Origin: Candidatus Avigastranaerophilus sp. | GTDB taxonomy: Bacteria; Cyanobacteriota; Vampirovibrionia; Gastranaerophilales; Gastranaerophilaceae | DNA: 47,829 nucleotides | Assembly (NCBI GenBank): GCA_045538205.1 | Contig: JAZSQW010000003.1 | Coordinates: forward strand, 1 to 47,829 | Direction of reading: 5' to 3' | In this document: positions 1 through 47,829 of the stretch, in pieces | How positions within the stretch are numbered: position 1 is the first letter of the stretch | Layout of the letters: each line of letters starts with the position of its first letter | The notes under the pieces: model-generated | Databases searched by the model: none | What the model was told of the DNA's origin: nothing | What the model saw: only the letters and a program-made list of their open reading frames with translations | Made by a program: the position numbers and the translations under genes

Positions 1-792
1 TGGCTCGCGATAGGCAAGGCCGGTGACGGGACACATCAGCCGCTTGCTATAATGGCGCACTTCACCCGTGTCAGCATCCAGTATCAGTATCAGTCCGTCG
101 CCTTGCGTCATGGCCGTGGCTACGCTTTGACGCAAGCGTTCTTCGTCGGTATTTGTCACACGCATCTTGTCGATGACAATTTCGATGTCGTGATTCTTGT
201 ATCTATCGACTCTCAAGCCGGGAAGCACCTCTTTCACCTCTCCGTCCACGCGTGCATAGAGGTATCCTTTGCGTCGGATTTGCTCGAACAACTCCTTGTA
301 ATGTCCCTTTCGGCTACGCACAGCAGGAGCCAGTATCATGATGCGTTTGCCCAAATATTGCTCACTGATGAGGGAGAGAATCTTCTCTTCGGTATATTTC
401 ACCATCCGTTCACCCGACAGGTATGAGTAAGCATCGCCCGCGCGAGCATAAAGCAGGCGCAAGTAATCAAACACCTCCGTAGTGGTGCCTACGGTCGAGC
501 GCGGATTCTTGTTCGTGGTCTTCTGTTCGATGGAGATGACAGGGCTGAGGCCGGTAATCTTATCCACATCGGGCCTTTCCATACCACCCAAGAAGTTGCG
601 GGCATAGGCCGAAAAGGTCTCAATATAACGCCGCTGGCCTTCGGCAAAGATGGTATCGAAAGCCAATGACGATTTGCCGCTACCGCTCAATCCGGTAATG
701 ACGGCCAACCGGTTACGGGGAATCTCCACATCCACATTTTTCAAATTGTGTACGCGGGCTCCCCAGACGTTTATCTTTTCTTCTTCGTTCAT
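1..792 (-). CDS. uvrA: excinuclease ABC subunit A (UvrA), N-terminal part; runs off the left window edge
   Basis: Own minus-strand translation from ATG (comp. 790-792): MNEEEKINVWGARVHNLKNVDVEIPRNRLAVITGLSGSGKSSLAFDTIFAEGQRRYIETFSAYARNFLG... Shows Walker A and typical UvrA N-terminus. Absent from the ORF track because it is open at the edge. Confidence 0.9.
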   Translation of the reverse strand, partial: MNEEEKINVWGARVHNLKNVDVEIPRNRLAVITGLSGSGKSSLAFDTIFAEGQRRYIETFSAYARNFLGGMERPDVDKITGLSPVISIEQKTTNKNPRSTVGTTTEVFDYLRLLYARAGDAYSYLSGERMVKYTEEKILSLISEQYLGKRIMILAPAVRSRKGHYKELFEQIRRKGYLYARVDGEVKEVLPGLRVDRYKNHDIEIVIDKMRVTNTDEERLRQSVATAMTQGDGLILILDADTGEVRHYSKRLMCPVTGLAYREP

Positions 793-800
793 TTTCCAGT

Positions 801-842
801 TACAAGCTAAGAGTTACGAGCTACAAGCTACGAGTTACGGGT
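801..842. repeat. heptamer tandem repeat TAYRAGY x6 (TACAAGC TAAGAGT TACGAGC TACAAGC TACGAGT TACGGGT)
   Basis: Read directly, immediately upstream of the uvrA start. Function unknown. Confidence 0.6.
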
Positions 843-976
843 GATTGGGGTGTAAACCTTACATGCTTACTGAGGCTACTTCATCTCAGGGATGATGTAG
901 GCTTACCTCAGGGTTAAGGTAACCTTAAGCGTAGGGTAAGGTTTGTTAAGGTTTCAGATGGGTGTGACGGGCGTTT

Positions 977-1708
977 TCAGTATCCTCCGCCTCCTCCTCC
1001 GTTCAGGCCTCCTTGTCCACGCAGGATGTTGATGTCTCTTCTGATGTTATACTTTATTCCATCCGAGCCAACGGCTTCAACTACAATGAAATATACTCCG
1101 TCCTTCACGTCACGTCCTCCATGAGTGCCGTCCCATCCTTGGTCGATGTTGCTCAGGTTCATCTGACAGATGCGTTGTCCCCATCGGTTGAAGATGGAGG
1201 CCTCTAACTTTACTAACGATTGGAAGGTGATGTGATAGACATCGTTCACTCCGTCGCCATTGGGCGAAAAGGCATTGGGCACCTTCAGCGACGATTCACT
1301 GATGACGATGAGGATTGGCTCTGCCTCTTCCTCCATCGGCTCAATCGAACCATCAGTGGGCGAATAGGTAATCTTCAATTGTACACCGAATGTGCCCGAG
1401 TCGTAGAATGTATATTCCGTCTCCGGCTCAAATCGGCGGAGAAGCGCCTCTTCGGGGTGGTCGGCCGGATAGATGACCCATTCGTAGGCATAGGTGTAAC
1501 CCTCCTGTTCTTCCACATTGGCTTCGAAAGAGACTTTCAGTGGAGCCGATGCCGTGTAGCTTTCTCCGCCACTGATGAGAGTTTCTTCCTCCACGGGACC
1601 TCCGTTTTCCTCCAACACCCGTCCGACGGGATTTCCCACTTGTGCCTTGGCTCCAATGATGGAGAGAAGGACAAAAAGCAAGGTGGACAGTATCTGTTTT
1701 TTCTTCAT
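977..1708 (-). CDS. T9SS type B sorting (gliding-motility C-terminal) domain protein, secreted
   Basis: Signal peptide MKKKQILSTLLFVLLSIIGAKAQ. C-terminal motif VPNAFSPNGDGVNDVY...WDG...GVYFIVVEA is typical of the CHU_C/T9SS type B domain. Start taken at the MKKK codon rather than the track start at 1720. Confidence 0.8.
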   Translation of the reverse strand: MKKKQILSTLLFVLLSIIGAKAQVGNPVGRVLEENGGPVEEETLISGGESYTASAPLKVSFEANVEEQEGYTYAYEWVIYPADHPEEALLRRFEPETEYTFYDSGTFGVQLKITYSPTDGSIEPMEEEAEPILIVISESSLKVPNAFSPNGDGVNDVYHITFQSLVKLEASIFNRWGQRICQMNLSNIDQGWDGTHGGRDVKDGVYFIVVEAVGSDGIKYNIRRDINILRGQGGLNGGGGGGY

Positions 1709-1832
1709 GCTTCGATACAATTATTCTCTTTTAATTTGCAAAAATAGTGTTTCCTATCGAAATAACGGCCGAAAAAGGGTATTATTATTTGCTAAACAAT
1801 CCTATTTCGTGTATAGAGTAGATATTTTTTTG

Positions 1833-1840
1833 TAATTTTG
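1833..1840 (+). promoter_or_regulatory. Bacteroidetes -7 box TAatTTTG
   Basis: Matches TAnnTTTG, 45 nt upstream of the ATG at 1885. Confidence 0.45.
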
Positions 1841-1884
1841 CGCCCAATAATAACAGTTTTCGGACAAAATACTCAGAAAGATTG

Positions 1885-3720
1885 ATGGACTTTATCAAGC
1901 GTATATCCCTTGCTTTCCTGTTGCTGGGCACTTCAGTGACGGGTATGGCTCAAACTCCCCAGCCGGACAATTCGTTTTCGCACACCGTGATGCGTGGGCA
2001 GACACTTTATTCCATATCCAGCATGTATGGTGTCAGTGTGGATGACATTGTGGGGTTGAATCCTGGAAGTGACAAACAACTGAAGGCAGGCCAAACCCTG
2101 CGTATCCCCCAACAGACAAAGTCGGCTGATGGTGCGGTTCAGCGACGTCTTCACTTCCATACCATACAAGCGGGTGAAACGCTTTATCGCATTACTCAGA
2201 AGTATCAGGTAAGTGCTGACATCATCTGTAAGGCGAACCCCGGATTGAGTGCACAAAATTTCCGTACGGGGCAAGTCATCGTCATCCCTATCACCGAAGG
2301 TACTGTGCAACAACCCACAGAGCAGAAGCCTGTGGTTGAGCAGAAAAAGGAGGAGCAGACACCTGCCTCTCCCTGTCGCGAAATGCATAAGGTGAAGCGT
2401 AAAGAGACCATCTTCAGCATCAGTCGCCAATATGGCATCAGCGAAAAGGAGCTGATTGATGCCAATCCCGAATTGAAGAACGGGAAGTTGAAGAAAGGCA
2501 AGTTCCTCTGCATCCCACATAAGAAGGTAGTGAAACAAAAGCCCCAGCTTGAATTGAGAATACCCTCTAATGAAGAGCTGATAGCCAAGAGCCAACCGAC
2601 AACCAAGAAGTTGGAAAGCATTGATGCAGCCCTTCTCCTACCCTTCCAGCTGGAAACAGGCGGTGGTATTCAGGCACAGATGGTGGAGTACTACGAAGGC
2701 TTCCTCTTGGCCGTGGACAGCTTGAAGCGCGAAGGGGTGGACATCAACCTCCACGTCTTCGACACGGGCGAGCGCACTGCTTCTATTGATGCACTATTGG
2801 CCAAGCCCGAATTGAAGCAAATGGACATTATCTTTGGCCCTGGACATGCAGGACACGTCAAACCTGTTTCTGATTTTTGTCAAGAGAATGGTATCCGACT
2901 CGTCATCCCTTTCACTTCCAAGGAGAGCGAAGTGTTCACCAATCCGCATATCTATCAGATATATACTCCCCAATCTTACCTCTACGCACAGGTGTACAAA
3001 CTCTTTGCCGAGCAATTTGCCTCTTATAACATCATCTTCATAGAAGTAAACGATGGAAAGGACAAGACCGACTACATCAACGGATTGAAGTTGGAGCTTG
3101 ATATGCGTGGCATTGGCCACCACACCATCCCTGTGCCTGAAGTGGTGGAGACAAAGAAGGATGATGTAGAAGTCATTGCTGTGCCGGCTCTTACCGCCGT
3201 GATGGATTCGACCAAGCACAACATCATCGTTCCCACGTCAGGTACCAATACGGCACTTATCAGACTTTTGCCTACCCTTCAATTGGTCGTGCGTGCTGAG
3301 GATAATCCTTATCAAATGCATCTCTTCGGTTATCCCGAATGGCAAAAGTATTACAACGACCACCTGCAGGCTTTCTATGAATTGGACACCTATTTCTACT
3401 CATCCTTCTACACCAACAATTTGTTGCCCAGTTCGAAAGCCTTTCATAACAAGTTCCGTAATATGTTCAACAAGGAGATGCTCCGCACTTATCCCAAGTA
3501 TGGCATGTTGGGCTTCGACACTGGATATTACTTCTTACGTGGCTTGAGTCGTTATGGTACAAAATTGGAGGATAATTTATCTGCGTACAATATTGTACCC
3601 GTGCAGACAGGCTTCCATTTCGAGCGTGTGAACAATTGGGGCGGATTCATCAACAAGAAGGTGTTCTTCGTACACATGACCCGCAACCATGAACTGATAA
3701 AGATGGATTTTGAGCAATAA
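1885..3720 (+). CDS. LysM-repeat peptidoglycan-binding protein with C-terminal periplasmic-binding-protein-like domain
   Basis: Signal peptide, then three LysM repeats (HTVMRGQTLYSISSMYGVSVDDI..., HTIQAGETLYRITQKYQVSADII..., HKVKRKETIFSISRQYGISEKELI...). Uninterrupted 611-aa ORF. Confidence 0.85.
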   Translation: MDFIKRISLAFLLLGTSVTGMAQTPQPDNSFSHTVMRGQTLYSISSMYGVSVDDIVGLNPGSDKQLKAGQTLRIPQQTKSADGAVQRRLHFHTIQAGETLYRITQKYQVSADIICKANPGLSAQNFRTGQVIVIPITEGTVQQPTEQKPVVEQKKEEQTPASPCREMHKVKRKETIFSISRQYGISEKELIDANPELKNGKLKKGKFLCIPHKKVVKQKPQLELRIPSNEELIAKSQPTTKKLESIDAALLLPFQLETGGGIQAQMVEYYEGFLLAVDSLKREGVDINLHVFDTGERTASIDALLAKPELKQMDIIFGPGHAGHVKPVSDFCQENGIRLVIPFTSKESEVFTNPHIYQIYTPQSYLYAQVYKLFAEQFASYNIIFIEVNDGKDKTDYINGLKLELDMRGIGHHTIPVPEVVETKKDDVEVIAVPALTAVMDSTKHNIIVPTSGTNTALIRLLPTLQLVVRAEDNPYQMHLFGYPEWQKYYNDHLQAFYELDTYFYSSFYTNNLLPSSKAFHNKFRNMFNKEMLRTYPKYGMLGFDTGYYFLRGLSRYGTKLEDNLSAYNIVPVQTGFHFERVNNWGGFINKKVFFVHMTRNHELIKMDFEQ

Positions 3721-3739
3721 TTCCTAAACCAAAGAATAA

Positions 3740-4456
3740 ATGAAATATCTTCATATCTTTCGCAAAACCGCAATGATGGTTCTGTTTGCCGGAAGTTTCC
3801 TTTCGGCCGAAGCGCAGATTACCCAGATTACGGACTATCGCAACAATTTGGCCATCGGTGTCAATGTTGGTGCGACATTTAACAATGTAACCTTCTCGCC
3901 CAGCATCAAGCAAGCCACTCATCAGGGGCTCGTCGGTGGATTTACTGCCCGTTATATCAGTGAAAAGTACTTTGCCATGATTTGTGGTCTTCAGGTGGAA
4001 GCCAACTTCAGCCAGCGCGGATGGAAGGAGAAGATTGAAGATGGCACAGGAAATACTTATCAACGTACACTTAATTACGTGGAAATTCCTTTCTTGGCTC
4101 ATTTGGCCTTTGGTGCCGACAATCGTGGTGTGCGTTTCTTTATCAATGCCGGTCCTCAATTCAGCTTTTTCCTGGATGATAAGGAAGAGTATGGCGGTGA
4201 TCCTTGGAATCCCAATTATCGTCCCAACAACGTCAACTACCAATATGGGAAGGCCGTAGAGAACAAGTTTGAATATGGTATTACCGGTGGTCTTGGTTTG
4301 GAGGTGCGTACAGGAGTGGGCAATTTCCTTGTCGAAGGACGTTACTATTATGGCCTTTCAGATATTTATGGAAACAGTAAAAAGGACGACTTTTCCCGCT
4401 CGGGGCTTTCTACCATCTATGGAAAGATTACATACTTGTTCGACCTGACGAAGTAA
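3740..4456 (+). CDS. outer-membrane beta-barrel protein (PorT/OMP_b-brl_2-like)
   Basis: Signal peptide ...SFLSAEAQ, alternating beta-strand pattern, C-terminal ...GKITYLFDL. Confidence 0.7.
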   Translation: MKYLHIFRKTAMMVLFAGSFLSAEAQITQITDYRNNLAIGVNVGATFNNVTFSPSIKQATHQGLVGGFTARYISEKYFAMICGLQVEANFSQRGWKEKIEDGTGNTYQRTLNYVEIPFLAHLAFGADNRGVRFFINAGPQFSFFLDDKEEYGGDPWNPNYRPNNVNYQYGKAVENKFEYGITGGLGLEVRTGVGNFLVEGRYYYGLSDIYGNSKKDDFSRSGLSTIYGKITYLFDLTK

Positions 4457-4520
4457 GTTGTCTTGTCCGGCCAAACGATGTAAATTTCTGTTTGAAAATC
4501 ATTGGTGTGTCATATTTGAA

Positions 4521-4615
4521 TTTTTCAGACGCAGATGACGCGGATGACGCGGATTTGTTTTAATTATTATACCCGATAGGTTATAAATTTATCTGCGTCA
4601 TCCGCGTCTGAAAAA
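4521..4615. terminator. long inverted repeat between convergent genes (bidirectional terminator candidate)
   Basis: TTTTTCAGACGCAGATGACGCGGATGACGCGGAT ... ATCTGCGTCATCCGCGTCTGAAAAA. The arms are complementary, and the left arm holds a duplicated 9-mer. Confidence 0.6.
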
Positions 4616-4684
4616 TGAATGGTTGCATTTTTGACACAACCTCTCCTCGCTATTTTATGCTATTCCTTTTTTTCTCAGATAGCA

Positions 4685-6175
4685 TCAATATGCCCTTGCA
4701 AAGAGTACACGGCGTGCACTGGGTTTGCCTGTGACCATACATTTGCCGGGTGTGAGACTCTCTTCGTCCGCTTCGAAGGGGATGCATCGGATGGTAGCTT
4801 TAGTGTCTTCCTTGATGCGCTCTTCTGTTTCGGTAGTACCATCCCAGTGGGCAAGGATGAATCCGCCCTTTTCGATTTGCTCTTTGAACTCGTCGTAAGT
4901 ATCTACCTTGGTAGTATTCTCCTGACGGTATTTCAACGCCTTTTGGAAGATGTTCTCCTGAATTTCGTCCAACAGGTTCTTTACATATTCTTCAATGCCG
5001 TCGCAAGTAACGGTTTGCTTTTCTAATGTATCGCGACGCATCACTTCCATGGTGTTGTTTTCCAAGTCGCGTCCACCCATCACGAGACGAACGGGCACTC
5101 CCTTCAGTTCGTATTCGGCAAATTTGAATCCGGGGCGTTTGTTGTCTGCATTGTCGTACTTCACACTGATACCCATTGCTTTCAGATTGGCTACAATACC
5201 ACCAATCTTTTCGTTCAGGGCATTGAGTTGCTCTTCATTCTTATAAATAGGTACGATGACCACCTGTATGGGCGCAAGCTTCGGAGGAAGTACGAGGCCA
5301 TTGTCGTCAGAGTGAGTCATGATGAGTGCACCCATCAAGCGGGTTGATACTCCCCATGATGTCGCCCACACGTATTGGAGTTGGTTTTCCTTATCTACGA
5401 ATTGTACGTCGAATGCCTTGGCGAAGTTCTGTCCGAGGAAGTGTGATGTACCGCTCTGCAATGCCTTTCCATCTTGCATCAGAGCTTCGATGGTGTAAGT
5501 GTCAAGCGCACCGGCAAAACGTTCGTTTGCACTCTTCACACCCTTTACTACGGGTACGGCCATGTACTTTTCGGCAAAGTCGCCATAGACGTGAAGCATC
5601 TTCTGTGCCTCCTCTTCAGCCTCTTCACGGGTTGCGTGAGCGGTGTGTCCTTCTTGCCAAAGGAATTCTGCTGTACGCAAGAACAGGCGTGTACGCATTT
5701 CCCAACGCATTACGTTAGCCCACTGGTTACACATGATAGGCAGGTCGCGATAGGATTGAATCCAGTTCTTATAAGTACTCCAGATGATGGTTTCTGATGT
5801 GGGACGGATAATCAATTCCTCTTCCAGACGGGCGGCAGGGTCAACCACAACACCACTTCCGTCAGGTGCATTCTTCAACCGGTAATGTGTCACTACGGCA
5901 CACTCTTTAGCAAAGCCTTCTACATGATCGGCTTCGCGGCTCAGGTATGATTTCGGAATCAACAGAGGGAAATAGGCATTTACGTGTCCTGTCTCTTTGA
6001 ACATGTCGTCCAACTGACGTTGCATCTTTTCCCAAATAGCGTATCCGTAGGGCTTGATCACCATACATCCGCGCACGGCACTCTGCTCGGCCAAGTCGGC
6101 TTTCACCACCAGGTCGTTGTACCATTGGCTGTAATTCTCACTCCGTTTGGTGAGTTCTTTCAATTCTTTTGCCAT
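4685..6175 (-). CDS. proS: proline--tRNA ligase (archaeal/eukaryote-like class II type)
   Basis: 496-aa [55 protein letters not shown]..., a typical Bacteroidetes ProRS. Confidence 0.93.
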
Positions 6176-6377
6176 AAAATTGTTATTCTATATTTCTTTC
6201 TTATTATTTATTCCTTAATTAAATCGTAGCTCATCACTCATAGCTAATGATGCTAACGAGGTGCAAAATTACTAAAAAAACTGATTATTTATGTAATCTG
6301 GGGATTAAAATAGGCCAGTTGGTGGACAAAATGATATTTTCTGTCAAAAATGTTAGCAAACTTTTGAAACCTTTTCT

Positions 6378-6385
6378 TATATTTG
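6378..6385 (+). promoter_or_regulatory. -7 box TAtaTTTG
   Basis: TAnnTTTG, 41 nt upstream of the ATG at 6426. Confidence 0.45.
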
Positions 6386-6425
6386 CACCCGAAAAGAAAA
6401 CATTCACGTAAAACAAACAACAAAA

Positions 6426-7115
6426 ATGAAAAAGATGAAATTCATGGCCCTGGTTTTGAGCGGTGCTCTTATGTTGGGCAGCTGTGGTATGAACAACACG
6501 GCAAAAGGTGGTTTGATTGGTGGTGGTGGCGGTGCTGCCCTCGGTGGTCTTATCGGTAACATGGTAAGCGGTAAGAGTGACAAAGGTAAAGGTACAGCCA
6601 TTGGTGCTGCTATTGGTACAGCCGTAGGTGCTGGTGTTGGTGTTCTCATCGGCAAGAAGATGGATAAGGCCAAGGCTCAGGCAGAAGCTATCAAGGCTGC
6701 TCAGGTTGAAAGCGTAGAAGATGCTAATGGCTTGCAGGCCGTGAAGGTTACATTTGATAGTGGTATTCTCTTCGACCTCAATTCAAGCACACTCAAGAGT
6801 GCTGCCCGCACTTCTTTGACAGAGTTCTCTAACGTGTTGAAGAACAATACCGACATGGATGTCGCTATCTTCGGACACACAGACAAGACTGGTACTCTCG
6901 AAGTTAACCAGCGTGTGTCTCTCCAGCGTGCTCAGTCTGTTCAGTCTTATCTGAAGGGACAGGGTGTGGCTGACGACCAGATGGTGACCGTCGAAGGTAA
7001 GGACTATCAGGAATATGACGACACCAAGAGTGCTGCTGAAAACCGTCGCGTGGAAATCTATCTCTATGCTTCTAAGGAGATGATTGAAGCTGCCAACAAC
7101 GGTACTCTCCAATAA
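6426..7115 (+). CDS. OmpA-family lipoprotein with Gly-zipper region
   Basis: Lipobox LMLGSCG, Gly-rich segment, OmpA_C motif ...IFGHTDKTGTLEVNQRVSLQRAQSVQSYL...NRRVEIYL. Confidence 0.85.
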   Translation: MKKMKFMALVLSGALMLGSCGMNNTAKGGLIGGGGGAALGGLIGNMVSGKSDKGKGTAIGAAIGTAVGAGVGVLIGKKMDKAKAQAEAIKAAQVESVEDANGLQAVKVTFDSGILFDLNSSTLKSAARTSLTEFSNVLKNNTDMDVAIFGHTDKTGTLEVNQRVSLQRAQSVQSYLKGQGVADDQMVTVEGKDYQEYDDTKSAAENRRVEIYLYASKEMIEAANNGTLQ

Positions 7116-7162
7116 GAGAGTAGTAATAAGGAAAACATTTTTTTTGGTGAAACAATAGGGAG

Positions 7163-7207
7163 GCGGACGAAGACAGGTGGCTCATCTGTGTCGTCCGCTT
7201 TTCTTTT
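7163..7207 (+). terminator. rho-independent terminator
   Basis: GCGGACGA...TCGTCCGC stem followed by TTTTCTTTT. Confidence 0.7.
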
Positions 7208-7541
7208 GGATGATCGGAATCCGATTTCTCCATTGTTCATAAAAAACGATATCGATATAAAAAAAAGAGGCCTCACATCACTGTGAAACCTCTCTTAAAG
7301 TATTTCTACTTGGTACTAATTTTTTTAAGGTAAAAAGATTGTTTTAGGATAACGGCTGCAAAGGTAAGGCTTTTATCCATGTCTGCCAAAATAAAAAACA
7401 TGTTATAAAACATATAAGTGAAAATATTCGGACAAAATGCATTCCTTTTATTCTCTTGTCATGTTGCCTTTTCTTCGCGTGTGCAAACCTTATTTATAAA
7501 TTATTGTGCATGAACATTGCATGACTTTGCGAAAAAATGAT

Positions 7542-7549
7542 TATTTTTG
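7542..7549 (+). promoter_or_regulatory. -7 box TAttTTTG
   Basis: TAnnTTTG, 39 nt upstream of the glnS ATG. Confidence 0.45.
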
Positions 7550-7587
7550 CGCCTTAAAAAATGAAATGAAATAAACATCATAACAAT

Positions 7588-9333
7588 ATGGCAGAAAATA
7601 TTGCAACAGAAATTACTGAGAAAAAGAGCCTGAACTTCATTGAACAGGCAATAGAGAAAGATTTGAAAGAGGGTAAAAACGGTGGACGTGTACAGACACG
7701 CTTTCCGCCCGAACCCAATGGTTATTTGCACATCGGACACGCCAAAGCCATCTGTATGGATTTTGGCGCTGCTGCACGTTACGGTGGTGTGTGCAACCTT
7801 CGCTTCGACGATACTAACCCGACAAAGGAAGATACTGAATACGTAGAGGCAATCAAAGAGGATATCCAGTGGTTGGGCTTCCAGTGGGGAAATGAGTATT
7901 ACGCCAGCGACTATTTCCAACAGTTGTGGGACTTTGCCGTGCAGCTCATCAAGGAGGGAAAAGCTTATATCGACGAGCAGACGGCTGAAGAAATTGCTCA
8001 GCAGAAGGGAACCCCTACCCTGCCCGGTACTGAAAGTCCTTATCGCAATCGTCCTGTAGAGGAGAGCCTCGCTCTGTTTGAGAAAATGAATACTGGCGAG
8101 ATTGAGGAAGGCCGCATGGTGCTTCGTGCCAAGATTGATATGGCAAGCCCTAATATGCATTTCCGCGACCCTATCATCTATCGTGTGGTGAACCATCCCC
8201 ATCATCGTACAGGCACCGCTTGGAAGGCTTATCCTATGTACGACTTCGCCCATGGTCAGAGTGACTATTTTGAGGGAGTGACCCACTCACTCTGTACGCT
8301 GGAGTTTGTGCCTCACCGTCCCCTTTATGACCTTTTTGTCGATTGGGTGAAGAATGGCGAGGATCTCGATGACAACCGTCCCCGTCAGTATGAATTCAAC
8401 AAATTGAATCTCAACTATACCCTTATGAGCAAGCGCAATCTGCTCATTCTTGTGAAGGAGGGATTGGTCAACGGATGGGACGACCCCCGTATGCCGACTC
8501 TTTGTGGATTCCGTCGTCGTGGTTATTCGCCTGAAAGTATCCGCAATTTTGTGGATAAAATCGGCTATACCACCTACGATGCTTTGAACGACTTTGCCCT
8601 GCTCGAAAGTGCCGTGCGCGAAGACCTCAACCAACGTGCTACCCGTGTCAGTGCCGTGCTTGATCCTGTGAAGCTGGTCATCACCAACTATCCCGAGGAC
8701 AAGGTGGAGATGCTTACCGCCATCAACAATCCTGAAAATGAAGCTGATGGTACTCACGAAATAGCCTTTGGTCGCGAACTTTGGATTGAGCGCGACGACT
8801 TCATGGAGGTAGCCGAGAAGAAGTTCATGCGTTTGGCTCCCGGCAAGGAGGTGCGCTTGAAGAATGCTTATATCATCAAGTGTGATGAGAATCACCCATG
8901 TGACAAGGATGCTGATGGTCGCGTGACTACTGTGTATTGTACCTACGACCCCGAAACACGTAGCGGAATGCCCGGAGCTGACCGTAAGATTAAGGGTAAG
9001 ACCCTCCATTGGGTAAGTTGCGCCCATAGCTTGAAGGCCGAGGTCCGCCTCTATGACCGTTTGTGGAAGGCCGAGAATCCCCGCGATGAATTGGCCTCTA
9101 TCCGCGAAGCCAAGAATTGCGATGCTTTGGAAGCTATGAAGGAGATGATAAACCCCGATTCTCTGAAGGTGCTCACCGAGTGTTATGTCGAAGAATTTCT
9201 GGCTACGGCCAAGCCGCTCGATTATTTGCAATTCCAGCGCATCGGATACTTCAATGTCGATAAGGAATCAACCCCCTCACACCTTGTCTTCAACCGTACT
9301 GTCGGCCTGAAGGACACGTGGAGCAAGAAGTAA
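7588..9333 (+). CDS. glnS: glutamine--tRNA ligase
   Basis: 581-aa ORF with class I HIGH motif (PEPNGYLHIGHAKA) and MSK motif (LMSKR). Overall GlnRS pattern. Confidence 0.93.
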   Translation: MAENIATEITEKKSLNFIEQAIEKDLKEGKNGGRVQTRFPPEPNGYLHIGHAKAICMDFGAAARYGGVCNLRFDDTNPTKEDTEYVEAIKEDIQWLGFQWGNEYYASDYFQQLWDFAVQLIKEGKAYIDEQTAEEIAQQKGTPTLPGTESPYRNRPVEESLALFEKMNTGEIEEGRMVLRAKIDMASPNMHFRDPIIYRVVNHPHHRTGTAWKAYPMYDFAHGQSDYFEGVTHSLCTLEFVPHRPLYDLFVDWVKNGEDLDDNRPRQYEFNKLNLNYTLMSKRNLLILVKEGLVNGWDDPRMPTLCGFRRRGYSPESIRNFVDKIGYTTYDALNDFALLESAVREDLNQRATRVSAVLDPVKLVITNYPEDKVEMLTAINNPENEADGTHEIAFGRELWIERDDFMEVAEKKFMRLAPGKEVRLKNAYIIKCDENHPCDKDADGRVTTVYCTYDPETRSGMPGADRKIKGKTLHWVSCAHSLKAEVRLYDRLWKAENPRDELASIREAKNCDALEAMKEMINPDSLKVLTECYVEEFLATAKPLDYLQFQRIGYFNVDKESTPSHLVFNRTVGLKDTWSKK

Positions 9334-9341
9334 TTATGTCA

Positions 9342-9464
9342 GTTGACATTTTTTAGTTGACGAGATACAAGTTGACGGGTAGACAAGGACCATGCGGCAC
9401 TATTCCTTGTTAACCTGTCAACTTGTCAACTGAAAATTCCTTGTCAACATGTCAACTCGTCAAC
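9342..9464. repeat. inverted array of GTTGAC (x3) / GTCAAC (x5) words, forming an imperfect long hairpin after glnS
   Basis: AGTTGACGAGATACAAGTTGACGGGTAGACAAGGA ... TCCTTGTTAACCTGTCAACTTGTCAACT..., read directly. Confidence 0.65.
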
Positions 9465-9477
9465 TTTTAAGAAATCA

Positions 9478-10578
9478 ATGACCGAAAAAGATTATAGTTC
9501 CTATTTTGAGCAACCCGAGTTCAAGGATGTGCTTGCGCGTTACGAAGCAATGACAAACAGTGGCGAGAAGTTTTATTTCGACCCCGAACAACTGACCGAC
9601 ATTGCCGAATACTACGCTACGCGCAATCGTGAGAATGATGCCGAGAAAGTCATTGAATACGCCTTGGCCATGCATCCTGGAAGTACTGACCCGCTCATCT
9701 TCCGGGCGCGCACCTATATGTTGCGTGGCGATTTGGACACAGCCTATCTGGTGGCTGAGTCCATTCCTGACCAGGCCGACCGTGAAGTGACCTTCCTCTA
9801 TGCCGAATTGATGCTCAACGAAGAGCGCTTCGACGATGCCAGACAGTTGCTGGTGCAAACCCTGTTGGCCGATGAAACATCCCCTCGCGAATATGCTCTT
9901 ACGGTGCAGGACATTGTAGAGTTGTATCTCGACTACAACTATACACACGAAGCCGCTTTACTGGCCGAAGCCACCCTTAACCGGGCACAACGCGAAGGGT
10001 GGAAGCCGCGCATCCGGCTGATGGTTCAAAGCCTGGCTGCAGAATGCCTGCGCAACGACGGACAATTTATGGCTGCTTCTGTCGAACTCAACATGATGCT
10101 GGACGAGGAACCCTACAATCTGAATCATTGGCTGAATCTGGGTAATGTCTATAATCAGATGGAGCGGTTCAACGATGCCATCGACGCTTTTGACTATGCC
10201 CTGGCCATCGATCCTGAATGTTTGGATGCCCTGTTTGCCAAAGGTCACTCCTATGCATTGCTGGAAAACGAAGAAAAAGCCCTGCAACTTTATCGCACCT
10301 GTTTGGAGCGTGGCTACGACAAGGCATTGGCATGTTACACTTGCGGTGTGATGGAGACAGCTTTGGAACTTTATGCCGAAGCAATCCCCCATCTGACCTA
10401 TGCCCACAATGTCTATGGCGACCAGTCAATCTATTCCTTCTCCATCTGTTTCAACCTTGCCCTTGCCTATATCGAAACGGGGGACATGAAGCGTGCCGCC
10501 GAATGTTATTTCCGTGCTACCCAAATTGACCCAAACGACGAAGGGCTCACCGACCTGTTAGGACGAATGGATAAATAA
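9478..10578 (+). CDS. tetratricopeptide (TPR) repeat protein
   Basis: 366-aa ORF with repeated A..Y/A..A...P TPR-like periodicity (e.g. NLGNVYNQMERFNDAIDAFDYALAIDPE). Confidence 0.75.
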   Translation: MTEKDYSSYFEQPEFKDVLARYEAMTNSGEKFYFDPEQLTDIAEYYATRNRENDAEKVIEYALAMHPGSTDPLIFRARTYMLRGDLDTAYLVAESIPDQADREVTFLYAELMLNEERFDDARQLLVQTLLADETSPREYALTVQDIVELYLDYNYTHEAALLAEATLNRAQREGWKPRIRLMVQSLAAECLRNDGQFMAASVELNMMLDEEPYNLNHWLNLGNVYNQMERFNDAIDAFDYALAIDPECLDALFAKGHSYALLENEEKALQLYRTCLERGYDKALACYTCGVMETALELYAEAIPHLTYAHNVYGDQSIYSFSICFNLALAYIETGDMKRAAECYFRATQIDPNDEGLTDLLGRMDK

Positions 10579-10592
10579 CACCTTCACCCCCC

Positions 10593-10712
10593 TCAACGTC
10601 TCAACGCATCAACGTCTCAACGCATCAACGTCTCAACGAATCAACCCCTCAACGAATCAACGTCTCAACGAATCAACGCATCAACGAATCAACGTCTCAA
10701 CGAATCAACGAA
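10593..10712. repeat. octamer tandem array TCAACGNN x15
   Basis: Exactly 8-nt period, filling the gap between the TPR stop (10578) and the DedA ATG (10717). Confidence 0.85.
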
Positions 10713-10716
10713 TAAC

Positions 10717-11376
10717 ATGGAATCAGTCGCATTCATCCAATGGTGTCTCGAACACCTCAACTATTGGACCATCACCCTGCTGATGGCCATCGAGAGTTCA
10801 TTCATTCCCTTCCCCTCAGAAGTGGTAGTTCCCCCCGCAGCATGGAAAGCCGCAGCCGGTGACGGAGGATTGAATGTCTATCTTGTTGTCCTCTTTGCCA
10901 CTCTCGGAGCCAACATCGGCGCTCTCATCAACTATTATCTCGCCAAGTGGCTCGGCCGACCCATTGTCTATAAGTTTGCCAACAGCCGCTTCGGACACAT
11001 GTGCCTTATCGACGAAGCCAAAGTGCAACACGCCGAAGATTTCTTCGACAAGCACGGAGCCATTGCCACCTTCATCGGCCGATTGATACCCGCCGTGCGC
11101 CAGCTCATCTCCATTCCAGCCGGATTGGCCCGCATGAAGCTCAGCACCTTCCTCCTGTTCACCACATTGGGAGCCGGCATCTGGAATGCCATCCTGGCAG
11201 CTATCGGACACTATCTCTCTAAAGTGCCCGGCATCGAGACCGAAGAACAACTCCTCGAAAGAGTCAACGAGTACAGCCACGAGATTGGCCTCGTCTGCAT
11301 CCTCCTTGCCGTCTTCGTCATCGGTTTCCTTATATATAAAGGTACGGTCGGACACAAGAAAGCCGCAAAGAAATAA
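10717..11376 (+). CDS. DedA/VTT-domain inner-membrane protein
   Basis: 219 aa, multi-TM, motif ESSFIPFPSEVVVPPA...GRLIPAVRQLISIPAG typical of DedA. Confidence 0.8.
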   Translation: MESVAFIQWCLEHLNYWTITLLMAIESSFIPFPSEVVVPPAAWKAAAGDGGLNVYLVVLFATLGANIGALINYYLAKWLGRPIVYKFANSRFGHMCLIDEAKVQHAEDFFDKHGAIATFIGRLIPAVRQLISIPAGLARMKLSTFLLFTTLGAGIWNAILAAIGHYLSKVPGIETEEQLLERVNEYSHEIGLVCILLAVFVIGFLIYKGTVGHKKAAKK

Positions 11377-11482
11377 AGTCTTTCGCCGATACTTTTTGAA
11401 AGACAATTTAAACTTTTTCCATCGCGCATAGTCTTACTGTTAACATTGTTTTCTTTATTGTTAAATCTAAAAAGACTGAAAG

Positions 11483-11875
11483 ATGAAAAAGATTGGATTG
11501 ATTTTGTTTGCCTCTTTGGCAATGAGCGTAAGTGCTATGGCACAAATGCCGAATTTTGACCGTGGAGAAATCTTGAAGAACATGACCAAGCAGCAGGTTG
11601 AACGTCTGAAACTGAACGAAGAACAAGCTGCCAAGATGTTGGTGTTGAACGACAGTTTGATGTCATCTATGATGAGCGGATTCCGTCCGGGTGCCGACAT
11701 GGGTCAGGTTGATTTCGAAGCTATGCGCGCTAAGATGGAAAAGGCTCGCGATAAATACACCAAGGGCGTGAAGGCACTCCTTACCGAAGAACAATACAAG
11801 GAATTTGAAAAGATGCAGAAAGAGCATATGCAACGATTCGGTGGACAGGGTGGTCCCGGTGCTCCCAACAGATAA
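11483..11875 (+). CDS. secreted periplasmic protein, Spy/CpxP-like helical (family not resolved)
   Basis: Signal peptide MKKIGLILFASLAMSVSAMAQ, followed by a Lys/Glu/Gln-rich helical body. Confidence 0.6.
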   Translation: MKKIGLILFASLAMSVSAMAQMPNFDRGEILKNMTKQQVERLKLNEEQAAKMLVLNDSLMSSMMSGFRPGADMGQVDFEAMRAKMEKARDKYTKGVKALLTEEQYKEFEKMQKEHMQRFGGQGGPGAPNR

Positions 11876-11897
11876 GAATCGATTCTTCAAATCCATG

Positions 11898-11932
11898 ATG
11901 AGGTTGTATCAAAAATGCAACCTCATTTTTTA
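11898..11932 (+). terminator. rho-independent terminator
   Basis: ATGAGGTTG-loop-CAACCTCAT followed by TTTTTT. Confidence 0.75.
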
Positions 11933-11986
11933 TGGGTGTCCGCTAAAATTCTTACGGTTATTTTGACATCACGGTTCATGCCGTCT

Positions 11987-12088
11987 TTTGTCATCCTGAG
12001 CGAAGTCGAAGGATCTATAAGCAAGAGTATTAAAGAATGTCCGCCTACTGGATTCTTCGACTCCGTAAACTCCGCTCAGAATGACAAA
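11987..12088. repeat. REP/MITE-like palindromic element, copy A (TGTCATCCTGAGCGAAGTCGAAGGATC ... TCCGCTCAGAATGACAA)
   Basis: Arms are complementary. Same family as copy B at 12728-12838. Confidence 0.6.
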
Positions 12089-12100
12089 GCACCTAATACC

Positions 12101-12264
12101 TCAACGTTTATTCGTTTATTCGTTTATTCGTTTATACGTTTATTCGTTTATACGTTTATTCGTTTATACGTTGAAATTTCAACCCCTCAACCCATCAACC
12201 TCTCAACGAATAAACGCATCAACCCCTCAACGCATCATCGCCTCAACCTCTCAACGAATAGACG
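12101..12264. repeat. inverted octamer arrays: (CGTTTATW)x8 - palindrome GTTGAAATTTCAAC - (NNTCAACS)x11
   Basis: Read directly. The arms are related by reverse complement with G/T differences. Accounts for the fake + ORFs 11915..12703 and 12081..12401 (IRLFVYSF.../STNKRINPST...). Confidence 0.8.
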
Positions 12265-12697
12265 CCATCGTCCACCCCTTCTCGCTGCTCCACCTGTCCA
12301 CCTCGGCGGGTCGGATGCCACACTCCACACACGTCATGGCCATGATGATGCGGGCGAACACCTTGTGCCCCTCCTTCGAGGAGGGCGATGGCAAGGGCTG
12401 ACGCCCTGCCACCTTGTAATCGAGGAGACGGATCACCGTGCGGAGGTACTCGCGCGTGTCGTTCCCGTCCTCGGGCGGTGCCCACCGGTGGATGATGTTC
12501 TCCAGCGTGTAGCTCTTGCCTGCCTGCCTCAGTCGGATGCGGTAGGTGTCCATCAGTTTCCATGCCGCGCGATAGCCGAAGGGCATGGAGGTGAACTCTT
12601 CAAATTCCTTGTCCGTCACTATCTCTCTTCGCCCCACCCACCGGCTTGTGCCGCGACGGATATTGAGGGGGTTGTTATTGCGGATTCCTCTATTCAT
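12251..12697 (-). CDS. conserved hypothetical protein (RNNNPLNIR motif)
   Basis: ORF 12251..12739. Start moved to MNRGIRNNNPLNIRRG because the first 14 codons lie in low-complexity TGATTTG repeats. Family not resolved by eye. Confidence 0.55.
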   Translation of the reverse strand: MNRGIRNNNPLNIRRGTSRWVGRREIVTDKEFEEFTSMPFGYRAAWKLMDTYRIRLRQAGKSYTLENIIHRWAPPEDGNDTREYLRTVIRLLDYKVAGRQPLPSPSSKEGHKVFARIIMAMTCVECGIRPAEVDRWSSEKGWTMASIR

Positions 12698-12727
12698 GAT
12701 TGATTTATGATTTGTGATTTGTGATTT

Positions 12728-12838
12728 CGTCTCTGTCATTTTGAGCGCAGCGAAAAATCTGATAACGTGTGCTTTAATGCTTGTTTTGCTTACGTGTTCA
12801 GATCCTTCGTCCTGTCGTCCTCAGGATGACAGAGACGG
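12728..12838. repeat. REP/MITE-like palindromic element, copy B
   Basis: CGTCTCTGTCATTTTGAGCGCAGCGAAAAATCTGA ... TCAGATCCTTCGTCCTGTCGTCCTCAGGATGACAGAGACG. Confidence 0.6.
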
Positions 12839-12868
12839 CATGATTCACTCGTAGCTACTCCCTAGTAG

Positions 12869-13768
12869 TTAGTCACTATTTTCACTTTTTTGATAACTGT
12901 TATCTGTGATTTGTGATACATATTTGCGCGATTTCCACATGGCCAGCATGTGTCGTGCCTCCCTTTCGCCCCCACCGATGCCTGCCATGCGTCTCACGTC
13001 CAGTGCCTCTTTCAGGGTGAAGGTGTCGGGGAGCAATTCCAGCAAGTTCCGTGGCCCGGGCTTGCGTCGGGCAGCTTCTCCTTCGCTCATGCTCTCCTCG
13101 ATGTCCGCGCCGAAGAACTCCATCTTGCACCACAGGTCGTACTCCAGGCTCCAGCGCACAAACTCCTCGATGGCCTTCGACCACTTGCATCCGTGTGCCA
13201 CGTAGAGCACACATGCCTTCAGGTAGGCAATCACGTTGGCACGGAACGAGAGGTTCTCGTACACGCGGCTCTGTGTCAACCGTGCCCGGTCGGCACACTC
13301 CTCCTTCAGCTTCATGGCCAGGCGGTACGCTTCGGGACACTCCACCTCGCCTGTGGCCTTGGTGAGGCGTTCGATGTAGGGGCGCAGCTCTTCGGCAAAG
13401 GCCTCGTCGTAGGTGCCATAGACGGGCATTTCCGAGCCTATCTCCCGTTCGGGTATGGTGCAGAAGTTGATGCGCGAGACGGGTCCGTCGGTCAGCACCG
13501 AGCGGAAGTACCGCCTGCCCTTCTGGATGGTGGTCGAGGCATTCCAGTTGAATCGGATGGTCACCTTCTCCGTCACCGACCCCGCCCCCACGCGCGTCTG
13601 TCCGTAGCGGTTTCCTGGGTCGAAGGCCAGACACATGATCTGGAACTGTTGCCCTCCTCGTCCGCTTCCGCGCAAGGCATCGAACTGGTCAATCTCGTTC
13701 ATTTTCGTGTAGAGGAAGTGCCCGTCGGCCTCGGCCGTACGCATCACAAAGGCTGGATTGGTCATAAC
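12869..13768 (-). pseudogene. C-terminal 299 codons of a P-loop NTPase gene (phage/ICE primase-helicase-like) split by the prophage
   Basis: GC-rich ORF ending at attL. Continues in frame from the fragment at 47413-47781 once 13769-47406 is removed. Confidence 0.75.
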
Positions 13769-13788
13769 AATACTCTATAATGTTCCCG
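13763..13788. other. attL: host arm CATAACAA, shared core AATACT (13769-13774), phage arm AATGTTCCCG (13779-13788)
   Basis: Compared with attR by eye; see the integration-site finding. Confidence 0.7.
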
Positions 13789-13804
13789 ATTTAAAAATTA
13801 TTAT

Positions 13805-13812
13805 TACCTTTG
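13805..13812 (+). promoter_or_regulatory. -7 box TAccTTTG for integrase
   Basis: 22 nt upstream of the ATG at 13834. Confidence 0.5.
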
Positions 13813-13833
13813 CAGCATAAAAATATTACAGTT

Positions 13834-15345
13834 ATGATAAAAGCATTAATTATTATTAGAACTTCTACAAAGAAGCAAGAGGTTGATTCTCAAAATTATG
13901 AGATTGTAAACTACGTTAAATCAATGGGTTATACAGATGATGAAATTGTAGTAGTAGGTACTAAAGCAGCTTCTGCCATCAAATTAGATGACCGTTATAA
14001 AGAGAATATGAACAAGGTATATGCAACAATTAATAGTAATCCCTCTATTGAATGTGTATATGCTTGGGGTTTGGATAGAATCGGTAGAAATGAAGAACTT
14101 ATGGTAGGATTTAAGAATTTCTTGATTCAAAAAAAGATAAATTTGAGAATTAAAGAGCCATCTTTATATTTGTTAGAAGATGATGGCACTGTAAATAAAG
14201 GTATGGAATTAGCACTTAGTTTATTTATAACTATGGCTAAACAAGAAATGGAACAAAAGAAAGCCAGATTCAAAAGAGCCAAGGATAGGAATCGTAGAGA
14301 AGGAAGATTTAACGGAGGTGCTGAAACCAGATTCGGATATAGTGTAGAAAATGGATATTTCGTAGTTAATAAAGAGGAAGCAGATATAGTAAGACTGTTA
14401 TTTGATGAATATGCTACTGGAGCATATAGCATTCAAAAACTAAGCAATGAAATGAATAGTAGAGGTATTAGACACAGGGGAAAAAGGCTTACTTTAGATT
14501 TTCTGCATAGTTTGTTATCTGATAACACTTATATCGGTGAAGGAAACAAAGCCGCTATTATAGAAAAAGAAGTCTTTGATAAAGTTGCAGCTATTAGAGT
14601 TAAAAACACTTCCCCACTTTTAACTAAAGAGAGTAAGACTATACATTTAGCTACAAAAATTTTAGTCTGTGAAAACTGTGGCTGTAATTACGGAGCAAAC
14701 TTTGATAGATATGTATGTTACAAACACAGATTTCCCAGTAGATTTCAAGATGAATGTACCAACGATTTAACTATTAGAATTGACTTAATGGATAAATTGA
14801 TTTGGGAGGTAGCTTTTGAAATGCACAAACAGTATTTATCAGTCGTAGATCAGACAAAGATAAATGAAATTGATAGAGAATTAGCTGTATTAGGACAAAA
14901 AGTATTGGAAATTTACAATAAAATGGAGGCTCTTAAACCTAGAAGAGAAAGAATTATTGAATTATATACTGACGGTATTACAACTAAAGAGCAGTTCACC
15001 AGAGCAGAAAATAAGATTAAAACAGATTTAGAAAATTATAATGAAATTCTAAACAGCTATATAGAAAAGACTGAATATTATAAGGAATTGGCAGAAAAGG
15101 TTAAAAATCCAGACACAGATATTGTTGTAAATAGCCAAGAAGAAAAGAAAAAGATTGTATCAAAGCATATAAAAAAGGTCGTAGTCAGAAGGCACGAATA
15201 TTTAGGAAAAGTTATGACTTTGATAATCTTTAATGACAATATTAAAATTTTATACAATCCTTGGTCAAAACGAAAAACGGATAATAACATCTACTACTGG
15301 GAAAACGAACAGTGGGTAGGAAAATATAGAGTTTCTGCCAAATAA
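13834..15345 (+). CDS. int: large serine recombinase (integrase)
   Basis: N-terminal resolvase motif ALIIIRTSTKKQ, recombinase domain, Cys-rich zinc ribbon (CENCGCNYGANFDRYVCYKH), coiled-coil C-terminus. No TAG; TAA stop. Confidence 0.88.
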   Translation: MIKALIIIRTSTKKQEVDSQNYEIVNYVKSMGYTDDEIVVVGTKAASAIKLDDRYKENMNKVYATINSNPSIECVYAWGLDRIGRNEELMVGFKNFLIQKKINLRIKEPSLYLLEDDGTVNKGMELALSLFITMAKQEMEQKKARFKRAKDRNRREGRFNGGAETRFGYSVENGYFVVNKEEADIVRLLFDEYATGAYSIQKLSNEMNSRGIRHRGKRLTLDFLHSLLSDNTYIGEGNKAAIIEKEVFDKVAAIRVKNTSPLLTKESKTIHLATKILVCENCGCNYGANFDRYVCYKHRFPSRFQDECTNDLTIRIDLMDKLIWEVAFEMHKQYLSVVDQTKINEIDRELAVLGQKVLEIYNKMEALKPRRERIIELYTDGITTKEQFTRAENKIKTDLENYNEILNSYIEKTEYYKELAEKVKNPDTDIVVNSQEEKKKIVSKHIKKVVVRRHEYLGKVMTLIIFNDNIKILYNPWSKRKTDNNIYYWENEQWVGKYRVSAK

Positions 15346-15381
15346 AACAATAAAGCCAGCAAAGTGATGCTGGCTTTACTT

Positions 15382-16302
15382 TTATATGAAACTTAAAAAG
15401 TCGGCTTCAGACATTATTTCTATGTCTTGTCCTTTGTCTTTCAGTTTTATGGCTTTTTCTTGTTTGGAACTTAGACCGTCTTCACCTACTACCCTGTAAT
15501 CCTGCTGGCCTACTACAAGTATATCAGTATTCTTAGTTACAGAATCTACAGGGATGCCACCTATATCAGCTATCTTTTGCCACAAACCTTGTCTGGTGGA
15601 ATAGCTAAGTTTGCCAGTAAAACATACGGTTTTCTGGTAGAAGTAGTTTCCTTCATCTATCAGTTCTGGATTCCCTTGTATGTTGGCACTTTTTATTTTA
15701 GGGCTTCCAGTAGATAGCTGTGGTTTAAAGTATGATGGCTTAAATTCACCACGTTTAAAATAGTATTTGGCTTCCAGTTCCTCTAAAGATGTAACTTCTG
15801 CCAGTTCCAAAGATTTGATAAAGACTTTGGCACAGGCTACAGAATCACTTTCCGCTCTATGGTGTGATTCAAAAGGAATATTCATAGCTTCACACAATGG
15901 GGACAAAGAATAGCTGTAGGTATCTTTAAAAGTGTATTTGGCAATTCTACAGGAACAGAAATGCTTGAATGTAGGAAATTCTATATCATAGAGTTCAAAA
16001 GCATCTTTCAAAGCGTACATATCAAATGAGGTGTTATGAGCCACTACAATTTGATTTGTCAAGTATGGTTCTACTTCTTTCCAGACCTTTTCAAATGAAG
16101 GACTGTTTTTTGTCATTTGGGGTGTAATGCCGTGAAGATAGATATTAAATCCATCGTAATCATTCCCTTCTGGACGAACTAACCAGCTTTTGCTTTCAAC
16201 TATCTGGGAATCCTTTACTATGGCTATACCTATTTCACAGATAGAGTTTCTTTGCCAGTTGGCAGTTTCTAAATCTAATGCTACAAAATTCAGATTTTCC
16301 AT
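15382..16302 (-). CDS. DEDDh 3'-5' exonuclease (DnaQ-like) fused to a C-terminal BRCT domain
   Basis: FVALDLETAN ... VAHNTSFDMYAL ... HHRAESDS exo motifs. BRCT-like segment TVCFTGKLS...DILVVGQ. Start set at MENLNF because a -7 box lies inside the longer track ORF. No TAG. Confidence 0.8.
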   Translation of the reverse strand: MENLNFVALDLETANWQRNSICEIGIAIVKDSQIVESKSWLVRPEGNDYDGFNIYLHGITPQMTKNSPSFEKVWKEVEPYLTNQIVVAHNTSFDMYALKDAFELYDIEFPTFKHFCSCRIAKYTFKDTYSYSLSPLCEAMNIPFESHHRAESDSVACAKVFIKSLELAEVTSLEELEAKYYFKRGEFKPSYFKPQLSTGSPKIKSANIQGNPELIDEGNYFYQKTVCFTGKLSYSTRQGLWQKIADIGGIPVDSVTKNTDILVVGQQDYRVVGEDGLSSKQEKAIKLKDKGQDIEIMSEADFLSFI

Positions 16303-16324
16303 ACGCTTTTGTTTTAATTTGATG

Positions 16325-16332
16325 CAAATATA
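16325..16332 (-). promoter_or_regulatory. -7 box TAtaTTTG (minus strand) for the exonuclease gene
   Basis: Reverse complement of CAAATATA, 23 nt upstream of the ATG at 16302. Confidence 0.45.
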
Positions 16333-16375
16333 CAATAAAATAGCAGCTTAATAATAGTTTCTACTTATAAATGTG

Positions 16376-16383
16376 TACATTTG
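16376..16383 (+). promoter_or_regulatory. -7 box TAcaTTTG
   Basis: 23 nt upstream of the ATG at 16406. Confidence 0.45.
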
Positions 16384-16405
16384 CAGAAACAAATAAATTG
16401 CAGGT

Positions 16406-16897
16406 ATGAAAAAAGTACTATTACTGATAGCTTTAATTAGTTTGCCACTACTGGCATTTGCACAGTCTGTATCATATACATACAAGCCATTAGCAGCAGA
16501 AGGATGCAGTGTTAGATATACTGTAGCAAAACAGGATTCTTCCAGTTACATAGTAGTTACGATAAAGTCAGACCGCTTTAAGTTCCTTACAGAATCCACT
16601 ATGTTAATAAGAACCTACAAAGATGAAGTAATAAAGTTAGAAGGTAAACATATAAATGATGGCAGTGAAACTGGTGGTATCGTATCTGGTAATATAGTTA
16701 TTCCTGTTACTGAAATAAGCACCACAGCACAATTTAAAATAACTGATGAACAAATAGAGAAATTACAGGATGGTGTAGCTAAGATAAGGATTACAGCTAT
16801 TCCAATGAATCACGAAAGAAACTTTAAGAAGGATAAGATAGGTAAGAAGCTATACAAGTACTTCAATGAGTTAGCAAATACTGATGATACCTTTTAA
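16406..16897 (+). CDS. secreted hypothetical protein (accessory/moron candidate)
   Basis: Signal peptide MKKVLLLIALISLPLLAFAQ. No TAG; TAA stop. Confidence 0.7.
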   Translation: MKKVLLLIALISLPLLAFAQSVSYTYKPLAAEGCSVRYTVAKQDSSSYIVVTIKSDRFKFLTESTMLIRTYKDEVIKLEGKHINDGSETGGIVSGNIVIPVTEISTTAQFKITDEQIEKLQDGVAKIRITAIPMNHERNFKKDKIGKKLYKYFNELANTDDTF

Positions 16898-16971
16898 AAC
16901 AAAAAAGCCAGCTTACTTAGCTGTAAAATGAAGGAATAAGGGAATAATCTTGAATTTCAAATTTTGAATGT

Positions 16972-17568
16972 ATGGTTACTATACTTTTTATTGTTGTTAT
17001 CTTAGTTATATATATACTGGTAATTGCTTGTAAAGAATCTGGGAAACGTAGAAAAGCCCAAAAGGAATTATCCGATAAATACATTAAGTTTATATCACAA
17101 TTTAACAAGGTGAATGGGACACGTTATTTATTATATGGTGATTTAAATGCAATATTTAATAAGTGCCTTGTGGATTACATTTTTACAGCTAATTATGTTT
17201 TACCTTTTGTTTTAGATAAAAAACACGATATATCTTTACATAATTACAGATATAAAGATATGAAGAACTATAAGGAATCAAGTATATACAAATTAGAAGA
17301 ATGTAGATTAGGGGAATTATTAAACATACAAAAAAACCAAGATGTGAAATTATTTTATAGTACCCTATTTGATATTTCTATAAACACCTTTTCTATAGAT
17401 CATAAAATATGTGCTGCACATTATGTTAAAGAAAATAACCCTGTAAGAATAAGAATATTTACTGAATACAGGGATTCTGGAGAACTTTGGTTAGATACAT
17501 TTACAATTACTGGACAACATATAGAATCTACAGTGAAACATTTAGGGTCAGCTTCTGATTATGAATAA
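16972..17568 (+). CDS. N-terminally membrane-anchored hypothetical protein
   Basis: TM segment VTILFIVVILVIYILVIAC followed by a 170-aa soluble domain. No TAG. Confidence 0.65.
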   Translation: MVTILFIVVILVIYILVIACKESGKRRKAQKELSDKYIKFISQFNKVNGTRYLLYGDLNAIFNKCLVDYIFTANYVLPFVLDKKHDISLHNYRYKDMKNYKESSIYKLEECRLGELLNIQKNQDVKLFYSTLFDISINTFSIDHKICAAHYVKENNPVRIRIFTEYRDSGELWLDTFTITGQHIESTVKHLGSASDYE

Positions 17569-17597
17569 TTATAGTGCTAACTTTATTGCTTATACTT

Positions 17598-18434
17598 ATG
17601 CCTAAAACATTTCAACATTTGAGTAAGTCTGCTATAAATACAATGCTGCCAGATAATTTGCAGTTAAAAGACAAAAAATATAGTGGTAATATTTACTCTA
17701 CAAAAGGAGGAGATTTAATAGGATATACAGAATCTAAATACTATGAAAAAGAAGATGAATTTTTCTATTCATTATTTATAGATTTATTTGAAGAATATGA
17801 AGTTAAAAATGCCTGTTTAGCAGTCTATAATAAGGGGGTGTTTCTGTTACCATTGGAGTTATTGTTAGAATTGAGAGAAGTTACTCATTCAAAGCTATAT
17901 AAAGATATAGGGCTAAGATATAATCTTCATATTGTTGAAAAAGATAATAGCTTCACATTGTGCAAAGCAAAAAATGGATATACAAAAGACCTAACCGAAT
18001 ACTTTATACCGTATGAAGCCCACTGTATAGAAGAATTATATGATATTGATTATGACCAGATTCTACAAGATGCTATAAAATATCAAGATTCAGAACAACA
18101 GTACACTATTACAAATGATGCAAAACGAAGAATTGAAAGTAAAAAGCAAAAGGAACGTATAGCCATTTTAGAAAATCATACCTGCCAAATATGTGGCTTT
18201 AATCAATCTTATATCAATGAAAGCGGAAATAAAAAATGGATTATTGAAGTTGATCATATTATTGAAAAGTCTAAAGGTGGAGGAGAAACAATAAATAATT
18301 TGATGGTATTGTGTCCTAATTGCCACGCAAAAAAAACTTATGGAATAATTAAAATAGATAAGAATTACCGTGTATTTGAAAATAATGTAGAAATACAAAT
18401 TAGGGACAATCATTTGAAATTATCCCTTAAATGA
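17598..18434 (+). CDS. McrA-like HNH endonuclease with unknown N-terminal domain
   Basis: C-terminal segment HTCQICGF...EVDHIIEKSKGGGETINNLMVLCPNCHAKK (CxxC...H...N...CxxCH). ATG at 17598 preferred over the GTG at 17574. No TAG; TGA stop. Confidence 0.75.
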   Translation: MPKTFQHLSKSAINTMLPDNLQLKDKKYSGNIYSTKGGDLIGYTESKYYEKEDEFFYSLFIDLFEEYEVKNACLAVYNKGVFLLPLELLLELREVTHSKLYKDIGLRYNLHIVEKDNSFTLCKAKNGYTKDLTEYFIPYEAHCIEELYDIDYDQILQDAIKYQDSEQQYTITNDAKRRIESKKQKERIAILENHTCQICGFNQSYINESGNKKWIIEVDHIIEKSKGGGETINNLMVLCPNCHAKKTYGIIKIDKNYRVFENNVEIQIRDNHLKLSLK

Positions 18435-18456
18435 ACCATATAATATAAACAAATAA

Positions 18457-18490
18457 TGCCAGCCTACAGTTAAGTAAGCTGGCATTTTTT
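18457..18490. terminator. bidirectional rho-independent terminator
   Basis: TGCCAGC-loop-GCTGGCA with TTTTTT on the + side and a T-rich run on the - side. Confidence 0.75.
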
Positions 18491-18581
18491 ATAGTATGGG
18501 GGCTAAGATGCACATTATACAGAAAGCCATTACAGCACCCCAAATGAACCCTTCTAATATCATTCTATTGTATGTTTTCAT
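18489..18581 (-). CDS. 30-aa hydrophobic peptide MKTYNRMILEGFIWGAVMAFCIMCILAPIL
   Basis: ATG to TAA, single TM-like segment, lies between the tRNA candidate and the terminator. Too short for the track. Confidence 0.35.
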   Translation of the reverse strand: MKTYNRMILEGFIWGAVMAFCIMCILAPIL

Positions 18582-18596
18582 AGTGTTAGGTTTAAG

Positions 18597-18667
18597 TAGT
18601 CCTATTCCGATTCAAACGGAAACTTAGAAGGTTAGAATTTCTTATGCTATCATTACATCATAGGACA
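18597..18667 (-). tRNA. candidate amber-suppressor tRNA, anticodon CUA (tRNA-Sup; Gln identity inferred)
   Basis: Hand fold of TGTCCTA TG ATGT AATGATA GCAT A AGAAA TTCTAAC CTTCT AAGT TTCCG TTTGAAT CGGAA TAGGACT A. Acceptor stem 6/7 bp (U1.U72). D stem 3 WC + 1 GU. Anticodon stem 4 WC + A.C. Loop is U-U-CUA-A-C. T stem 5/5. Has U8, A14, A21, A15:U48, T54, A58. The 19:56 pair reads A:U rather than G:C, which is compensatory. No encoded CCA. Confidence 0.5.
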
Positions 18668-18772
18668 ATATTTAACGAATACTTATCTGATTAAGTCTAT
18701 CAAGCCAGTTAAGGTAGTACTGGCTGTTTTTATCTGGGTATTGTTGCTGGTATGAATCCACCAGCCTTAATA

Positions 18773-19240
18773 TCATTTCTCCGATTTCTTCCATATACCA
18801 TTTATCTTTATGAACTTAGTACCCTTTTCTTTGGGTATCAGTAGTATATTCTTCATCTTCTTTCCTGTATTAATGGCTGTAGTCCTATTACAGTAGAAGC
18901 TATCAGTAGTAGCGTATTTACTAATGGTGAAAGTGCTGTACCAGTAACAGGAATCTTCACCAAAGAAGCAAATGTAAAAGGCTGCATCTAAACCCTTATC
19001 TTTCTTATCCTGTACCAAAGCATTAAACTTATCCACTTCCATAAGGTGTGTATCATAATCTTCATACTGCTGGCTTCTTACTTTGATTTCGGCTACTATG
19101 CCTTTATCTTTGAGTTTGAAATAAAAATCTACAGGGTTAAATTCATCTTCTGTGGGCTATAAGTCTGTAGCTTTCATCTATCCCAACAGTTCACTTAAAA
19201 GGCTTCTACCCTTCTATTCGGATTCAGTAAATTTATTCAT
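18773..19240 (-). CDS. PD-(D/E)XK / Hjc-like nuclease candidate (recoded, 3 in-frame TAG)
   Basis: Extends track ORF 18773..19042 upstream through TAGs at comp. 19214-16, 19178-80 and 19157-59 to an ATG overlapping the upstream TGA (ATGA). Reads MNKFTESEQKGRSLLSELLGQMKATDLQPTEDEFNPVDFYFKLKDKGIVAEIKVRS... (D...E-x-K). Confidence 0.65.
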
Positions 19241-19818
19241 AATATAATATCGGTTATATGTGGTTGTTCTTCTTTTATATCTTCTTTGGGTTCTTTGGCT
19301 AAGTAGTGACACTTGTAATATAGCCTACCCTTTGTAATATGTCCCTTATCTTCTAATTGCTTTAAGTATTTGCTGGTAGTTTGTCGGGTAATACCCATTC
19401 TATTAGCTATGCCTTCTATGGTGGTTTCTGCTATATCATTTATTCCTATTTCCGCTATCAGTTGTAGGTAAATCAGTACACCCTTTTCTTTTGGCTTCAG
19501 TTCCTGTACAAGTAAATCTGGATTCAACATCAAAAAATCTTTGGACTTTGGTAATGTGTATTCATTAAATACATAATCATTCACTTCTGATTTAAGCTGT
19601 ATGTAGTCCAGAAAGCCGTTTGTTTTTAATCTCTTTACAGCATCTTCCACTTTGCTTAGTGCTATGTTGTATTTGTCTGCTATAGTCCTTAATCCTATTC
19701 TGGATTTGTGTGTAGTGCTATCCTTTTGAAAGTCTATAGCTGCATATACCAGTACATCTATGAATTTAGTTCCTGTTTTCAATGCCAGAAATTTTCTTGG
19801 TATTTGAATAAACCTCAT
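19237..19818 (-). CDS. tandem winged-helix DNA-binding protein (replication initiator or regulator)
   Basis: Two wHTH-like segments (LRTIADKYNIALSKVEDAVKRLKTNGFL; IANRMGITRQTTSKYLKQLEDKGHI). No TAG; TGA stop. Confidence 0.65.
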   Translation of the reverse strand: MRFIQIPRKFLALKTGTKFIDVLVYAAIDFQKDSTTHKSRIGLRTIADKYNIALSKVEDAVKRLKTNGFLDYIQLKSEVNDYVFNEYTLPKSKDFLMLNPDLLVQELKPKEKGVLIYLQLIAEIGINDIAETTIEGIANRMGITRQTTSKYLKQLEDKGHITKGRLYYKCHYLAKEPKEDIKEEQPHITDIIL

Positions 19819-19957
19819 AGTTTGCCGATGTAGGATTATTAGTTAAAATAAAATCTTCTGTGAACTTGAACAATCTGTTAAATAAGCCAGTACCAAAGTG
19901 TATTTTGGCTTCTTTTCGGTTCTGGAACACCTGCCCAGTTGGTTTGTAAATAATCAT
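19766..19957 (-). CDS. small hypothetical protein, first gene of the leftward operon
   Basis: 63-aa ORF overlapping the next gene by 52 nt. No TAG. Confidence 0.45.
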   Translation of the reverse strand: MIIYKPTGQVFQNRKEAKIHFGTGLFNRLFKFTEDFILTNNPTSANYEVYSNTKKISGIENRN

Positions 19958-20044
19958 TCGTTTTTCTTCAAATTTGGTTAGTTTGCTAATCTAAAAATGA
20001 AAATTCATCTAAAAAGAGTGCCTAAAGTCGTAATGTTAAATTTT

Positions 20045-20098
20045 GGGTACTATTCCATACAAAGGTATTTTTGATGTATGGATATGTACCCATTTTTT
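20045..20098 (+). terminator. long hairpin plus T-run (GGGTAC..TCCATACA..TGTATGGA..GTACCC ATTTTTT)
   Basis: Read directly. No annotated + gene upstream, so possibly a small-RNA end. Confidence 0.4.
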
Positions 20099-20114
20099 AA
20101 CATTGACCTTTTAT

Positions 20115-20143
20115 GATAAGATTTCGTTTGAATCTTATCTTTT
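20115..20143 (+). terminator. 9-bp hairpin GATAAGATT-TCGTTTG-AATCTTATC followed by TTTT
   Basis: Read directly. Confidence 0.4.
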
Positions 20144-20353
20144 CGGCTAAGTGAGCCTTTGAAAATTAAAATTATGAGTAGCTTTTTGTAACTGTAATCT
20201 TCTGATTATCATCTATACAAGTATATTCACAATTCTGGGCGATTCCAAATAAATATAGCGGAATCTTTGTTTGGCTGGCTGGTATGCCGCTAATCTCTGC
20301 CAGGCACTGACCGACCTGCCGAGCCAACCGAAATTTGGCGAAAAGAAGCCGAT

Positions 20354-20764
20354 TTAGTCCGCTGGGGTACTTTCCACCGTAATAGCCGCTTTTCTACCCT
20401 GCTGTAGATTACTTTTTAGTATAGAAGTTAGTAATGTTTCATATTTGGTGGAATTGAGAACTTTACCCTTCACTTTGTTTTCACCTACCAGAATACAGCC
20501 ACTGGTATCATTTGGAGTATTACCACGGTGTATTAGTATTCCTTCAAAGTTTGGCACATTAAGTAATCTGGGTAAATCCCTTTTGAATTTGGGCGATCTG
20601 TTTACTATGACTTCATAAGTGCCTTCTGGAATGGCTGTTTTGTGCATTATCTTCTTTTCTCTTACGGTATCTTCCAACGTATCACAGAAGTACTACCCAT
20701 CTATATAAAGTCTGCCTATTGTGTAATCTGTTTTTTGTGCTATTCGTTTTAAAAGTAGATTCAT
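20354..20764 (-). CDS. DUF5675-like / YkuD-fold putative cell-wall hydrolase (recoded, 1 TAG)
   Basis: Track ORF 20354..20677 extended upstream through one TAG: [23 protein letters not shown][TAG][12 protein letters not shown]... Motif [19 protein letters not shown] resembles the H...SxGC L,D-transpeptidase-fold site. Confidence 0.65.
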
Positions 20765-20790
20765 TTGTTTGTCAATACATTAATTATGAG

Positions 20791-20798
20791 TAATTTTG
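20791..20798 (+). promoter_or_regulatory. -7 box TAatTTTG
   Basis: 22 nt upstream of the ATG at 20820. Confidence 0.45.
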
Positions 20799-20819
20799 CA
20801 GCATATAAATAAAAGCAGG

Positions 20820-21341
20820 ATGAAAACTTATCTATTTGACACATTCAACAGATATAAAAGATTCAGTGAAAAACTGGATGCTAAGACTATTCTTTGTAAT
20901 AAATCTTGGTGGGTGTTTAATGATTCTGGAGAAAAAGAAGTGTATATTTTTAATACAGATGGTTCTTTAATTATATCCGTATCTGGTAAGGTGACAAATG
21001 CCACTTGGAAGTATATTCCTGCAAATAAATCTATCATTATTGCCGCTGGTGAAGAATCTTATATGGTTATTCCTGCTTTTGTGGATAGCAATATATTAGC
21101 TCTACAGATAGATGGTACTGATGAATTTGCTTTTCTGATTGATGAACAGAATATACAGAAATTCCTGCCTAAAACTTTATTAGAAGTACACCAATATTTT
21201 GAAGACAAGGAAGCAAAAGAAATTGAAGCTAAAATTATTAAAGAAAGAGAATTGAAAGAAACAGAACAAACAGATAAAAGGCTTGTTATCTGTCTTTTTA
21301 TTCTTGCAGGTGTGTGTGTTCTTATTGAATTATTATTTTAA
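20820..21341 (+). CDS. C-terminally membrane-anchored hypothetical protein (TAG-free island inside the recoded block)
   Basis: MKTYLFDTFNRYKRF... with C-terminal TM segment LVICLFILAGVCVLIELLF. TAA stop. Confidence 0.65.
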   Translation: MKTYLFDTFNRYKRFSEKLDAKTILCNKSWWVFNDSGEKEVYIFNTDGSLIISVSGKVTNATWKYIPANKSIIIAAGEESYMVIPAFVDSNILALQIDGTDEFAFLIDEQNIQKFLPKTLLEVHQYFEDKEAKEIEAKIIKERELKETEQTDKRLVICLFILAGVCVLIELLF

Positions 21342-21624
21342 AATGTAATTTCTAATGACATTCTTTGCAAAGGCTTTGCAAATTATGAAAGTCGTATGCC
21401 TTTTGTAATCTCATATTTCCTGTATAATTCATAAAACTATCTATGTGGTGAACATCTACAGCAGGTTTCACTATACCAGCCTGTAGGCACTATTCACAAA
21501 GTGGATTTGCCATTAGCTTTGCCTACCTTAGTTTCTTCCATTTTGCAGACTGATACACCTTCTGTCTATCCTGCCTGTTAAATGTTCTGGATTTCTGCTT
21601 TGATGGCTTCTATAAAGTTGGCAT
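21322..21624 (-). CDS. phage HNH endonuclease (recoded, 4 in-frame TAG; alternative start at 21648)
   Basis: Invisible in the track. Own translation: ...RQDRQKVYQSAKWKKLR[Q]AKLMANPLCE[Q]CLQAGIVKPAVDVHHIDSFMNY...NLQSLCKECH[Q]KLHFK. Ends in TAA and overlaps the 3' end of the convergent gene 20820..21341. Confidence 0.75.
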
Positions 21625-21967
21625 TTGTTGTAGGTGTTGGTTCTTCATATTCGGTATCTGGAAAATCTTTATCTTCTATTGGTATCACCATATAGTTTGT
21701 AACCTTACTATCTCTATAATATGCACCCTTTAATAAGTTGAAGTAGTATTTGTACTACTATATAAAGTCCTTATCTGGGTTGTAATTGTATGTCAGTTTA
21801 AGATAAGTATCATTAAATATATCTTCATCCGTTTCTGACTTCACCAGCATAGAATGTAACTGCTGGTAGTGTTTGGTAAGTAGTCTGCTTACTTCTGGGT
21901 TATATAGGGCTTTTTCTACATTAACCTACATTCTTTTCCACTAATCCCAGTTATTAACCTGCTGCAT
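21578..21967 (-). CDS. hypothetical protein, 129 aa (recoded, 4 TAG including a tandem TAG-TAG); weak sigma region-2-like pattern
   Basis: MQQVNNWD[Q]WKRM[Q]VNVEKALYNPEVSRLLTKHYQQLHSMLVKSETDEDIFNDTYLKLTYNYNPDKDFI[QQ]YKYYFNLLKG...IQNI, TAA stop. Confidence 0.6.
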
Positions 21968-22127
21968 TGTTATACTTCTTAATGTAATCTGAAATAAAGT
22001 ATCTTACAAGTTTAGCTTTTGGTAGCTGTAAATCTTTAGACATTCTGTTTAGTTCCTAATCTTGGTTAGGGGTTAATCTTACAGTGATTCTGTTACTTTT
22101 GTTCTTTGTTTTATCGGTATTTCTCAT
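21954..22127 (-). CDS. ribbon-helix-helix (Arc/MetJ-like) DNA-binding protein, 57 aa (recoded, 1 TAG)
   Basis: MRNTDKTKNKSNRITVRLTPNQD[Q]ELNRMSKDLQLPKAKLVRYFISDYIKKYNNAAG, TAA stop. Confidence 0.6.
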
Positions 22128-22154
22128 ATCCATTAATTTATAGGTTTATATAAA

Positions 22155-22162
22155 CAAATATA
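22155..22162 (-). promoter_or_regulatory. -7 box TAtaTTTG (minus strand) for the RHH-HNH block
   Basis: 28 nt upstream of the ATG at 22127. The 22128-22282 gap is a divergent control region and possibly the cos region. Confidence 0.4.
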
Positions 22163-22282
22163 TTCTTTGCAGAAGTGTTCCCAAAATATTTTTATCTGAT
22201 TTTTTATTTGGCTGCCATATAACTGTATTATTAATGAAAAACGAATTAACAAACTGATTATTAACAATAAAACTAATTATTT

Positions 22283-22660
22283 ATGGCAAAATTTAAGATA
22301 CCTACAGACATTGAAAAGGATGCAGTGGAATATATGAAGAATGTGCTGCAACAGTTAGAAGATAACGGTGTTTTGGAAAATGTAGATAGTGCTGCATTAA
22401 CAATGCTGGCCAGAAACTACAGTATGTTTATCAAAGCATCCAAATAGCTTGAAAAAGATGGATTAACAGTAACCAGTGACAGGGGAAACATAGCACCCCA
22501 CCCAGCTATAAAGATTGCCAAAGATGCACAAATACAGGCTATGAAAGTAATGGCAGAATTTGGGCTTACTGCCAAAGCCAGAACCAAATTAAAGATAGAT
22601 AAGGCAGATGAAGATTCACCGTTTGAAGCGTTTGTAAAGGCTGGTAAAGAAGTTAGATAA
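22283..22660 (+). CDS. terS: terminase small subunit, P27 family (recoded, TAG at 22445-22447)
   Basis: MAKFKIPTDIEKDAVEYMKNVLQQLEDNGVLENVDSAALTMLARNYSMFIKASK[Q]LEKDGLTV...HPAIKIAKDAQIQAMKVMAEFGLTAKARTKL. TAA stop overlaps the next ATG (TAATG). Confidence 0.8.
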
Positions 22661-23277
22661 TGGGCAAATTAAAGAAGAATCCTATTCTGGATGATGCAGG
22701 TAAGATTATAGGGTATGAAGCACCAACAAAGGATATACAGATAATGGTATGTGACAAGAAAGAAGCGGATGCCATAATTATAGCAAACCACTATTCACAC
22801 AAAGCCACAAAGAACAGCTTTCTTTCTTTTCTGGTGTATTACAAAGATAAGGTAGCTGGGGCTTTACAAGTCGGTTATGGAATCCGACCAAAGAAAAAGG
22901 GTACACTGAATCCAGACGAAGTTAGGGAATTTGATAGAATGTGGCTATCTGATGAAATGCCGAAATATTCGGAAACTATCACTTTATCCCTGCTACACCA
23001 TTATCTAAGGAAAGTACACCCAGAAGTAAAGTATCTGATTAGCTATGCAGATAACAGTAGTGATGTAGGCAATGAAGGGACTATTTATAAGGCTGCAAAC
23101 TACAAACTGATAGACAAAGTAAAATCCGATTTCTACATACTTGAATCTGGTGAACGAGTACACCCAGTAACGATGTGGCACAGACACGGAACAAGAAAAT
23201 GGGCTTTCCTACAGTAGCAGTACCCCAACATTAAAAAGGCTGATGGATTCCAGATGAAATACCTGTTTGAATTATGA
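22660..23277 (+). CDS. Mom-like GNAT-fold DNA-modification protein (adenine methylcarbamoylation family), recoded (TAG at 23215-23217)
   Basis: ANHYSHKATKNS...REFDRMWLSDEMPKYSET...LISYADNSSDVGNEGTIYKAANY matches the family pattern as I remember it. TGA stop in an ATGA overlap with terL. Confidence 0.6.
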
Positions 23278-24893
23278 AGTATTATCAATATGCAGAAGAT
23301 GTAATAAATGGAAAGATAGTAACAGGCAATGCCATTAAGTTAGCCTGTAAACGGTTTTAGGATGATTTGCTAAGGGATGATTTGGAATTTAGGGAAGATA
23401 AGGTAGAAAGAGCCATACAGTTTATAGGTACACTGAAACACTTTACAGGCAAACACAGTGGTAAGTGTTTCAAGTTGGAAAGCTGGCAACAGTTTATAGT
23501 AGCCAATATAGTAGGCTGGTATTATAAAGGCACTAATAACAGAAGATTTACCAGCAGTTACATAGAGGTAAGCCGAAAACAGGGTAAAACTGCTTTGGCT
23601 GCTGCTTTGTGCCTTTACTACCTTATTGCAGATGGTGAAGATGGTGCTGAAGTACTTTTGGCTGCAAACAGTAAAGATTAGGCTAAGATTGCTTTTGATA
23701 TGTGCAGCAAGTTTACAAAGGGGTTAGATCCCAAAGGAAAGTATCTTACTGCTTACAGGGCTGATATTCTATTCGGAATGACGAACAGCAAACTGAAAGT
23801 ACTGGCTGCTGATGATTCTAAATTGGATGGCTTTAATGCCAGCTTTGGCTTATTGGATGAATACCACGCAGCAAAGAACAGCAAAGTAAGAGACGTTATA
23901 AAGTCCAGTATGGGAATGAGACAGAATCCCCATTTATGTACTATTACCACTGCTGGCTTTGACAAGTCTTTGCCCTGTTACCAGCTAAGAAGTGTAGCCA
24001 TAGAGATTTTGAACGGACTAAAGACAGATGATGAAATGTTTATAGCCATATACAGTTTAGATGATGCTGATGATTGGAGGGAAGAAAAGAACTGGGTTAA
24101 ATGTGCTCCGAATTTGGATATTACTGTTACCAGAAAGTATATAAAAGGACAAGTTCAACAGGCTATTAATAATCCTGCTGATGAAGTTGGGGTAAAGACC
24201 AAAACACTTAATCTGTGGTGTGACAGTTCTAATGTGTGGCTACCAGAAGAATACATTATCAAAAGCAGTCAGCAGGTGGAACTGGAAAAGTTTTCTGGAA
24301 TGGATTGTTATATAGGTGTGGATTTGGCTGCTACCAGTGACTTAACAGCAGTTTCTTATTTGATTGTTTCTGATGGCAAATATTACTGGAAAACCCACTA
24401 TTATCTTCCAGAATCGGCACTTATTGAAAAGGCAGACAAAGAATTGTATAAATACTGGAAGCAGATAGGGATATTAACTGTGACCAGTGGAAATGTTACG
24501 GATTATGACTACATTACTAATGACATTATGAAGTATGCAGAAATAGTGAATATACAGGCTGTAGGGTATGACAAATACAATGCAACACAATGGGCTATAG
24601 ATGCAACAGCAGAAGGTTTGCCATTAGAAGAATATCCGCAAACATTAGGTAATTTCAATATGCCGACAAGGGAACTGGAACGGCTGGTTATGTCTGATAG
24701 GGCTGTAATTGATAATAATGAGATTACCCGATTCTGTTTCAGAAATGTAGTGCTTAAATCCGATTATAACGGTAATGTAAAGCCGAATAAAGCAATAGAT
24801 AAGAAAAAGATAGATGGGGTAATAGCTATGATACAGGCATTAGGAATGTACCTTAGAATCCCACATTACAGTAATGAAATAACAACTATTTGA
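23274..24893 (+). CDS. terL: terminase large subunit (recoded, TAG at 23358-23360 and 23679-23681)
   Basis: Three same-frame pieces joined. ...KQGKTALAAALCLYYLIADGEDGAEVLLAANSKD[Q]AKIAFD... (Walker A-like region plus KDQA motif), nuclease half in 23700..24893. TGA stop. Confidence 0.9.
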
Positions 24894-26102
24894 ATGAAGA
24901 TAGGTAACTTAGAAATTAATTGGAACAAACAGCCAGTAGTAGAAGAACGTAGTTTCTTTGATTCTTTGATGTATAACAGTAATGGTAGTTACAGCACTAA
25001 TAAGGCTATGCTTTTATCTACAGTTTACAGGTGTGTAGATGTAATCAGCGATTCAGTAGCCCAGTTACCATTAGAACCATATTACAAAGATAAGTTTGGC
25101 TATAAGATGAAATTTGTGGATCATCCTACTTACTACCTGCTTAACAAAGAGCCAAACGGCAAAATGAGCAGATTTACCTTTATAAAGACTTTGGTAGTAA
25201 GTGTATTACTAAATGGTAATGGATATGCCTATATAGAACGAGATAATAAAGGTGATGCTATATCCCTATAGTATATCCCTTCAGAATATGTTACCATTAC
25301 TGAAGTAAAGAACGGTATCAAATACAGTGTGGTAGGTATCAAAGGGCTGGTAGAACCCTGTAATATGATACACCTTCTTAACTTTAGTTATGATGGCATT
25401 AAGGGTATCAGTACATTAACCCACGCAAGGCAGACTTTAGGACTTTCAGCAGACAGTGAAGCCCACGCTACAGGATTCTTCAAAGGTGGTGCAAATCTGG
25501 CTGGTATATTGAAAGTACAAAGTATATTAACTGGCAAACAGAAAACAGACTTAAAAACAAGCTGGCAGACTGCTTTTAGTCCTACAACTGGTACACCCAA
25601 CGGAGTAGCAGTACTTGAAGGAAATATGGACTTTTAGCCCATTACAGTAAACCCTGCTGATGCACAACTGTTAGAAACCAGAGAATTTAACGTAATTGAT
25701 ATTTGTAGGTTCTTTGGGGTATCACCAGTTAAAGCATTTGATTTGAGTAAATCCAGTTACAGTACAGTAGAAGCTACACAACTGGCTTTCCTCACTGACA
25801 CCTTAGCACCCTTATTAGAAAAGATTGAACTGGAATTTGAACGGAAACTGTATAAACCATCCGAAAGAAAGAATATTGAAGTAAGATTTGATACTTCTGT
25901 ACTGCTTAGAGCCGACAAAGCAAGTTTAGCCAGTTATTATAATACACTATTCCAGATTGGAGTGATAGCACCTAATGAGATTAGAAGGGAATTGGATTTG
26001 CCAGCCTTGGAGAATGGAGATAAGACCTTTGTACAAGTGAACGTACAAACTTTGGAAAATGCAACAAATAACATTAAAGATGAAGGAAACACGCAGCTTT
26101 AA
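24894..26102 (+). CDS. portal protein, HK97 family (recoded, TAG at 25269-25271 and 25635-25637)
   Basis: Track ORFs 24894, 25329 and 25743 share one frame. Colinear portal pattern (...GGANLAGILKV...VLEGNMDF[Q]PITVNPADAQLLETREF...). TAA stop. Confidence 0.85.
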
Positions 26103-26631
26103 AATTGAACCATTAAAAGAAGATAGCAGAACCATAGAAGGCTATGCTATTGTATTTAATGCTGAATCCAGAGACTTAGGAGGGTTCACGGAATAGATAG
26201 AACCTACAGCTTTGGAAGGCATTATAGAAAAATCTGATATTCTTTGCCTTCTTAATCACAATGAAGATAGAGGTGTTTTAGCCAGAAGTAAGTTTGGTGA
26301 AGGCAGTTTGGAACTGATGGTAGATGACATTGGACTTATGTACAGATTTGAAGCACCTAATACGGCTTTGGGGGATGAACTGTTAGAAGGCATTAAGAGA
26401 GGTGATATTAGTACCAGTAGCTTTGCCTTCACTGTAGAAAAAGATACTTGGATTAAAAAGGATGATGGCAGTTATTTACGGACTATCAATAGCTTCAAAG
26501 AATTGTTTGATGTATCACCTGTATATAAAGAAGCCTACCCAGATACCAAAGTAGCGGTAAGAAAGATGCAGGATATGGAATCTGAAGGGCTTAAATCTTA
26601 CTTTGATGAACTTAAAAAGAAATTGGTATGA
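26080..26631 (+). CDS. prohead serine protease, HK97 family (recoded, TAG at 26194-26196)
   Basis: MKETRSFKIEPLKEDSRTIEGYAIVFNAESRDLGGFTE[Q]IEPTALEG...LLNHNEDRGVLARS... TGA stop in an ATGA overlap. Confidence 0.8.
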
Positions 26632-27800
26632 ACACATTAGAGTTATTGGATAAGAAACAGCAACTGAAACAGAAGGCAGAAGAACTGATAGCAGGTGCTG
26701 AAACTGCTGTAAGAAAATTGAATGAAGGGGAACAGGCAGAATTTGAATCTATCCTTAAAGAGATAGAAGAAACAGATGCACAAATTAGAAAGATAGAAAC
26801 AGAGAATTTAAAGCAAACAACAAGTAAAAGAAGTATGGAAAAGTTTTCATTATTGAAGGCTATTAACGATGTAGCCAACAACAGACAATTAGACGAAAGA
26901 GCACAAGAAGTAGTTAATGCTGGTATTTCTGAAATGCGTAAAGCAGGACAAAACTACAGTGGATAGATTGTATTACCGATGGAAGTAAGAGCCGATATTC
27001 AAGCTACTGTAGAAGGTGCAGGACAAGAAAACGTAGCTGAAGATAAGTTAGGAATCTTAGAGCCATTAAGAGCAAATTTAGTATTGGTTAATGCTGGTGC
27101 TTCATATATGACAGGCTTACAGGGTAATGTTTCTATTCCTGCTTATTCAGGTTCAAATGTCACTTGGGAAGGTGAAGTAGCAGATGCCAAAGATGGTGCT
27201 GGCACATTTACAGAAGTGAACTTAGAGCCAAAGAGATTAACGGCTTATATTGATGTATCTAAGCAGTTCTTGATTCAAGACAGTAACAGTGCAGAAGAAA
27301 TGCTTAAACGTGATATTGTATCTGCCATTAGCAACAAATTGGAAGCAACTATTTTAGGTACTGAAGCTGGTTCTGCTACTATGCCTGCTGGTATGTTGAA
27401 CGGTGTTTCTGCTGATTCTGCTGCTATCACTTACGAAGATATTGTAGGTATGGAAGCCGAATTAGAAAAGGAAAATGTAAGAGGTGACATTAAATTCATT
27501 GTATCACCATCCGCAAAAGCCACTTTAAAGACTACTAAAATTGATGCTGGTTCTGGTAAGTTCGCTATGGAAGGTAACGAAGTAAACGGTTATCCAGTGC
27601 TTTGTACTTCTGCTGTAGCTGATAAGGGTGTTATCTATGGTAACTTCAGTGATTTGGTAATAGGACAATGGGGAGGTATAGATCTTACTGTAGATCCTTA
27701 TACACAGGCTGCTAAGGGTAAGGTAAGATTAGTGATTAATGCCTACTTTGATGCCAAACCACGCAGAGCAGAAGCATTTGTAAAGAAAGTGTTAGCTTAA
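26628..27800 (+). CDS. major capsid protein, HK97 fold (recoded, TAG at 26964-26966)
   Basis: N-terminal delta-like coiled coil followed by ...NYSG[Q]IVLPMEVRADIQATVEGAG... and a long capsid body. TAA stop. Confidence 0.85.
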
Positions 27801-27826
27801 TACAGTTTGTTAATAATAAGTAAGCT

Positions 27827-28129
27827 ATGTATTTGACTTTGGAACAAGTGAAGAAACATCTACTTATAGATGATGATTTTGTAGCGGATGATTCATATAT
27901 TACAGACTTGATTACTGTAGCACAGGATTCAGTTTCACAGCATTTAGACATAGCTTTGGAAGAATTAGAAGCAGGTGGGACTTTGCCACCTGCTGTAATT
28001 CACGCTATGTTATTAATGATTGGAAACTTATATACCAACAGAGAACCTGTAACAGTCGGTTCTGTGGTTAAGATTCCCTATACTTATGAATATCTGGTAG
28101 GACTTTACAAACACTATGAAATAAAATGA
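27827..28129 (+). CDS. head-tail connector (gp6-like)
   Basis: MYLTLEQVKKHLLIDDDFVADDSYITDLI... is a typical gp6-like start. No TAG. Confidence 0.7.
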   Translation: MYLTLEQVKKHLLIDDDFVADDSYITDLITVAQDSVSQHLDIALEELEAGGTLPPAVIHAMLLMIGNLYTNREPVTVGSVVKIPYTYEYLVGLYKHYEIK

Positions 28130-28437
28130 GGGCTGGCAGTTTACGTTATCCGATAATCATACAGAAGCCTGTAGCCATTAAAAATGAATATGGTGCTACT
28201 ACTAATAGCTGGTAGGACTATATACTAACAAGGGCTGATATTCGGTTTGATTCTGGCAACAGGCTTAATGAAAACAGTGAGATTATCCACAGCTATACAA
28301 AGACTTTCATAGTAAGACACTACCACCCTATTACAGAGAATATGCGGATTATATACAAGGGTAAGAAGTACAGAATCCTTTGTATCAATCCAGAGACATT
28401 AAAGCAGACAATAATAACGGAGTTAATCAATGAATGA
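28126..28437 (+). CDS. head-tail adaptor / head closure protein (recoded, TAG at 28213-28215)
   Basis: Not in the track. MRAGSLRYPIIIQKPVAIKNEYGATTNSW[Q]DYILTRADIRFDSGN... ATGA overlaps at both ends. Confidence 0.7.
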
Positions 28438-28936
28438 CACAATTACAGTAGATGCCAAACAGGTACTGGACTTATTCAAAGAACTGGATAGCAGGAAACA
28501 GAAGAAAGCCTACAGAAACGCTTTAAGAAGTGCTGCCAACATTCTTACTAAGGAAACTAAGCGGTAGCTTAAATCCAGACTGGGGAAAGCTGCCAACAGT
28601 AAAAACTGGTGGAACGGTAAGACCTTAGTAAGTGGTGTTAAATCCAGTGCCGACAAAGAAGGGACTGAATCAAAGGTACACATTATGGGGGACTTCAGAT
28701 TAAAGTTCTTTGAAATGGGTACATAGGAACGATTCACCACAGGCAGTAACAGTGCCAGTGTAAGGGGAAAAGACCCAGTAAGAAGGCAGAAAGTACCAGC
28801 AAGCAGGGGTAAAATCACAGCATCCTACTTTTTCAGAACAGCCAAAGAACTTAAAGAAAAAGAAGTGTTTGATAGTATGAACAGGCTGCTTTCTTAGTCT
28901 ATTGTAAGAGTAGCCAACAAACATAAAGGCAAATGA
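28430..28936 (+). CDS. HK97 gp10-family tail-completion protein (recoded, 3 TAG)
   Basis: Not in the track. ...YRNALRSAANILTKETKR[Q]LKS...FFEMGT[Q]ERFT...LLS[Q]SIVRVANKHKGK. TGA stop. Confidence 0.7.
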
Positions 28937-29319
28937 ATTTACAAGTAGGAAAAGCCATATTCAGTATTCTAAGTAATGATGCTGATTTGGTGGAAAAGGT
29001 GGAAAACAAAATATATCCGTTAATAGCAGATGTAAATACTACTTTCCCTTTTATTGTTTACAGAAGAAACGGTATTGAACCATTAAACAGCAAAGACAGA
29101 TTCACAATCAATACCACGACATACATAAGCATAGTAGTAGCTTCTGATAAATATGATGAAAGTATAGAGATAGCGGAAAGAATTATTAAGGCTTTAAGTA
29201 AGGGAACATATTAGGGGATAATGGATATAAGTTTAGTAGATGCTGATGAAGATTATATAGATGATACGTTTATTTAGACTTTAACTTATAACATAAAGAC
29301 TGATGGCAAATATAATTAA
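28933..29319 (+). CDS. tail terminator-like protein (DUF3168-like) (recoded, 2 TAG)
   Basis: Track ORF 28933..29214 extended through TAGs at 29212 and 29275 to the TAA at 29317. Overlaps the next gene start by 17 nt. Confidence 0.6.
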
Positions 29320-29845
29320 CGGTGGTGATTTGATGTTTTTTATTAACGGAAAATCTGTAGCATTTGCTACAAGCCACAAACTGACAATTAATGCAGAGAC
29401 AGTAGAAACTTCAAGTAAAGATAGCGGTGGTAAATGGGTTACAAAATCGGTTAAGAAATTGAGTTGGAACGGTACAACAGAAAACCTTTATTCTAATGAT
29501 GGTGAAGGGGTAACTTTTGATACCTTGTTTGATTTGATGGTAGCCAGATAGCCTATTGATGCTGTATTTGCTTTGGAAGGTAACAGTTCAGATTATGCAG
29601 AAAACAAATTGGATGAAGTCCCTACAGACGGTTGGACTGCTGTAAGTGCAGGCACTAAGACTGGCAAAGTAATTATCACTTCATTAGAAGTAAATGCACC
29701 TAATGGGGATAATGCTACTTTCACCTGTAACTTTGAAGGTGTTGGGGCTTTGGTGAAAGATGGTGAAACTACTTCTGACGGAACAGGTAATACAGGTTCT
29801 TCTGGAAGTGGAACAAGTAATGATGATGGGAACAATCCTTTGTAA
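29303..29845 (+). CDS. major tail protein, TP901-1/phi13-like (recoded, TAG at 29549-29551)
   Basis: ORFs 29303 and 29573 share a frame. ...FATSHKLTINAETVETSSKDSGGKWVT... with a Gly/Ser/Thr-rich C-terminus. TAA stop and a terminator follow. Confidence 0.75.
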
Positions 29846-29851
29846 TCAAAC

Positions 29852-29888
29852 AGCCCTTTACACCTAATGAGGGTGTAAGGGGCTTTTT
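29852..29888 (+). terminator. rho-independent terminator after the major tail gene
   Basis: AGCCCTTTACACC-loop-GGGTGTAAGGGGCT followed by TTTTT. Confidence 0.7.
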
Positions 29889-29902
29889 AACTTTAACAGA
29901 CT

Positions 29903-30199
29903 ATGGAAATAATTATTATAAACAAACCGTATAAACTCAAATACACATTAAGAGCCTTATTTATCTATGAACAGATAACAGGTAAGGCTTTCAATCTCAA
30001 AACTATCACAGATGAATATTTGTTCTATTACTGTATTCTGGCTGCAAATAACCCAGAAATGGAAATGACCTTTACTGATTTCATTGATGCCATTGATGAA
30101 GATTACAGCATTATAGCGACATTCCAGAAGTTCTTAAAGCAGGAAATAGAGAAACAGAATATCTTCATTACAGATACGGACATTAAAAAAAAGTCTTGA
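29903..30199 (+). CDS. tail assembly chaperone (gpG-like)
   Basis: Position between the major tail and tape measure genes. 98 aa. Ends just after the slippery site. Confidence 0.7.
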   Translation: MEIIIINKPYKLKYTLRALFIYEQITGKAFNLKTITDEYLFYYCILAANNPEMEMTFTDFIDAIDEDYSIIATFQKFLKQEIEKQNIFITDTDIKKKS

Positions 30200-30513
30200 C
30201 CACTAAGGAAATATATTCATTACTGGTTCTGGAAGGTGGTTTGTCCCCAGATTATGTATTAGACAAAATGCAGATGTACGAACTGGAAGCCTTAATAAGC
30301 AGCCTTTACCAGAAGAACAGGGAAAGCTGGGAGCAGACAAGGCTACTGGCATACATACTGGCACAGGTGAACAGTACTAAGAAACTGAAGCCTTCAGACA
30401 TTCTTAGTTTTGTTTGGGACAATGATAATAAGGGTAACACTTCCATTAGTAATGAAGATGTAAAGAGATTAAAAGAAAGAGCAAAACAATATACAAGTAA
30501 ATATAATGGCTGA
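29903..30513 (+). CDS. tail assembly chaperone frameshift product (gpGT-like)
   Basis: A -1 shift at 30187-30193 joins frame 2 to frame 1. The downstream ORF has only a TTG start of its own. Confidence 0.55.
30187..30193 (+). other. programmed -1 frameshift slippery heptamer A_AAA_AAG
   Basis: The 0 frame reads ATT AAA AAA AAG TCT TGA. The -1 frame is open from 30187 into ORF 30196..30513. Confidence 0.65.
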
Positions 30514-32983
30514 TTTAGTGACCAGATTACTACTGAACAGTAGTAACTTTGATGATAATTTGAGAAAATCCACATAGCAGGTACAGAACTTACAAACTAC
30601 TGGAATGAAACTTAATAAGGGCTTCAGTGCTGTAGGCAGTACCATTACAAAGTTTGCTGGCTATCTTGGTATAGCCTATACTGCTGGTGAAGCATTTAAT
30701 AAGACTATCAGAAGCAGCCAGACTTTAAGTGATACCTTTGACAGCAGTATGTAGGCATTAACAACCAGTGTAGATCAGTTCTTTTATGCTTTGGGTTCTG
30801 GAGAGTTCCAAACATTCTTGAACGGATTAAGCGGTATAATAGATAAGGCACAGGAAGCATATTCAGCTATGGATTAGCTGGGTAATACCAGAATCAGTTT
30901 TGACTATACCAGTGCCCAAAATGCCAGAAACATACAGGAAGGACAAGCAGCAGCCAAAAATAAGTTTGCACCAGTAGAAGCCCGAAATGAAGGGTTTGCC
31001 CAATGGCAGAAAGCCATACAGACACAAATAGAACAGAATGAAACACTGAAGTTTGATTTGCAGAAGGCAGTTACTACAGCAGTGGAAGCTGAAATAGGCA
31101 AAGAAAACATAAGGGTTACAATGGAAGATGTGGATAAGGTACTAAAGATAGATGTTACAAACCCATAGAAAAGGGAGTAGTTAAAGAACCAGTATTCAAC
31201 CCAGTATGACGAGTATAAGGAAAAGGTAGGTAATCTGGGTAGATACACTTATAAGGATGCAGCAGGTAATACAAACATTTCATTCTGGAAACACTACACC
31301 GATGGAGAAAAGAAGATAATGGAAGATTTGGCATAGGAATACAGGGAAGCCATTATAGTTAATGCTATGCTGAACAAATATAAGGATGAAGAACTAACAG
31401 CCCTTAAAGACAATGCCAAACAGTTTGTTTCCTTGGATGCTGCTACTTATGGCTTAATCAGAGAATTTAACGAGACTGCCAACGAGTATAACAATGCAAA
31501 CAAGGCTGTAGAAGGATTCCAGAAAATTGAAAGTTTTGAAGGATATACAGCATATACACCTACAGCCACTACAACAAAGAAACCGTTAAAGACAGATGTA
31601 GTTTTGGCAGAAGGTTCACTGGCAAAGATTGAAAAGGAAATAAGCGAAAAGAACAATCAAATAAAACTGGTTACTTCAGATGAAGATAGAGCCAGAATAC
31701 AAAAGGAAATTCAGCAACTGACACAGCAGAAAGAAGAAATAGAACTTAGGCTAAAGTTCCCTGCTGATTCTATAGCTTATCTGGATAACCGATTATCAAA
31801 GCTGAAAGCGGAATATAACTTAGCCATAGACAGTGCCAGCAGGAACAAAGTACTGGATGAACTGAATGAATTAACTAAGAAGAAAAGGCTGATAGAATTT
31901 GAAGCTAAAGTAGTACAGACTACCACAGACATTAAAAAGAGTATAGCCAAAACGGAAACACCCCAAACTAACAGCAAATGGAACTTCTTAAATCCAGATT
32001 ATGATTCGGATTCTGAACAGTTGGAACAGGTGGTAGAAAAGTACCAAAGGCTTAAAACTATTAGGGATGGAATATCAGAACAGGATATAGCGGATGCTTT
32101 ACAGTTAAAGACTGATGGAGCACAGGAACTGATAGGACTGGTTAAGCAGTTGGATAGTCAGTTACAATCTTTGGAGAATACAACCGAAAATCTTAATGAT
32201 AAGCTATAGCTGAAGGATGCCCAGAAGCAGATGTAGCGATTAGAAAAAGAAATAAATGCTGGTACATACAATGCAGTAAAGACTACTGTAGGTGGGGTTC
32301 GTGATTTGGTAAGTGCCTTTACCCAGTTTGAAAACTTTAAGGATATGAGTACAGCCGAACAGTTCTTTACCATTACTGATGCCATATTCACCACCATAGA
32401 CAGTATAACCAGTATTATAGGTGCTTGGGAGACTTTGAACAAACTGCTTACAACCTTTGGAATCATTGAACAGGGTGTAACTGCTGCAAGTATAACTAAT
32501 GCCACTACAGAAGCTGCTGTAGTTACTGCTGCTGAAACTGAAAAGGCTACTGCCGTTACTGCTGGGCAAACAGCACAAACTGTAGCTACTGTTACTGGCA
32601 GTGTTACCAGAGCAACGGCACTAAAGGCAGAAATGGCTGCTGGTTCTACTGCTGCTTATGCTTATATACCTTTTGCCGGTGTAGGGCTGGCTGCTGCTTA
32701 GATTGCTACTATGTCTGCTATGATTGCTGCTGCTTCTGCTATTCCTGCTTTTGCTGAAGGTGGTATATTTGCAGGTAATCAAACTATAGGGGATTTGAAC
32801 TTAGCCAGAGTAAATGCAGGTGAAATGATTCTTAACAACAGACAGCAAAGAAACCTGTTTAACCTGCTTAATGAAAATGGTGCTTCTGGTGGAACTGCCA
32901 GCAGCAAAGTAGAATTTAAGATAAAGGGAAATGAACTTGTAGGGGTACTTAACAACTATAATAAAAGAATAAGTAAAGTATGA
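30506..32983 (+). CDS. tape measure protein, 825 aa (recoded, 9 TAG)
   Basis: Every codon from 30506 to 31367 hand-translated (6 TAG, no TAA/TGA). Same frame as ORFs 31367, 32306 and 32711. Coiled-coil middle, Ala/Gly-rich hydrophobic C-terminal part. TGA stop in an ATGA overlap. Confidence 0.85.
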
Positions 32984-35352
32984 TTTATAAAGGATAGTTT
33001 AAGAATATAGATAACCAGCTTATATCTGTGTATATTGGTACTTCTGGTGCTGATATACAGGATATAGGGGAACAGGAAATAACGACACTGTTACTGGCAG
33101 ATAACCCAGTAATCATTACTTCTGCCAGTGATGGTATCTTTGCACCTATAAAGGCTGATTCCTGTACCATAAGAATACTTACAGAAAAGATATATCCAGA
33201 CATTTATAGCAATACGGCATAGGGAACTTCTGTAATGGTTAAGAATGAAGATACTGGTGTTACTTTGTTCTTTGGATATGTAACACCTAACATCTATACT
33301 TAGGAATATGTGGGACTGGATGAACTGGAAATAGAAGCTATATCCGCTTTAAGTTCTTTGGAGTATTTGAGATTCAGCAGAAGCGGAAACAGTTTTTCCA
33401 GTTGGTACGACATTATAAAGGTATGTCTGCAAAAAACAGGATATTACAAATGCTTCTATTTCCCAGATAACTTTAACTATGAAAACACTGAAGCACTGGC
33501 ACAGCCTTTACTGAAAGTCCTGTACCAGTTTGAAAATAATTTCTTTGATGATGATTAGGAAAGCACACCTTGGACTTATAAAGAGATTCTACTAGAATTT
33601 TGCAAATTCCTAGGGGTATCACTGGTAGTATATAAATCACAGTTATATTTCATTGATTATGGATATACAGATAACAAGTATTTCAAATATGATTTAACAG
33701 ATGACAGTGTTACTGAAGTAATATTGGAAAATCTGTACACGATAACAGCAGAATCTTATAAAACAACAGGTGCAACCCTTAGTTATGATGAGACCTACAA
33801 TAAAATAACGGTAAAGGACAATCTGCTAGAATTTGATGATGTGATACCTTCTATAATGGATAATCTGATAAATCAAGCAGAAGACAGTAACCAATACTAT
33901 GAAAGCAGTATTACAATGGATGAAGTGGAATATACTGTATTAAATGCCTTTTTCAAAAGTACCCAGTGGTATCACAACCAGCCTTCGACCCTGCCACCAG
34001 AAGCCAGAAAAAGGAATATTGGTTCATACTGGCAGAAAGTAGCTGAATATGAAAAGGAGAAAGAACCCAGTGCGTTGAACTGGAAAACTTATTTCACGAT
34101 GTATGTACAGAGCCAATACAGTAACAGTGGTGGGTGTAATTATCTAATGACATATCCCTATAAAGATGTGGATTTGATATGTAACGGAGGATATTTCATT
34201 ATCAATATGGACTATAAATTAAGTAGTGATTATAGGGCAAATGATGTGCTGAAAACTGATGATAAGACCTATTCCACAGCTTCGGACTTGTCGTATAAAG
34301 ATACGCTTTTCCCTTGTCGGTTGTATGTAGGGGATTACTACTTTGATGGTGAAAAGTGGGAACATAAGAGCGAATACGAAAGGAAATTGAACAAAGGGTA
34401 CTATGCCGATTCTTCCAGTGTGTATGAAACTTATGACAAGAGTAATCCAATGTGGTACAAATACAAAGATACAGATGGTGACTGGGTGTTTACGAATAAA
34501 GAAGAATGGGAAGCTGCCACTACAGAGAAAGCTAGCGGTAGTTATGATAGCTGGTAGCACATTTTCTATAAAATGACAGGTGATGAAATGACCTACATAG
34601 ATGAAACATATTATCACGAATGTATATTAAAGGACAGATTCTATTTGGTACACATAAACGAAGATGGGGACAAAATATTTGATGAAATGAAGAGCCTAAC
34701 CAATACAGTAAGTTGGAGAATGAATATAGCAGATAGTCGGGATGGTGTTGCAATCAGACTGCCAGATTTCATACTGAATGGCAAACTTACTTTCCAGTTA
34801 TACGGTTCTAACGAACTGGGTACATATCCAGTATATTCTACGGAGTTGAGACCAGATCCAGAAAGACAGTCGGATATATGCAGGGCAGTACACATAAGTA
34901 ATTTAGAATTGTTATATAAGGCTTCTGATAGTGACGTTTCCATTTTCAACAGTTCCACAAATAAAGGGGATTCCATCTATACCAATGTGATTAATGATGA
35001 GTATGTAAATGAATGGGACGAACTGGAAATAAAAATAACAACCCAGATAGAAAACAGAATTACATCTTATTCAAGTCTTCTGCTTAAAGAAACAACTGAT
35101 GCAAATGTGACATTCTGCTATAAACTGATGGACAAAACATTAGGAGAATACAGAATACAGGAATGTAATTTAGTGGAAAAGTACTACAACCATTATAAAG
35201 AACCAAAGGCTATACTGGATGTCTGCTTACAGAATGTACTGTAGCCCTATTCACGGATAACAGAAATGAATCTGGGCAAAACATTTACTTTTGATTCTTA
35301 TGAACTGGATGTAAAAGCAGATACACTGAATGTTAAACTGATTGAATATTAA
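32980..35352 (+). CDS. distal-tail/baseplate-hub-like protein, 790 aa (recoded, 6 TAG; first TAG is codon 6)
   Basis: ORFs 33028, 33310, 33724 and 34573 share a frame. All gaps hand-translated and contain only TAG. TAA stop at 35350. Confidence 0.75.
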
Positions 35353-35354
35353 CT

Positions 35355-37985
35355 ATGGAAATAAAGAGATATTACATACCAAAATTACCCAGAAACAAAT
35401 ACACTACAACTGGTACAAATATTACTTATACTGGTACAAATGGTGGTAGTACTTCATACATCTACAATAATACCCAAACAGTAGATGTATATGATGGATT
35501 GGATAGTACATCTATAAAGAAAGCCTTATCTGCTAATTAGGGTAGAATATTGAATGAACAGATAGCAGCCAGTAATGAAATATCTACTGAATTGCAGGAA
35601 CAAATAACAGCCAATTTACAATATACAAACGACAACTTTTTAAATAAGAAAAATGAAGATACGGCTGAAAAACTGATACACTTTCTGGAGGGGATAGATG
35701 CACAGGGTATCAGCACTTTGGAAGATATTACTTTACTGGGTGATTTGATTTCCAGTAACTTTGTCAAAGATTCAAACGGCTTTGGAATCTATTAGGATGA
35801 TGAAGGCAAATACCATTTTGATATAGACTTTGTAAATGTAAGGGGAAAGTTCACTACTGAAAGTCTGGAAGTGAAGGAATCCACACACATAGGGGGAAAG
35901 ATCTACAGCACAAAGGCAGGAATGATTTGTAGCAAGGTAGAAGAATATGATACTTATTACAGATGCTATTTTAATACAACTGATGCCGATGGAAGGATAA
36001 TCAGTAACCAGTTTGCCGTGAATGATTAGGCTTTTATGCAGACTTTCAATTTGATTACTTAGGCAGATGGAAAGACTGGTAATAGAAGGTTCTGGCGGTT
36101 GGTTGAAGCTATTGGCGAAAACTACATAGACTTATCAAAGACTGATTATGAATCTGGTTCTGATGCTCCTTTGGCTGGGGATAGTATTGTACAGCTTGGA
36201 AATAGAAGTGATTCCACCAGACAGGGAGCACTGATATTAGAACCATTATCTATGAAGGTGTACAAGGGAATCAAAAGCTATGTACTGCCTACACCCTTTA
36301 TAGACTTGAACCCAGAAAAATCAGTGATAGAAGCCCAGTTAATCAATGTGGCAACTGGTGAAGATATTAATGATACCATTAACAGCATTAACAACAGGAT
36401 AGCACAGGTTAAGGAGCAATCCGATAAATGTTTCACTATCTGGATGGATGCTTATACACCGACACTGGAGAATTTACCTGCTTCTGCCTGGACTACTGAC
36501 AGTATGAAGAATGAACACTTACAGGATATATTCTATGACACCTCAAAAGAAGCTGGTTCTGGTGGAAGGGCTTACAGGTTTGAACTTAATAACGGTGTTT
36601 ACAGTTGGGTAGAGATTACGGACAAAGACACTATAGCAGCACTGGAACAAGCCAAAGCAGCAGAAGATTTAGCGGATAGCAAAAGACGGGTGTTTGTTGA
36701 ACAGCCTACTATAGATTCAGTTTATGATGTCGGAGATATTTGGGTTAATGCAAACTACAATGATGGAACTACCATCTATAAGAATGATGAATTAGTTTGT
36801 ATCACTGCTAAAACTGCTGGTATGGCTTTCAGTATTTCCCATTGGTAGCCCACTTCTACAGCTACTACTGCTTACATAGAGAACTTAGGCAATCAGATAA
36901 CACAGGCTGTAACGGATTCTAAGGATGGTATAGATGCTGCAAAAGAACTGGCATAGCAGGGAATAGACAGAGCAGAACAGGCTATAGTTTCGGCTACAGA
37001 AGCTATAGATTCGGCACTTTATGCCAATGAACTTGCAAATGATGCCTGCTACAGAGCGGAACAGGCAGAAATAGCATCTTCAGAAAATACCACAGTGATA
37101 CAGCAAACACAGGATTCAATAGTAGCACTGGCCAATAAGATTTCATTTGATGCAGATGGAAATATAGTGAACACAGACAAAAGCGGATTGGTAACTACTG
37201 CTGATTTCAATACCCTGTTATCAGAGAAAGTTTCTTTTGATGATGATGGGAATGTAACAAATGTATCTACAGCAGGATTAGTTACCACTGCCAACTTTGC
37301 CGATATGTTTGCAGAACAAACTACAGAAGATGGACTGGTAAAGAGAGCAGACATTAGCACCTTCATTACAGCAGATGAAGCTGGGGAACTGGTATCTAAT
37401 GCCACCATACAGGCAGACAAAATAAACTTCATTGGTAAAACAATGATAAACGGAAACTTTGTAGTAGATACCAGTGGTAATGTGACAATGAAAAATGCCG
37501 ATGTAACAGGAAAGATTACAGCAACAGAGGGAGAATTTAACGGAGTATTGAAAGCCAGTCTGATGTATAGTAATACGATAGCAGTTACAGGAAAAGAATA
37601 CACTATTAATCCAGAAGAAAGCCCTGCCTGCTGCTTTGTGTTTGACAATCCAAAAATATTAGGGCAGTATATCTGGCTTCCAAATGCAACCCAGTATGAC
37701 GGTTTGGAAGTGCAGTTATTCTTGAAATGGTCAGATTCCAGTTATAACTTTATGGATTATTACACAGGATTCGGGAGCAAGGCCAGTTCTATCTTTTGGG
37801 CAAGGAATGTGTATAGTATAGGGGAACTGGGAAGCAGTGTAACGGTGCAGAAATACTGTTTGGCACTATCAGAATCGGCTGCTGGTGAAAATAATGTTTT
37901 CAGAGTACTGCCTAACTGTATGTACAGACTGAAAGCAATGCTGGGGGCTTGGTATGTGGTGGAAGGATTACTGAACGGAGAGTAA
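35355..37985 (+). CDS. tail fibre / receptor-binding-like protein, 876 aa (recoded, 6 TAG)
   Basis: ORFs 35355, 35550, 36099 and 37095 share a frame. ...KKALSAN[Q]GRILNEQI... fibre-like N-terminus, coiled-coil and repeat regions. TAA stop. Confidence 0.75.
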
Positions 37986-37987
37986 CG

Positions 37988-38182
37988 ATGAAAAGAATAA
38001 CAGTAAGAATAACAGAAGCAAAGTGTGACGGTCAGCAGATGGCAGTGATACACAATCTGGAAAGTGACTGTGAACAGGTATATGAACTGAACAGGATTAT
38101 GCACGCTTTAGCATTTACACAGATAACAGTAGAACAAACAAATAAAGGGTTTACTTATGTGTTCCCTTTAAAACTATAGTAA
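37988..38182 (+). CDS. small hypothetical protein ending ...PLKL-TAG-TAA
   Basis: ATG at 37988. TAG at 38177-38179 is followed directly by TAA, so the product is nearly the same in either code. Confidence 0.5.
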
Positions 38183-38185
38183 TAT

Positions 38186-41100
38186 ATGAAACTGAATATA
38201 GGAACAAAATACACAGGGGATTATCTTACAGCAGAAGAATTTAACCAGTTAGTCAGTGCCATAAACAATTACAAGTTAGGGGAACTGACTAACGTAAATT
38301 CCACTGTGGATGAAGATGTAGAAGATGATTGTGTACTGGTAAAATATGCTGGTGAAGATACTTTTACCCTAAAGAGACTGGCAGAGATAACCACACCAGT
38401 AATAGGGCTACAAAGATACATAGCTTTGCAGAATAATATGATTAGTAAGAATGTGGCTGTAAGTAAGGGTGATAACTGTTTGTTGGATTTCACCTTTGTT
38501 TCACAGGAAAGATATTCTTCAGCAGACAAATACACTAACACAGATGAAAGGGGACTTTTGTAGGTAGCCATTAAGAACAGTACATACAGTGAATACACCA
38601 TAGTTAAGCAGGTGTACATAAACAGTGCAGAACCTACCAAACTGGATATAACGGAATATCTTACTTCCAGTTCTAATAGTGTTATGCTGAAATGTGAAGG
38701 GGAAGTTACAGGGGAAACTACTTCGGCTTTGGTTTATACGGTAACAGTAACTACACTGGGTATCAATGCGGATAATTTCAGATGGTGGTAGCCTTATTCT
38801 GGTGATATAGCCATACCATTCATTATTAGCGGTAACATTACAAAGAAACTGTTTGTGACGGTAACAGGCAATGGATATAACACTTCTTATGAAGAAAACT
38901 TAGGTACTACCACTTACACAGAAACACCGTATAACTACACAGTACCCAGACCTACAGCAGATGGAGTTTATAAGATTACGGCTTATGTAAGTAATCTGGA
39001 TGAAACATTAGTGACAAAGCAAGTTTCATTTAATGTTATTGTAGCTTCCACTGGTTCACAGAAAAAATATCTGGTTGTAAATAACGTGAATACAACCATT
39101 AAGAACTATTCGGAAAACAATGTATTGGAATATGCCGTTTATGATGGGGATTCCAGTACTACAGATTTGAACTTTACTATAGTTCTGGAAGGGAAACAGG
39201 TTTATCTATCTACTGAAGATGCAGCACCTACACAAAGCAGAAACAGCTTTACCTATCAAGCGGAAATAGAGTATGAAAGCAATTCCAATTTTGAAGTAAC
39301 TTTGGCTATTGGTGATGATGTCACAAAGAATCTGGTAACCCCCATTTCTTTAGTGGTGGATAACAGCTATTCATTTGGAAGTACAGCAGGTGCTACATTC
39401 TATATGAACCCCAGAACCAGAAGCAATGCACAAAGCAACAGGACAAAGATAGTGAATGAAGTAACTGGTGAAGAAATTGCAGCTACTTGGACTAACTTTA
39501 ACTGGGGTAATGATGTATGGCAAACAGACGATGCAGGGAACAGGGTACTTAGGGTAATGAGTAATGAAAAGCTGGTAATGGACTATTACCCATTCAAGAC
39601 AGAAGCAGCCCGAAAAGGTAAGACTATAGAAATTGATTATTTGGTAGATAATGTAATAGACTACAGCCAGCCTGTTATACAGATGTGCAGCAGTGAAGAT
39701 GAATATACAGGATTGAGAATCACCCCAGATAATATTTGCCTGTTATCCCAGTCACTGAAGAACAAGATTACACAGGCTACCAATACCGACACAGGAAAGA
39801 GAATCAGACTAACAGTAGTGATTATGCCTACAGCTTATGGAAATGCTGACTTTAATTTGGCTATCCTGTATATCAATGGTAAGAAGAACAGGGAATTTTC
39901 ATACGCTACCAATGATTATTTTGCATAGAGTTCACCAGTAACTATAGGTTCAAACTTTGCTGATGTCGATGTTTACGGAATAAGAATGTATGATATGGCA
40001 CTTACTTCATAGCAGGTGCTGAAGAACTATATAAACTGGCTTACTGACAATGCAGAGAAAGAGCAGGTAAACACTGCTAATGATGTGTTGGATATTACAG
40101 GTACGGAAGTAGATTTTGATAACACCATAGACCAGTATAACATTATGGTATTTGACAATGATTTGCCTTCTTACTTAGACCCCAACGAAAAGAAGGGTAC
40201 TTTGTCTATCTACTTCTATGAGCACCCAGAAAGAAACGTATCAATCAGTAATGTAAAAGCCAGTGGTTAGGGTACATCTTCAAAGAAGTATTTCAGATGG
40301 AACACGAAGTACAAACTGGATAAGGAAAAAACGGTTATCACTTATGCCGATGGTACAACAGGTACAAAGAAATGGCAAATGACACCAGATGTACCTGCTG
40401 CCAGTGTATTTACTGCCAAAAAGAATTTTGCATCTTCTATGCAATCTCATAAGATGGGTAGTGTTAATTCGGTGGATTTACTCTATAAGGAACTGGGGCT
40501 TACTAACGAAGCTATGGAACTGGATTCTACAAAGAGAATAGCCGTTTACCAGATGCCGTTTATAATGTTTACAAAGTCGGTAAATGAAGAGGGGGACACC
40601 GTTTATAGGTTTGAAGGTGAATATACTTTTGGTGCAGATAAAGGGGATGAAAATACTTTTGGCTATGATACTGACAAGTTCCCCAGATTGATAAGTATAG
40701 AAGGTTCTGATAATTCACCACTGCCAGCCCTGTTTAGGATTCCTTGGAGTAGCAGGATGCAGTATAATGAAGATGAAGAGGCTTTTTAGTACAACGGTTA
40801 GAACTGCTGGGATTTTGGAGGTGGAGAGGTAGAGAATATAGATTTATGGATTCCTGCCTATAATCTGGCTTATGAATGTAGCAACAGAATACGACCTTTT
40901 AACGGTACACTGGATGAACTAAATGCCGATGTAGTGACCTATAGAAGTTCTGGGTATGATTACTGGATAGCTAAAGAAGGTGATGCCAACCAATATAACC
41001 AGTACTACTATGAGAGTTCAGAAGGCAGGTTTATAGGGGCTGATACTGGTAACGGTACTATCAATCTGCTTACATAGTTGGCAGATTACATAGACACTGC

Positions 41101-44074
41101 CAGTTTTTCCGCTTTGAGCAATGAGGAAAAGAACAGTTTGTTTATCACTTCCAGAATAGCCAAATTTAGGGATGAAGCACCTACATACTTTGACATTACA
41201 GATGCCATATTTCACAGGAACTGGATAGAAGTTCACGCTGGTACAGACCAGAGAGCAAAGAACACTTATCCCTATTGCTTTGGTGATGGGTATAAATGGA
41301 AATGGCGGTTTGATGATATGGATACAATCTTTGACACCGACAATCAAGGATAGCCACTAAAGAAGTATTCTGTAGAAGTACAGGATGAAGGGGTTTGGAA
41401 CGGACAAACCAGCAACTTCTGGAACTTGATAGATTTGGCATACCCAGAGGAAATACATAATGAAATGACTGCCTTTTTAAATGCAATGGAAACACTGGGG
41501 GGATTGAATGTAGGGGATGATTACGGCAAACTGTATGCCTACTTCAAACGGTTCTATTTAGACAATTCACAGTATTTCCCTGCTGCCGTAGTTAATGCTG
41601 ATACAAAGTACTGCTATGAGACTGCCAAACTGAATACGCAGTATGTGAATGATACAGACCCGATGACACAGGCACTGGGCGATCATTATTCTGCTGAAAG
41701 TGCTTGGATAAGCAAACGTATCAATTACATAATGAGTAAGTACAGCTATGGTAATTTCAGTGCTCACGGTAACGATACTATCATAGTCCGTGCAGCAGGT
41801 GATTTGATTAACTACCAGCTTACACCAGCCATAGATTTGTACCCGAATATAGCTAATGGTACTTCCATAGTGAGAGGTAACAGAACTTATGCAGGTGATA
41901 CTACTGTTATGACTATTGATTTGGGTGGTAGTGCAGACCAGCAGAACATTATACAGGGTGCAAGTTGGTACAGTTCTATAGGTGACTGGCACGACAAGAA
42001 CGTAAAGGGAACTATGACTATACAGGGTAAGAGATTACAGGAACTTGTATTAGGCAGTAAGACAGATGATATAACCATAAAGATAGATGCCTTAGAAGTA
42101 AAATCTACCTGTAAATCATTACAAAGCATCCTTCTTAGTAACATATCCACTTTGAAGGGTAATCTGGATTTGTCGGGGTGTACACATTTAAGGGAAATAT
42201 ACGCAGATGGTACGGCACTTTCACAGATAATACTTCCAAAGGGTTCACTGGAGCACATAGAATACCCAGATACCAGCCAGTATTTGAATCTGTAGAACTA
42301 TCCGCTTTTGACTTATGATAATGTAAAACTGGGTAATAGTATAGGTAATATCAATGATATGATAATAACTGCCTGCCCATAGATGTAGCCTGTAAGGATG
42401 CTTAGTGACATTATCAGTGAAGATAACCATTCTTTGAAGCGTATAAGGCTAACAGATTTTAATGAAGTGTTTGATTCTTCCAATGGTTCTAAGGTGTTGG
42501 ATAATCTGGCTATCCTTACAAATGGTAACTATACTGGACTGGATGCAAACGGCATAGAGATAGAAGGCAGTTATCCGTTTCTGGATGGTACTATAACGGT
42601 AAACTGTAACTGCTATGAAGATTCTGTAGAAGCATTAAGAAGCAAGTTCAACAGATTAACTATTAATGTGAACGGACAATATTACATTAGATTCAAAGAC
42701 CAGCAGACACAGGATTATATAGTAGGTTTGTGGGGGGATGGCAAAGGGGTAACAAAAAGTGCGTTGAAACCTTTAACCAGTTCCTATTATGGTACTTTGT
42801 TCTTTGCTTATGTAAGTAATGGCACAGCAGATGGAAAACCTACTGACGATAGATTATTAAGACCTATCAGTATGAATTATGAACTGGGAGAATACTTTGA
42901 TGAATTGAAGTACTTTACAGGGTGTGAAAGGGTTACGATGTATAATACAAGGTTAAAAGGGGCTATATTCCCTGCTTAGTTAAATAATGCTTCTGGGCCA
43001 AAGATAGCTGTGGCAGGATCTACTGTAGAATATGTCAAATATATGGACGGTGAATAGAATTTGACGGTTTCATTTGATAATAACTATTCAATACAGCAAA
43101 CTATAGAATTACTATATTTGCCACATAATGTAGTAAATATGGCTGATTATGTTTTCAGAAGTGTAAGCTATGGAGAATTTTATATAGCTGCCACTACACC
43201 ACCTGTAATGAAATGGGGATATGGCAGTAGTGTTAATGCTGTAAAGGGCAAAGTGTATATTCCTGTAGGTGCAAAAGCAACTTATGAAGCTGCTACATAT
43301 TGGAGTAACTTTGTAGATAAGTTTGAAGAATATGATTATGATTCAGATGGAAGGGGTGTTATTCCGTATATGGAATATACCAAAGAACTTACAGGATTAA
43401 CCAGTAGCTATAGAAAGGGGTATATAGAAACAATACTGACACCCAGAAACGCTGTAAGAGATTTGGTGTATGAATCAAATGTAGATAATTTCGTAAAGGT
43501 TAGTAAAACAGGAAAACTTACTTTTGGGAACTTTGGTACTTCACAGGTGAAGGTTTACAATTCATATAAGCCAGAACTTTTTTCCACTATAACACTATCT
43601 GTAGAAAAACCTGCTAATGGGTATTATTCATACAACGCACCTATAACATTTGATACAGGTATTCCACTTACATTAAATACTAAGATGTATATGAAGTTTA
43701 ACAACTTCCAGAAGTCTATAATGATGGGATTATGTGGTACTGCTTGGAATAGTAGTAATGGTATGTACTTTAATTCCAATAGTACAACATAGCTAAGATT
43801 CATTAATAACGGTATCACTACAGTTAATGTTACTGCTGGTGAACCTTTGGAAGTCCTGTTTGAAAATGGTAAGGTTACAGTTAATGGTACAGAATATACA
43901 TTAGGTGTAAGAACAGAATCTGCTACTGGTACTATTAAGCTATTTAATAATAACTATGCTATGGATGAACCTAATTTCATTGGTGATATGTATGAGATAA
44001 AAATATATGAAGGTGATGAACTGTTAGCCCATTATGCACCTTCAACAGATGGAACTTTGGTAGAACTTGTATAA
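38186..44074 (+). CDS. giant tail/host-recognition protein, 1962 aa (recoded, 15 TAG), with LRR and BspA-type LRR_5-like C-terminal regions
   Basis: Ten track ORFs (38186, 38855, 40016, 40379, 41078, 41426, 42398, 43061, 43847 and others) all in frame 2. All inter-ORF gaps hand-translated and contain only TAG. LRR-like segment ...LSNISTLKGNLDLSGCTHLREIYADGTALSQIILP... BspA-like segment ...FYIAATTPPVMKW...VYIPVGAKATYEAATYWSNF. TAA stop. Confidence 0.8.
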
Positions 44075-44085
44075 TTGAATGATGA

Positions 44086-44286
44086 ATGACAAAGAACACA
44101 AAACTTAATATTTAGTTGGTATCAGCTTTAATACTGGTAGTGGTAGGCTGTGGACTGCTGATAGCTGGTTTCATTGTAGCACCACTTGGAATAATAGATA
44201 GTAGTGTATTGGTCGCATTTGGTGAAACTTGTACTTTTGCTGGTGCTTTATTCGGCATAGATTATCATTATAAACTAACTAAATGA
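44086..44286 (+). CDS. holin-like two-TM small membrane protein, 66 aa (recoded, TAG at codon 10)
   Basis: MTKNTKLNI[Q]LVSALILVVVGCGLLIAGFIVAPLGIIDSSVLVAFGETCTFAGALFGIDYHYKLTK. TGA stop, then a terminator. Confidence 0.5.
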
Positions 44287-44294
44287 TAGAAAAT

Positions 44295-44327
44295 AGCCTG
44301 TAATCTTTGTGGATTGCAGGCTTTTTT
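44295..44327 (+). terminator. rho-independent terminator ending the late operon
   Basis: AGCCTGTAATC-loop-GATTGCAGGCT followed by TTTTTT. Confidence 0.75.
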
Positions 44328-44353
44328 GTTCCTTTGTAAAAAATAATAATACT

Positions 44354-45289
44354 ATGCAAACTTATAGTCAATACTTAAAAGAGACAGAAGACGGAGTACT
44401 GGAAATAGATCCTTATATCTATTTGTTATTCTATGAAAAGGAAATCCATCCTTACACCACGTTAGAAGGTGAAGAATATAGATTTTATGAAGGTGTGTCT
44501 GTAGATGAATTTATGAGTAGGCACAAAGAAGGTTTTATGAATGAGTTTATGGACTTTTTTAATGATGAGAAATTACGAAAGAAAATAGATGCTTTACAGA
44601 CAGAGTTAGTGAAAGAACATAAACAAATATGTATGATAAATATGTTTATGTTATGCTTATTTCTAATTGAAAAGGCTAAATCTAAATATTTCTGGTTATT
44701 GAAACCGCAAATAAAGGAAACCTTAGCTGAATTAAAAGATGTAAAGAAAATCACTTTTACAAATACAGATGGCACTAAGGTAGAAAGTAATTCTGATATA
44801 TTGATTAAAACTGTACTGGAAGCATTAGAAGCAAAGAAAGATGAAACTAAATATGAAATTGGGAAGATGGTAAGTTGGGATAAGATTTCTAATAATGTTT
44901 TAATGCAAAGTTATTTTATACACGACTTAACAGAGTTCTTGAACAAATACTTTCCAATTAAAAGAAAGAATGATGCTTTGATTTCAATGAAAGAGCAGGA
45001 ACTAATTTCTTTGTTAATGTATCATTTTAAACTTTCTCCAACGGTTGTAACTGAATCACGTTACAGACAGTTGAGACTTTATTACAATACCATTAAGAAA
45101 ACAAACACAGATTTTTGTAATTTCCCATTTGCTAATGGAGAACATAAACTTATGATTATGCCAGAGTTTATACCTTATTCTAAATGGAAGAAAGGAAAGA
45201 TAAACTGGACTAATCCAGAAGATGTTATTTTAACACCCGAAGTAGGTAACACGTTCACTTTTGCCAAAGATATGGAGATTGATATTTAA
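44354..45289 (+). CDS. hypothetical protein, 311 aa (TAG-free)
   Basis: Uninterrupted ORF. ATG at 44354 preferred, as it follows a TTccTTTG box. TAA stop. Confidence 0.65.
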   Translation: MQTYSQYLKETEDGVLEIDPYIYLLFYEKEIHPYTTLEGEEYRFYEGVSVDEFMSRHKEGFMNEFMDFFNDEKLRKKIDALQTELVKEHKQICMINMFMLCLFLIEKAKSKYFWLLKPQIKETLAELKDVKKITFTNTDGTKVESNSDILIKTVLEALEAKKDETKYEIGKMVSWDKISNNVLMQSYFIHDLTEFLNKYFPIKRKNDALISMKEQELISLLMYHFKLSPTVVTESRYRQLRLYYNTIKKTNTDFCNFPFANGEHKLMIMPEFIPYSKWKKGKINWTNPEDVILTPEVGNTFTFAKDMEIDI

Positions 45290-45314
45290 ATTATTTATTT
45301 ACAATTATTTATAG

Positions 45315-45348
45315 CCTGTTTTGCATTAATTGTAGAACAGGTTTTTTT
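45315..45348 (+). terminator. rho-independent terminator
   Basis: CCTGTT...AACAGG followed by TTTTTTT. Confidence 0.6.
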
Positions 45349-45423
45349 GTTGGTCAAGCGTTAATATTTTGAGAATCAATTTTCTAACACATTGACTATT
45401 TGGAAGTTACATAAAAGTGATTG

Positions 45424-45431
45424 TATCTTTG
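45424..45431 (+). promoter_or_regulatory. -7 box TAtcTTTG
   Basis: 67 nt upstream of the ATG at 45498. The 5' UTR holds a CACCAG/CTGGTG hairpin. Confidence 0.4.
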
Positions 45432-45497
45432 CACCAGAAAAATTAATAACTGGTGTGCCAGATACCGAAATAAATCCACAGGGCAGTGGTGAAAGAA

Positions 45498-46388
45498 ATG
45501 ACAAAAGAAATTAAAAATGAGATTTCAAACGTAGTATTTAACCAAGCTAAAGAAACTGGAATGAGAGTAACGACAGTAGAAGACCTTCAAGCAGAAGGCA
45601 AAGAGATTGTTTATTTGAAGTTTAACCGTGATGTTAAGGTTAAGAATGCAAAAGGAGGGTACAAGCCAACAACCCACGTTAAGAACTTGATGAAATCCAT
45701 TAAGGAGGAAGGACTGCATACACCTTTGTATGTAATACCTGCTGAAGTAGCTTTAGCTGAAGGGCTTGAATTGGTAGATGCTGACGGTAACGATGTTACT
45801 GATGGCACTGATAAATATGTGCTGATTGACGGCAACAATAAAAACGAAGCTATAATGTTGCTTAGGGCTACAGATGATGCAGGTAAGGCTTCAGAGCCAA
45901 TAAAGTGTTTGGTGAATGAAACAGCTACAAACATAAAACAGAAGGTTATGACTATGAATAACGTCGTTAAAACTTGGGGCTATGATGATTCTGTAAAGGC
46001 TGCTTCTGTACTTAATAAAGAAGATGAAGGTTTGGCTTTCTTGAAAAAACTTTCAGATTTGAAGTTTACTCCTTCTACAACTTCTTTAATGTTGGCTGGC
46101 AGAGTAGGTGTAATAAAGAAGAATACTCTTATGAATTACACTCCCGAACTTTGGGAAAGCTGCAACTTAGGCAGAGCTAAGAAAGTTCTGGAAACAGCTA
46201 AAAAAGCAGGCTTTAGTATCAGCTATATCAAGAAAAGATATATGCACGAAGCAATTCAAGAAGGCTTAAATAGAACTGGAAACATTGAATCAGTAATAAA
46301 TGCCTTAGAATCTTTCACCAAAGAAGAAATTAAAGAGATTGAAAAAGGTGGTGATATGAAAGCGCAGTTTAGAAAGAAACTGAAATAA
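45498..46388 (+). CDS. ParB/Srx-fold nuclease-like domain protein (TAG-free)
   Basis: ...PLYVIPAE...YVLIDGNNKNEAIMLL... resembles the ParB-like N-terminal domain but lacks the canonical HR. TAA stop. Confidence 0.55.
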   Translation: MTKEIKNEISNVVFNQAKETGMRVTTVEDLQAEGKEIVYLKFNRDVKVKNAKGGYKPTTHVKNLMKSIKEEGLHTPLYVIPAEVALAEGLELVDADGNDVTDGTDKYVLIDGNNKNEAIMLLRATDDAGKASEPIKCLVNETATNIKQKVMTMNNVVKTWGYDDSVKAASVLNKEDEGLAFLKKLSDLKFTPSTTSLMLAGRVGVIKKNTLMNYTPELWESCNLGRAKKVLETAKKAGFSISYIKKRYMHEAIQEGLNRTGNIESVINALESFTKEEIKEIEKGGDMKAQFRKKLK

Positions 46389-46421
46389 GAGAAAACTTTA
46401 GCCATAGTAATAATGAAAAAA

Positions 46422-46452
46422 AGCCAGTAGGATTATTCCTGCTGGCTTTTTT
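46422..46452 (+). terminator. rho-independent terminator
   Basis: AGCCAGTAGG-loop-CCTGCTGGCT followed by TTTTTT. Confidence 0.75.
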
Positions 46453-46486
46453 GTGTGTTTGTAGTTCTTCTATAAAATCAATTTGC

Positions 46487-46494
46487 TACCTTTG
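46487..46494 (+). promoter_or_regulatory. -7 box TAccTTTG
   Basis: 16 nt upstream of the ATG at 46510. Confidence 0.45.
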
Positions 46495-46509
46495 CATAAA
46501 AAATACAGG

Positions 46510-47190
46510 ATGGATAAGGAAACATTAATAAAAGCAATAAATCACAAGGAATATGGCAATAGCCTTATTTCAATTTGGTATAATATCGGTAGGGCTTTAC
46601 CATTCAGAGCACAGAGATTTCCAGATGGTAGGGTTTCAGATTGGTATAGGTCACAGTTTGTAGAAGTACATAGTGTTAAGCCCAGTGGTAAAGGGGCAAA
46701 GTATGGTAATGCTTATGGCTTCTATTATAGGAATGATGAAAGAGCAAATGCAGATGATAATCCAGATTATAGCTGGTGTAATATTGATGATTCAGAGCCA
46801 AAAGATATACCACACGCAGCTTGTGGTTCTTGGGTTCTTATTGATATTCTTGGTGAAGCTACAGCAGAACCGACCAAAGTATATGGGGTTAATGATGTAT
46901 TAGAAAAAGGCAAATATAAAGGAAAAACTGTAGCAGAAGTTATTCATTCAGATTGGAGCTGGGTTAAATGGGCGGAAACTAATAGTGAACAATTCTTCTT
47001 TAAGTGGGATGAAGTCTTGGAAGAACGGAAGAAAAGTATAAAGATTTTGCAGCCAGAAGATATACTTACTTTTGGAAAGTATAAGGGTAAGACAATAAAA
47101 GATATAGCAGAAAATGATTTCAACTATCTTAGGTGGTTAGCTGATAGAACAGATGATTTTGCAATTAATTTTGAAGGGTTGAAAGATTAG
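46510..47190 (+). CDS. protein with two DUF3820-like (GKYKGKT...Y[LV].W) repeats; the only prophage gene whose stop is TAG
   Basis: GKYKGKTVAEVIHSDWSWVKWAETN and GKYKGKTIKDIAENDFNYLRWLADRT. TAG at 47188-47190 is followed 19 nt later by a 12-bp terminator stem. Confidence 0.7.
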   Translation: MDKETLIKAINHKEYGNSLISIWYNIGRALPFRAQRFPDGRVSDWYRSQFVEVHSVKPSGKGAKYGNAYGFYYRNDERANADDNPDYSWCNIDDSEPKDIPHAACGSWVLIDILGEATAEPTKVYGVNDVLEKGKYKGKTVAEVIHSDWSWVKWAETNSEQFFFKWDEVLEERKKSIKILQPEDILTFGKYKGKTIKDIAENDFNYLRWLADRTDDFAINFEGLKD

Positions 47191-47208
47191 AAACAAATTC
47201 AAAATGGG

Positions 47209-47250
47209 ATAGCCTACTTTTTCAAATAGAAAGTGGGCTATTCGTCTTAT
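47209..47250 (+). terminator. hairpin ATAGCCTACTTT-loop-AAAGTGGGCTAT plus T-rich tail
   Basis: Read directly. Lies inside the 24-codon extension that TAG read-through would create. Confidence 0.55.
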
Positions 47251-47393
47251 TAAGGGTATGGGGTGAAATTTTAGAGGTTTAAGGCTTGAAACCCCAGCCC
47301 AGCCTTCTTTCCACAAAAAGTAATTCCCATTATTCAAAATCTATCATTTTTGCAATTCTAAATTAAAACTGCTACATTATGTTTCTAGAATTA

Positions 47394-47419
47394 CGGGAAC
47401 ATTGTTAATACTTGTTATG
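47394..47419. other. attR: phage arm CGGGAACATT (47394-47403), core AATACT (47407-47412), host arm TTGTTATG
   Basis: Mirror image of attL; see the integration-site finding. Confidence 0.7.
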
Positions 47420-47781
47420 TCTGCATCAATCTCTTGAATGACAAGCCCTTCGGGGCGTTTGCGTTTGTCCTTGTTCGCCCCTTTGGAGTTCACCTCGTTC
47501 TTCCACTCCCGTTCGCGTCTGAGGTTCTCCTCGTCGCGCAGGCGTATGTCGGCCATGATGTAGTTGATGGGCTGGCTGATGCAGTCCTTGCCCGCGCCCG
47601 TGCCCGCCATCAGCACGTTCATCAGTGTGGCCTCGTGCGCCACGTTGTCGATGTATCGGAAGGTCACCCGGTGCAGATGCGCCCCCAGCGGGGGAAACAC
47701 CGCGTGTGCCACGGCAGGCTTGTAGAGGTCAGGCGTGCGGCTCAGCAAGAGGGTGATGAGGGGAGGGAGCCGTTTGGGCAT
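47413..47781 (-). pseudogene. N-terminal about 125 codons of the split P-loop NTPase gene
   Basis: MPKRLPPLITLLLSRTPDLYKPAVAHAVFPPLGAHL...LMAGTGAGKD (Walker A-like). In the lysogen it runs 9 codons into phage DNA, to the TAA at 47377. Confidence 0.7.
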
Positions 47782-47829
47782 GGGGGGAAAAGACCCACCT
47801 GAATCCTCCCTGTGAGGGAGGACTTGAGA

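Follow-up and report, generated by a model that had tools for sequence, protein, structure and literature searches.

Serine recombinases exchange strands at a 2-bp stagger, and the asymmetric central dinucleotide has been taken as the sole determinant of the polarity of serine-integrase insertion. To our knowledge, the characterised integrases (phiC31, Bxb1, A118 and TP901-1) all use asymmetric cores. The serine integrase of mycobacterial phiRv1 targets a repeated element, REP13E12; as at the locus described here, the attB lies in sequence that is repeated several times per genome and offers several possible landing sites, although the host phylum and the target differ. A close parallel is offered by the Listeria phages A118 and phi10403S, whose attB lies in comK. 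Like them, the prophage reported here encodes a large serine recombinase with Resolvase, Recombinase and zinc-ribbon domains, has a pseudo-palindromic attP of about 50 bp with a 2-bp crossover, and is inserted within an open reading frame that excision would restore; comK, however, is single-copy and has a known conditional role, whereas the present target is multi-copy. The A118 core is an asymmetric GG that alone sets orientation, while ours is a symmetric AT and relatives are inserted in both orientations; A118 integrase supplied with engineered symmetric cores recombines in either orientation (PMC3556126), and with the non-palindromic core of Bxb1 only half of the synapses are productive (PMC5062993).

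Two further systems bear on this locus. Bacillus SPbeta (SprA/SprB, in spsM) and skin (SpoIVCA, in sigK) are also serine-recombinase elements that split a gene and reconstitute it by precise excision (PMC5499854); those excisions are developmentally programmed. The "Garnet" prophages of Prevotella, which are TAG-recoded (Borges et al., bioRxiv 10.1101/2021.08.26.457843), resemble it in size (about 34 kb), in having a Bacteroidota host that is less AT-rich than the phage, in late genes full of in-frame TAG, and in a TAG-free integrase, a suppressor tRNA and unidirectional GC skew. This likeness is one of features, and the Garnet prophage described has a host tRNA-Met gene at its boundary, whereas ours is served by a serine integrase and lies in a protein-coding gene.

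The window, that is, the whole stretch of 47,829 nucleotides that was analysed, contains the following main features.

13766-47418, plus strand: prophage, 33,653 bp including one copy of AT, called on composition, boundaries and phage gene content
12869-13765, minus strand: C-terminal fragment of the target gene, 298 aa, from the open reading frame list and a 97% gap-free alignment to the uninterrupted locus L001
47419-47829, minus strand: upstream part of the target gene, which contains GTGAGKD and runs past the end of the window
13834-15345, plus strand: large serine recombinase (integrase), 503 aa, matching PF00239, PF07508 and, weakly, PF13408

The evidence supports site-specific insertion, into a protein-coding gene, of a prophage that encodes a large serine integrase. 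Prophage GC content is about 35% with a monotonic GC skew; between the two AATACT points discussed below, GC drops to about 0.32-0.40 from about 0.50 outside them. The integrase gene starts 68 bp inside the crossover, consistent with the initial annotation, which had placed a large serine recombinase just inside the left end. Its N-terminal catalytic domain was recognised as Resolvase (PF00239, E 7.4e-10, residues 13-166), with the catalytic RTSTKKQ readable in the motif IIRTSTKKQ, and is followed by a Recombinase domain (PF07508, E 1.7e-7); the zinc beta-ribbon (Zn_ribbon_recom, PF13408) scores 19.2 bits, below the 25.3-bit cut-off, and is precomputed for several close homologues. Homologues 56-77% identical to this integrase are located at the same target site, while the exact integrase was found on the window contig and on no other. 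Recombination directionality factors share no common sequence family, and none was recognised among the small open reading frames of the prophage.

Alignment to uninterrupted loci confirmed that the two GC-rich open reading frame pieces flanking the prophage are halves of one gene, and the proposal that precise excision rejoins them in frame is supported: the in-silico empty site aligns gap-free with intact alleles, so that the insertion splits the gene and excision would restore it. The C-terminal fragment starts at an internal Met codon of the target, the AT of this ATG being the crossover dinucleotide, and the interrupted upstream frame continues into the phage (…EIDAD-ITSINNVPVILET) to a stop at 47377-47379. 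The target is a Bacteroidales gene of about 786 aa, of which only an N-terminal BT4734-like/PrimPol-like domain could be recognised; beyond this domain there was no Pfam match even at E<=10, no NCBIfam family and no sequence relative in the PDB, and the AlphaFold model of the C-terminal domain (pLDDT 53.8) was not good enough to be compared with known folds. The P-loop NTPase label given to it previously derives from a single motif, AGTGAGKD, which ends in D where Walker A reads GxxxxGK[ST]; its GTGAGKD is invariant in 22 of 22 homologues. Several genomes carry the target at 2-5 paralogous loci each, for example five in one metagenome-assembled genome and three in Mediterranea massiliensis P2645T.

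To place the crossover, we used uninterrupted alleles, empty-site contigs and nine homologous junctions, which set the boundary at attL and give the following attachment sites.

13741-13788, unstranded: attL, made up of a host half-site (13741-13763), AT (13764-13765) and the phage P' arm (13766-13788, AACAATACTCTAT + AATGTTCCCG)
47394-47441, unstranded: attR, made up of the phage P arm (47394-47416, CGGGAACATT + GTTAATACTTGTT), AT (47417-47418) and a host half-site (47419-47441)
13769-13774, plus strand: left AATACT, within the P' arm and not the core
47407-47412, plus strand: right AATACT, within the P arm and not the core

Host and phage sequence are identical over exactly 2 bp, the AT at 13764-13765 and at 47417-47418. 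The sequence ...GATGCAGAC-AT-GACCAATCC... is read in about 79 uninterrupted alleles (at best 97% identical in nucleotides) as well as in metagenome contigs with an empty site, and GAY-AT-GAC is present in 79 of 80 related loci. In contigs from the metagenome runs X25, X30 and X33 position 13765 joins straight to the sequence from 47419 on, and a contig from run X33 shows this join from the opposite side, with ...GGGATTAGTC joined to AT(47417)GTCTGC. The attB is thus ...ATTGATGCAGAC-AT-GACCAATCCAGCC..., and an empty site built on AT aligns with L001 without a gap across the junction, at 97% nucleotide identity. All nine prophage junctions, from six integrase lineages, fall at GTC/AT or GAC/AT of homologous genes.

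The corrected attP is 48 bp long, CGGGAACATT-N13-AT-N13-AATGTTCCCG (10+13+2+13+10), or in full CGGGAACATTGTTAATACTTGTT-AT-AACAATACTCTATAATGTTCCCG, an imperfect inverted repeat that has its centre of symmetry in the middle of AT and TTGTT-AT-AACAA as its inner palindrome; the junction predicted on excision is ...CATTGTTAATACTTGTT-AT-AACAATACTCTATAATG.... It shares little with attB besides the central dinucleotide, and the bases adjacent to AT already differ between the two sites (T/C on the left, A/G on the right). An intact attP, GGAACATTGTTAAnnnnTGTT-AT-AACnnnnnnnnATAATGTTCC, is present in three contigs of related phages that are not integrated (L088, L093 and L103/L104); it has phage genes on both sides and matches the rebuilt site in its 13+2+13 spacing. 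Exact-pattern scans of viral and metagenome contigs with either attP model gave no match to the attP of the window phage itself, and the conserved P'-arm/promoter pattern gave only unrelated matches in genome contigs and none in viral contigs. In the sequencing runs that contain the window integrase (X12, X13, X2 and X49), where junction coverage is thin, no contig spans either junction; runs in which late-gene sequence is abundant (X25, X28 and X33) had no match of at least 90% to the window integrase region, and their phages carry different integrase modules. The A118 model places the zinc-ribbon motifs of attB 5 bp further inward, and a search by eye for motifs so placed gave no convincing match.

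AT is its own reverse complement and so cannot set polarity; an integrase acting on such a core should be able to insert the phage either way round. Both orientations were found among relatives of the window phage, on short metagenome contigs of 5-13 kb. Between L086 and L087 the phage DNA is 100% identical over 4,021 bp, and between L089 and L090 it is 99.8% identical over 6,383 bp, and in each pair the integrase end adjoins opposite halves of the target. In place of an asymmetric dinucleotide that fixes one orientation, these phages thus have a palindromic AT with two lineages in both orientations, as is expected for such a core. Some orientation bias may nevertheless exist, since seven of the nine junctions are alike. 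In its symmetric core the system differs from the characterised members, which is not a ground to doubt the enzyme family.

The prophage is TAG-recoded, with 69 in-frame TAG codons in 22 of its 34 open reading frames, and displays two hallmarks of code 15-like phages, namely in-frame TAG in late genes and a suppressor tRNA(CUA).

22283-44286, plus strand: late-gene block with TAG as sense, in-frame TAG in 16 of 19 open reading frames; it encodes TerS, a Mom-like protein, TerL, portal, S78 protease, capsid, head-tail genes and tape measure, and further tail/fibre proteins of 790, 876 and 1962 aa and a small membrane protein
18596-18667, minus strand: amber suppressor tRNA, anticodon CUA, 72 nt (nhmmer E 3e-19; ARAGORN -ps95)

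This tRNA is 93% identical, with two compensatory stem changes, to a tRNA(CUA) that default ARAGORN calls in the relative L094; in the window, no tRNA was called by default ARAGORN (score just below threshold) or by Rfam at cut-offs up to E<=1. A tRNA-Ser GGA at 47272-47344, called by ARAGORN at a relaxed threshold, has many mismatches and was discarded as a false positive. As regards a possible decoding of TAG as glutamine, at 39 positions where an aligned relative has a codon other than TAG, CAG (7) and CAA (3) were commonest and the rest were scattered.

Several other readings of this locus were weighed against these observations. The initial annotation had proposed a 6-bp AATACT core, an attB ...GGTCATAACAATACTTGTTATGTCTGC... 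with 8-bp inverted arms and a 33-bp attP, CGGGAACATT-gttAATACTctat-AATGTTCCCG. Each end does carry the motif, and fusing the gene at it keeps the frame, but the rebuilt attB (...CATAACAATACTTGTTATG...) contains 15 extra bases (block AACAAGTATTGTTAT) that are present in none of the roughly 79 uninterrupted alleles or the empty-site contigs; the alleles read EIDAD-M-TNP and not EIDAD-ITSIV-MTNP, a differing junction of the kind that the annotation itself had named as its refutation, and the extra bases are 20% GC within a GC-rich gene. The 8-bp arms assigned to attB prove to be the inner palindrome of attP plus one host base per side. The 10-bp arms proposed for attP stand (CGGGAACATT at 47394-47403, AATGTTCCCG at 13779-13788), but the site rebuilt between them was 15 bp too short: its odd 13-bp spacer about a single base lacks a central dinucleotide and is unfit for a 2-bp staggered cut, and the related intact attP sites have TTGTT-AT-AAC between their arms. 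AATACT itself is a chance-level 6-mer within each phage arm. It occurs 25 times on the plus strand of the window and is not kept as a repeat in related attP sites, and of random pairs of 30-bp stretches of the prophage, 21% have a 6-mer in common. An AATACT core is therefore scarcely conceivable. If AT is accepted as the core, the two orientations could still be artefacts of chimeric contigs, or reflect two integrase specificities, with AT playing no role in orientation; the contigs are short-read assemblies of complex gut samples, and the predominance of one orientation would agree with this. Such an explanation is nonetheless quite improbable, as both orientations occur in each of two independent lineages, with breakpoints exactly at the same AT and near-identical or identical phage DNA up to it, so that a chimera at the precise crossover base would be needed four times.

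Under the standard code nearly all late genes are broken, as they would be in a dead prophage that had decayed through nonsense mutations across its late genes. Every break, however, is a TAG, and reading through TAG alone yields a tightly packed operon in which TerL, portal, protease and capsid have full-length Pfam matches that they have only with this read-through. In addition, TAG positions are common to relatives or replaced most often by CAG or CAA, a tRNA(CUA) is encoded, and the integrase and early genes are free of TAG, all of which makes decay highly improbable. A living phage in a split gene could also act as a regulated switch ("active lysogeny", cf. comK/phi10403S, spsM/SPbeta and sigK/skin), in which host-triggered excision reactivates the gene. 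Exact restoration of the open reading frame by excision at AT, from an insertion point within an invariant protein stretch, speaks for such a switch. The target is not a unique gene, however, and its several copies per genome make a dedicated excision switch less likely, as losing one is probably cheap; moreover, the phage inserts in either orientation at the same site, with no hint of tuned transcriptional coupling, and judging by its genes it appears fully lytic-competent under its own code. We thus consider a regulated switch improbable.

The account that we favour is of a temperate, 33.65-kb tailed phage inserted in a conserved part of the target's coding sequence, between IQEIDAD and MTNPAFVMR, probably through the action of the large serine integrase that it encodes (13834-15345). 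Recombination took place between the 48-bp attP and attB, with the 2-bp AT as the crossover and the sole identity between the sites; the sequence comparisons show the boundaries, the attB sequence, the architecture of attP, the use of this site across the family and the two orientations among relatives. The integrase should be able to insert the phage in either orientation, and excision at AT would leave the target gene scarless. Taken as a whole, this account is highly probable. More tentatively, and at somewhat short of even chances, the integrase family may constitute a group of large serine integrases whose core is, in nature, a palindromic AT, and which are carried by TAG-recoded temperate Bacteroidales phages. 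Every attP x attB synapse would then be productive, and the prophage could enter any one of several paralogous target copies, either way round; a symmetric core may be tolerated, and perhaps favoured. We found no description of a natural symmetric core in the literature searched, which cannot establish absence.

The boundaries, attB and attP are now defined and offer a means of locating related prophages and fixing their ends; owing to TAG recoding, several such prophages are misread as gene fragments. Short, defined att sites and an orientation-neutral integrase from a Bacteroidales phage could serve the genetics of gut commensals, although use in a fixed orientation would require altering the symmetric core. 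If the proposal of a natural symmetric-core family is true, it would provide a natural test of whether symmetric cores double productive synapses, and would mean that phages can dispense with polarity.

The element and its general nature match the initial annotation, but its attachment sites do not. The two copies of AATACT that were taken to mark its core are present (13769-13774 and 47407-47412), with GC content dropping from ~0.50 to 0.32-0.40 between them and recovering only at the right window end. A large serine recombinase gene does lie inside the left end, and the GC-rich minus-strand ORF pieces on either side can be joined in frame:

12869-13765, minus strand: C-terminal piece of the target gene
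13834-15345, plus strand: large serine recombinase, 503 aa (Resolvase PF00239, Recombinase PF07508, weak Zn_ribbon_recom PF13408)
47419-window end, minus strand: upstream piece of the target gene

AATACT itself is uninformative as a core marker, because it occurs 25 times on the plus strand of the window and two random 30-bp stretches of the prophage share a 6-mer in 21% of cases.

A search with the fused target protein returned more than 3,000 homologues (best 97-99% identical), from which we recovered 80 uninterrupted target loci in Bacteroidales genomes. Their junction reads ...GATTGATGCAGAC-AT-GACCAATCC... (EIDAD-M-TNP), and in a motif scan 79 of the 80 carried GAY-AT-GAC. This contradicts the attB first proposed, ...GACATAACAAGTATTGTTATGACC..., the same 15 bases of which are missing from every one of ~70 aligned loci. 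When 13766-47418 is removed, the host sequence aligns to the best uninterrupted allele (L001) without a gap over the junction, at 97% identity. Independent support for the same host join comes from metagenome contigs in runs X25, X30 and X33, which match the host as far as 13765 and then run into GTC(C/T)GCATCAATCTC..., the window sequence from 47419 onward; one X33 contig reads ...GGGATTAGTC, followed by a window match beginning at 47417. Taken together, these three lines of evidence limit the identity between host and phage to the dinucleotide AT alone (13764-13765 and 47417-47418), with differing bases on either side. The uninterrupted alleles thus show a junction other than AATACT, and the 8-bp arms formerly ascribed to attB are the inner palindrome of attP plus one host base per side.

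When the two ends of the phage are joined at AT, the rebuilt attP reads, on the plus strand, CGGGAACATT GTTAATACTTGTT AT AACAATACTCTAT AATGTTCCCG. This 48-bp site has perfect 10-bp outer arms and an inner palindrome, TTGTT-AT-AACAA; since its two 13-bp spacers are equal, the dyad centre lies between the A and the T. The exact window integrase was found only on the window's own contig, and the excised form of this particular phage was not observed. Among integrase relatives (56-77% identical), contigs from three lineages have a site built in the same way, uninterrupted and immediately upstream of the integrase gene.

Intact attP sites on related phage contigs
L088: AGTAACATTGTTAAACCTTGTT-AT-AACAGTCCTATATAATGTTCC; far side, a homologue of window 45486-46388
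L093: AGGAACATTGTTAATGTTTGTT-AT-AACTAGGATACATAATGTTCC; far side, fibre and holin-like genes
L103/L104: CGGGAACATTGTTAATGTTTGTT-AT-AACAACTATAGATAATGTTCC; far side, no match in ~170 bp, all the upstream sequence present

These are genuine phage attP sites and agree with the 48-bp model. The 33-bp attP of the initial annotation disagrees with them and, having a 13-bp spacer centred on a single base, is unfit for a 2-bp staggered exchange.

The same site is used across the family. At each of nine prophage junctions, which span six integrase lineages (the window, L086, L087, L089, L090, L091, L094/L096, L101/L102 and L105), the P' arm directly follows GTC-AT or GAC-AT in homologous genes. In seven of the nine the C-terminal half of the target adjoins the integrase end and reads antisense (MTNxAFV...), while in L087 and L089 it is the upstream half, in sense (...EWKNEVNSKGANKDKR.RPEGLV.Q...D). 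The phage DNA of L086 and L087 is 100% identical over 4,021 bp from the junction, and that of L089 and L090 99.8% identical over 6,383 bp; each pair is therefore the same phage, and one phage enters one site either way round. This evidence comes from relatives and from short contigs, which is its weakness. Insertion in two orientations is a prediction of a palindromic crossover dinucleotide. To our knowledge, the cores of characterised serine integrases are all asymmetric, and no naturally occurring symmetric core in a serine integrase was described in the literature searched. In the A118 integrase, whose native asymmetric GG "solely" sets polarity, engineered symmetric cores give deletion and inversion products about equally (PMC3556126). 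Bxb1, with a non-palindromic core, aligns productively in only half of synapses (PMC5062993), and in the structural model of Rutherford et al. attP x attB synapsis is equal in parallel and antiparallel arrangement (PMC3783163). Because either product is a prophage between hybrid B/P sites, we infer that a symmetric core is free of cost to the phage, and it may double productive encounters.

Intact target alleles encode ~786 aa, with an N-terminal BT4734-like/PrimPol-like domain (PF08800, E 5e-8; weak NCBIfam PrimPol match), a low-complexity linker and a conserved C-terminal region of ~420 aa. Some source records label homologues "DUF3987" or "VirE". A GTGAGKD motif is invariant in the C-terminal region, which otherwise has no Pfam match even at E<=10, no PDB relative found and an unusable AlphaFold model (pLDDT 53.8); the "P-loop NTPase" identity is therefore plausible but unproven. 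The insertion point lies in the protein's most conserved stretch, which accounts for the ability of diverged integrases to stay with the site across genera. The window resembles L001/L002 in nothing but the target gene and the next small ORF (12251-12739, minus strand); the flanks beyond differ, and the one that can be seen in the window consists of ordinary chromosomal sequence, with glnS, proS, a DedA/UptA-family gene and a TPR protein. In the interrupted gene, the upstream fragment reads on through 13 residues encoded by the phage (ITSINNVPVILET) and ends at a TAA (47377-47418). The downstream fragment starts at its own internal native ATG (13763-13765), so a 298-aa C-terminal product is translatable in principle. 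A phage or mobile element may have been the original source of the target module. The DUF5675 protein of the prophage (20354-20764, minus strand) is 47-50% identical to small genes directly downstream of target paralogues in Mediterranea massiliensis and Bacteroides ilei (L004 7250-7660, L018 7363-7776), a position at which the window and L001 have a different small ORF (MNRGIRNNNPLNIRRG...). The last 60 bases of the window (47768-47829, target linker region) hold a hairpin, CCTCCCT-GTG-AGGGAGG; their word depth in X33 is very high (808-3122 versus ~100 nearby) and the loose ends are many and varied, suggesting a repeat widespread in the community.

Precise removal at AT would give back the exact ORF, judging from the gap-free alignment to L001. 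Nothing points to a regulated excision switch, and both the indifference to orientation and the presence of several target copies per genome (one Bacteroides MAG has five loci, Mediterranea massiliensis P2645T has three and several other genomes have two each) speak against one. For these two reasons, a "safe, always-available landing site" is the simpler reading.

Under the standard code the prophage late genes (22283-44286) are shattered, including TerL, portal, capsid, tape measure and a 1962-aa protein. If TAG, but no other stop codon, is translated, a tight late operon emerges, in which Pfam models cover TerL, portal, protease and capsid essentially full length.

Late-operon products, with TAG as sense
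TerS, 125 aa
22660-23277, plus strand: Mom-like protein, 205 aa (Mom family PF25680, E 1e-38), between the small and large terminase genes
TerL, 539 aa
Portal, 402 aa
S78 protease, 190 aa
Capsid, 390 aa
Tape measure, 825 aa
Tail/fibre proteins, 790, 876 and 1962 aa
38186-44074, plus strand: the 1962-aa product, encoded at the tail-fibre end by a single ORF containing 15 in-frame TAGs

The Mom-family gene suggests phage DNA modification. In-frame TAGs number 69, in 22 of 34 prophage ORFs (recoded region 21300-47260); 13810-18434, with the integrase, an RNase T/BRCT exonuclease, two small ORFs and the HNH gene that follows them, has none. At aligned positions relatives usually keep TAG (28); where they do not, CAG and CAA are the commonest codons (10/39), which fits, but does not prove, decoding as Gln. 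Default ARAGORN and Rfam (E<=1) reported no tRNA. L093, L094 and L104 encode a tRNA with anticodon CUA, and a copy 93% identical to it lies at 18596-18667 on the minus strand of the window (nhmmer E 3e-19, ARAGORN -ps95); this similarity to the tRNA of related phages was the sole route to its discovery. Relative to L094 it shows two compensatory changes in the stems and one A·C mismatch, adjoining the anticodon loop; it is a predicted amber suppressor tRNA.

The prophage agrees with TAG-recoded "Garnet"-type Prevotella prophages in size (~34 kb), TAG-free integrase and unidirectional GC skew (bioRxiv 10.1101/2021.08.26.457843), and is probably a further member of that known kind, with a different integration module. 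Metagenome phages in X25, X28, X30 and X33 have packaging/head genes ~99% identical to the window (21354-28011), an integrase that is diverged (77% aa) or unmatched (region 13766-21300), and deletions such as 16389-17566 and 20766-21354; by this comparison, the phage genomes appear to be modular mosaics. The corrected sites define a 2-bp symmetric core and a 48-bp attP common to a small family of Bacteroidales phage integrases, with a conserved multi-copy target entered in both orientations. The integration system of this prophage is thus a genuine, if modest, variant of a familiar one.

Follow-up and report, generated by a model that had tools for sequence, protein, structure and literature searches.

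A TAG-recoded temperate prophage with TAG-free arms in a standard-code Bacteroidales chromosome

Can a resident prophage read TAG as an amino acid inside a standard-code chromosome, and if so, why do some of its own genes contain no TAG at all? The question is raised by an element in the window, by which we mean the whole analysed stretch of 47,829 nucleotides.

The prophage and its genetic code

The prophage spans approximately positions 13789-47393 (33.6 kb), and GC steps mark both of its ends (at ~13800 and ~47350), with a fall from 0.52 to 0.33 at the left one. This temperate siphovirus of the HK97 type owes its place in a standard-code Bacteroidales chromosome to a large serine recombinase. 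The junctions are as follows:

13779..13788, no strand: left junction, AATGTTCCCG, an inverted copy of 47394-47403, located by reading the sequence and by the GC drop; probable attB half-site
47394..47403, no strand: right junction, CGGGAACATT, within a 29-nt block

The 29-nt block is fully identical in L085, which carries the same prophage at the same integration site, whereas the host flank there is only ~75% identical. The presence of the same prophage at the same site in such a host indicates that the phage is active. No maintenance repressor was recognised.

Host DNA on either side is intact in the standard code, with ORFs of 496-612 amino acids that lack in-frame TAG, and its ORF coverage is nearly unchanged when TAG is taken as sense (0.905 vs. 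0.918). TAG stops are scarce in the host (none among 12 stops in the window; 1 among ~28 in contigs of the same species), and only one gene, in L099, proves directly that the host ends genes with TAG. Since such stops are rare, constitutive suppression would cost the host little.

When only TAA and TGA are taken as stops, ORF coverage of positions 22500-44300 climbs from 0.77 to 0.98, and the block turns into long ORFs with in-frame TAGs. In the prophage, 66 in-frame TAGs are spread over 21 genes, located in the virion block, a holin-like ORF and most genes of the leftward operons. The virion block encodes TerS, a Mom-like protein, TerL, portal, protease, capsid, connectors, tube, chaperones, tape measure and three large tail proteins:

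22283..44074, + strand: packaging, head and tail block, 52 in-frame TAGs, all stops TAA or TGA
27827-28129, 29903-30199 and 30196-30513, + strand: three short structural genes without TAG
44086..44286, + strand: 66-aa membrane protein, possibly a holin, one TAG at codon 10

Pfam matches continue across TAGs in the portal (42-368 of 402), TerL, capsid, protease, TerS, Mom-like (26-203 of 205) and DUF5675 proteins. At conserved alignment columns, 60-78 standard-code relatives have Gln opposite TAG (TerL codons 29 and 136, portal 248, capsid 113, TerS 55); thus, Q is found in 78 of 80 relatives at TerL codon 136 and in 60 of 62 at capsid codon 113, and it is by far the commonest partner of TAG across the alignments. 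All 21 TAG-bearing genes stop at TAA or TGA, which is partly a consequence of how ORFs were called, yet Pfam matches and orthologue ends agree. The prophage uses code 15, in which TAG is glutamine.

One could suppose that these TAGs arose as nonsense mutations while the prophage decayed. However, the frames are broken by TAG alone, never by TAA or TGA; the 1962-codon tail gene with its 15 TAGs has a dN/dS of 0.19 relative to L085; a cognate tRNA is present; and the phage occurs in two host backgrounds as well as in viral contig collections.

The suppressor tRNA and the leftward operons

The cognate tRNA is placed distally in a leftward operon that opens with two TAG-free ORFs. The features of this region, including a second leftward operon, are:

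18455..18486, − strand: terminator hairpin at the end of the leftward operon, after the tRNA and the 30-aa ORF
18489-18581, − strand: 30-aa ORF between tRNA(CUA) and the terminator
18597-18667, − strand: suppressor tRNA, anticodon CUA, found by ARAGORN at a 90% threshold and by Rfam on a short stretch
18773..19240, − strand: 155-aa protein, 3 in-frame TAGs, last ORF ahead of the tRNA
19237-19818, − strand: double winged-helix (wHTH), replication-initiator-like protein (193 aa; Pfam, PHROGs), no TAG
19766-19957, − strand: 63-aa ORF, no TAG; opens the operon together with 19237-19818
20060-20067, − strand: −7 motif TACCTTTG of this operon
20354..20764, − strand: DUF5675 protein (Pfam), one TAG at codon 24
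20764-20798: own promoter of 20820..21341, TTTG...TAATTTTG
20820..21341, + strand: 173-aa protein with a C-terminal membrane segment, no TAG
21322..22133, − strand: leftward operon adjoining the terminase genes, promoter at 22155-22185 (−)
21322-21648, − strand: HNH protein of the terminase-side operon, 4 TAGs
21578-21967, − strand: 129-aa protein, 4 TAGs
21954-22133, − strand: RHH regulator, first gene of the terminase-side operon, 1 TAG

A preliminary description of this DNA had named as recoded the 155-aa protein (then a "nuclease"), the DUF5675 protein (then a "YkuD-like hydrolase"), and the HNH, RHH and 129-aa proteins, and in-frame TAGs are indeed present in each of them (3, 1, 4, 1 and 4, respectively). 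Homologues of the 155-aa protein have Q at one of its TAG positions in 30 of 41 relatives, and the DUF5675 match (E = 1.5e-34) runs over the TAG. TAG density peaks in the terminase-side operon, at 17-37 per 1000 codons.

ARAGORN detects the cloverleaf with anticodon CTA at the 90% threshold only, its default settings missing the tRNA, and Rfam misses it when run over the whole window. On a 131-nt stretch, the Rfam tRNA score is 42.7 bits (gathering score, 29), and with a model of our own and filters off it is the sole real tRNA match. The tRNA has U1.U72 and A19-U56, the latter replacing G19-C56, and CCA is not encoded. The tRNA is found in the relative L002 as well. A suppressor tRNA can evidently escape default ARAGORN, and Rfam filters on longer stretches; therefore, recoded phages reported without a suppressor may merit a second look.

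In laboratory amber suppression (Schulman and Pelka 1985; Varshney and RajBhandary 1990), supE-type tRNA-Gln(CUA) and tRNA-fMet(CUA) are reportedly charged by glutaminyl-tRNA synthetase (GlnRS). Such charging is favoured when the anticodon is CUA, with U35, and when positions 1 and 72 pair weakly or not at all. The window tRNA resembles the laboratory suppressors in its U1.U72, and the host encodes GlnRS (7588-9333; TIGR00440, 677 bits vs. a cutoff of 426); unlike them, it is a natural phage tRNA whose charging by GlnRS is a prediction. The set of G73 and G2-C71/G3-C70 found in E. coli tRNA-Gln is missing, with A73 and U3-A70 present instead. TAG is read by the phage tRNA, which the host synthetase presumably charges. 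The tRNA(CAU) of standard-code relatives has U1.U72, A73, C74 and the D-arm in common with the suppressor, which possibly arose from it. Production of tRNA(CUA) could be constitutive.

Distribution of TAG between arms and centre

The two arms of the prophage contain the following features:

13805-13812: −7 promoter motif TACCTTTG before the integrase
13834..15345, + strand: large serine recombinase (integrase; Pfam Resolvase, Recombinase, Zn_ribbon_recom), 503 codons, no TAG, TAA stop
15382..16335, − strand: DEDDh exonuclease-BRCT protein (Pfam RNase_T, BRCT), no TAG, TAA stop
16406..18434, + strand: three-gene accessory cassette, 647 codons, no TAG
16406-16897, + strand: signal-peptide protein, PDC-M59C-like (PADLOC, E = 3e-66)
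16972-17568, + strand: membrane protein, no TAG
17574-18434, + strand: HNH protein of the accessory cassette (Pfam HNH), no TAG
44354-45289 and 45498-46388, + strand: right-arm cassettes, 607 codons, no TAG, TAA stops
45313-45343 and 46417-46452: terminators after these two cassettes
46487-46494: −7 motif TACCTTTG of 46510..47190
46510..47190, + strand: 226-aa protein with two ExoX-like_C (DUF3820) repeats (Pfam), no internal TAG
47191..47253, + strand: non-coding tail, 20 codons including TAG 47227, then TAA 47251; holds hairpin 47207-47243

A count of TAG per gene agrees with all 11 genes previously listed as TAG-free, i.e., these eight arm genes plus 19237-19818, 19766-19957 and 20820-21341. 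It had also been stated that all structural genes but two are recoded; nearly all do carry TAG, but the short TAG-free ones number three.

The eight arm genes, a set delimited by location without regard to TAG, contain 0 TAGs in 2300 codons vs. 66 in 8356 codons of the centre (Fisher p = 1.8e-7 per codon; relative to CAA+CAG, 4.4e-6; relative to CAG only, 1.7e-3), and off-frame TAGs are common in the same TAG-free genes. Length and composition thus do not account for the TAG-free arms under any of the three nulls. The central TAG-free genes (the wHTH of 193 aa and the 63-aa and 173-aa proteins) are singly compatible with chance for their length (P of zero TAG, 0.22-0.61), their joint probability of ~0.03, our own calculation from the centre rate, being marginal. 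The proposal that length and AT content explain the TAG-free genes, or that the prophage is decaying, has a negligible probability and can be ruled out on the arm statistics, the TAG-only interruption of frames, the dN/dS, the cognate tRNA and the two host backgrounds.

The division into lysogeny and lytic genes, as it had been put forward, stands as far as the arms are TAG-free but is not strict, for the replication-initiator-like wHTH is TAG-free while the RHH regulator and the holin-like ORF are recoded. Since the RHH gene opens its operon and the ORF immediately preceding the tRNA is recoded too, some early-needed proteins already depend on the suppressor.

Gene 46510..47190 stops at TAG (47188-47190), and the 12-bp terminator stem reported downstream is present (hairpin 47207-47243, core 47209-47220/47230-47241). 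Read-through would add 21 residues, not 24 as had been calculated, crossing the second TAG and stopping at TAA 47251. Homologues do not carry the extension: 50 of 120 end exactly at residue 226 and 93 of 120 within 3 residues, and a chromosomal standard-code homologue stops with TAA at the same point. Orthologues in L081 and L085 also stop at TAG. As the L085 copy has TAG in place of TAA 47251, the read-through tail is not conserved as coding. It is rather improbable that TAG serves as a deliberate stop of standard-code genes, at which the suppressor would add altering or inactivating C-terminal extensions and so turn lysogen functions off while lytic ones are turned on. Retention of TAG by the 46510 orthologues of two recoded phages is compatible with such a use, as are the TAG ends of at least three integrase-proximal genes of L097.

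L097 is an independently TAG-recoded Muribaculaceae prophage with a TerL 80% identical to that of the window; its tyrosine integrase (399 aa) is TAG-free and its early genes end in TAG. Its HicA toxin is full length only through TAG read-through (Pfam 7-63 of 64), and the adjacent ORF ends in TAG, which likewise agrees with a deliberate use of TAG as a stop.

A proposed translational lock and its alternatives

In our estimate, the probability is about 0.7 that the standard-code set is translated without the suppressor and the recoded set is confined to a suppressor-on phase, so that TAG locks the lytic programme. The integrase and the defence-type or accessory arm cassettes would have to be translated while the suppressor is absent, each from a host-type promoter and, in the right arm, each with its own terminator; Bacteroidetes-type −7 motifs and own terminators at the arm genes are as expected for expression from the prophage. 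Purifying selection would keep this set TAG-free, and its genes could end with any of the three stops, 46510-47190 happening to use TAG. In the lysogen, leaky packaging, head and tail transcripts would be cut short at the first TAG; 14 of the 21 recoded genes have theirs in the first third (the shift of TAGs towards 5′ ends is weak, KS p = 0.036). Transcription of the leftward operon would yield tRNA(CUA), and genes expressed only after its appearance would be free to gain TAG, mostly by CAG-to-TAG transitions, and would have to end in TAA or TGA. The code switch suggested in the preliminary description is partly supported by the suppressor tRNA, the TAG-free arms, the end of 46510 and the arm promoters and terminators, its strict lysogeny/lytic split excepted. 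The recoding, its Gln meaning, the tRNA, the partition and the selection signal are read from the sequence; the timing of the tRNA, and an adaptive as opposed to an incidental lock, are our inference.

The arms could be TAG-free because they are mobile cassettes newly taken from a standard-code pool and too young for TAGs. L002, whose core is 99% identical, has a different serine integrase (563 aa, 0 TAGs, 24% identity to that of the window) and lacks 16406-16897 and 16972-17568; arm GC3 is lower (0.26 vs. 0.33), and CAA:CAG is reversed (42:23 vs. 89:177, p = 8e-6). Defence-candidate models match arm genes, among them PDC-S48 for the exonuclease-BRCT protein (PADLOC, E = 2e-32), and the 46510 family occurs in defence islands of standard-code chromosomes. 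Nevertheless, right-arm genes are common to L085 with dS of 0.29 (ExoX), 0.51 (acc296) and 0.12 (acc311), comparable to the 0.23 of the tail gene, in which 8 TAG codons changed meanwhile, and dS is 0.048 for exonuclease-BRCT and 0.094 for HNH in the left arm vs. 0.034 for TerL. With arm dS comparable to or above core dS for the same comparator, the residence of the arms in the recoded lineage is as old as that of the core. All compared genes are under purifying selection (dN/dS 0.02-0.26; 0.14-0.20 vs. L085 for 44354-45289 and 45498-46388). Between the window and L002 or L085, the recoded genes differ at 679 nucleotides, with 13 codons switching between TAG and sense, and the TAG-free genes at 255, with no such switch where ~4.9 were expected. 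The contrast is only moderately significant (Poisson 0.0076, Fisher 0.025) and argues for selection and not recent import. The unrelated integrases of the window and L002, and that of L097, are all TAG-free. We therefore regard recent import as unlikely.

A stronger competitor, though still one we would bet against, is that the pattern is a by-product: TAG would drift in neutrally wherever the suppressor is always present and be purged elsewhere, the partition recording transcriptional timing and the lock adding nothing. Close strains interchange TAG and sense codons freely, mostly CAG-to-TAG; the TAG at codon 10 of the holin-like ORF is dispensable, being CAG in L085; the genes densest in TAG are small ones of the leftward operons and not those for lysis or structure; the position bias is weak; and TAG gain and loss are also seen in a published time series. 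On the other hand, nearly every essential virion gene has at least one TAG, and this single family has evolved recoding more than once, to TAG as well as to TGA, a recurrence suggestive of an advantage. This explanation predicts the same sequence pattern as the translational lock, and sequence cannot separate the two.

Relation to known recoded phages

The arrangement is already published. Borges et al. (bioRxiv 10.1101/2021.08.26.457843; published 2022) described TAG-recoded "Garnet" and "Topaz" prophages and proposed a lytic-lysogenic code switch, and their Methods state that TAG can legitimately terminate an integrase. The translational lock considered here is their lysogeny-switch hypothesis, and it fits the sequence. 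As in their prophages, a TAG-to-Gln prophage resides in a standard-code gut bacterium (Prevotella, also Bacteroidota, in the Garnet example), code 11 fragments almost all phage genes, the integrase lacks in-frame TAG, and close relatives use other codes. Judged by its description, the Garnet example differs in size (~24 kb vs. 33.6 kb here), and our element has a large serine recombinase and does not lie beside a host tRNA. Unlike in Borges et al., the standard-code set comprises the integrase plus another seven genes of the arms, of which several fit defence-candidate models, and the suppressor tRNA escapes default detection. The published observation of a TAG-free integrase now reaches whole defence-type cassettes in both arms, with a strain-level test added that points to TAG being actively kept out of arm genes.

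Late-gene stop-codon recoding is reported for crAss-like and Lak phages (Ivanova 2014; Yutin 2021; Peters 2022, PMC9523058). The likeness is that a phage suppressor tRNA reads TAG as Gln, early genes being compatible with the standard code and late ones recoded. Those phages are large and virulent or of uncertain lifestyle, whereas ours is a small integrated temperate siphovirus, so that a single chromosome hosts two codes over the long term. Should a lysogen prove culturable, the small size of the system would permit a direct test of the code switch. It is a clean and complete case, in which junctions, suppressor tRNA, host GlnRS gene and very close standard-code relatives can be inspected together.

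The element and the reading of TAG

Host DNA in the window has a GC content of 48–52% (positions 1 to ~13790 and ~47390 to the end), and the element between these flanks spans 33.6 kb with 30–40% GC. Genes of the host flanks are of the Bacteroidales type and the relatives are all Bacteroidales; a match to a Bacteroides sRNA in the window remained below threshold. The first gene of the element encodes a large serine recombinase, and a full HK97-type packaging, head and tail block lies inside it. The element recurs, with an unchanged right junction, in the metagenome contig L085, where the host flank is only ~75% identical, and near-identical pieces of it were found in IMG/VR (contigs L001 and L002). 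Since the element occurs in a second host background and in these pieces, it is no relic but a mobile temperate phage with recent activity. Exact-sequence look-ups with the integrase and with the product of right-arm gene 46510–47190 returned no record.

The ends of the element coincide with the following feature:
13779–13788 and 47394–47403, unstranded, 10-bp junction inverted repeat (AATGTTCCCG and CGGGAACATT)

These repeats are likely the attB half-sites of the serine integrase. At the right junction, a 29-nt block is identical in L085 despite the divergence of the host flank. At the right end, the last 70–80 nt of the element are not the same in the window and L085, which makes the exact boundary uncertain; the candidate empty site predicted from the junctions is ACTCTATAATGTTCC...GGAACATTGTTAATAC.

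When TAA and TGA were taken as the only stops, ORF coverage of the 22500–44300 region rose from 0.77 to 0.98 and the block resolved into long ORFs with in-frame TAGs; with TGA as the sense codon instead, coverage was only 0.85. Pfam profiles align end to end across the in-frame TAGs. Because TAG positions in conserved columns are occupied by glutamine in 60–78 standard-code relatives, TAG is read as Gln. The refined gene list comprises 35 genes (10,656 codons), with 66 in-frame TAGs spread over 21 of them.

Between the genes for the small and the large terminase lies one for a protein of the DNA-modification family Mom (22660–23277, plus strand); its single TAG is codon 186 of 205. Between two tail genes there is a 64-aa ORF (37988–38182, plus strand), whose TAG stop is directly followed by TAA. 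Just 3′ of the DUF5675 gene, a GC-rich 80-nt patch (20273–20350) is set in AT-rich intergenic surroundings; no significant fold was predicted for it (z = −1.1).

The suppressor tRNA

One suppressor tRNA gene is encoded by the element:
about 18597–18667, minus strand, suppressor tRNA(CUA) (ARAGORN at a 90% threshold; Rfam tRNA)

The tRNA was not found by default ARAGORN or by Rfam scans of the whole window and of a 4.1 kb stretch, a result that would wrongly have implied that the recoded phage has no suppressor. The picture changed with ARAGORN at the 90% threshold, which returned a cloverleaf with anticodon CTA in an intergenic gap on the minus strand (18596–18667), and with a rescan of a 131-nt stretch, where the Rfam tRNA model scored 42.7 bits (gathering score, 29). 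Given that the tRNA is invisible to default tools, recoded phages reported to be without a suppressor may be detection failures. Our own covariance model, run with filters off, revealed no other tRNA in the window; a second low-threshold ARAGORN match, a "tRNA-Ser" at 47272–47344, was without Rfam support and was discarded.

In the cloverleaf reading, the suppressor keeps U8, A14, A21, U33, A37, G53-C61 and T54-A58; A19-U56 replaces G19-C56, U1·U72 is unpaired, CCA is not encoded, and GC content is 35%. Its gene is the penultimate one in a leftward unit that begins with a −7 promoter motif (20060–20067) and continues through a 63-aa ORF, a wHTH protein, a 155-aa ORF with three TAGs, the tRNA and a 30-aa ORF to a terminator at 18455–18486. 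The 30-aa ORF between the tRNA and this terminator (18489–18581, minus strand) is hydrophobic.

A pattern search of IMG/VR for relatives of the suppressor retrieved the same phage only, and no suppressor was found in the examined parts of L085, of L081 (a TAG-recoded contig) or of L097 (a Muribaculaceae prophage that was TAG-recoded independently; TerL 80% identical); a low-threshold call of "tRNA-Stop(tta)" in L097 was rejected. A tRNA(CAU) gene occurs in the leftward region of several standard-code relatives (L014, 5198–5269, minus strand; also L015, L035, L039, L040 and L042). This tRNA has U1·U72, A73, C74 and the D-arm in common with the CUA tRNA, and its identity to the latter is 53%, compared with 29–42% to other tRNAs. 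Judging from this resemblance, tRNA(CAU) may be the ancestor of the suppressor; simple orthology has no synteny support, the two genes lying in different places in the leftward region.

Distribution of TAG between arms and centre

The preliminary description divided the element into a TAG-free lysogeny and accessory set and a TAG-rich lytic set. Counting TAG in each gene bore out every gene listed as TAG-free, and revealed three rather than two short structural genes without TAG. The RHH gene, described as recoded, does contain one TAG and is more precisely the 59-aa ORF 21954–22133. With arms defined by position alone (left of 18435 or right of 44354), regardless of TAG content, there are no TAGs in the 2300 codons of eight arm genes and 66 in the 8356 codons of the centre (Fisher p = 1.8e-7 per codon, and 4.4e-6 against CAA+CAG). 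Under the harshest null, with CAG as the only source of TAG, p is 1.7e-3. Off-frame TAG trinucleotides are frequent in the arm genes. The partition thus exceeds chance in the arms but not in the TAG-free genes of the centre (those for wHTH, the 63-aa ORF, a 173-aa protein, the connector and two chaperones), each of which is unremarkable for its length (probability of zero TAG, 0.22–0.61), so the statistical case consists of the arms.

The start codons of the integrase gene and of genes 16406–16897, 20820–21341 and 46510–47190 (the last three on the plus strand) are preceded, at 23–30 nt, by a Bacteroidetes-type −7 motif (TAnnTTTG); the motif also precedes the RHH gene, the first of a recoded leftward operon. 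The two-box motif TTTG...TAnnTTTG has 11 matches versus 2.3 expected, and the signal of a σ70 promoter scan was not above that of shuffles. Each right-arm gene has its own terminator. In PADLOC, two left-arm products matched defence candidates: that of gene 16406–16897 hit PDC-M59C (E = 3e-66), and exonuclease-BRCT hit PDC-S48 (E = 2e-32). Own promoters, own terminators and defence-type genes are the usual anatomy of prophage morons, and the lysogen probably expresses the arm genes.

Absence of TAG from the arms could reflect recent import from standard-code genomes or selection. The arms are clearly a mosaic: their codon usage differs from that of the core, and L002, with a core 99% identical, has a different serine integrase and lacks the PDC-M59C-like gene (16406–16897) and its neighbour. 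At the same time, arm genes common to L002 or L085 show synonymous divergence at least as high as that of core genes with the same comparator. Among differences from L002 or L085, there are 13 switches between TAG and sense codons out of 679 nucleotide differences in recoded genes, and none out of 255 in TAG-free genes (Poisson 0.0076, Fisher 0.025). All genes are under purifying selection (dN/dS 0.02–0.26), and the integrases of L002 and L097 are also without TAG. We conclude that TAG is actively kept out of the arm genes, with import from a standard-code pool contributing.

Gene 46510–47190 (226 aa), whose product has two ExoX-like_C (DUF3820) repeats and the C-terminus ...NFEGLKD, ends in TAG (47188–47190) upstream of a hairpin (47207–47243), as had been described. 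Read-through would add 21 residues, QKQIQNGIAYFFKQKVGYSSY, past a second TAG at 47227, and not the 24 proposed. Homologues end at the residue aligned to 226 in 50 of 120 cases and at most 3 residues away in 93 of 120, so that C-termini cluster at this residue and do not normally carry the extension. A homologue in a defence-island context of a standard-code chromosome has a TAA stop at the matching point, the L081 orthologue has a TAG stop with TGA two codons on, and the TAG stop is kept in L085. There, the TAA that closes the read-through product is replaced by TAG, and the tail is therefore not conserved as coding sequence. The sole database protein with the extension, P0001 (259 aa; L085 10001–10780), was rejected as a real extended form, being a read-through call across three TAGs into non-coding DNA; it is an artefact of annotating a dual-code element with a single code. 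Family C-termini and the non-coding tail therefore favour TAG as the genuine stop of this gene, an outcome on the side of the preliminary description, which would have been refuted by homologues that normally have the extension. Independent recoded relatives also have standard-code genes that end in TAG.

A proposed code switch and its precedents

We consider it most likely that the code is split by availability of the suppressor. Genes needed without it would remain in the standard code, and genes translated only once the leftward operon supplies tRNA(CUA) would drift into recoding and then be trapped in it. RF1 would cut short any leaky lytic product of the lysogen; the first TAG falls in the first third of the gene in 14 of the 21 recoded genes. 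Whether the lock would be a selected function or a side effect, the sequence fits both. In E. coli, GlnRS charges CUA tRNA, and by analogy the host enzyme would charge the phage tRNA. The gene for this enzyme is in the window, which shows that it is available:
7588–9333, plus strand, host glutaminyl-tRNA synthetase (TIGR00440, 677 bits)

It lies 4.5 kb from the prophage, probably by coincidence.

Several observations stand against a tidy switch. Recoding extends to the RHH regulator and to the last ORF upstream of the tRNA, the TAG of the holin-like ORF is absent in L085, and no maintenance repressor was found. TAG stops are rare in host genes (0 of 12 in the window, at 1–13765 and 47377–47781; 1 of ~28 in same-species contigs L098 and L099), so amber suppression would be a small burden on the host, and constitutive suppression might be tolerated. 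The code switch put forward in the preliminary description is thus supported in part, and the idea itself had already been published.

In L097 (2487–6713), the TAG of a HicA toxin gene is a sense codon by Pfam alignment (match 7–63 of 64). TAG is the apparent stop of the neighbouring ORF, of a DUF5053 gene and of the gene for a 598-aa early protein. Together, these features hint that the switch could include read-through extensions.

Borges et al. (bioRxiv 10.1101/2021.08.26.457843) described Garnet and Topaz prophages, recoded at TAG and hosted by Prevotella and Oscillospiraceae of standard code, with TAG-free integrases, and proposed this same lytic-lysogenic code switch; they also noted that TAG can legitimately end an integrase and that the code changes between close relatives. 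In-frame TAGs were seen to be gained and lost in a later time-series study. The family of the window phage is equally plastic: judged solely by ORF coverage under each code, its TerL relatives (73–86% amino-acid identity), prophages of Bacteroides, Parabacteroides, Paludibacter, Rikenellaceae and Muribaculaceae, mostly use the standard code, some being TAG-recoded and others apparently TGA-recoded.

Table. Codes in the TerL family, as judged by ORF coverage
Apparently TGA-recoded: L066, L069, L089, L092, L093, L094
TAG-recoded: L097, L081
Standard: most of L003–L080

TAG recoding and the code-switch idea are therefore of a kind already known. Our analysis makes modest additions: whole defence-type cassettes on both arms belong to the standard-code compartment, selection is supported by a polymorphism test, TAG stops recur in standard-code genes of independent recoded relatives, and the suppressor tRNA escapes detection by default tools.

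Follow-up and report, generated by a model that had tools for sequence, protein, structure and literature searches.

A prophage with amber codons in its genes

The locus analyzed here raises the question of how a prophage whose genes are crossed by amber codons has these codons read, and whether a 71-nt stretch in one of its intergenic gaps, which an earlier note had folded by hand into a cloverleaf, is the gene of the tRNA that reads them. The window, i.e., the whole stretch of DNA that was analyzed (47,829 nucleotides), contains an element of ~33.6 kb whose G+C content falls from ~0.5 to ~0.32 at 14 kb (left end) and goes up again at ~47.4 kb. The comparison of the two prophage ends for attachment-site repeats returned only 8-mers, which is uninformative for a serine recombinase. 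When TAG was read as a sense codon, the stop-to-stop ORF coverage of the element increased from 0.74 to 0.92 (0.80 with TGA) and its longest ORF grew from 404 to 1964 aa, whereas the host flank was unchanged. The curated genes of the element carry 68 in-frame TAGs, including those of TerL, the portal, the protease, and the major head protein, in agreement with the claim that this element needs a UAG decoder. Judged by its reading frames, the element is truly TAG-recoded (genetic code 15).

TAG accounts for ~0.8% of the codons in the recoded genes. The packaging, head, and tail genes (22283..44074, plus strand) are, from their TAG counts and from TAG-to-Q alignments, the predicted main clients of a suppressor. 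They comprise TerL (2 TAGs), portal (2), protease (1), major head (1), tape measure (9), and three tail proteins (6, 6, and 15), and the rightward genes bearing TAG also include TerS and a Mom-like gene. On the minus strand, a leftward block (18773..21967) holds five TAG-bearing genes (18773-19312, 19766-20008, 20354-20764, an HNH gene at 21322-21648, and 21578-21967) that together contain 13 in-frame TAGs, as well as a Rep/DnaD-like gene free of TAG (19237-19818, minus strand). A further module (13810..18434, both strands) is readable in the standard code, since its five genes have no TAG in ~1,480 codons. These genes encode a large serine recombinase (13810-15345, plus strand), a DEDDh exonuclease-BRCT protein (15382-16335, minus strand), an HNH protein (17574-18434, plus strand), and two further ORFs within the same interval that have no assigned family. 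Two ORFs at 44.3 to 46.4 kb are likewise TAG-free.

Structure and detection of the tRNA gene

The putative amber-suppressor tRNA gene, with anticodon CUA, lies on the minus strand at 18597..18667, and its assignment draws on the Rfam model RF00005, ARAGORN run with -ps, a family model, and covariation. Its sequence, read from 18667 to 18597, is UGUCCUAUGAUGUAAUGAUAGCAUAAGAAAUUCUAACCUUCUAAGUUUCCGUUUGAAUCGGAAUAGGACUA (71 nt). ARAGORN at 95% of its default threshold draws the cloverleaf that the earlier note had described, down to the individual stems: an acceptor stem of 6/7 pairs with U1.U72 open, a D stem of three Watson-Crick pairs and U.G, an anticodon stem of four Watson-Crick pairs and A31.C39 with the loop UUCUAAC, and a T stem of 5/5 pairs. 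The variable loop has 4 nt and the discriminator base is A73. The anticodon loop has 7 nt (U32-U33-C34-U35-A36-A37-C38) and places CUA at tRNA positions 34 to 36 behind U33; in the window these are positions 18633..18635 (TAG on the plus strand; positions 33 to 35 of the sequence as counted by ARAGORN). Core features are present, namely U8, A14, G18, A21, U33, U54-U55, A58, and the pairs 15:48 and 19:56, the latter being A:U in place of G:C. The gene does not encode CCA, as its 3' trailer reads A73-C-U-U, so the CCA end would have to be added after transcription.

The search of a 96-nt segment with RF00005 gave a match over model positions 1 to 71 at 18597-18667 on the minus strand, with 42.7 bits against a gathering threshold of 29 and an E value of 1.5e-8. 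ARAGORN found no tRNA in the whole 47.8-kb window at default settings, and at 95% of the default threshold (-ps) it returned a single one, c[18596,18667], with anticodon cta. The label "Pyl" that it attaches to this tRNA is the one it gives to any CUA tRNA. Rfam also missed the gene in the whole window at the gathering threshold, and the Rfam tRNA model had no match at E ≤ 10 in a 351-nt slice. Such misses extended to related genes: the speed filters lost the tRNA of phage cr125_1, which scores 49.4 bits with RF00005 when searched alone, and the Rfam filters lost the tRNAs of four of eight relatives in a 58-kb scan. With RF00005, the window tRNA is comparable to its relatives (45 to 49 bits), and the family covariance model R1 gives it 94.8 bits. 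The negative results are thus due to the threshold of ARAGORN and to the speed filters of Rfam, and not to low model scores. As evidence against a tRNA they were ruled out by the 96-nt Rfam search together with the relaxed ARAGORN run and its shuffle background. In this background, made of 300 first-order Markov shuffles of the element, ARAGORN -ps gave 0.02 matches per 33.8 kb, and none of the six matches had the anticodon CUA.

ARAGORN at default and -ps settings and the family covariance model identified no second tRNA in the window. A further subthreshold ARAGORN match at 47272-47344 has a poor acceptor stem. The Rfam matches to snoZ155, SNORD47, and FopS in the gap were far below threshold and were set aside as noise.

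Some features of the window copy are less favorable. The minimum free energy structure given by RNAfold is the cloverleaf (-13.5 kcal/mol), but its z score is only -1.43, not better than that of shuffles. The gene has A10-U25 where G10-C25 is usual, and its anticodon stem has a single G-C pair besides the A31.C39 mismatch. It is the most A+T-rich member of its family (35% GC) and, within the prophage clade, the one that the family model scores lowest. For an amber suppressor, C38 and the lack of a 31:39 pair are regarded as a suboptimal context. We counted the weak anticodon stem, A10-U25, the unremarkable folding energy, and the rejection by default ARAGORN against the reading of this gene as a functional suppressor.

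A conserved and covarying family of suppressor tRNAs

When the region was compared by blastn with 50,697 phage records, only the candidate tRNA stretch was matched, to cr125_1 (78% identity over 74 nt). A 76-nt query alone also matched the Prevotella megaphages Lak-A1, Lak-A2, and Lak-C1 (~74% over 74 nt). ARAGORN calls a tRNA(CUA) in cr125_1 at default settings, as well as at the Lak matches. Moreover, the IMG/VR contigs that encode relatives of the Rep-like protein of the window (58 to 66% identity) each have a tRNA(CUA) that passes default ARAGORN. We then scanned viral, genome, and metagenome collections with the invariant 20-mer of the T arm as the family pattern. It occurred in 34 distinct contigs, in 25 of them within a tRNA and in 9 by chance outside any tRNA. 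All 25 tRNAs have the anticodon CUA, with neither CUG nor UUG among them. The genome matches were to Bacteroidales (a Phocaeicola sp. MAG, Prevotella sp. RUG124, and a Bacteroidaceae MAG).

The alignment of 13 distinct family sequences to the cloverleaf, later extended to 15 with those of Lak, revealed that 91.6% of the cells are paired (13 sequences). Changes on both sides were found in 13 of 21 to 22 pairs, a number that none of 500 shuffles reached and that compares with 0 to 3 pairs in slid controls. The compensated pairs are 2:71, 3:70, 4:69, 5:68, 6:67, 10:25, 12:23, 27:43 to 30:40, and the tertiary pair 19:56. The last is A:U in 12 sequences and G:C in cr125_1, which bears out the idea that A19:U56 in the window is a compensated change. 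The invariance of the T stem among the members found with the pattern is imposed by that pattern. Covariation persists when the Lak sequences, which are independent blastn finds, are included, and two T-stem pairs are then compensated. Two positions stay open: U1.U72 in every one of the 15 sequences and A31.C39 in 11 of them. The earlier note had suggested looking for conservation and covariation in related prophages, and this comparison found conservation with compensatory changes in related recoded phages.

These results bear on the possibility that the cloverleaf arose by chance in A+T-rich DNA, or is an unexpressed tRNA-like remnant of recombination or of an attachment site. The negative default detectors and the unremarkable folding energy are in line with it, and truncated pieces of the family do exist: in the metagenomic contig L036, a member retains only its 3' two-thirds and runs into unrelated sequence. 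Against a chance origin stand the low rate of shuffle matches (0.02 per element, none with CUA), the full-length match to RF00005 at E = 1.5e-8, and a conserved, covarying family in three phage groups. A remnant would also fit poorly with a gene that lies well inside the prophage, at a distance from either end, in an element whose recombinase is of the serine type. A chance cloverleaf is effectively refuted by these sequence comparisons, and we give this explanation next to no weight.

The gene might instead be the decaying relic of a suppressor, with decoding left to a tRNA(CUA) of the host or of a coresident phage outside the window or to a mechanism without tRNA. The window copy fails default ARAGORN while those of the relatives L006 to L009 pass, it combines the lowest GC content of the family with the lowest family-model score of the prophage clade, and it has a weak anticodon stem and a poor fold z score. 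In addition, the window stops just past the element, so that the remaining host genome is out of view. Against decay, all the stem differences between the window copy and its relatives are compensated, no pair is newly broken, and A31.C39 and U1.U72 are traits of the family. The tRNA is identical in three genomes despite a flank divergence of 3 to 5%: relative to the window, it has no differences in two genomes whose flanks are 3.2% and 5.5% divergent, where 2.3 and 3.9 were expected. Prophages 95 to 97% identical to that of the window occur in IMG/VR 3300018430_002317 and in a Phocaeicola sp. MAG (JAZRMW010000001.1). In the syntenic orthologue L023, 16 of 71 positions differ, mainly in stems, and the acceptor pairs 3:70 and 4:69 are changed on both sides. 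The RF00005 score close to those of relatives, the 68 in-frame TAGs kept in essential genes, and the lack of any other tRNA within the window also argue against a relic, which we regard as unlikely. From the pattern of conservation and compensation, we conclude that these 71 nt are a genuine tRNA gene whose structure is under selection.

The association of this gene with recoding was assessed among relatives of the window's TerL. Of 80 such relatives fetched from IMG/VR, two are fragments of near-identical phages (99% TerL identity) and the other 78 (78 to 86% identical) are mostly standard-code. ARAGORN and the family-specific covariance model detected no member of the tRNA family in these 78. 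The recoded loci that do have the family all gain ORF coverage (0.10 to 0.47) when TAG is read as sense. As judged by gene content and coverage, these comparisons show that the tRNA family and recoding go together among the relatives.

Outside the suppressors, the family comes closest to a tRNA-Gln(CUG) carried by Streptomyces phage Daubenski (76% over 59 nt). It is the only non-suppressor match among the 50,697 phage records, and it is weak (E = 4e-3). Six standard-code relatives have a tRNA(CAU) that also bears U1.U72 and A73. This tRNA was considered as an ancestor of the suppressor, by position or by sequence; the idea finds no support, as its context is different and its similarity is only at the generic tRNA level.

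Glutamine as the probable meaning of TAG

We aligned the recoded proteins of the window, with TAG masked as X, to the IMG/VR relatives that had been fetched by TerL. Glutamine dominates at conserved columns: Q faces TAG in 80 of 86 cases at TerL 29 (L in the other 6), in 72 of 74 at portal 248, in 61 of 61 at capsid 113, and in 74 of 89 at TerS 55. At TerL 136, Q was aligned 78 times and TAG itself 8 times. Q makes up 579 of the 1560 residues facing TAG overall and is near 100% at conserved columns, whereas at variable columns TAG faces K, L, H, V, and others. The commonest codons facing TAG are CAG (394) and CAA (185). In the reverse comparison, Q is the residue of the window's proteins that most often faces a TAG of recoded relatives (112). 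These alignments show that TAG stands for Gln, matching genetic code 15, and it is mainly because of them that insertion of glutamine is proposed here.

The charging of the tRNA was considered from the side of the host. A glutamine-tRNA ligase (GlnRS) is encoded at 7588-9333 on the plus strand (TIGR00440 glnS, 677 bits against a cutoff of 425.8, and Pfam domains). The gene is external to the element, in the host flank ~4.5 kb away from the prophage, and this flank also encodes ProRS (4685-6175). The presence of GlnRS indicates that the host has a direct glutaminylation route. GlnRS of the host matches E. coli GlnRS structures with 637 bits and conserves R341, R402, and R410, which we take to be anticodon readers in E. 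coli GlnRS, but not the residues aligned to Leu136 and Asp235, presumably its acceptor-end readers. The charging rules of E. coli are thus not transferable to this enzyme. In E. coli, the GlnRS identity set comprises a weak 1:72 pair, G2:C71, G3:C70, G10, U35, A37, U38, and G73. The window tRNA has the open 1:72 (U.U), G2:C71, C34, U35, and A37, and it lacks G3:C70 (U:A), G10 (A), U38 (C), and G73 (A). The earlier note had read U1.U72, C34, and U35 as resembling GlnRS identity elements; they are indeed present, but the argument is only suggestive, because U1.U72 and A73 also occur in the tRNA(CAU) of standard-code relatives and the mismatch may be a trait of the lineage and not a mark of Gln. 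The host GlnRS is the predicted charging enzyme of the window tRNA.

A working suppressor could also insert a residue other than glutamine, such as Lys, Leu, or Tyr, or pyrrolysine as in the ARAGORN label "Pyl". The mixed residues at variable columns, the missing E. coli identity elements, and a host GlnRS without the residues aligned to Leu136 and Asp235 leave some room for this. It is hard to reconcile with the almost exclusive Q at conserved columns of TerL, portal, capsid, and TerS, with CAG (one transition away from TAG) as the commonest aligned codon, or with the 112 cases of the reverse comparison. The nearest non-suppressor tRNA among the phage records is also a tRNA-Gln(CUG). No pyl genes were seen, and the element has no class I synthetase motif. 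Furthermore, proteomics by mass spectrometry found Gln at the TAG positions of crAss-like phages (PMC9523058). We therefore hold another amino acid to be very unlikely.

Taken together, it is highly probable that these 71 nt encode a functional amber-suppressor tRNA of the phage, one that inserts glutamine. It may also be all that the element brings for its own recoding, as the earlier note had proposed after seeing no release factor or synthetase gene. We found none among the element proteins scanned, and the motifs GGQ, HIGH, and KMSK were absent from element ORFs of at least 80 aa in any frame, a motif search that stood in for family-library scans of some of the large tail proteins. It is plausible that the tRNA is the element's entire recoding toolkit, but a further, hidden factor or a suppressor encoded by the host beyond the window may also contribute.

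Gene neighborhood and a possible code switch

The tRNA gene is embedded in a leftward unit. Four nucleotides upstream of it ends a small ORF (18672..18794, minus strand) whose translation terminates in ...LNQISIR-TAA. The 3' end of this ORF is kept in the syntenic relatives L023 and L035, and the upstream flank TCGTTAAATAT is conserved in the window, L001, L023, and L035. Starting 15 nt past the tRNA, an ORF (18489..18581, minus strand) encodes a 30-aa hydrophobic peptide, MKTYNRMILEGFIWGAVMAFCIMCILAPIL, with counterparts in L001, L023, and L035 (..FIWGAVVAFC..APIL). A hairpin resembling an intrinsic terminator (18455..18486, minus strand), with 13 bp (6 GC) and a T-rich tail, closes the unit that holds the tRNA. 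The gene is thus located downstream of the TAG-bearing leftward genes, a position that we counted against the functional-suppressor reading. The term "early" used for this leftward operon is an assumption. A scan with a sigma-70 promoter model, which is not fitted to Bacteroidetes promoters, gave no more matches than shuffles.

Across relatives, the gene occupies different sites. In those of type A it follows the ..QISIR ORF and precedes the membrane peptide, and in those of type B it directly precedes a 46-aa ORF and an HNH gene. The standard-code relatives have unrelated accessory genes at the corresponding junction. On this comparison of gene order, the differing sites are consistent with a mobile, horizontally acquired gene.

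In the mechanism that we propose, the tRNA would be transcribed as the penultimate element of the leftward unit, before the 30-aa ORF and the terminator, and would be released by RNase P and 3' processing. The CCA-adding enzyme of the host would supply the CCA end and the host GlnRS would charge the tRNA with glutamine. The charged tRNA would then compete with the host RF1 at UAG, so that the 68 TAGs could be read as Gln. The clients of this decoding would be the replication-proximal, packaging, head, and tail genes. The recombinase, exonuclease, HNH, and Rep-like genes without TAG may be those whose products are required in the lysogen or ahead of tRNA accumulation. The TAG-free lysogeny and replication genes should be translatable in a naive host, whereas the TAG-bearing genes would need the tRNA. 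This arrangement of TAG-free lysogeny genes and TAG-bearing lytic genes suggests that the tRNA may act as a code switch licensing the translation of lytic genes.

Comparison with known suppressor systems

The classical counterpart of such a tRNA is E. coli supE, a tRNA-Gln2 with anticodon CUA that is charged by GlnRS, inserts Gln at UAG in competition with RF1, and has U1 with a weak or open 1:72 pair and A37. It arose by point mutation from a cellular tRNA-Gln and has G10, G2:C71, G3:C70, U38, and G73. The window tRNA has A10, U3:A70, C38, and A73, and its relationship to the tRNA-Gln of cells is only a distant one.

Among the TAG-to-Gln phages of Bacteroidales, suppressor tRNAs are on record for crAss-like and Lak phages; recoded prophages whose integrases are free of TAG have been described too (PMC7886860; bioRxiv 10.1101/2021.08.26.457843). 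The locus thus reveals no new mechanism, since phage code-switching suppressor tRNAs are already known and their biology is as expected. A suppressor tRNA was detected in only ~40% of TAG-recoded genomes (bioRxiv 10.1101/2021.08.26.457843), and it has been suggested that divergent tRNAs escape detection (bioRxiv 10.1101/2021.08.26.457843; PMC7886860). The locus is a concrete case of such an escape, a tRNA that is bona fide by score and covariation and is missed by default ARAGORN and by filtered Infernal.

The closest phage parallel is the annotated tRNA-Gln of cr125_1 (NC_055900.1, 75225-75298; Suoliviridae, Aurodevirus hominis), a crAss-like phage that is likewise a TAG-recoded phage of Bacteroidales. 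The two tRNAs share CUA, U1.U72, A73, A37, an identical T stem, and the 4-nt variable loop AAGU. That of cr125_1 encodes CCA, in contrast to the window copy, and has G19:C56, U31-A39, and A38 where the window has A19:U56, A31.C39, and C38. Their settings also differ. In cr125_1 the gene adjoins a tRNA-Met and TerL, and the genome is that of a virulent, podovirus-like phage of 98 kb, whereas the window copy resides in a temperate element of 33.6 kb whose recombinase is of the serine type.

The Lak megaphages provide a second parallel. The tRNA(CUA) of Lak-A1 (MK250015.1, 226234-226310), with counterparts in Lak-A2 and Lak-C1, shares CUA, U1.U72, A73, and A10-U25 with the window copy. The family model scores the Lak tRNAs 61 to 65 bits although they were outside its training set. 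Their anticodon loop is CUCUAAC, their D loop is 3 nt longer, and their T stem differs by two compensated pairs. Lak genomes are large (~540 kb), have a second tRNA(CUA) nearby, and in some cases are reported to encode RF2 (bioRxiv 10.1101/2021.08.26.457843).

The tRNA comparisons are evidence of one suppressor-tRNA lineage common to three otherwise unrelated phage groups, i.e., Lak, crAss-like, and temperate phages. A bolder proposal, which we advance tentatively and consider possible but doubtful, is that a single lineage with open U1.U72, A73, and CUA spread horizontally among Lak, crAss-like Suoliviridae, and temperate phages of ~25 to 35 kb; that this tRNA is the only factor needed for code 15; and that the gain of a 72-nt gene at a mosaic junction recoded a standard-code clade. 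If this were true, the prophage would offer a minimal natural setting in which to test whether code switching controls the choice between lysis and lysogeny. It is in any case compact, with 33.6 kb, one tRNA, no release factor or synthetase found, a host GlnRS nearby, and standard-code closest relatives.

Among temperate phages, the element resembles "Garnet", a recoded prophage of ~24 kb in a standard-code Prevotella host (Borges et al., bioRxiv 10.1101/2021.08.26.457843). A licensing model for recoded prophages was proposed in the same work, and the role of recoding as a license for lytic genes could be tested genetically in a prophage such as that of the window. Like Garnet, the latter is a small temperate phage in a standard-code Bacteroidales genome, with GC content below that of the host, a TAG-free integrase, and structural genes that are fragmented under code 11, and for both a code switch between lysis and lysogeny is proposed. 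Unlike Garnet, it is larger (33.6 kb) and has a large serine recombinase, and it is by these features that the two are likened.

Detection and neighbors of the suppressor tRNA

Members of the suppressor family, which groups the prophage tRNA(CUA) (18597-18667, minus strand) with its covarying relatives in Bacteroidales phages, were lost by the speed filters of Rfam cmscan when tens of kilobases were scanned. For the suppressor itself (42.7 bits) and for the tRNA of the crAss-like phage cr125_1 (49.4 bits), a hit appeared only with inputs shorter than 1 kb, and a 58-kb scan missed four of eight family relatives. The loci concerned were the whole window and the relative contigs L002, L007, L013, and L042.

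The suppressor occurs in two syntenic contexts, each with its own conserved micro-ORF. The first encodes a 30-residue hydrophobic peptide (..FIWGAVMAFCIMCILAPIL) at 18489-18581 on the minus strand of the window and is also found in L001, L023, and L035, while the second encodes a 46-residue peptide (MEEYLKKKCNE...LNKLSVTY) at 2892-3032 of L006 and at equivalent positions in L006-L015, L022, L024, and others. The first 26 nucleotides of FopS, an sRNA family of Bacteroidetes, gave a weak partial match at 18572-18597 on the plus strand (16.5 bits, far under the threshold of 56), at a site antisense to the start of the 30-residue ORF and directly adjoining the suppressor tRNA. Elsewhere in the prophage, a Mom-like DNA-modification gene (22660-23277, plus strand; phrog_1384, E = 7e−32), which has one in-frame TAG, follows the small terminase gene and precedes the large one.

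Expected charging of the suppressor

The host flank encodes a proline-tRNA ligase (4685-6175, minus strand) and a glutamine-tRNA ligase (GlnRS; 7588-9333, plus strand); some 4.5 kb separate the latter from the left prophage boundary. A direct GlnRS route thus exists in the host, and charging of the suppressor is expected to fall to the host GlnRS. The closeness of its gene to the prophage is probably a coincidence.

Other tRNA-like matches

Within the window, ARAGORN at a 90% threshold returned a subthreshold tRNA-Ser (GGA) a short distance within the right boundary of the element (47272-47344, minus strand). This hit is probably noise, since the acceptor stem pairs poorly and contains several mismatches. 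The metagenomic contig L036 (JAEIGA010940316.1) carries, at about 1155-1214, a family tRNA reduced to its 3' two-thirds: the match starts in the D loop, with unrelated sequence on the 5' side. The junction may mark a site of recombination or stem from chimeric assembly. The same contig has a second, separate match to the terminator region of the window. The megaphages Lak-A1 and Lak-A2 both encode a second tRNA(CUA), unlike the family member, at 2410-2482 of their contigs (L123 and L125), about 0.9 kb downstream of that member.

Comparison with standard-code relatives

Six standard-code relatives with a TerL 85% identical to that of the prophage encode a tRNA(CAU), about 3 kb upstream of TerL and on the opposite strand (all minus: L056, 5198-5269; L057, 5959-6030; L077, 2953-3024; L081, 5445-5516; L082, 6783-6854; L084, 5716-5787). 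These tRNAs share the U1.U72 mismatch and A73 with the suppressor family, but their gene context is unlike and the sequence similarity is at the generic tRNA level only. The closest TerL relatives (L045-L122, 78 to 86% amino acid identity), compared over window positions 22283-44074, are mostly standard-code phages in which CAG or CAA stands opposite the TAG codons of the window. The window lineage thus appears to have branched from within a standard-code clade and to have been recoded recently.

Follow-up and report, generated by a model that had tools for sequence, protein, structure and literature searches.

Peters et al. (2022) reportedly described crAss-like and Lak phages that use code 15. 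The amber suppressor supE (glnV44) of E. coli is a tRNA-Gln whose anticodon is changed from CUG to CUA; at UAG it competes with RF1 and places Gln. TAG-recoded Bacteroidetes prophages of ~34 kb with TAG-free integrases were described by Borges et al. (bioRxiv 10.1101/2021.08.26.457843), with a mean size of 34 ± 5 kb for the Garnet clade, and the architecture and model presented here were published there for Garnet and Topaz prophages. Suppressor tRNAs associated with Theta (HDV-like) ribozymes were reported by Kienbeck et al. 2024 (PMC10879173).

The window (the whole stretch of DNA that was analysed, 47,829 nt) is a chromosome segment of a gut Bacteroidales host carrying an intact temperate HK97-like siphophage (Table 1), which very probably splits its genome between two codes and reads TAG as Gln in its late genes by means of its own tRNA(CUA). 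By published description it resembles Garnet and Topaz in being a small temperate phage in a standard-code Bacteroidetes genome, with structural genes rich in in-frame TAG for Gln, a TAG-free integrase, a GC content below that of the host, clades mixing codes 11, 15, and 4, standard-code relatives with TAG as a rare stop, and a proposed lysis-lysogeny lock. The curated Garnet prophage measures 24.4 kb and is bounded by host tRNA-Met, whereas the window prophage measures 33.6 kb, encodes a large serine recombinase, and has its AT core inside a BT4734-like/VirE-like gene; unlike in the Garnet/Topaz description, its suppressor tRNA escapes default detection. With crAss-like and Lak phages (code 15, cited in Borges et al.) it shares TAG as Gln in late genes, standard-code Bacteroidota hosts, a phage-encoded tRNA(CUA), and early genes in the standard code. 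A virulent life style or a large genome (~100–560 kb) sets those phages apart, and some of them carry RF2, aminoacyl-tRNA synthetases (aaRS), or tRNA-processing ribozymes; the window prophage is temperate, of 33.6 kb, carries one tRNA, and has no gene recognisable as coding for a release factor or synthetase. That TAG-recoded gut phages are already known, as the sequence-only reading remarked, agrees with Borges et al. (bioRxiv 10.1101/2021.08.26.457843); the phenomenon was described in 2021–2022, and the present prophage is a well-resolved, clean, and compact member.

Table 1 Features of the prophage and its attachment sites, in order of position. aa, amino acids; TAG numbers refer to in-frame TAG codons.
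Feature	Position	Strand	Basis and remarks
attL	13745..13790		Host arm ...GGATTGGTC; AT core 13764-13765; phage arm AACAATACTCTATAATGTTCCCGA
Whole prophage	13766..47413		33,648 bp; GC 33-40% (host ~48%); GC profile, empty-site contig L218, junctions
Large serine recombinase (integrase), 503 aa, 0 TAG	13834..15345	+	Pfam Resolvase, Recombinase, Zn_ribbon_recom
Accessory block, TAG-free: DEDDh exonuclease with BRCT (-); lipoprotein, membrane protein, HNH protein (+)	15382..18434	-, +	Pfam
tRNA, anticodon CUA, tRNA-Gln-type body, 71 nt	18597..18667	-	ARAGORN -ps90, Rfam RF00005, phage tRNA-Gln model
155-aa protein, 3 TAGs	18773..19240	-	Homologues in ~40 relatives
Winged-helix replication-initiator/DnaD-like protein, 0 TAG	19237..19818	-	Pfam HTH families; PHROG replication initiation families
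DUF5675 protein, 1 TAG	20354..20764	-	Pfam PF18925
HNH endonuclease, 4 TAGs	21322..21648	-	Pfam HNH
129-aa protein, 4 TAGs including tandem TAG-TAG	21578..21967	-	Stop-to-stop ORF; no family match (Pfam, PHROG)
RHH-like small protein, 59 aa, 1 TAG	21954..22133	-	First gene of - operon
Bacteroides-type promoter-like site TTTG...TAnnTTTG	22155..22185	-	22 nt upstream of RHH-like ORF
terS (1 TAG) and Mom-like protein (1 TAG)	22283..23277	+	Pfam Terminase_4, Mom
Terminase large subunit, 539 aa, TAG at residues 29 and 136 (136 = 23679-23681)	23274..24893	+	Pfam TerL_ATPase, TerL_nuclease
Portal (2 TAGs), S78 prohead protease (1), HK97-type major capsid protein (1)	24894..27800	+	Pfam
Head-tail connector, head completion, 168-aa, tail completion, major tail, 2 chaperone-like ORFs; 7 TAGs	27827..30513	+	Pfam; major tail protein, PHROG 1407 (168-aa protein, see text)
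Tape-measure-like protein, 825 aa, 9 TAGs	30506..32983	+	Position, size, composition; matches relatives by tblastn; no Pfam match
Distal tail and fibre proteins, 790, 876, and 1962 aa (6, 6, and 15 TAGs)	32980..44074	+	876-aa protein, Pfam Phage_fiber_rpt
64-aa ORF, 1 TAG as last sense codon	37988..38182	+	Ends TAG-TAA
Right-hand standard-code block, 3 genes, 0 internal TAG	44354..47190	+	Codon counts, Pfam
Last right-block gene, ExoX-like_C repeats	46510..47190	+	Pfam; stop = TAG 47188-47190
attR	47385..47430		Phage arm ACGGGAACATTGTTAATACTTGTT; AT core 47412-47413; host arm GTCTGCATCAATC

The prophage was inserted by the serine integrase at the AT core, inside the BT4734-like/VirE-like host gene. 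Contig L218, which comes from another metagenome and has an empty attB site, aligns with the window up to 13765 and again from 47414 onward, and the phage arms at both ends form inverted repeats, which fits the expectation for a serine-integrase attP. Host ORFs are unbroken under code 11; together with the precise att sites and the empty site, this bears out the sequence-only reading, in which the element was integrated in a standard-code host with unbroken flanking genes. Use of TAG as a terminator by the host is indirectly suggested by one host-element gene in L218 that has a TAG stop. The Bacteroidales prophage family of this element includes members with the standard code, with TAG→Gln, and with TGA→Trp.

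Within the prophage, TAG accounts for none of the 47 Gln-like codons (CAA, CAG, TAG) of 13834-18434 and for 51 of 271 (~19%) in late genes (Fisher p = 1.7e-4; all TAG-free genes pooled versus late genes, p = 7e-7). TAG is a genuine stop in one gene of the TAG-free blocks (early or lysogeny-block), 46510-47190, whose homologue in contig L228 ends at the same residue, with a TAG stop as well. A hairpin was seen by eye downstream of the window TAG at 47188-47190. Gene ends had been given as TAA or TGA; since 46510-47190, which lies beyond the range of that reading (18773-44286), has a real TAG stop, this stands for the recoded genes, which all terminate at TAA or TGA with ATGA overlaps common, and not for the whole prophage.

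The candidate decoder, a tRNA(CUA) that the sequence-only reading did not contain, lies in an intergenic gap. It is AT-rich, with a 7-nt D loop, a 5-bp anticodon stem, a 4-nt variable loop, U1·U72, G2-C71, A73, no encoded CCA, and an anticodon loop (UU-CUA-AC) one base away from that of a phage tRNA-Gln (UU-CUG-AC). With the D arm and anticodon set aside, its nearest match is tRNA-Gln(CUG/UUG), ahead of the Trp, Gly, and Met tRNAs that have the same D arm. The phage tRNA-Gln covariance model scored it at 64.8 bits (E 8e-15), its sole match in the window. E. coli GlnRS recognises the identity elements G3-C70, G10, G73, and U38, from which the window tRNA departs (U3-A70, A10, A73, C38), a point against its charging by GlnRS; A10 and A73 are, however, the majority state in the phage tRNA-Gln set. 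Like supE, the tRNA combines a tRNA-Gln-type body with CUA, U35, A37, G2-C71, and a 1-72 pair that starts with U1 and is weak or absent, and it would likewise place Gln at UAG while competing with RF1; it differs in being phage-encoded (supE is a mutant host gene), in A73, A10, U3-A70, and C38, in a U·U pair at 1-72 (U-A in supE), and in A19/U56 (G19/C56 in supE). The host GlnRS would be its most probable charging enzyme, as for E. coli supE. With the Theta ribozyme-associated suppressor tRNAs (Kienbeck et al. 2024, PMC10879173) it shares the lack of an encoded CCA and a gut phage of Bacteroidota as carrier; no HDV-like family match was found at E ≤ 10 in the 57 nt downstream, the tRNA is followed directly by C (G1 in the Theta ribozyme), and, in contrast to those systems, a CCA-adding enzyme and DRB0094 ligase are absent from the window prophage.

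Could TAG be read as Gln mainly by something else, such as a host factor, modification of a host tRNA or RF1, or an unrecognised phage protein? We consider this unlikely. Two pairs of the tRNA, U1·U72 and A31·C39, are non-standard, and neither default ARAGORN nor a filtered Rfam scan found it, but with the speed filters bypassed its score against RF00005 (42.7 bits, threshold 29, E 2.8e-8) is far over the threshold. In the 20 kb examined of another TAG-recoded relative, L216, and of the TGA-recoded relatives, suppressor tRNAs were not seen, although theirs may sit outside that stretch, and suppressor tRNAs were detected in only 40% of TAG-recoded genomes (Borges et al., bioRxiv 10.1101/2021.08.26.457843). 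Against this alternative stand the exact anticodon required on a Gln-type body, the intergenic position, and the identity of the tRNA in contig L008, where the surrounding 600 nt has 8 differences. A useful yield of the 1962-aa protein, with its 15 TAGs, requires >~85% read-through per codon, and among the prophage proteins Pfam and PHROG revealed neither RF2 nor an anti-RF1 function nor an aaRS; tRNA(CUA) alone may therefore not be the whole mechanism.

Glutamine as the meaning of TAG, favoured by the sequence-only reading, is supported by homology. In a codon-column comparison with ~80 standard-code relatives (conserved column, one residue in at least 80% of relatives), Gln was the consensus in 7 of 10 conserved TAG columns: terS 55, terL 29 and 136, portal 248, capsid 113, position 115 of the gene at 28933-29319, and one further. 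Relatives have CAG or CAA at both terL columns, and their codons summed over all window TAG columns are CAG (410), CAA (264), and then AAG (111). The terL TAG at 23679-23681, which had been placed at a conserved Gln of the terminase motif, indeed aligns to a Gln of HK97 TerL (6Z6D, 'SREQAAIVF'). Translation as another residue, or ambiguously (Lys, Tyr, Leu, Trp, pyrrolysine), is very improbable: relatives have Lys, Val, and Ala in the other three conserved columns, and variable positions are common among the TAG columns, but Gln-like codons make up only ~3–4% of codons, against which the Gln consensus is high, and two CAG sites of the window are TAG in L008, a direct polymorphism between contigs 98.6% identical. 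ARAGORN labelled the tRNA automatically as tRNA-Pyl; tRNA-Pyl differs in shape from the ordinary D loop, anticodon stem, and variable loop found here, and no PylS or PylBCD-like protein is among the Pfam matches.

In all, 65 in-frame TAGs were counted across 24 genes from 18773 to 44074 (earlier estimate, about 66), 51 of them in 17 genes of the + strand (22283-44074) and 12 together in 18773-19240, 20354-20764, 21322-21648, and 21578-21967 of the - strand, with one more each in the RHH-like ORF and the 64-aa ORF. As had been claimed, in-frame TAA or TGA codons and frameshifts number zero and one colinear gene set results with TAG as sense; genes were called as stop-to-stop ORFs with TAG as sense, so that these zeros follow by construction. 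Comparison of tables 11 and 15, a check put forward with the sequence-only reading, gave for ORFs of at least 100 aa in 22283-44074 a coverage of 69% (code 11) and 98% (TAG sense), the longest ORF growing from 397 to 1962 aa; ORF length rose in this way with TAG sense only (TGA sense, 72%, longest 523 aa; TAA sense, 85%, longest 397 aa). Pfam matches, also proposed as a check, do not stop at TAGs but cross them in terS, Mom, TerL, portal, S78 protease, capsid, connector, head completion, and tail completion. The label gp10-like, given earlier to the 168-aa protein (28430-28936), found no backing from Pfam or PHROG, neither of which gave a match. The window shares ~98.6% nucleotide identity with two independent IMG/VR contigs, L007 and L008, which conserve all window TAGs that they cover (14 and 33, respectively). 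Fragmentation of the late genes under the standard code might suggest nonsense mutations of a decaying prophage, or sequencing or assembly errors, but this is effectively refuted by the 65 TAGs without TAA, TGA, or frameshift where the late + strand genes have 581 TAA and 516 TGA triplets in the other frames, by the same TAGs in both metagenome contigs, by proteins 79–85% identical to intact relatives through the TAG positions, and by the precise att sites and empty site.

For a prophage divided between two codes and reading TAG as Gln through its own tRNA, the following mechanism is proposed. The integrase, accessory genes, replication initiator, and right-hand block would be readable by unmodified host translation; packaging, head, tail, and several - strand genes would be translatable only after the phage tRNA(CUA) is produced. 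No promoter-like site was seen directly upstream of the tRNA, which would form the 3' end of a - strand early operon starting at the promoter-like site of Table 1 (pattern matches in the window, 11; expected, 2.3). We infer charging by GlnRS, co-transcription of the tRNA with this operon, and a regulatory purpose of the split code: switching on the early operon would supply the decoder tRNA, so that in the lysogen morphogenesis and lysis would be translationally locked and upon induction would be released.

Stop-to-stop frames were listed with TAG counted as a sense codon. Read in this way, the + strand from 22283 to 44074, which holds the late genes for packaging, head, and tail, resolves into 17 closely spaced genes that contain 51 TAGs; four - strand genes (18773-19240, 20354-20764, 21322-21648, and 21578-21967) have 12 TAGs together, and two short ORFs have one each (see table). 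The resulting count of 65 is in line with the "about 66" of the sequence-only reading, and its statement that no in-frame TAA or TGA and no frameshift interrupts these genes is confirmed, the number being 0 in all TAG-bearing genes; out of frame, 581 TAA and 516 TGA triplets occur in the late + strand genes alone. Two checks proposed with that reading gave the same picture. ORFs of at least 100 aa cover 69% of 22283-44074 under the standard code and 98% once TAG is sense, the longest ORF growing from 397 to 1962 aa, and no long ORFs are gained when TGA or TAA is taken as sense instead. Pfam alignments on the joined proteins run across the TAGs (Terminase_4, Mom, TerL ATPase and nuclease, Phage_portal, Peptidase_S78, Phage_capsid, Phage_connect_1, Phage_HCP, and Tail_completion_gp17), as do those of the - strand HNH and DUF5675 proteins; the major tail protein was identified by PHROGs. 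The tape-measure-like, tail, and right-hand gene products are largely without Pfam or PHROG annotation, and a PDB sequence search for the DUF5675 protein as an endolysin returned nothing. True gene ends had been given as TAA or TGA; this stands for every TAG-containing gene, and the prophage gene 46510-47190, beyond the range of that reading, ends at a TAG. TAGs are not nearer to the 5' ends of genes than CAA or CAG (p = 0.37-0.45). The base right after TAG is C in 30% of cases vs 13% after CAA/CAG (p = 0.002), and this excess may reflect a context selected for read-through.

Features of the window and of one related prophage, with TAG counted as sense where it occurs in frame
Feature	Coordinates	Strand	Remarks
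Host flank genes	1-13765, 47414-47829		ProRS, GlnRS, OmpA-like, TPR, DedA; ordinary Bacteroidales-type
Split halves of BT4734-like_N/VirE-like gene	12869-13765 and 47414-47829	-	
Left block	13834-18434		Integrase, DEDDh exonuclease with BRCT, lipoprotein, membrane protein, HNH protein
Large serine recombinase	13834-15345		Junction structure fits such an integrase
30-aa hydrophobic ORF (MKTYNRMILEGFIWGAVMAFCIMCILAPIL)	18489-18581	-	Between tRNA(CUA) and terminator-like hairpin at ~18450-18480
tRNA(CUA), 72-nt ARAGORN candidate	18596/18597-18667	-	ARAGORN and Rfam
Replication initiator	19237-19818		TAG-free
Other TAG-free genes	20820-21341; 44354-45289; 45498-46388		
129-aa protein (…EDIFNDTYLKLTYNY…)	21578-21967	-	4 TAGs, tandem TAG-TAG at residues 70-71
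59-aa RHH-like protein	21954-22133	-	1 TAG
Bacteroides-type promoter motif (TTTG...TAnnTTTG)	22155-22185	-	Precedes the RHH ORF, first gene of the - strand operon, by 22 nt
64-aa ORF	37988-38182	+	1 TAG; ends TAG-TAA
ExoX-like_C repeat gene, last of right block	46510-47190	+	Stop is TAG 47188-47190
tRNA(UCA) of prophage L215, 94 nt, long variable arm	L215 9486-9579	+	Bacteroides neonati MS4, NZ_HG726020.1, cultured

The meaning of TAG was read from relatives. A scan of IMG/VR by terL gave 80 related contigs (terL 78-99% identical to that of the window), and each window TAG was mapped to the codon of each relative via tblastn alignments; almost all 80 are without in-frame stops and so use the standard code. 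Their codons at the window TAG columns are CAG (410) and CAA (264), with AAG (111) next. When a column was called conserved if at least 10 standard-code homologues were present and at least 80% of them shared one residue, 10 TAG columns qualified, and the shared residue is Gln in seven and Lys, Val, and Ala in the other three. The Gln columns are terS 55, terL 29 and 136, portal 248, capsid 113, and position 115 of the 28933-29319 gene; the seventh is counted in the tally, its position not being named. As Gln-like codons (CAA, CAG, TAG) make up only ~3-4% of these genes, this enrichment is very large. Two near-identical contigs, L007 and L008, independent and from other samples, have ~98.6% nucleotide identity to the window and share every window TAG that they cover (14/14 and 33/33, respectively), and at two positions L008 reads TAG where the window has CAG, a direct synonymous-looking polymorphism. 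The conserved Gln that the sequence-only reading expected at the terL TAG 23679-23681 is indeed found opposite it in the HK97 large terminase structure (6Z6D). TAG as Gln is thus upheld by the conserved columns, by the L008 polymorphism, and by 6Z6D; the codons of the relatives, L007 and L008, and the HK97 residue together make decay of the genes, an artefact, or a reading of TAG other than Gln very unlikely.

Default ARAGORN found no tRNA in the window, and neither did Rfam at the gathering threshold (whole window) or at E <= 10 (33-kb island). The Rfam misses are false negatives caused by the Infernal speed filters: with these bypassed by a scan of nothing but the 338-bp gap that separates the HNH gene from the 18773-19240 gene, the general tRNA model RF00005 scored 42.7 bits (threshold 29, E 2.8e-8). 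With the ARAGORN threshold lowered by 10%, the window contained only two intron-less candidates, the tRNA(CUA) in this gap and a "tRNA-Ser(gga)" at 47272-47344, which was rejected (no Rfam support; 8.4 bits on R1, a covariance model from 14 phage tRNA-Gln); still lower thresholds were uninformative, with ~1,500 hits on the 80 relative loci at -ps75 and 80 on the window alone at -ps80. The cloverleaf of tRNA(CUA) is normal, its sole non-standard pairs being U1·U72 and A31·C39; of the 17 pairs in the acceptor, anticodon, and T stems, 15 are standard, the D loop has 7 nt, the variable loop 4 nt, the T loop is UUUGAAU, the discriminator is A, and CCA is not encoded. R1 scored 64.8 bits (E 8e-15) at this tRNA and had no other match in the window. 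In a pattern scan, the D arm and the anticodon loop UU-CUA-AC matched phage tRNA-Gln genes, one of which has UU-CUG-AC. As the D-arm pattern had been taken from the window tRNA, independent evidence comes from the other arms only; outside the D arm and anticodon, a comparison with tRNAs that share this D arm places tRNA(CUA) closest to the Gln (CUG, UUG) groups. L008 has an identical copy of the tRNA, with 8 differences in the surrounding 600 nt.

By its sequence, then, tRNA(CUA) is a supE-like amber suppressor, similar to the E. coli tRNA-Gln(CUA), and would presumably be charged by the host GlnRS, whose gene lies at 7588-9333. The identity set of E. coli GlnRS comprises a weak 1-72 pair, G2-C71, G3-C70, G10, U35, A37, U38, and G73; tRNA(CUA) has U1·U72, G2-C71, U35, and A37 and is without G3-C70, G10, U38, and G73, though most of the phage tRNA-Gln set likewise have A10 and A73. 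A change from G19:C56 to A19:U56 is only suggestive as a tertiary-pair covariation, a counter-case being another phage tRNA-Gln that has A19 with C56. Pfam and PHROG searches of the prophage recognised neither a release factor nor a synthetase or CCA-adding enzyme. The "tRNA-Pyl" label given by ARAGORN was discarded, there being no Pfam matches to PylS or PylBCD, and loop and stem sizes being ordinary. In six standard-code relatives (L020, L021, L041, L045, L046, and L048), the - strand encodes a 72-nt tRNA(CAU) 3-5 kb upstream of terL, which shares the unusual U1·U72 mismatch with tRNA(CUA) and resembles it in the D arm; in L041, L045, L046, and L048, anticodon-loop positions 37-38 are pyrimidines. 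Derivation of tRNA(CUA) from this tRNA was considered and rejected, as the two are not syntenic and the body of the window tRNA is closer to tRNA-Gln. HDV-like "theta" ribozymes adjoin many phage suppressor tRNAs, their G1 abutting the tRNA 3' end (PMC10879173); the window tRNA(CUA) differs in being without one, the base after it being C and no HDV-like Rfam match being found in 18540-18720 at E <= 10.

The prophage (13766-47413) is an island of 33-40% GC within host flanks of ~48% GC. A metagenome contig with an empty integration site, L218, is 97-99% identical to the flanks and joins the equivalent of 13765 directly to that of 47414; the junctions have an AT crossover core between imperfect inverted phage arms (...ACGGGAACATTGTTAATACTTGTT[AT]AACAATACTCTATAATGTTCCCGA...). 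Junctions and empty site therefore bound the prophage precisely, at 33,648 bp. The insertion target is a 782-aa BT4734-like_N (VirE-like) gene, whole in L218. In the conspecific genome contig L217 (GCA_053312455.1), the whole segment after the DUF4890 gene is missing, so that the split VirE-like gene seems to be part of another host-borne element. The standard code (code 11) leaves the host ORFs intact, with TAG inside none of them; TAG is the stop of 0/11 flanking host genes and of one host-element gene in L218. No Shine-Dalgarno sequences were seen on the host flank genes.

Use of TAG is also divided within the prophage. Among Gln-like codons, TAG accounts for 51/271 (19%) in the late genes and for 0/47 in the left block (Fisher p = 1.7e-4), and p = 7e-7 when the left block is pooled with the other TAG-free genes (see table). 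The last gene of the right block has a homologue in L228 that is 66% identical, ends at the same place, and also has TAG as its stop; TAG therefore still acts as a stop in the part that uses the standard code. A hairpin, seen by eye in the window sequence, lies 3' of this TAG. The frame beyond it passes a second TAG and stops at TAA 47251-47253, so that with the suppressor active the product would gain 20 residues, a code-dependent C-terminal extension. TAG stops are already rare in the standard-code relatives (28/773, 3.6%), and rarity of TAG stops has been proposed as a pre-condition for recoding (Borges et al., bioRxiv 10.1101/2021.08.26.457843). In the left block, the lipoprotein and membrane-protein genes (16390-17560) are absent or replaced in the otherwise 98.6% identical L008, and this stretch looks like a variable cargo (moron) region.

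The arrangement of the - strand operon suggests how the code might be switched. A promoter motif precedes its first gene, none was found before terS or before tRNA(CUA), and at its 3' end the operon has the tRNA and then a hairpin at ~18450-18480; a 30-aa hydrophobic ORF lies between the two. Once switched on, the operon would yield the TAG-free replication initiator and tRNA(CUA) together; the tRNA would in turn make translatable the TAG-bearing genes of the operon itself, one with a tandem TAG-TAG, and the whole morphogenesis operon. A quantitative difficulty is posed by the 15 TAGs of the 1962-aa tail protein: for more than 10% full-length product, read-through would have to be above ~85% per codon. 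No lone suppressor in competition with RF1 is known to reach this level, and an unrecognised helper of read-through is possible. The 129-aa protein recalls sigma-70 region 2 by eye, has no Pfam or PHROG family match, and could be a late-gene regulator. The mechanism proposed here is the same as one put forward for Garnet and Topaz prophages, a lysis-lysogeny lock (Borges et al., bioRxiv 10.1101/2021.08.26.457843).

The relatives are prophages of Bacteroides, Parabacteroides, Paludibacter, Rikenellaceae, Tannerella, and Muribaculaceae, most of them standard-code. The terL genome scan gave no prophage more than 81% identical, and among GenBank phages there was no characterised close one, the family being represented by only two unannotated faecal fragments. 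A Muribaculaceae MAG prophage, L216 (CAZSHA010000008.1), has 45 TAGs in frame; most are at Gln columns that read CAA or CAG in the window, and only ~7 columns are common to both. The TAGs of the two lineages thus lie at largely different Gln columns, and TAG may have been reassigned to Gln at least twice. No tRNA(CUA) was found within the 21.6 kb of L216 examined; a host tRNA-Lys marks the left edge of this locus. In another contig, L030 (IMGVR_UViG_3300045988_009323), six in-frame TAGs were seen, four at Gln-type columns, one at an invariant Ala (capsid 247), and one at an invariant Tyr; it has a genuine tRNA-Ala(UGC) at 417-488 (-).

Nine relatives (L071, L072, L073, L075, L208, L211, L212, L213, and L215) have in-frame TGA at columns where the other relatives invariably have TGG (Trp), and are on this ground TGA-to-Trp recoded. 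No suppressor tRNA was found within terL ±10 kb in the first eight, and an unfiltered search with the tRNA-Gln model returned only ordinary tRNA-Ala, tRNA-Lys, and tRNA-His from the examined loci of the recoded relatives. In L215, a prophage of a cultured strain, five of five in-frame TGAs are at invariant Trp columns, and a tRNA(UCA) lies between the divergent early operon and terS; its best Rfam match is tRNA-Sec (41.7 bits, under the family threshold of 47), and a Sec- or class-II-shaped tRNA would be odd for a TGA-to-Trp code. The terL of L215 is split by a ~1.6-kb insertion (L215 10846-12428, between alignment residues 284 and 282), which could be an intron, an intein, a homing element, or damage. 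In L082 and L083, TGAs occur only in the homologue of 18773-19240, at Leu- or Tyr-type columns, and recoding of these two is for that reason doubtful.

In a neighbour-joining tree of terL, which as a one-gene tree is only indicative, recoded lineages are interspersed among standard-code ones, with terL at least 73% identical among the members placed on it. Clades that mix codes 11, 15, and 4, with code changes over short evolutionary distances, have been described (Borges et al., bioRxiv 10.1101/2021.08.26.457843). We tentatively propose that one small Bacteroidales prophage family has been recoded repeatedly and in both directions, TAG to Gln at least twice and TGA to Trp at least twice, and that the only code-switch gene of the window prophage is the supE-like tRNA.

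The concept of recoding is, as had been acknowledged, already known, and the window prophage belongs to the described class of TAG-to-Gln recoded phages (Borges et al., bioRxiv 10.1101/2021.08.26.457843); with the Garnet clade of that study it agrees in size, host phylum, and code only. It had been put forward as a compact, complete, integrated example in a standard-code host, and proves unusually complete, with att sites and empty site defined. New here are the hidden supE-like tRNA and why it was missed, the exact prophage ends and empty site, the TAG that survives as a stop in the standard-code block, and the wider family, with a TGA-recoded relative from a cultured strain. Suppressor tRNAs were found in only ~40% of TAG-recoded phages, and non-canonical tRNAs were suspected (Borges et al., bioRxiv 10.1101/2021.08.26.457843); as a valid tRNA(CUA) was dropped here by default ARAGORN and by filtered Infernal, the apparent lack of decoders may often come down to poor detection in AT-rich phage DNA. 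Standard annotation pipelines would shatter such a prophage into ~70 fragments and mis-score its completeness. With one tRNA, no recognised release factor or synthetase, defined att and empty sites, and standard-code near neighbours, this is a minimal, bounded system suited to testing whether a private code gates the lytic programme. If the code has indeed changed repeatedly in the family and the tRNA is the sole switch, one tRNA would be enough to flip the late genes to a private code, and the family would be a natural, partly culturable test bed for the onset of codon reassignment and for the lysis lock.
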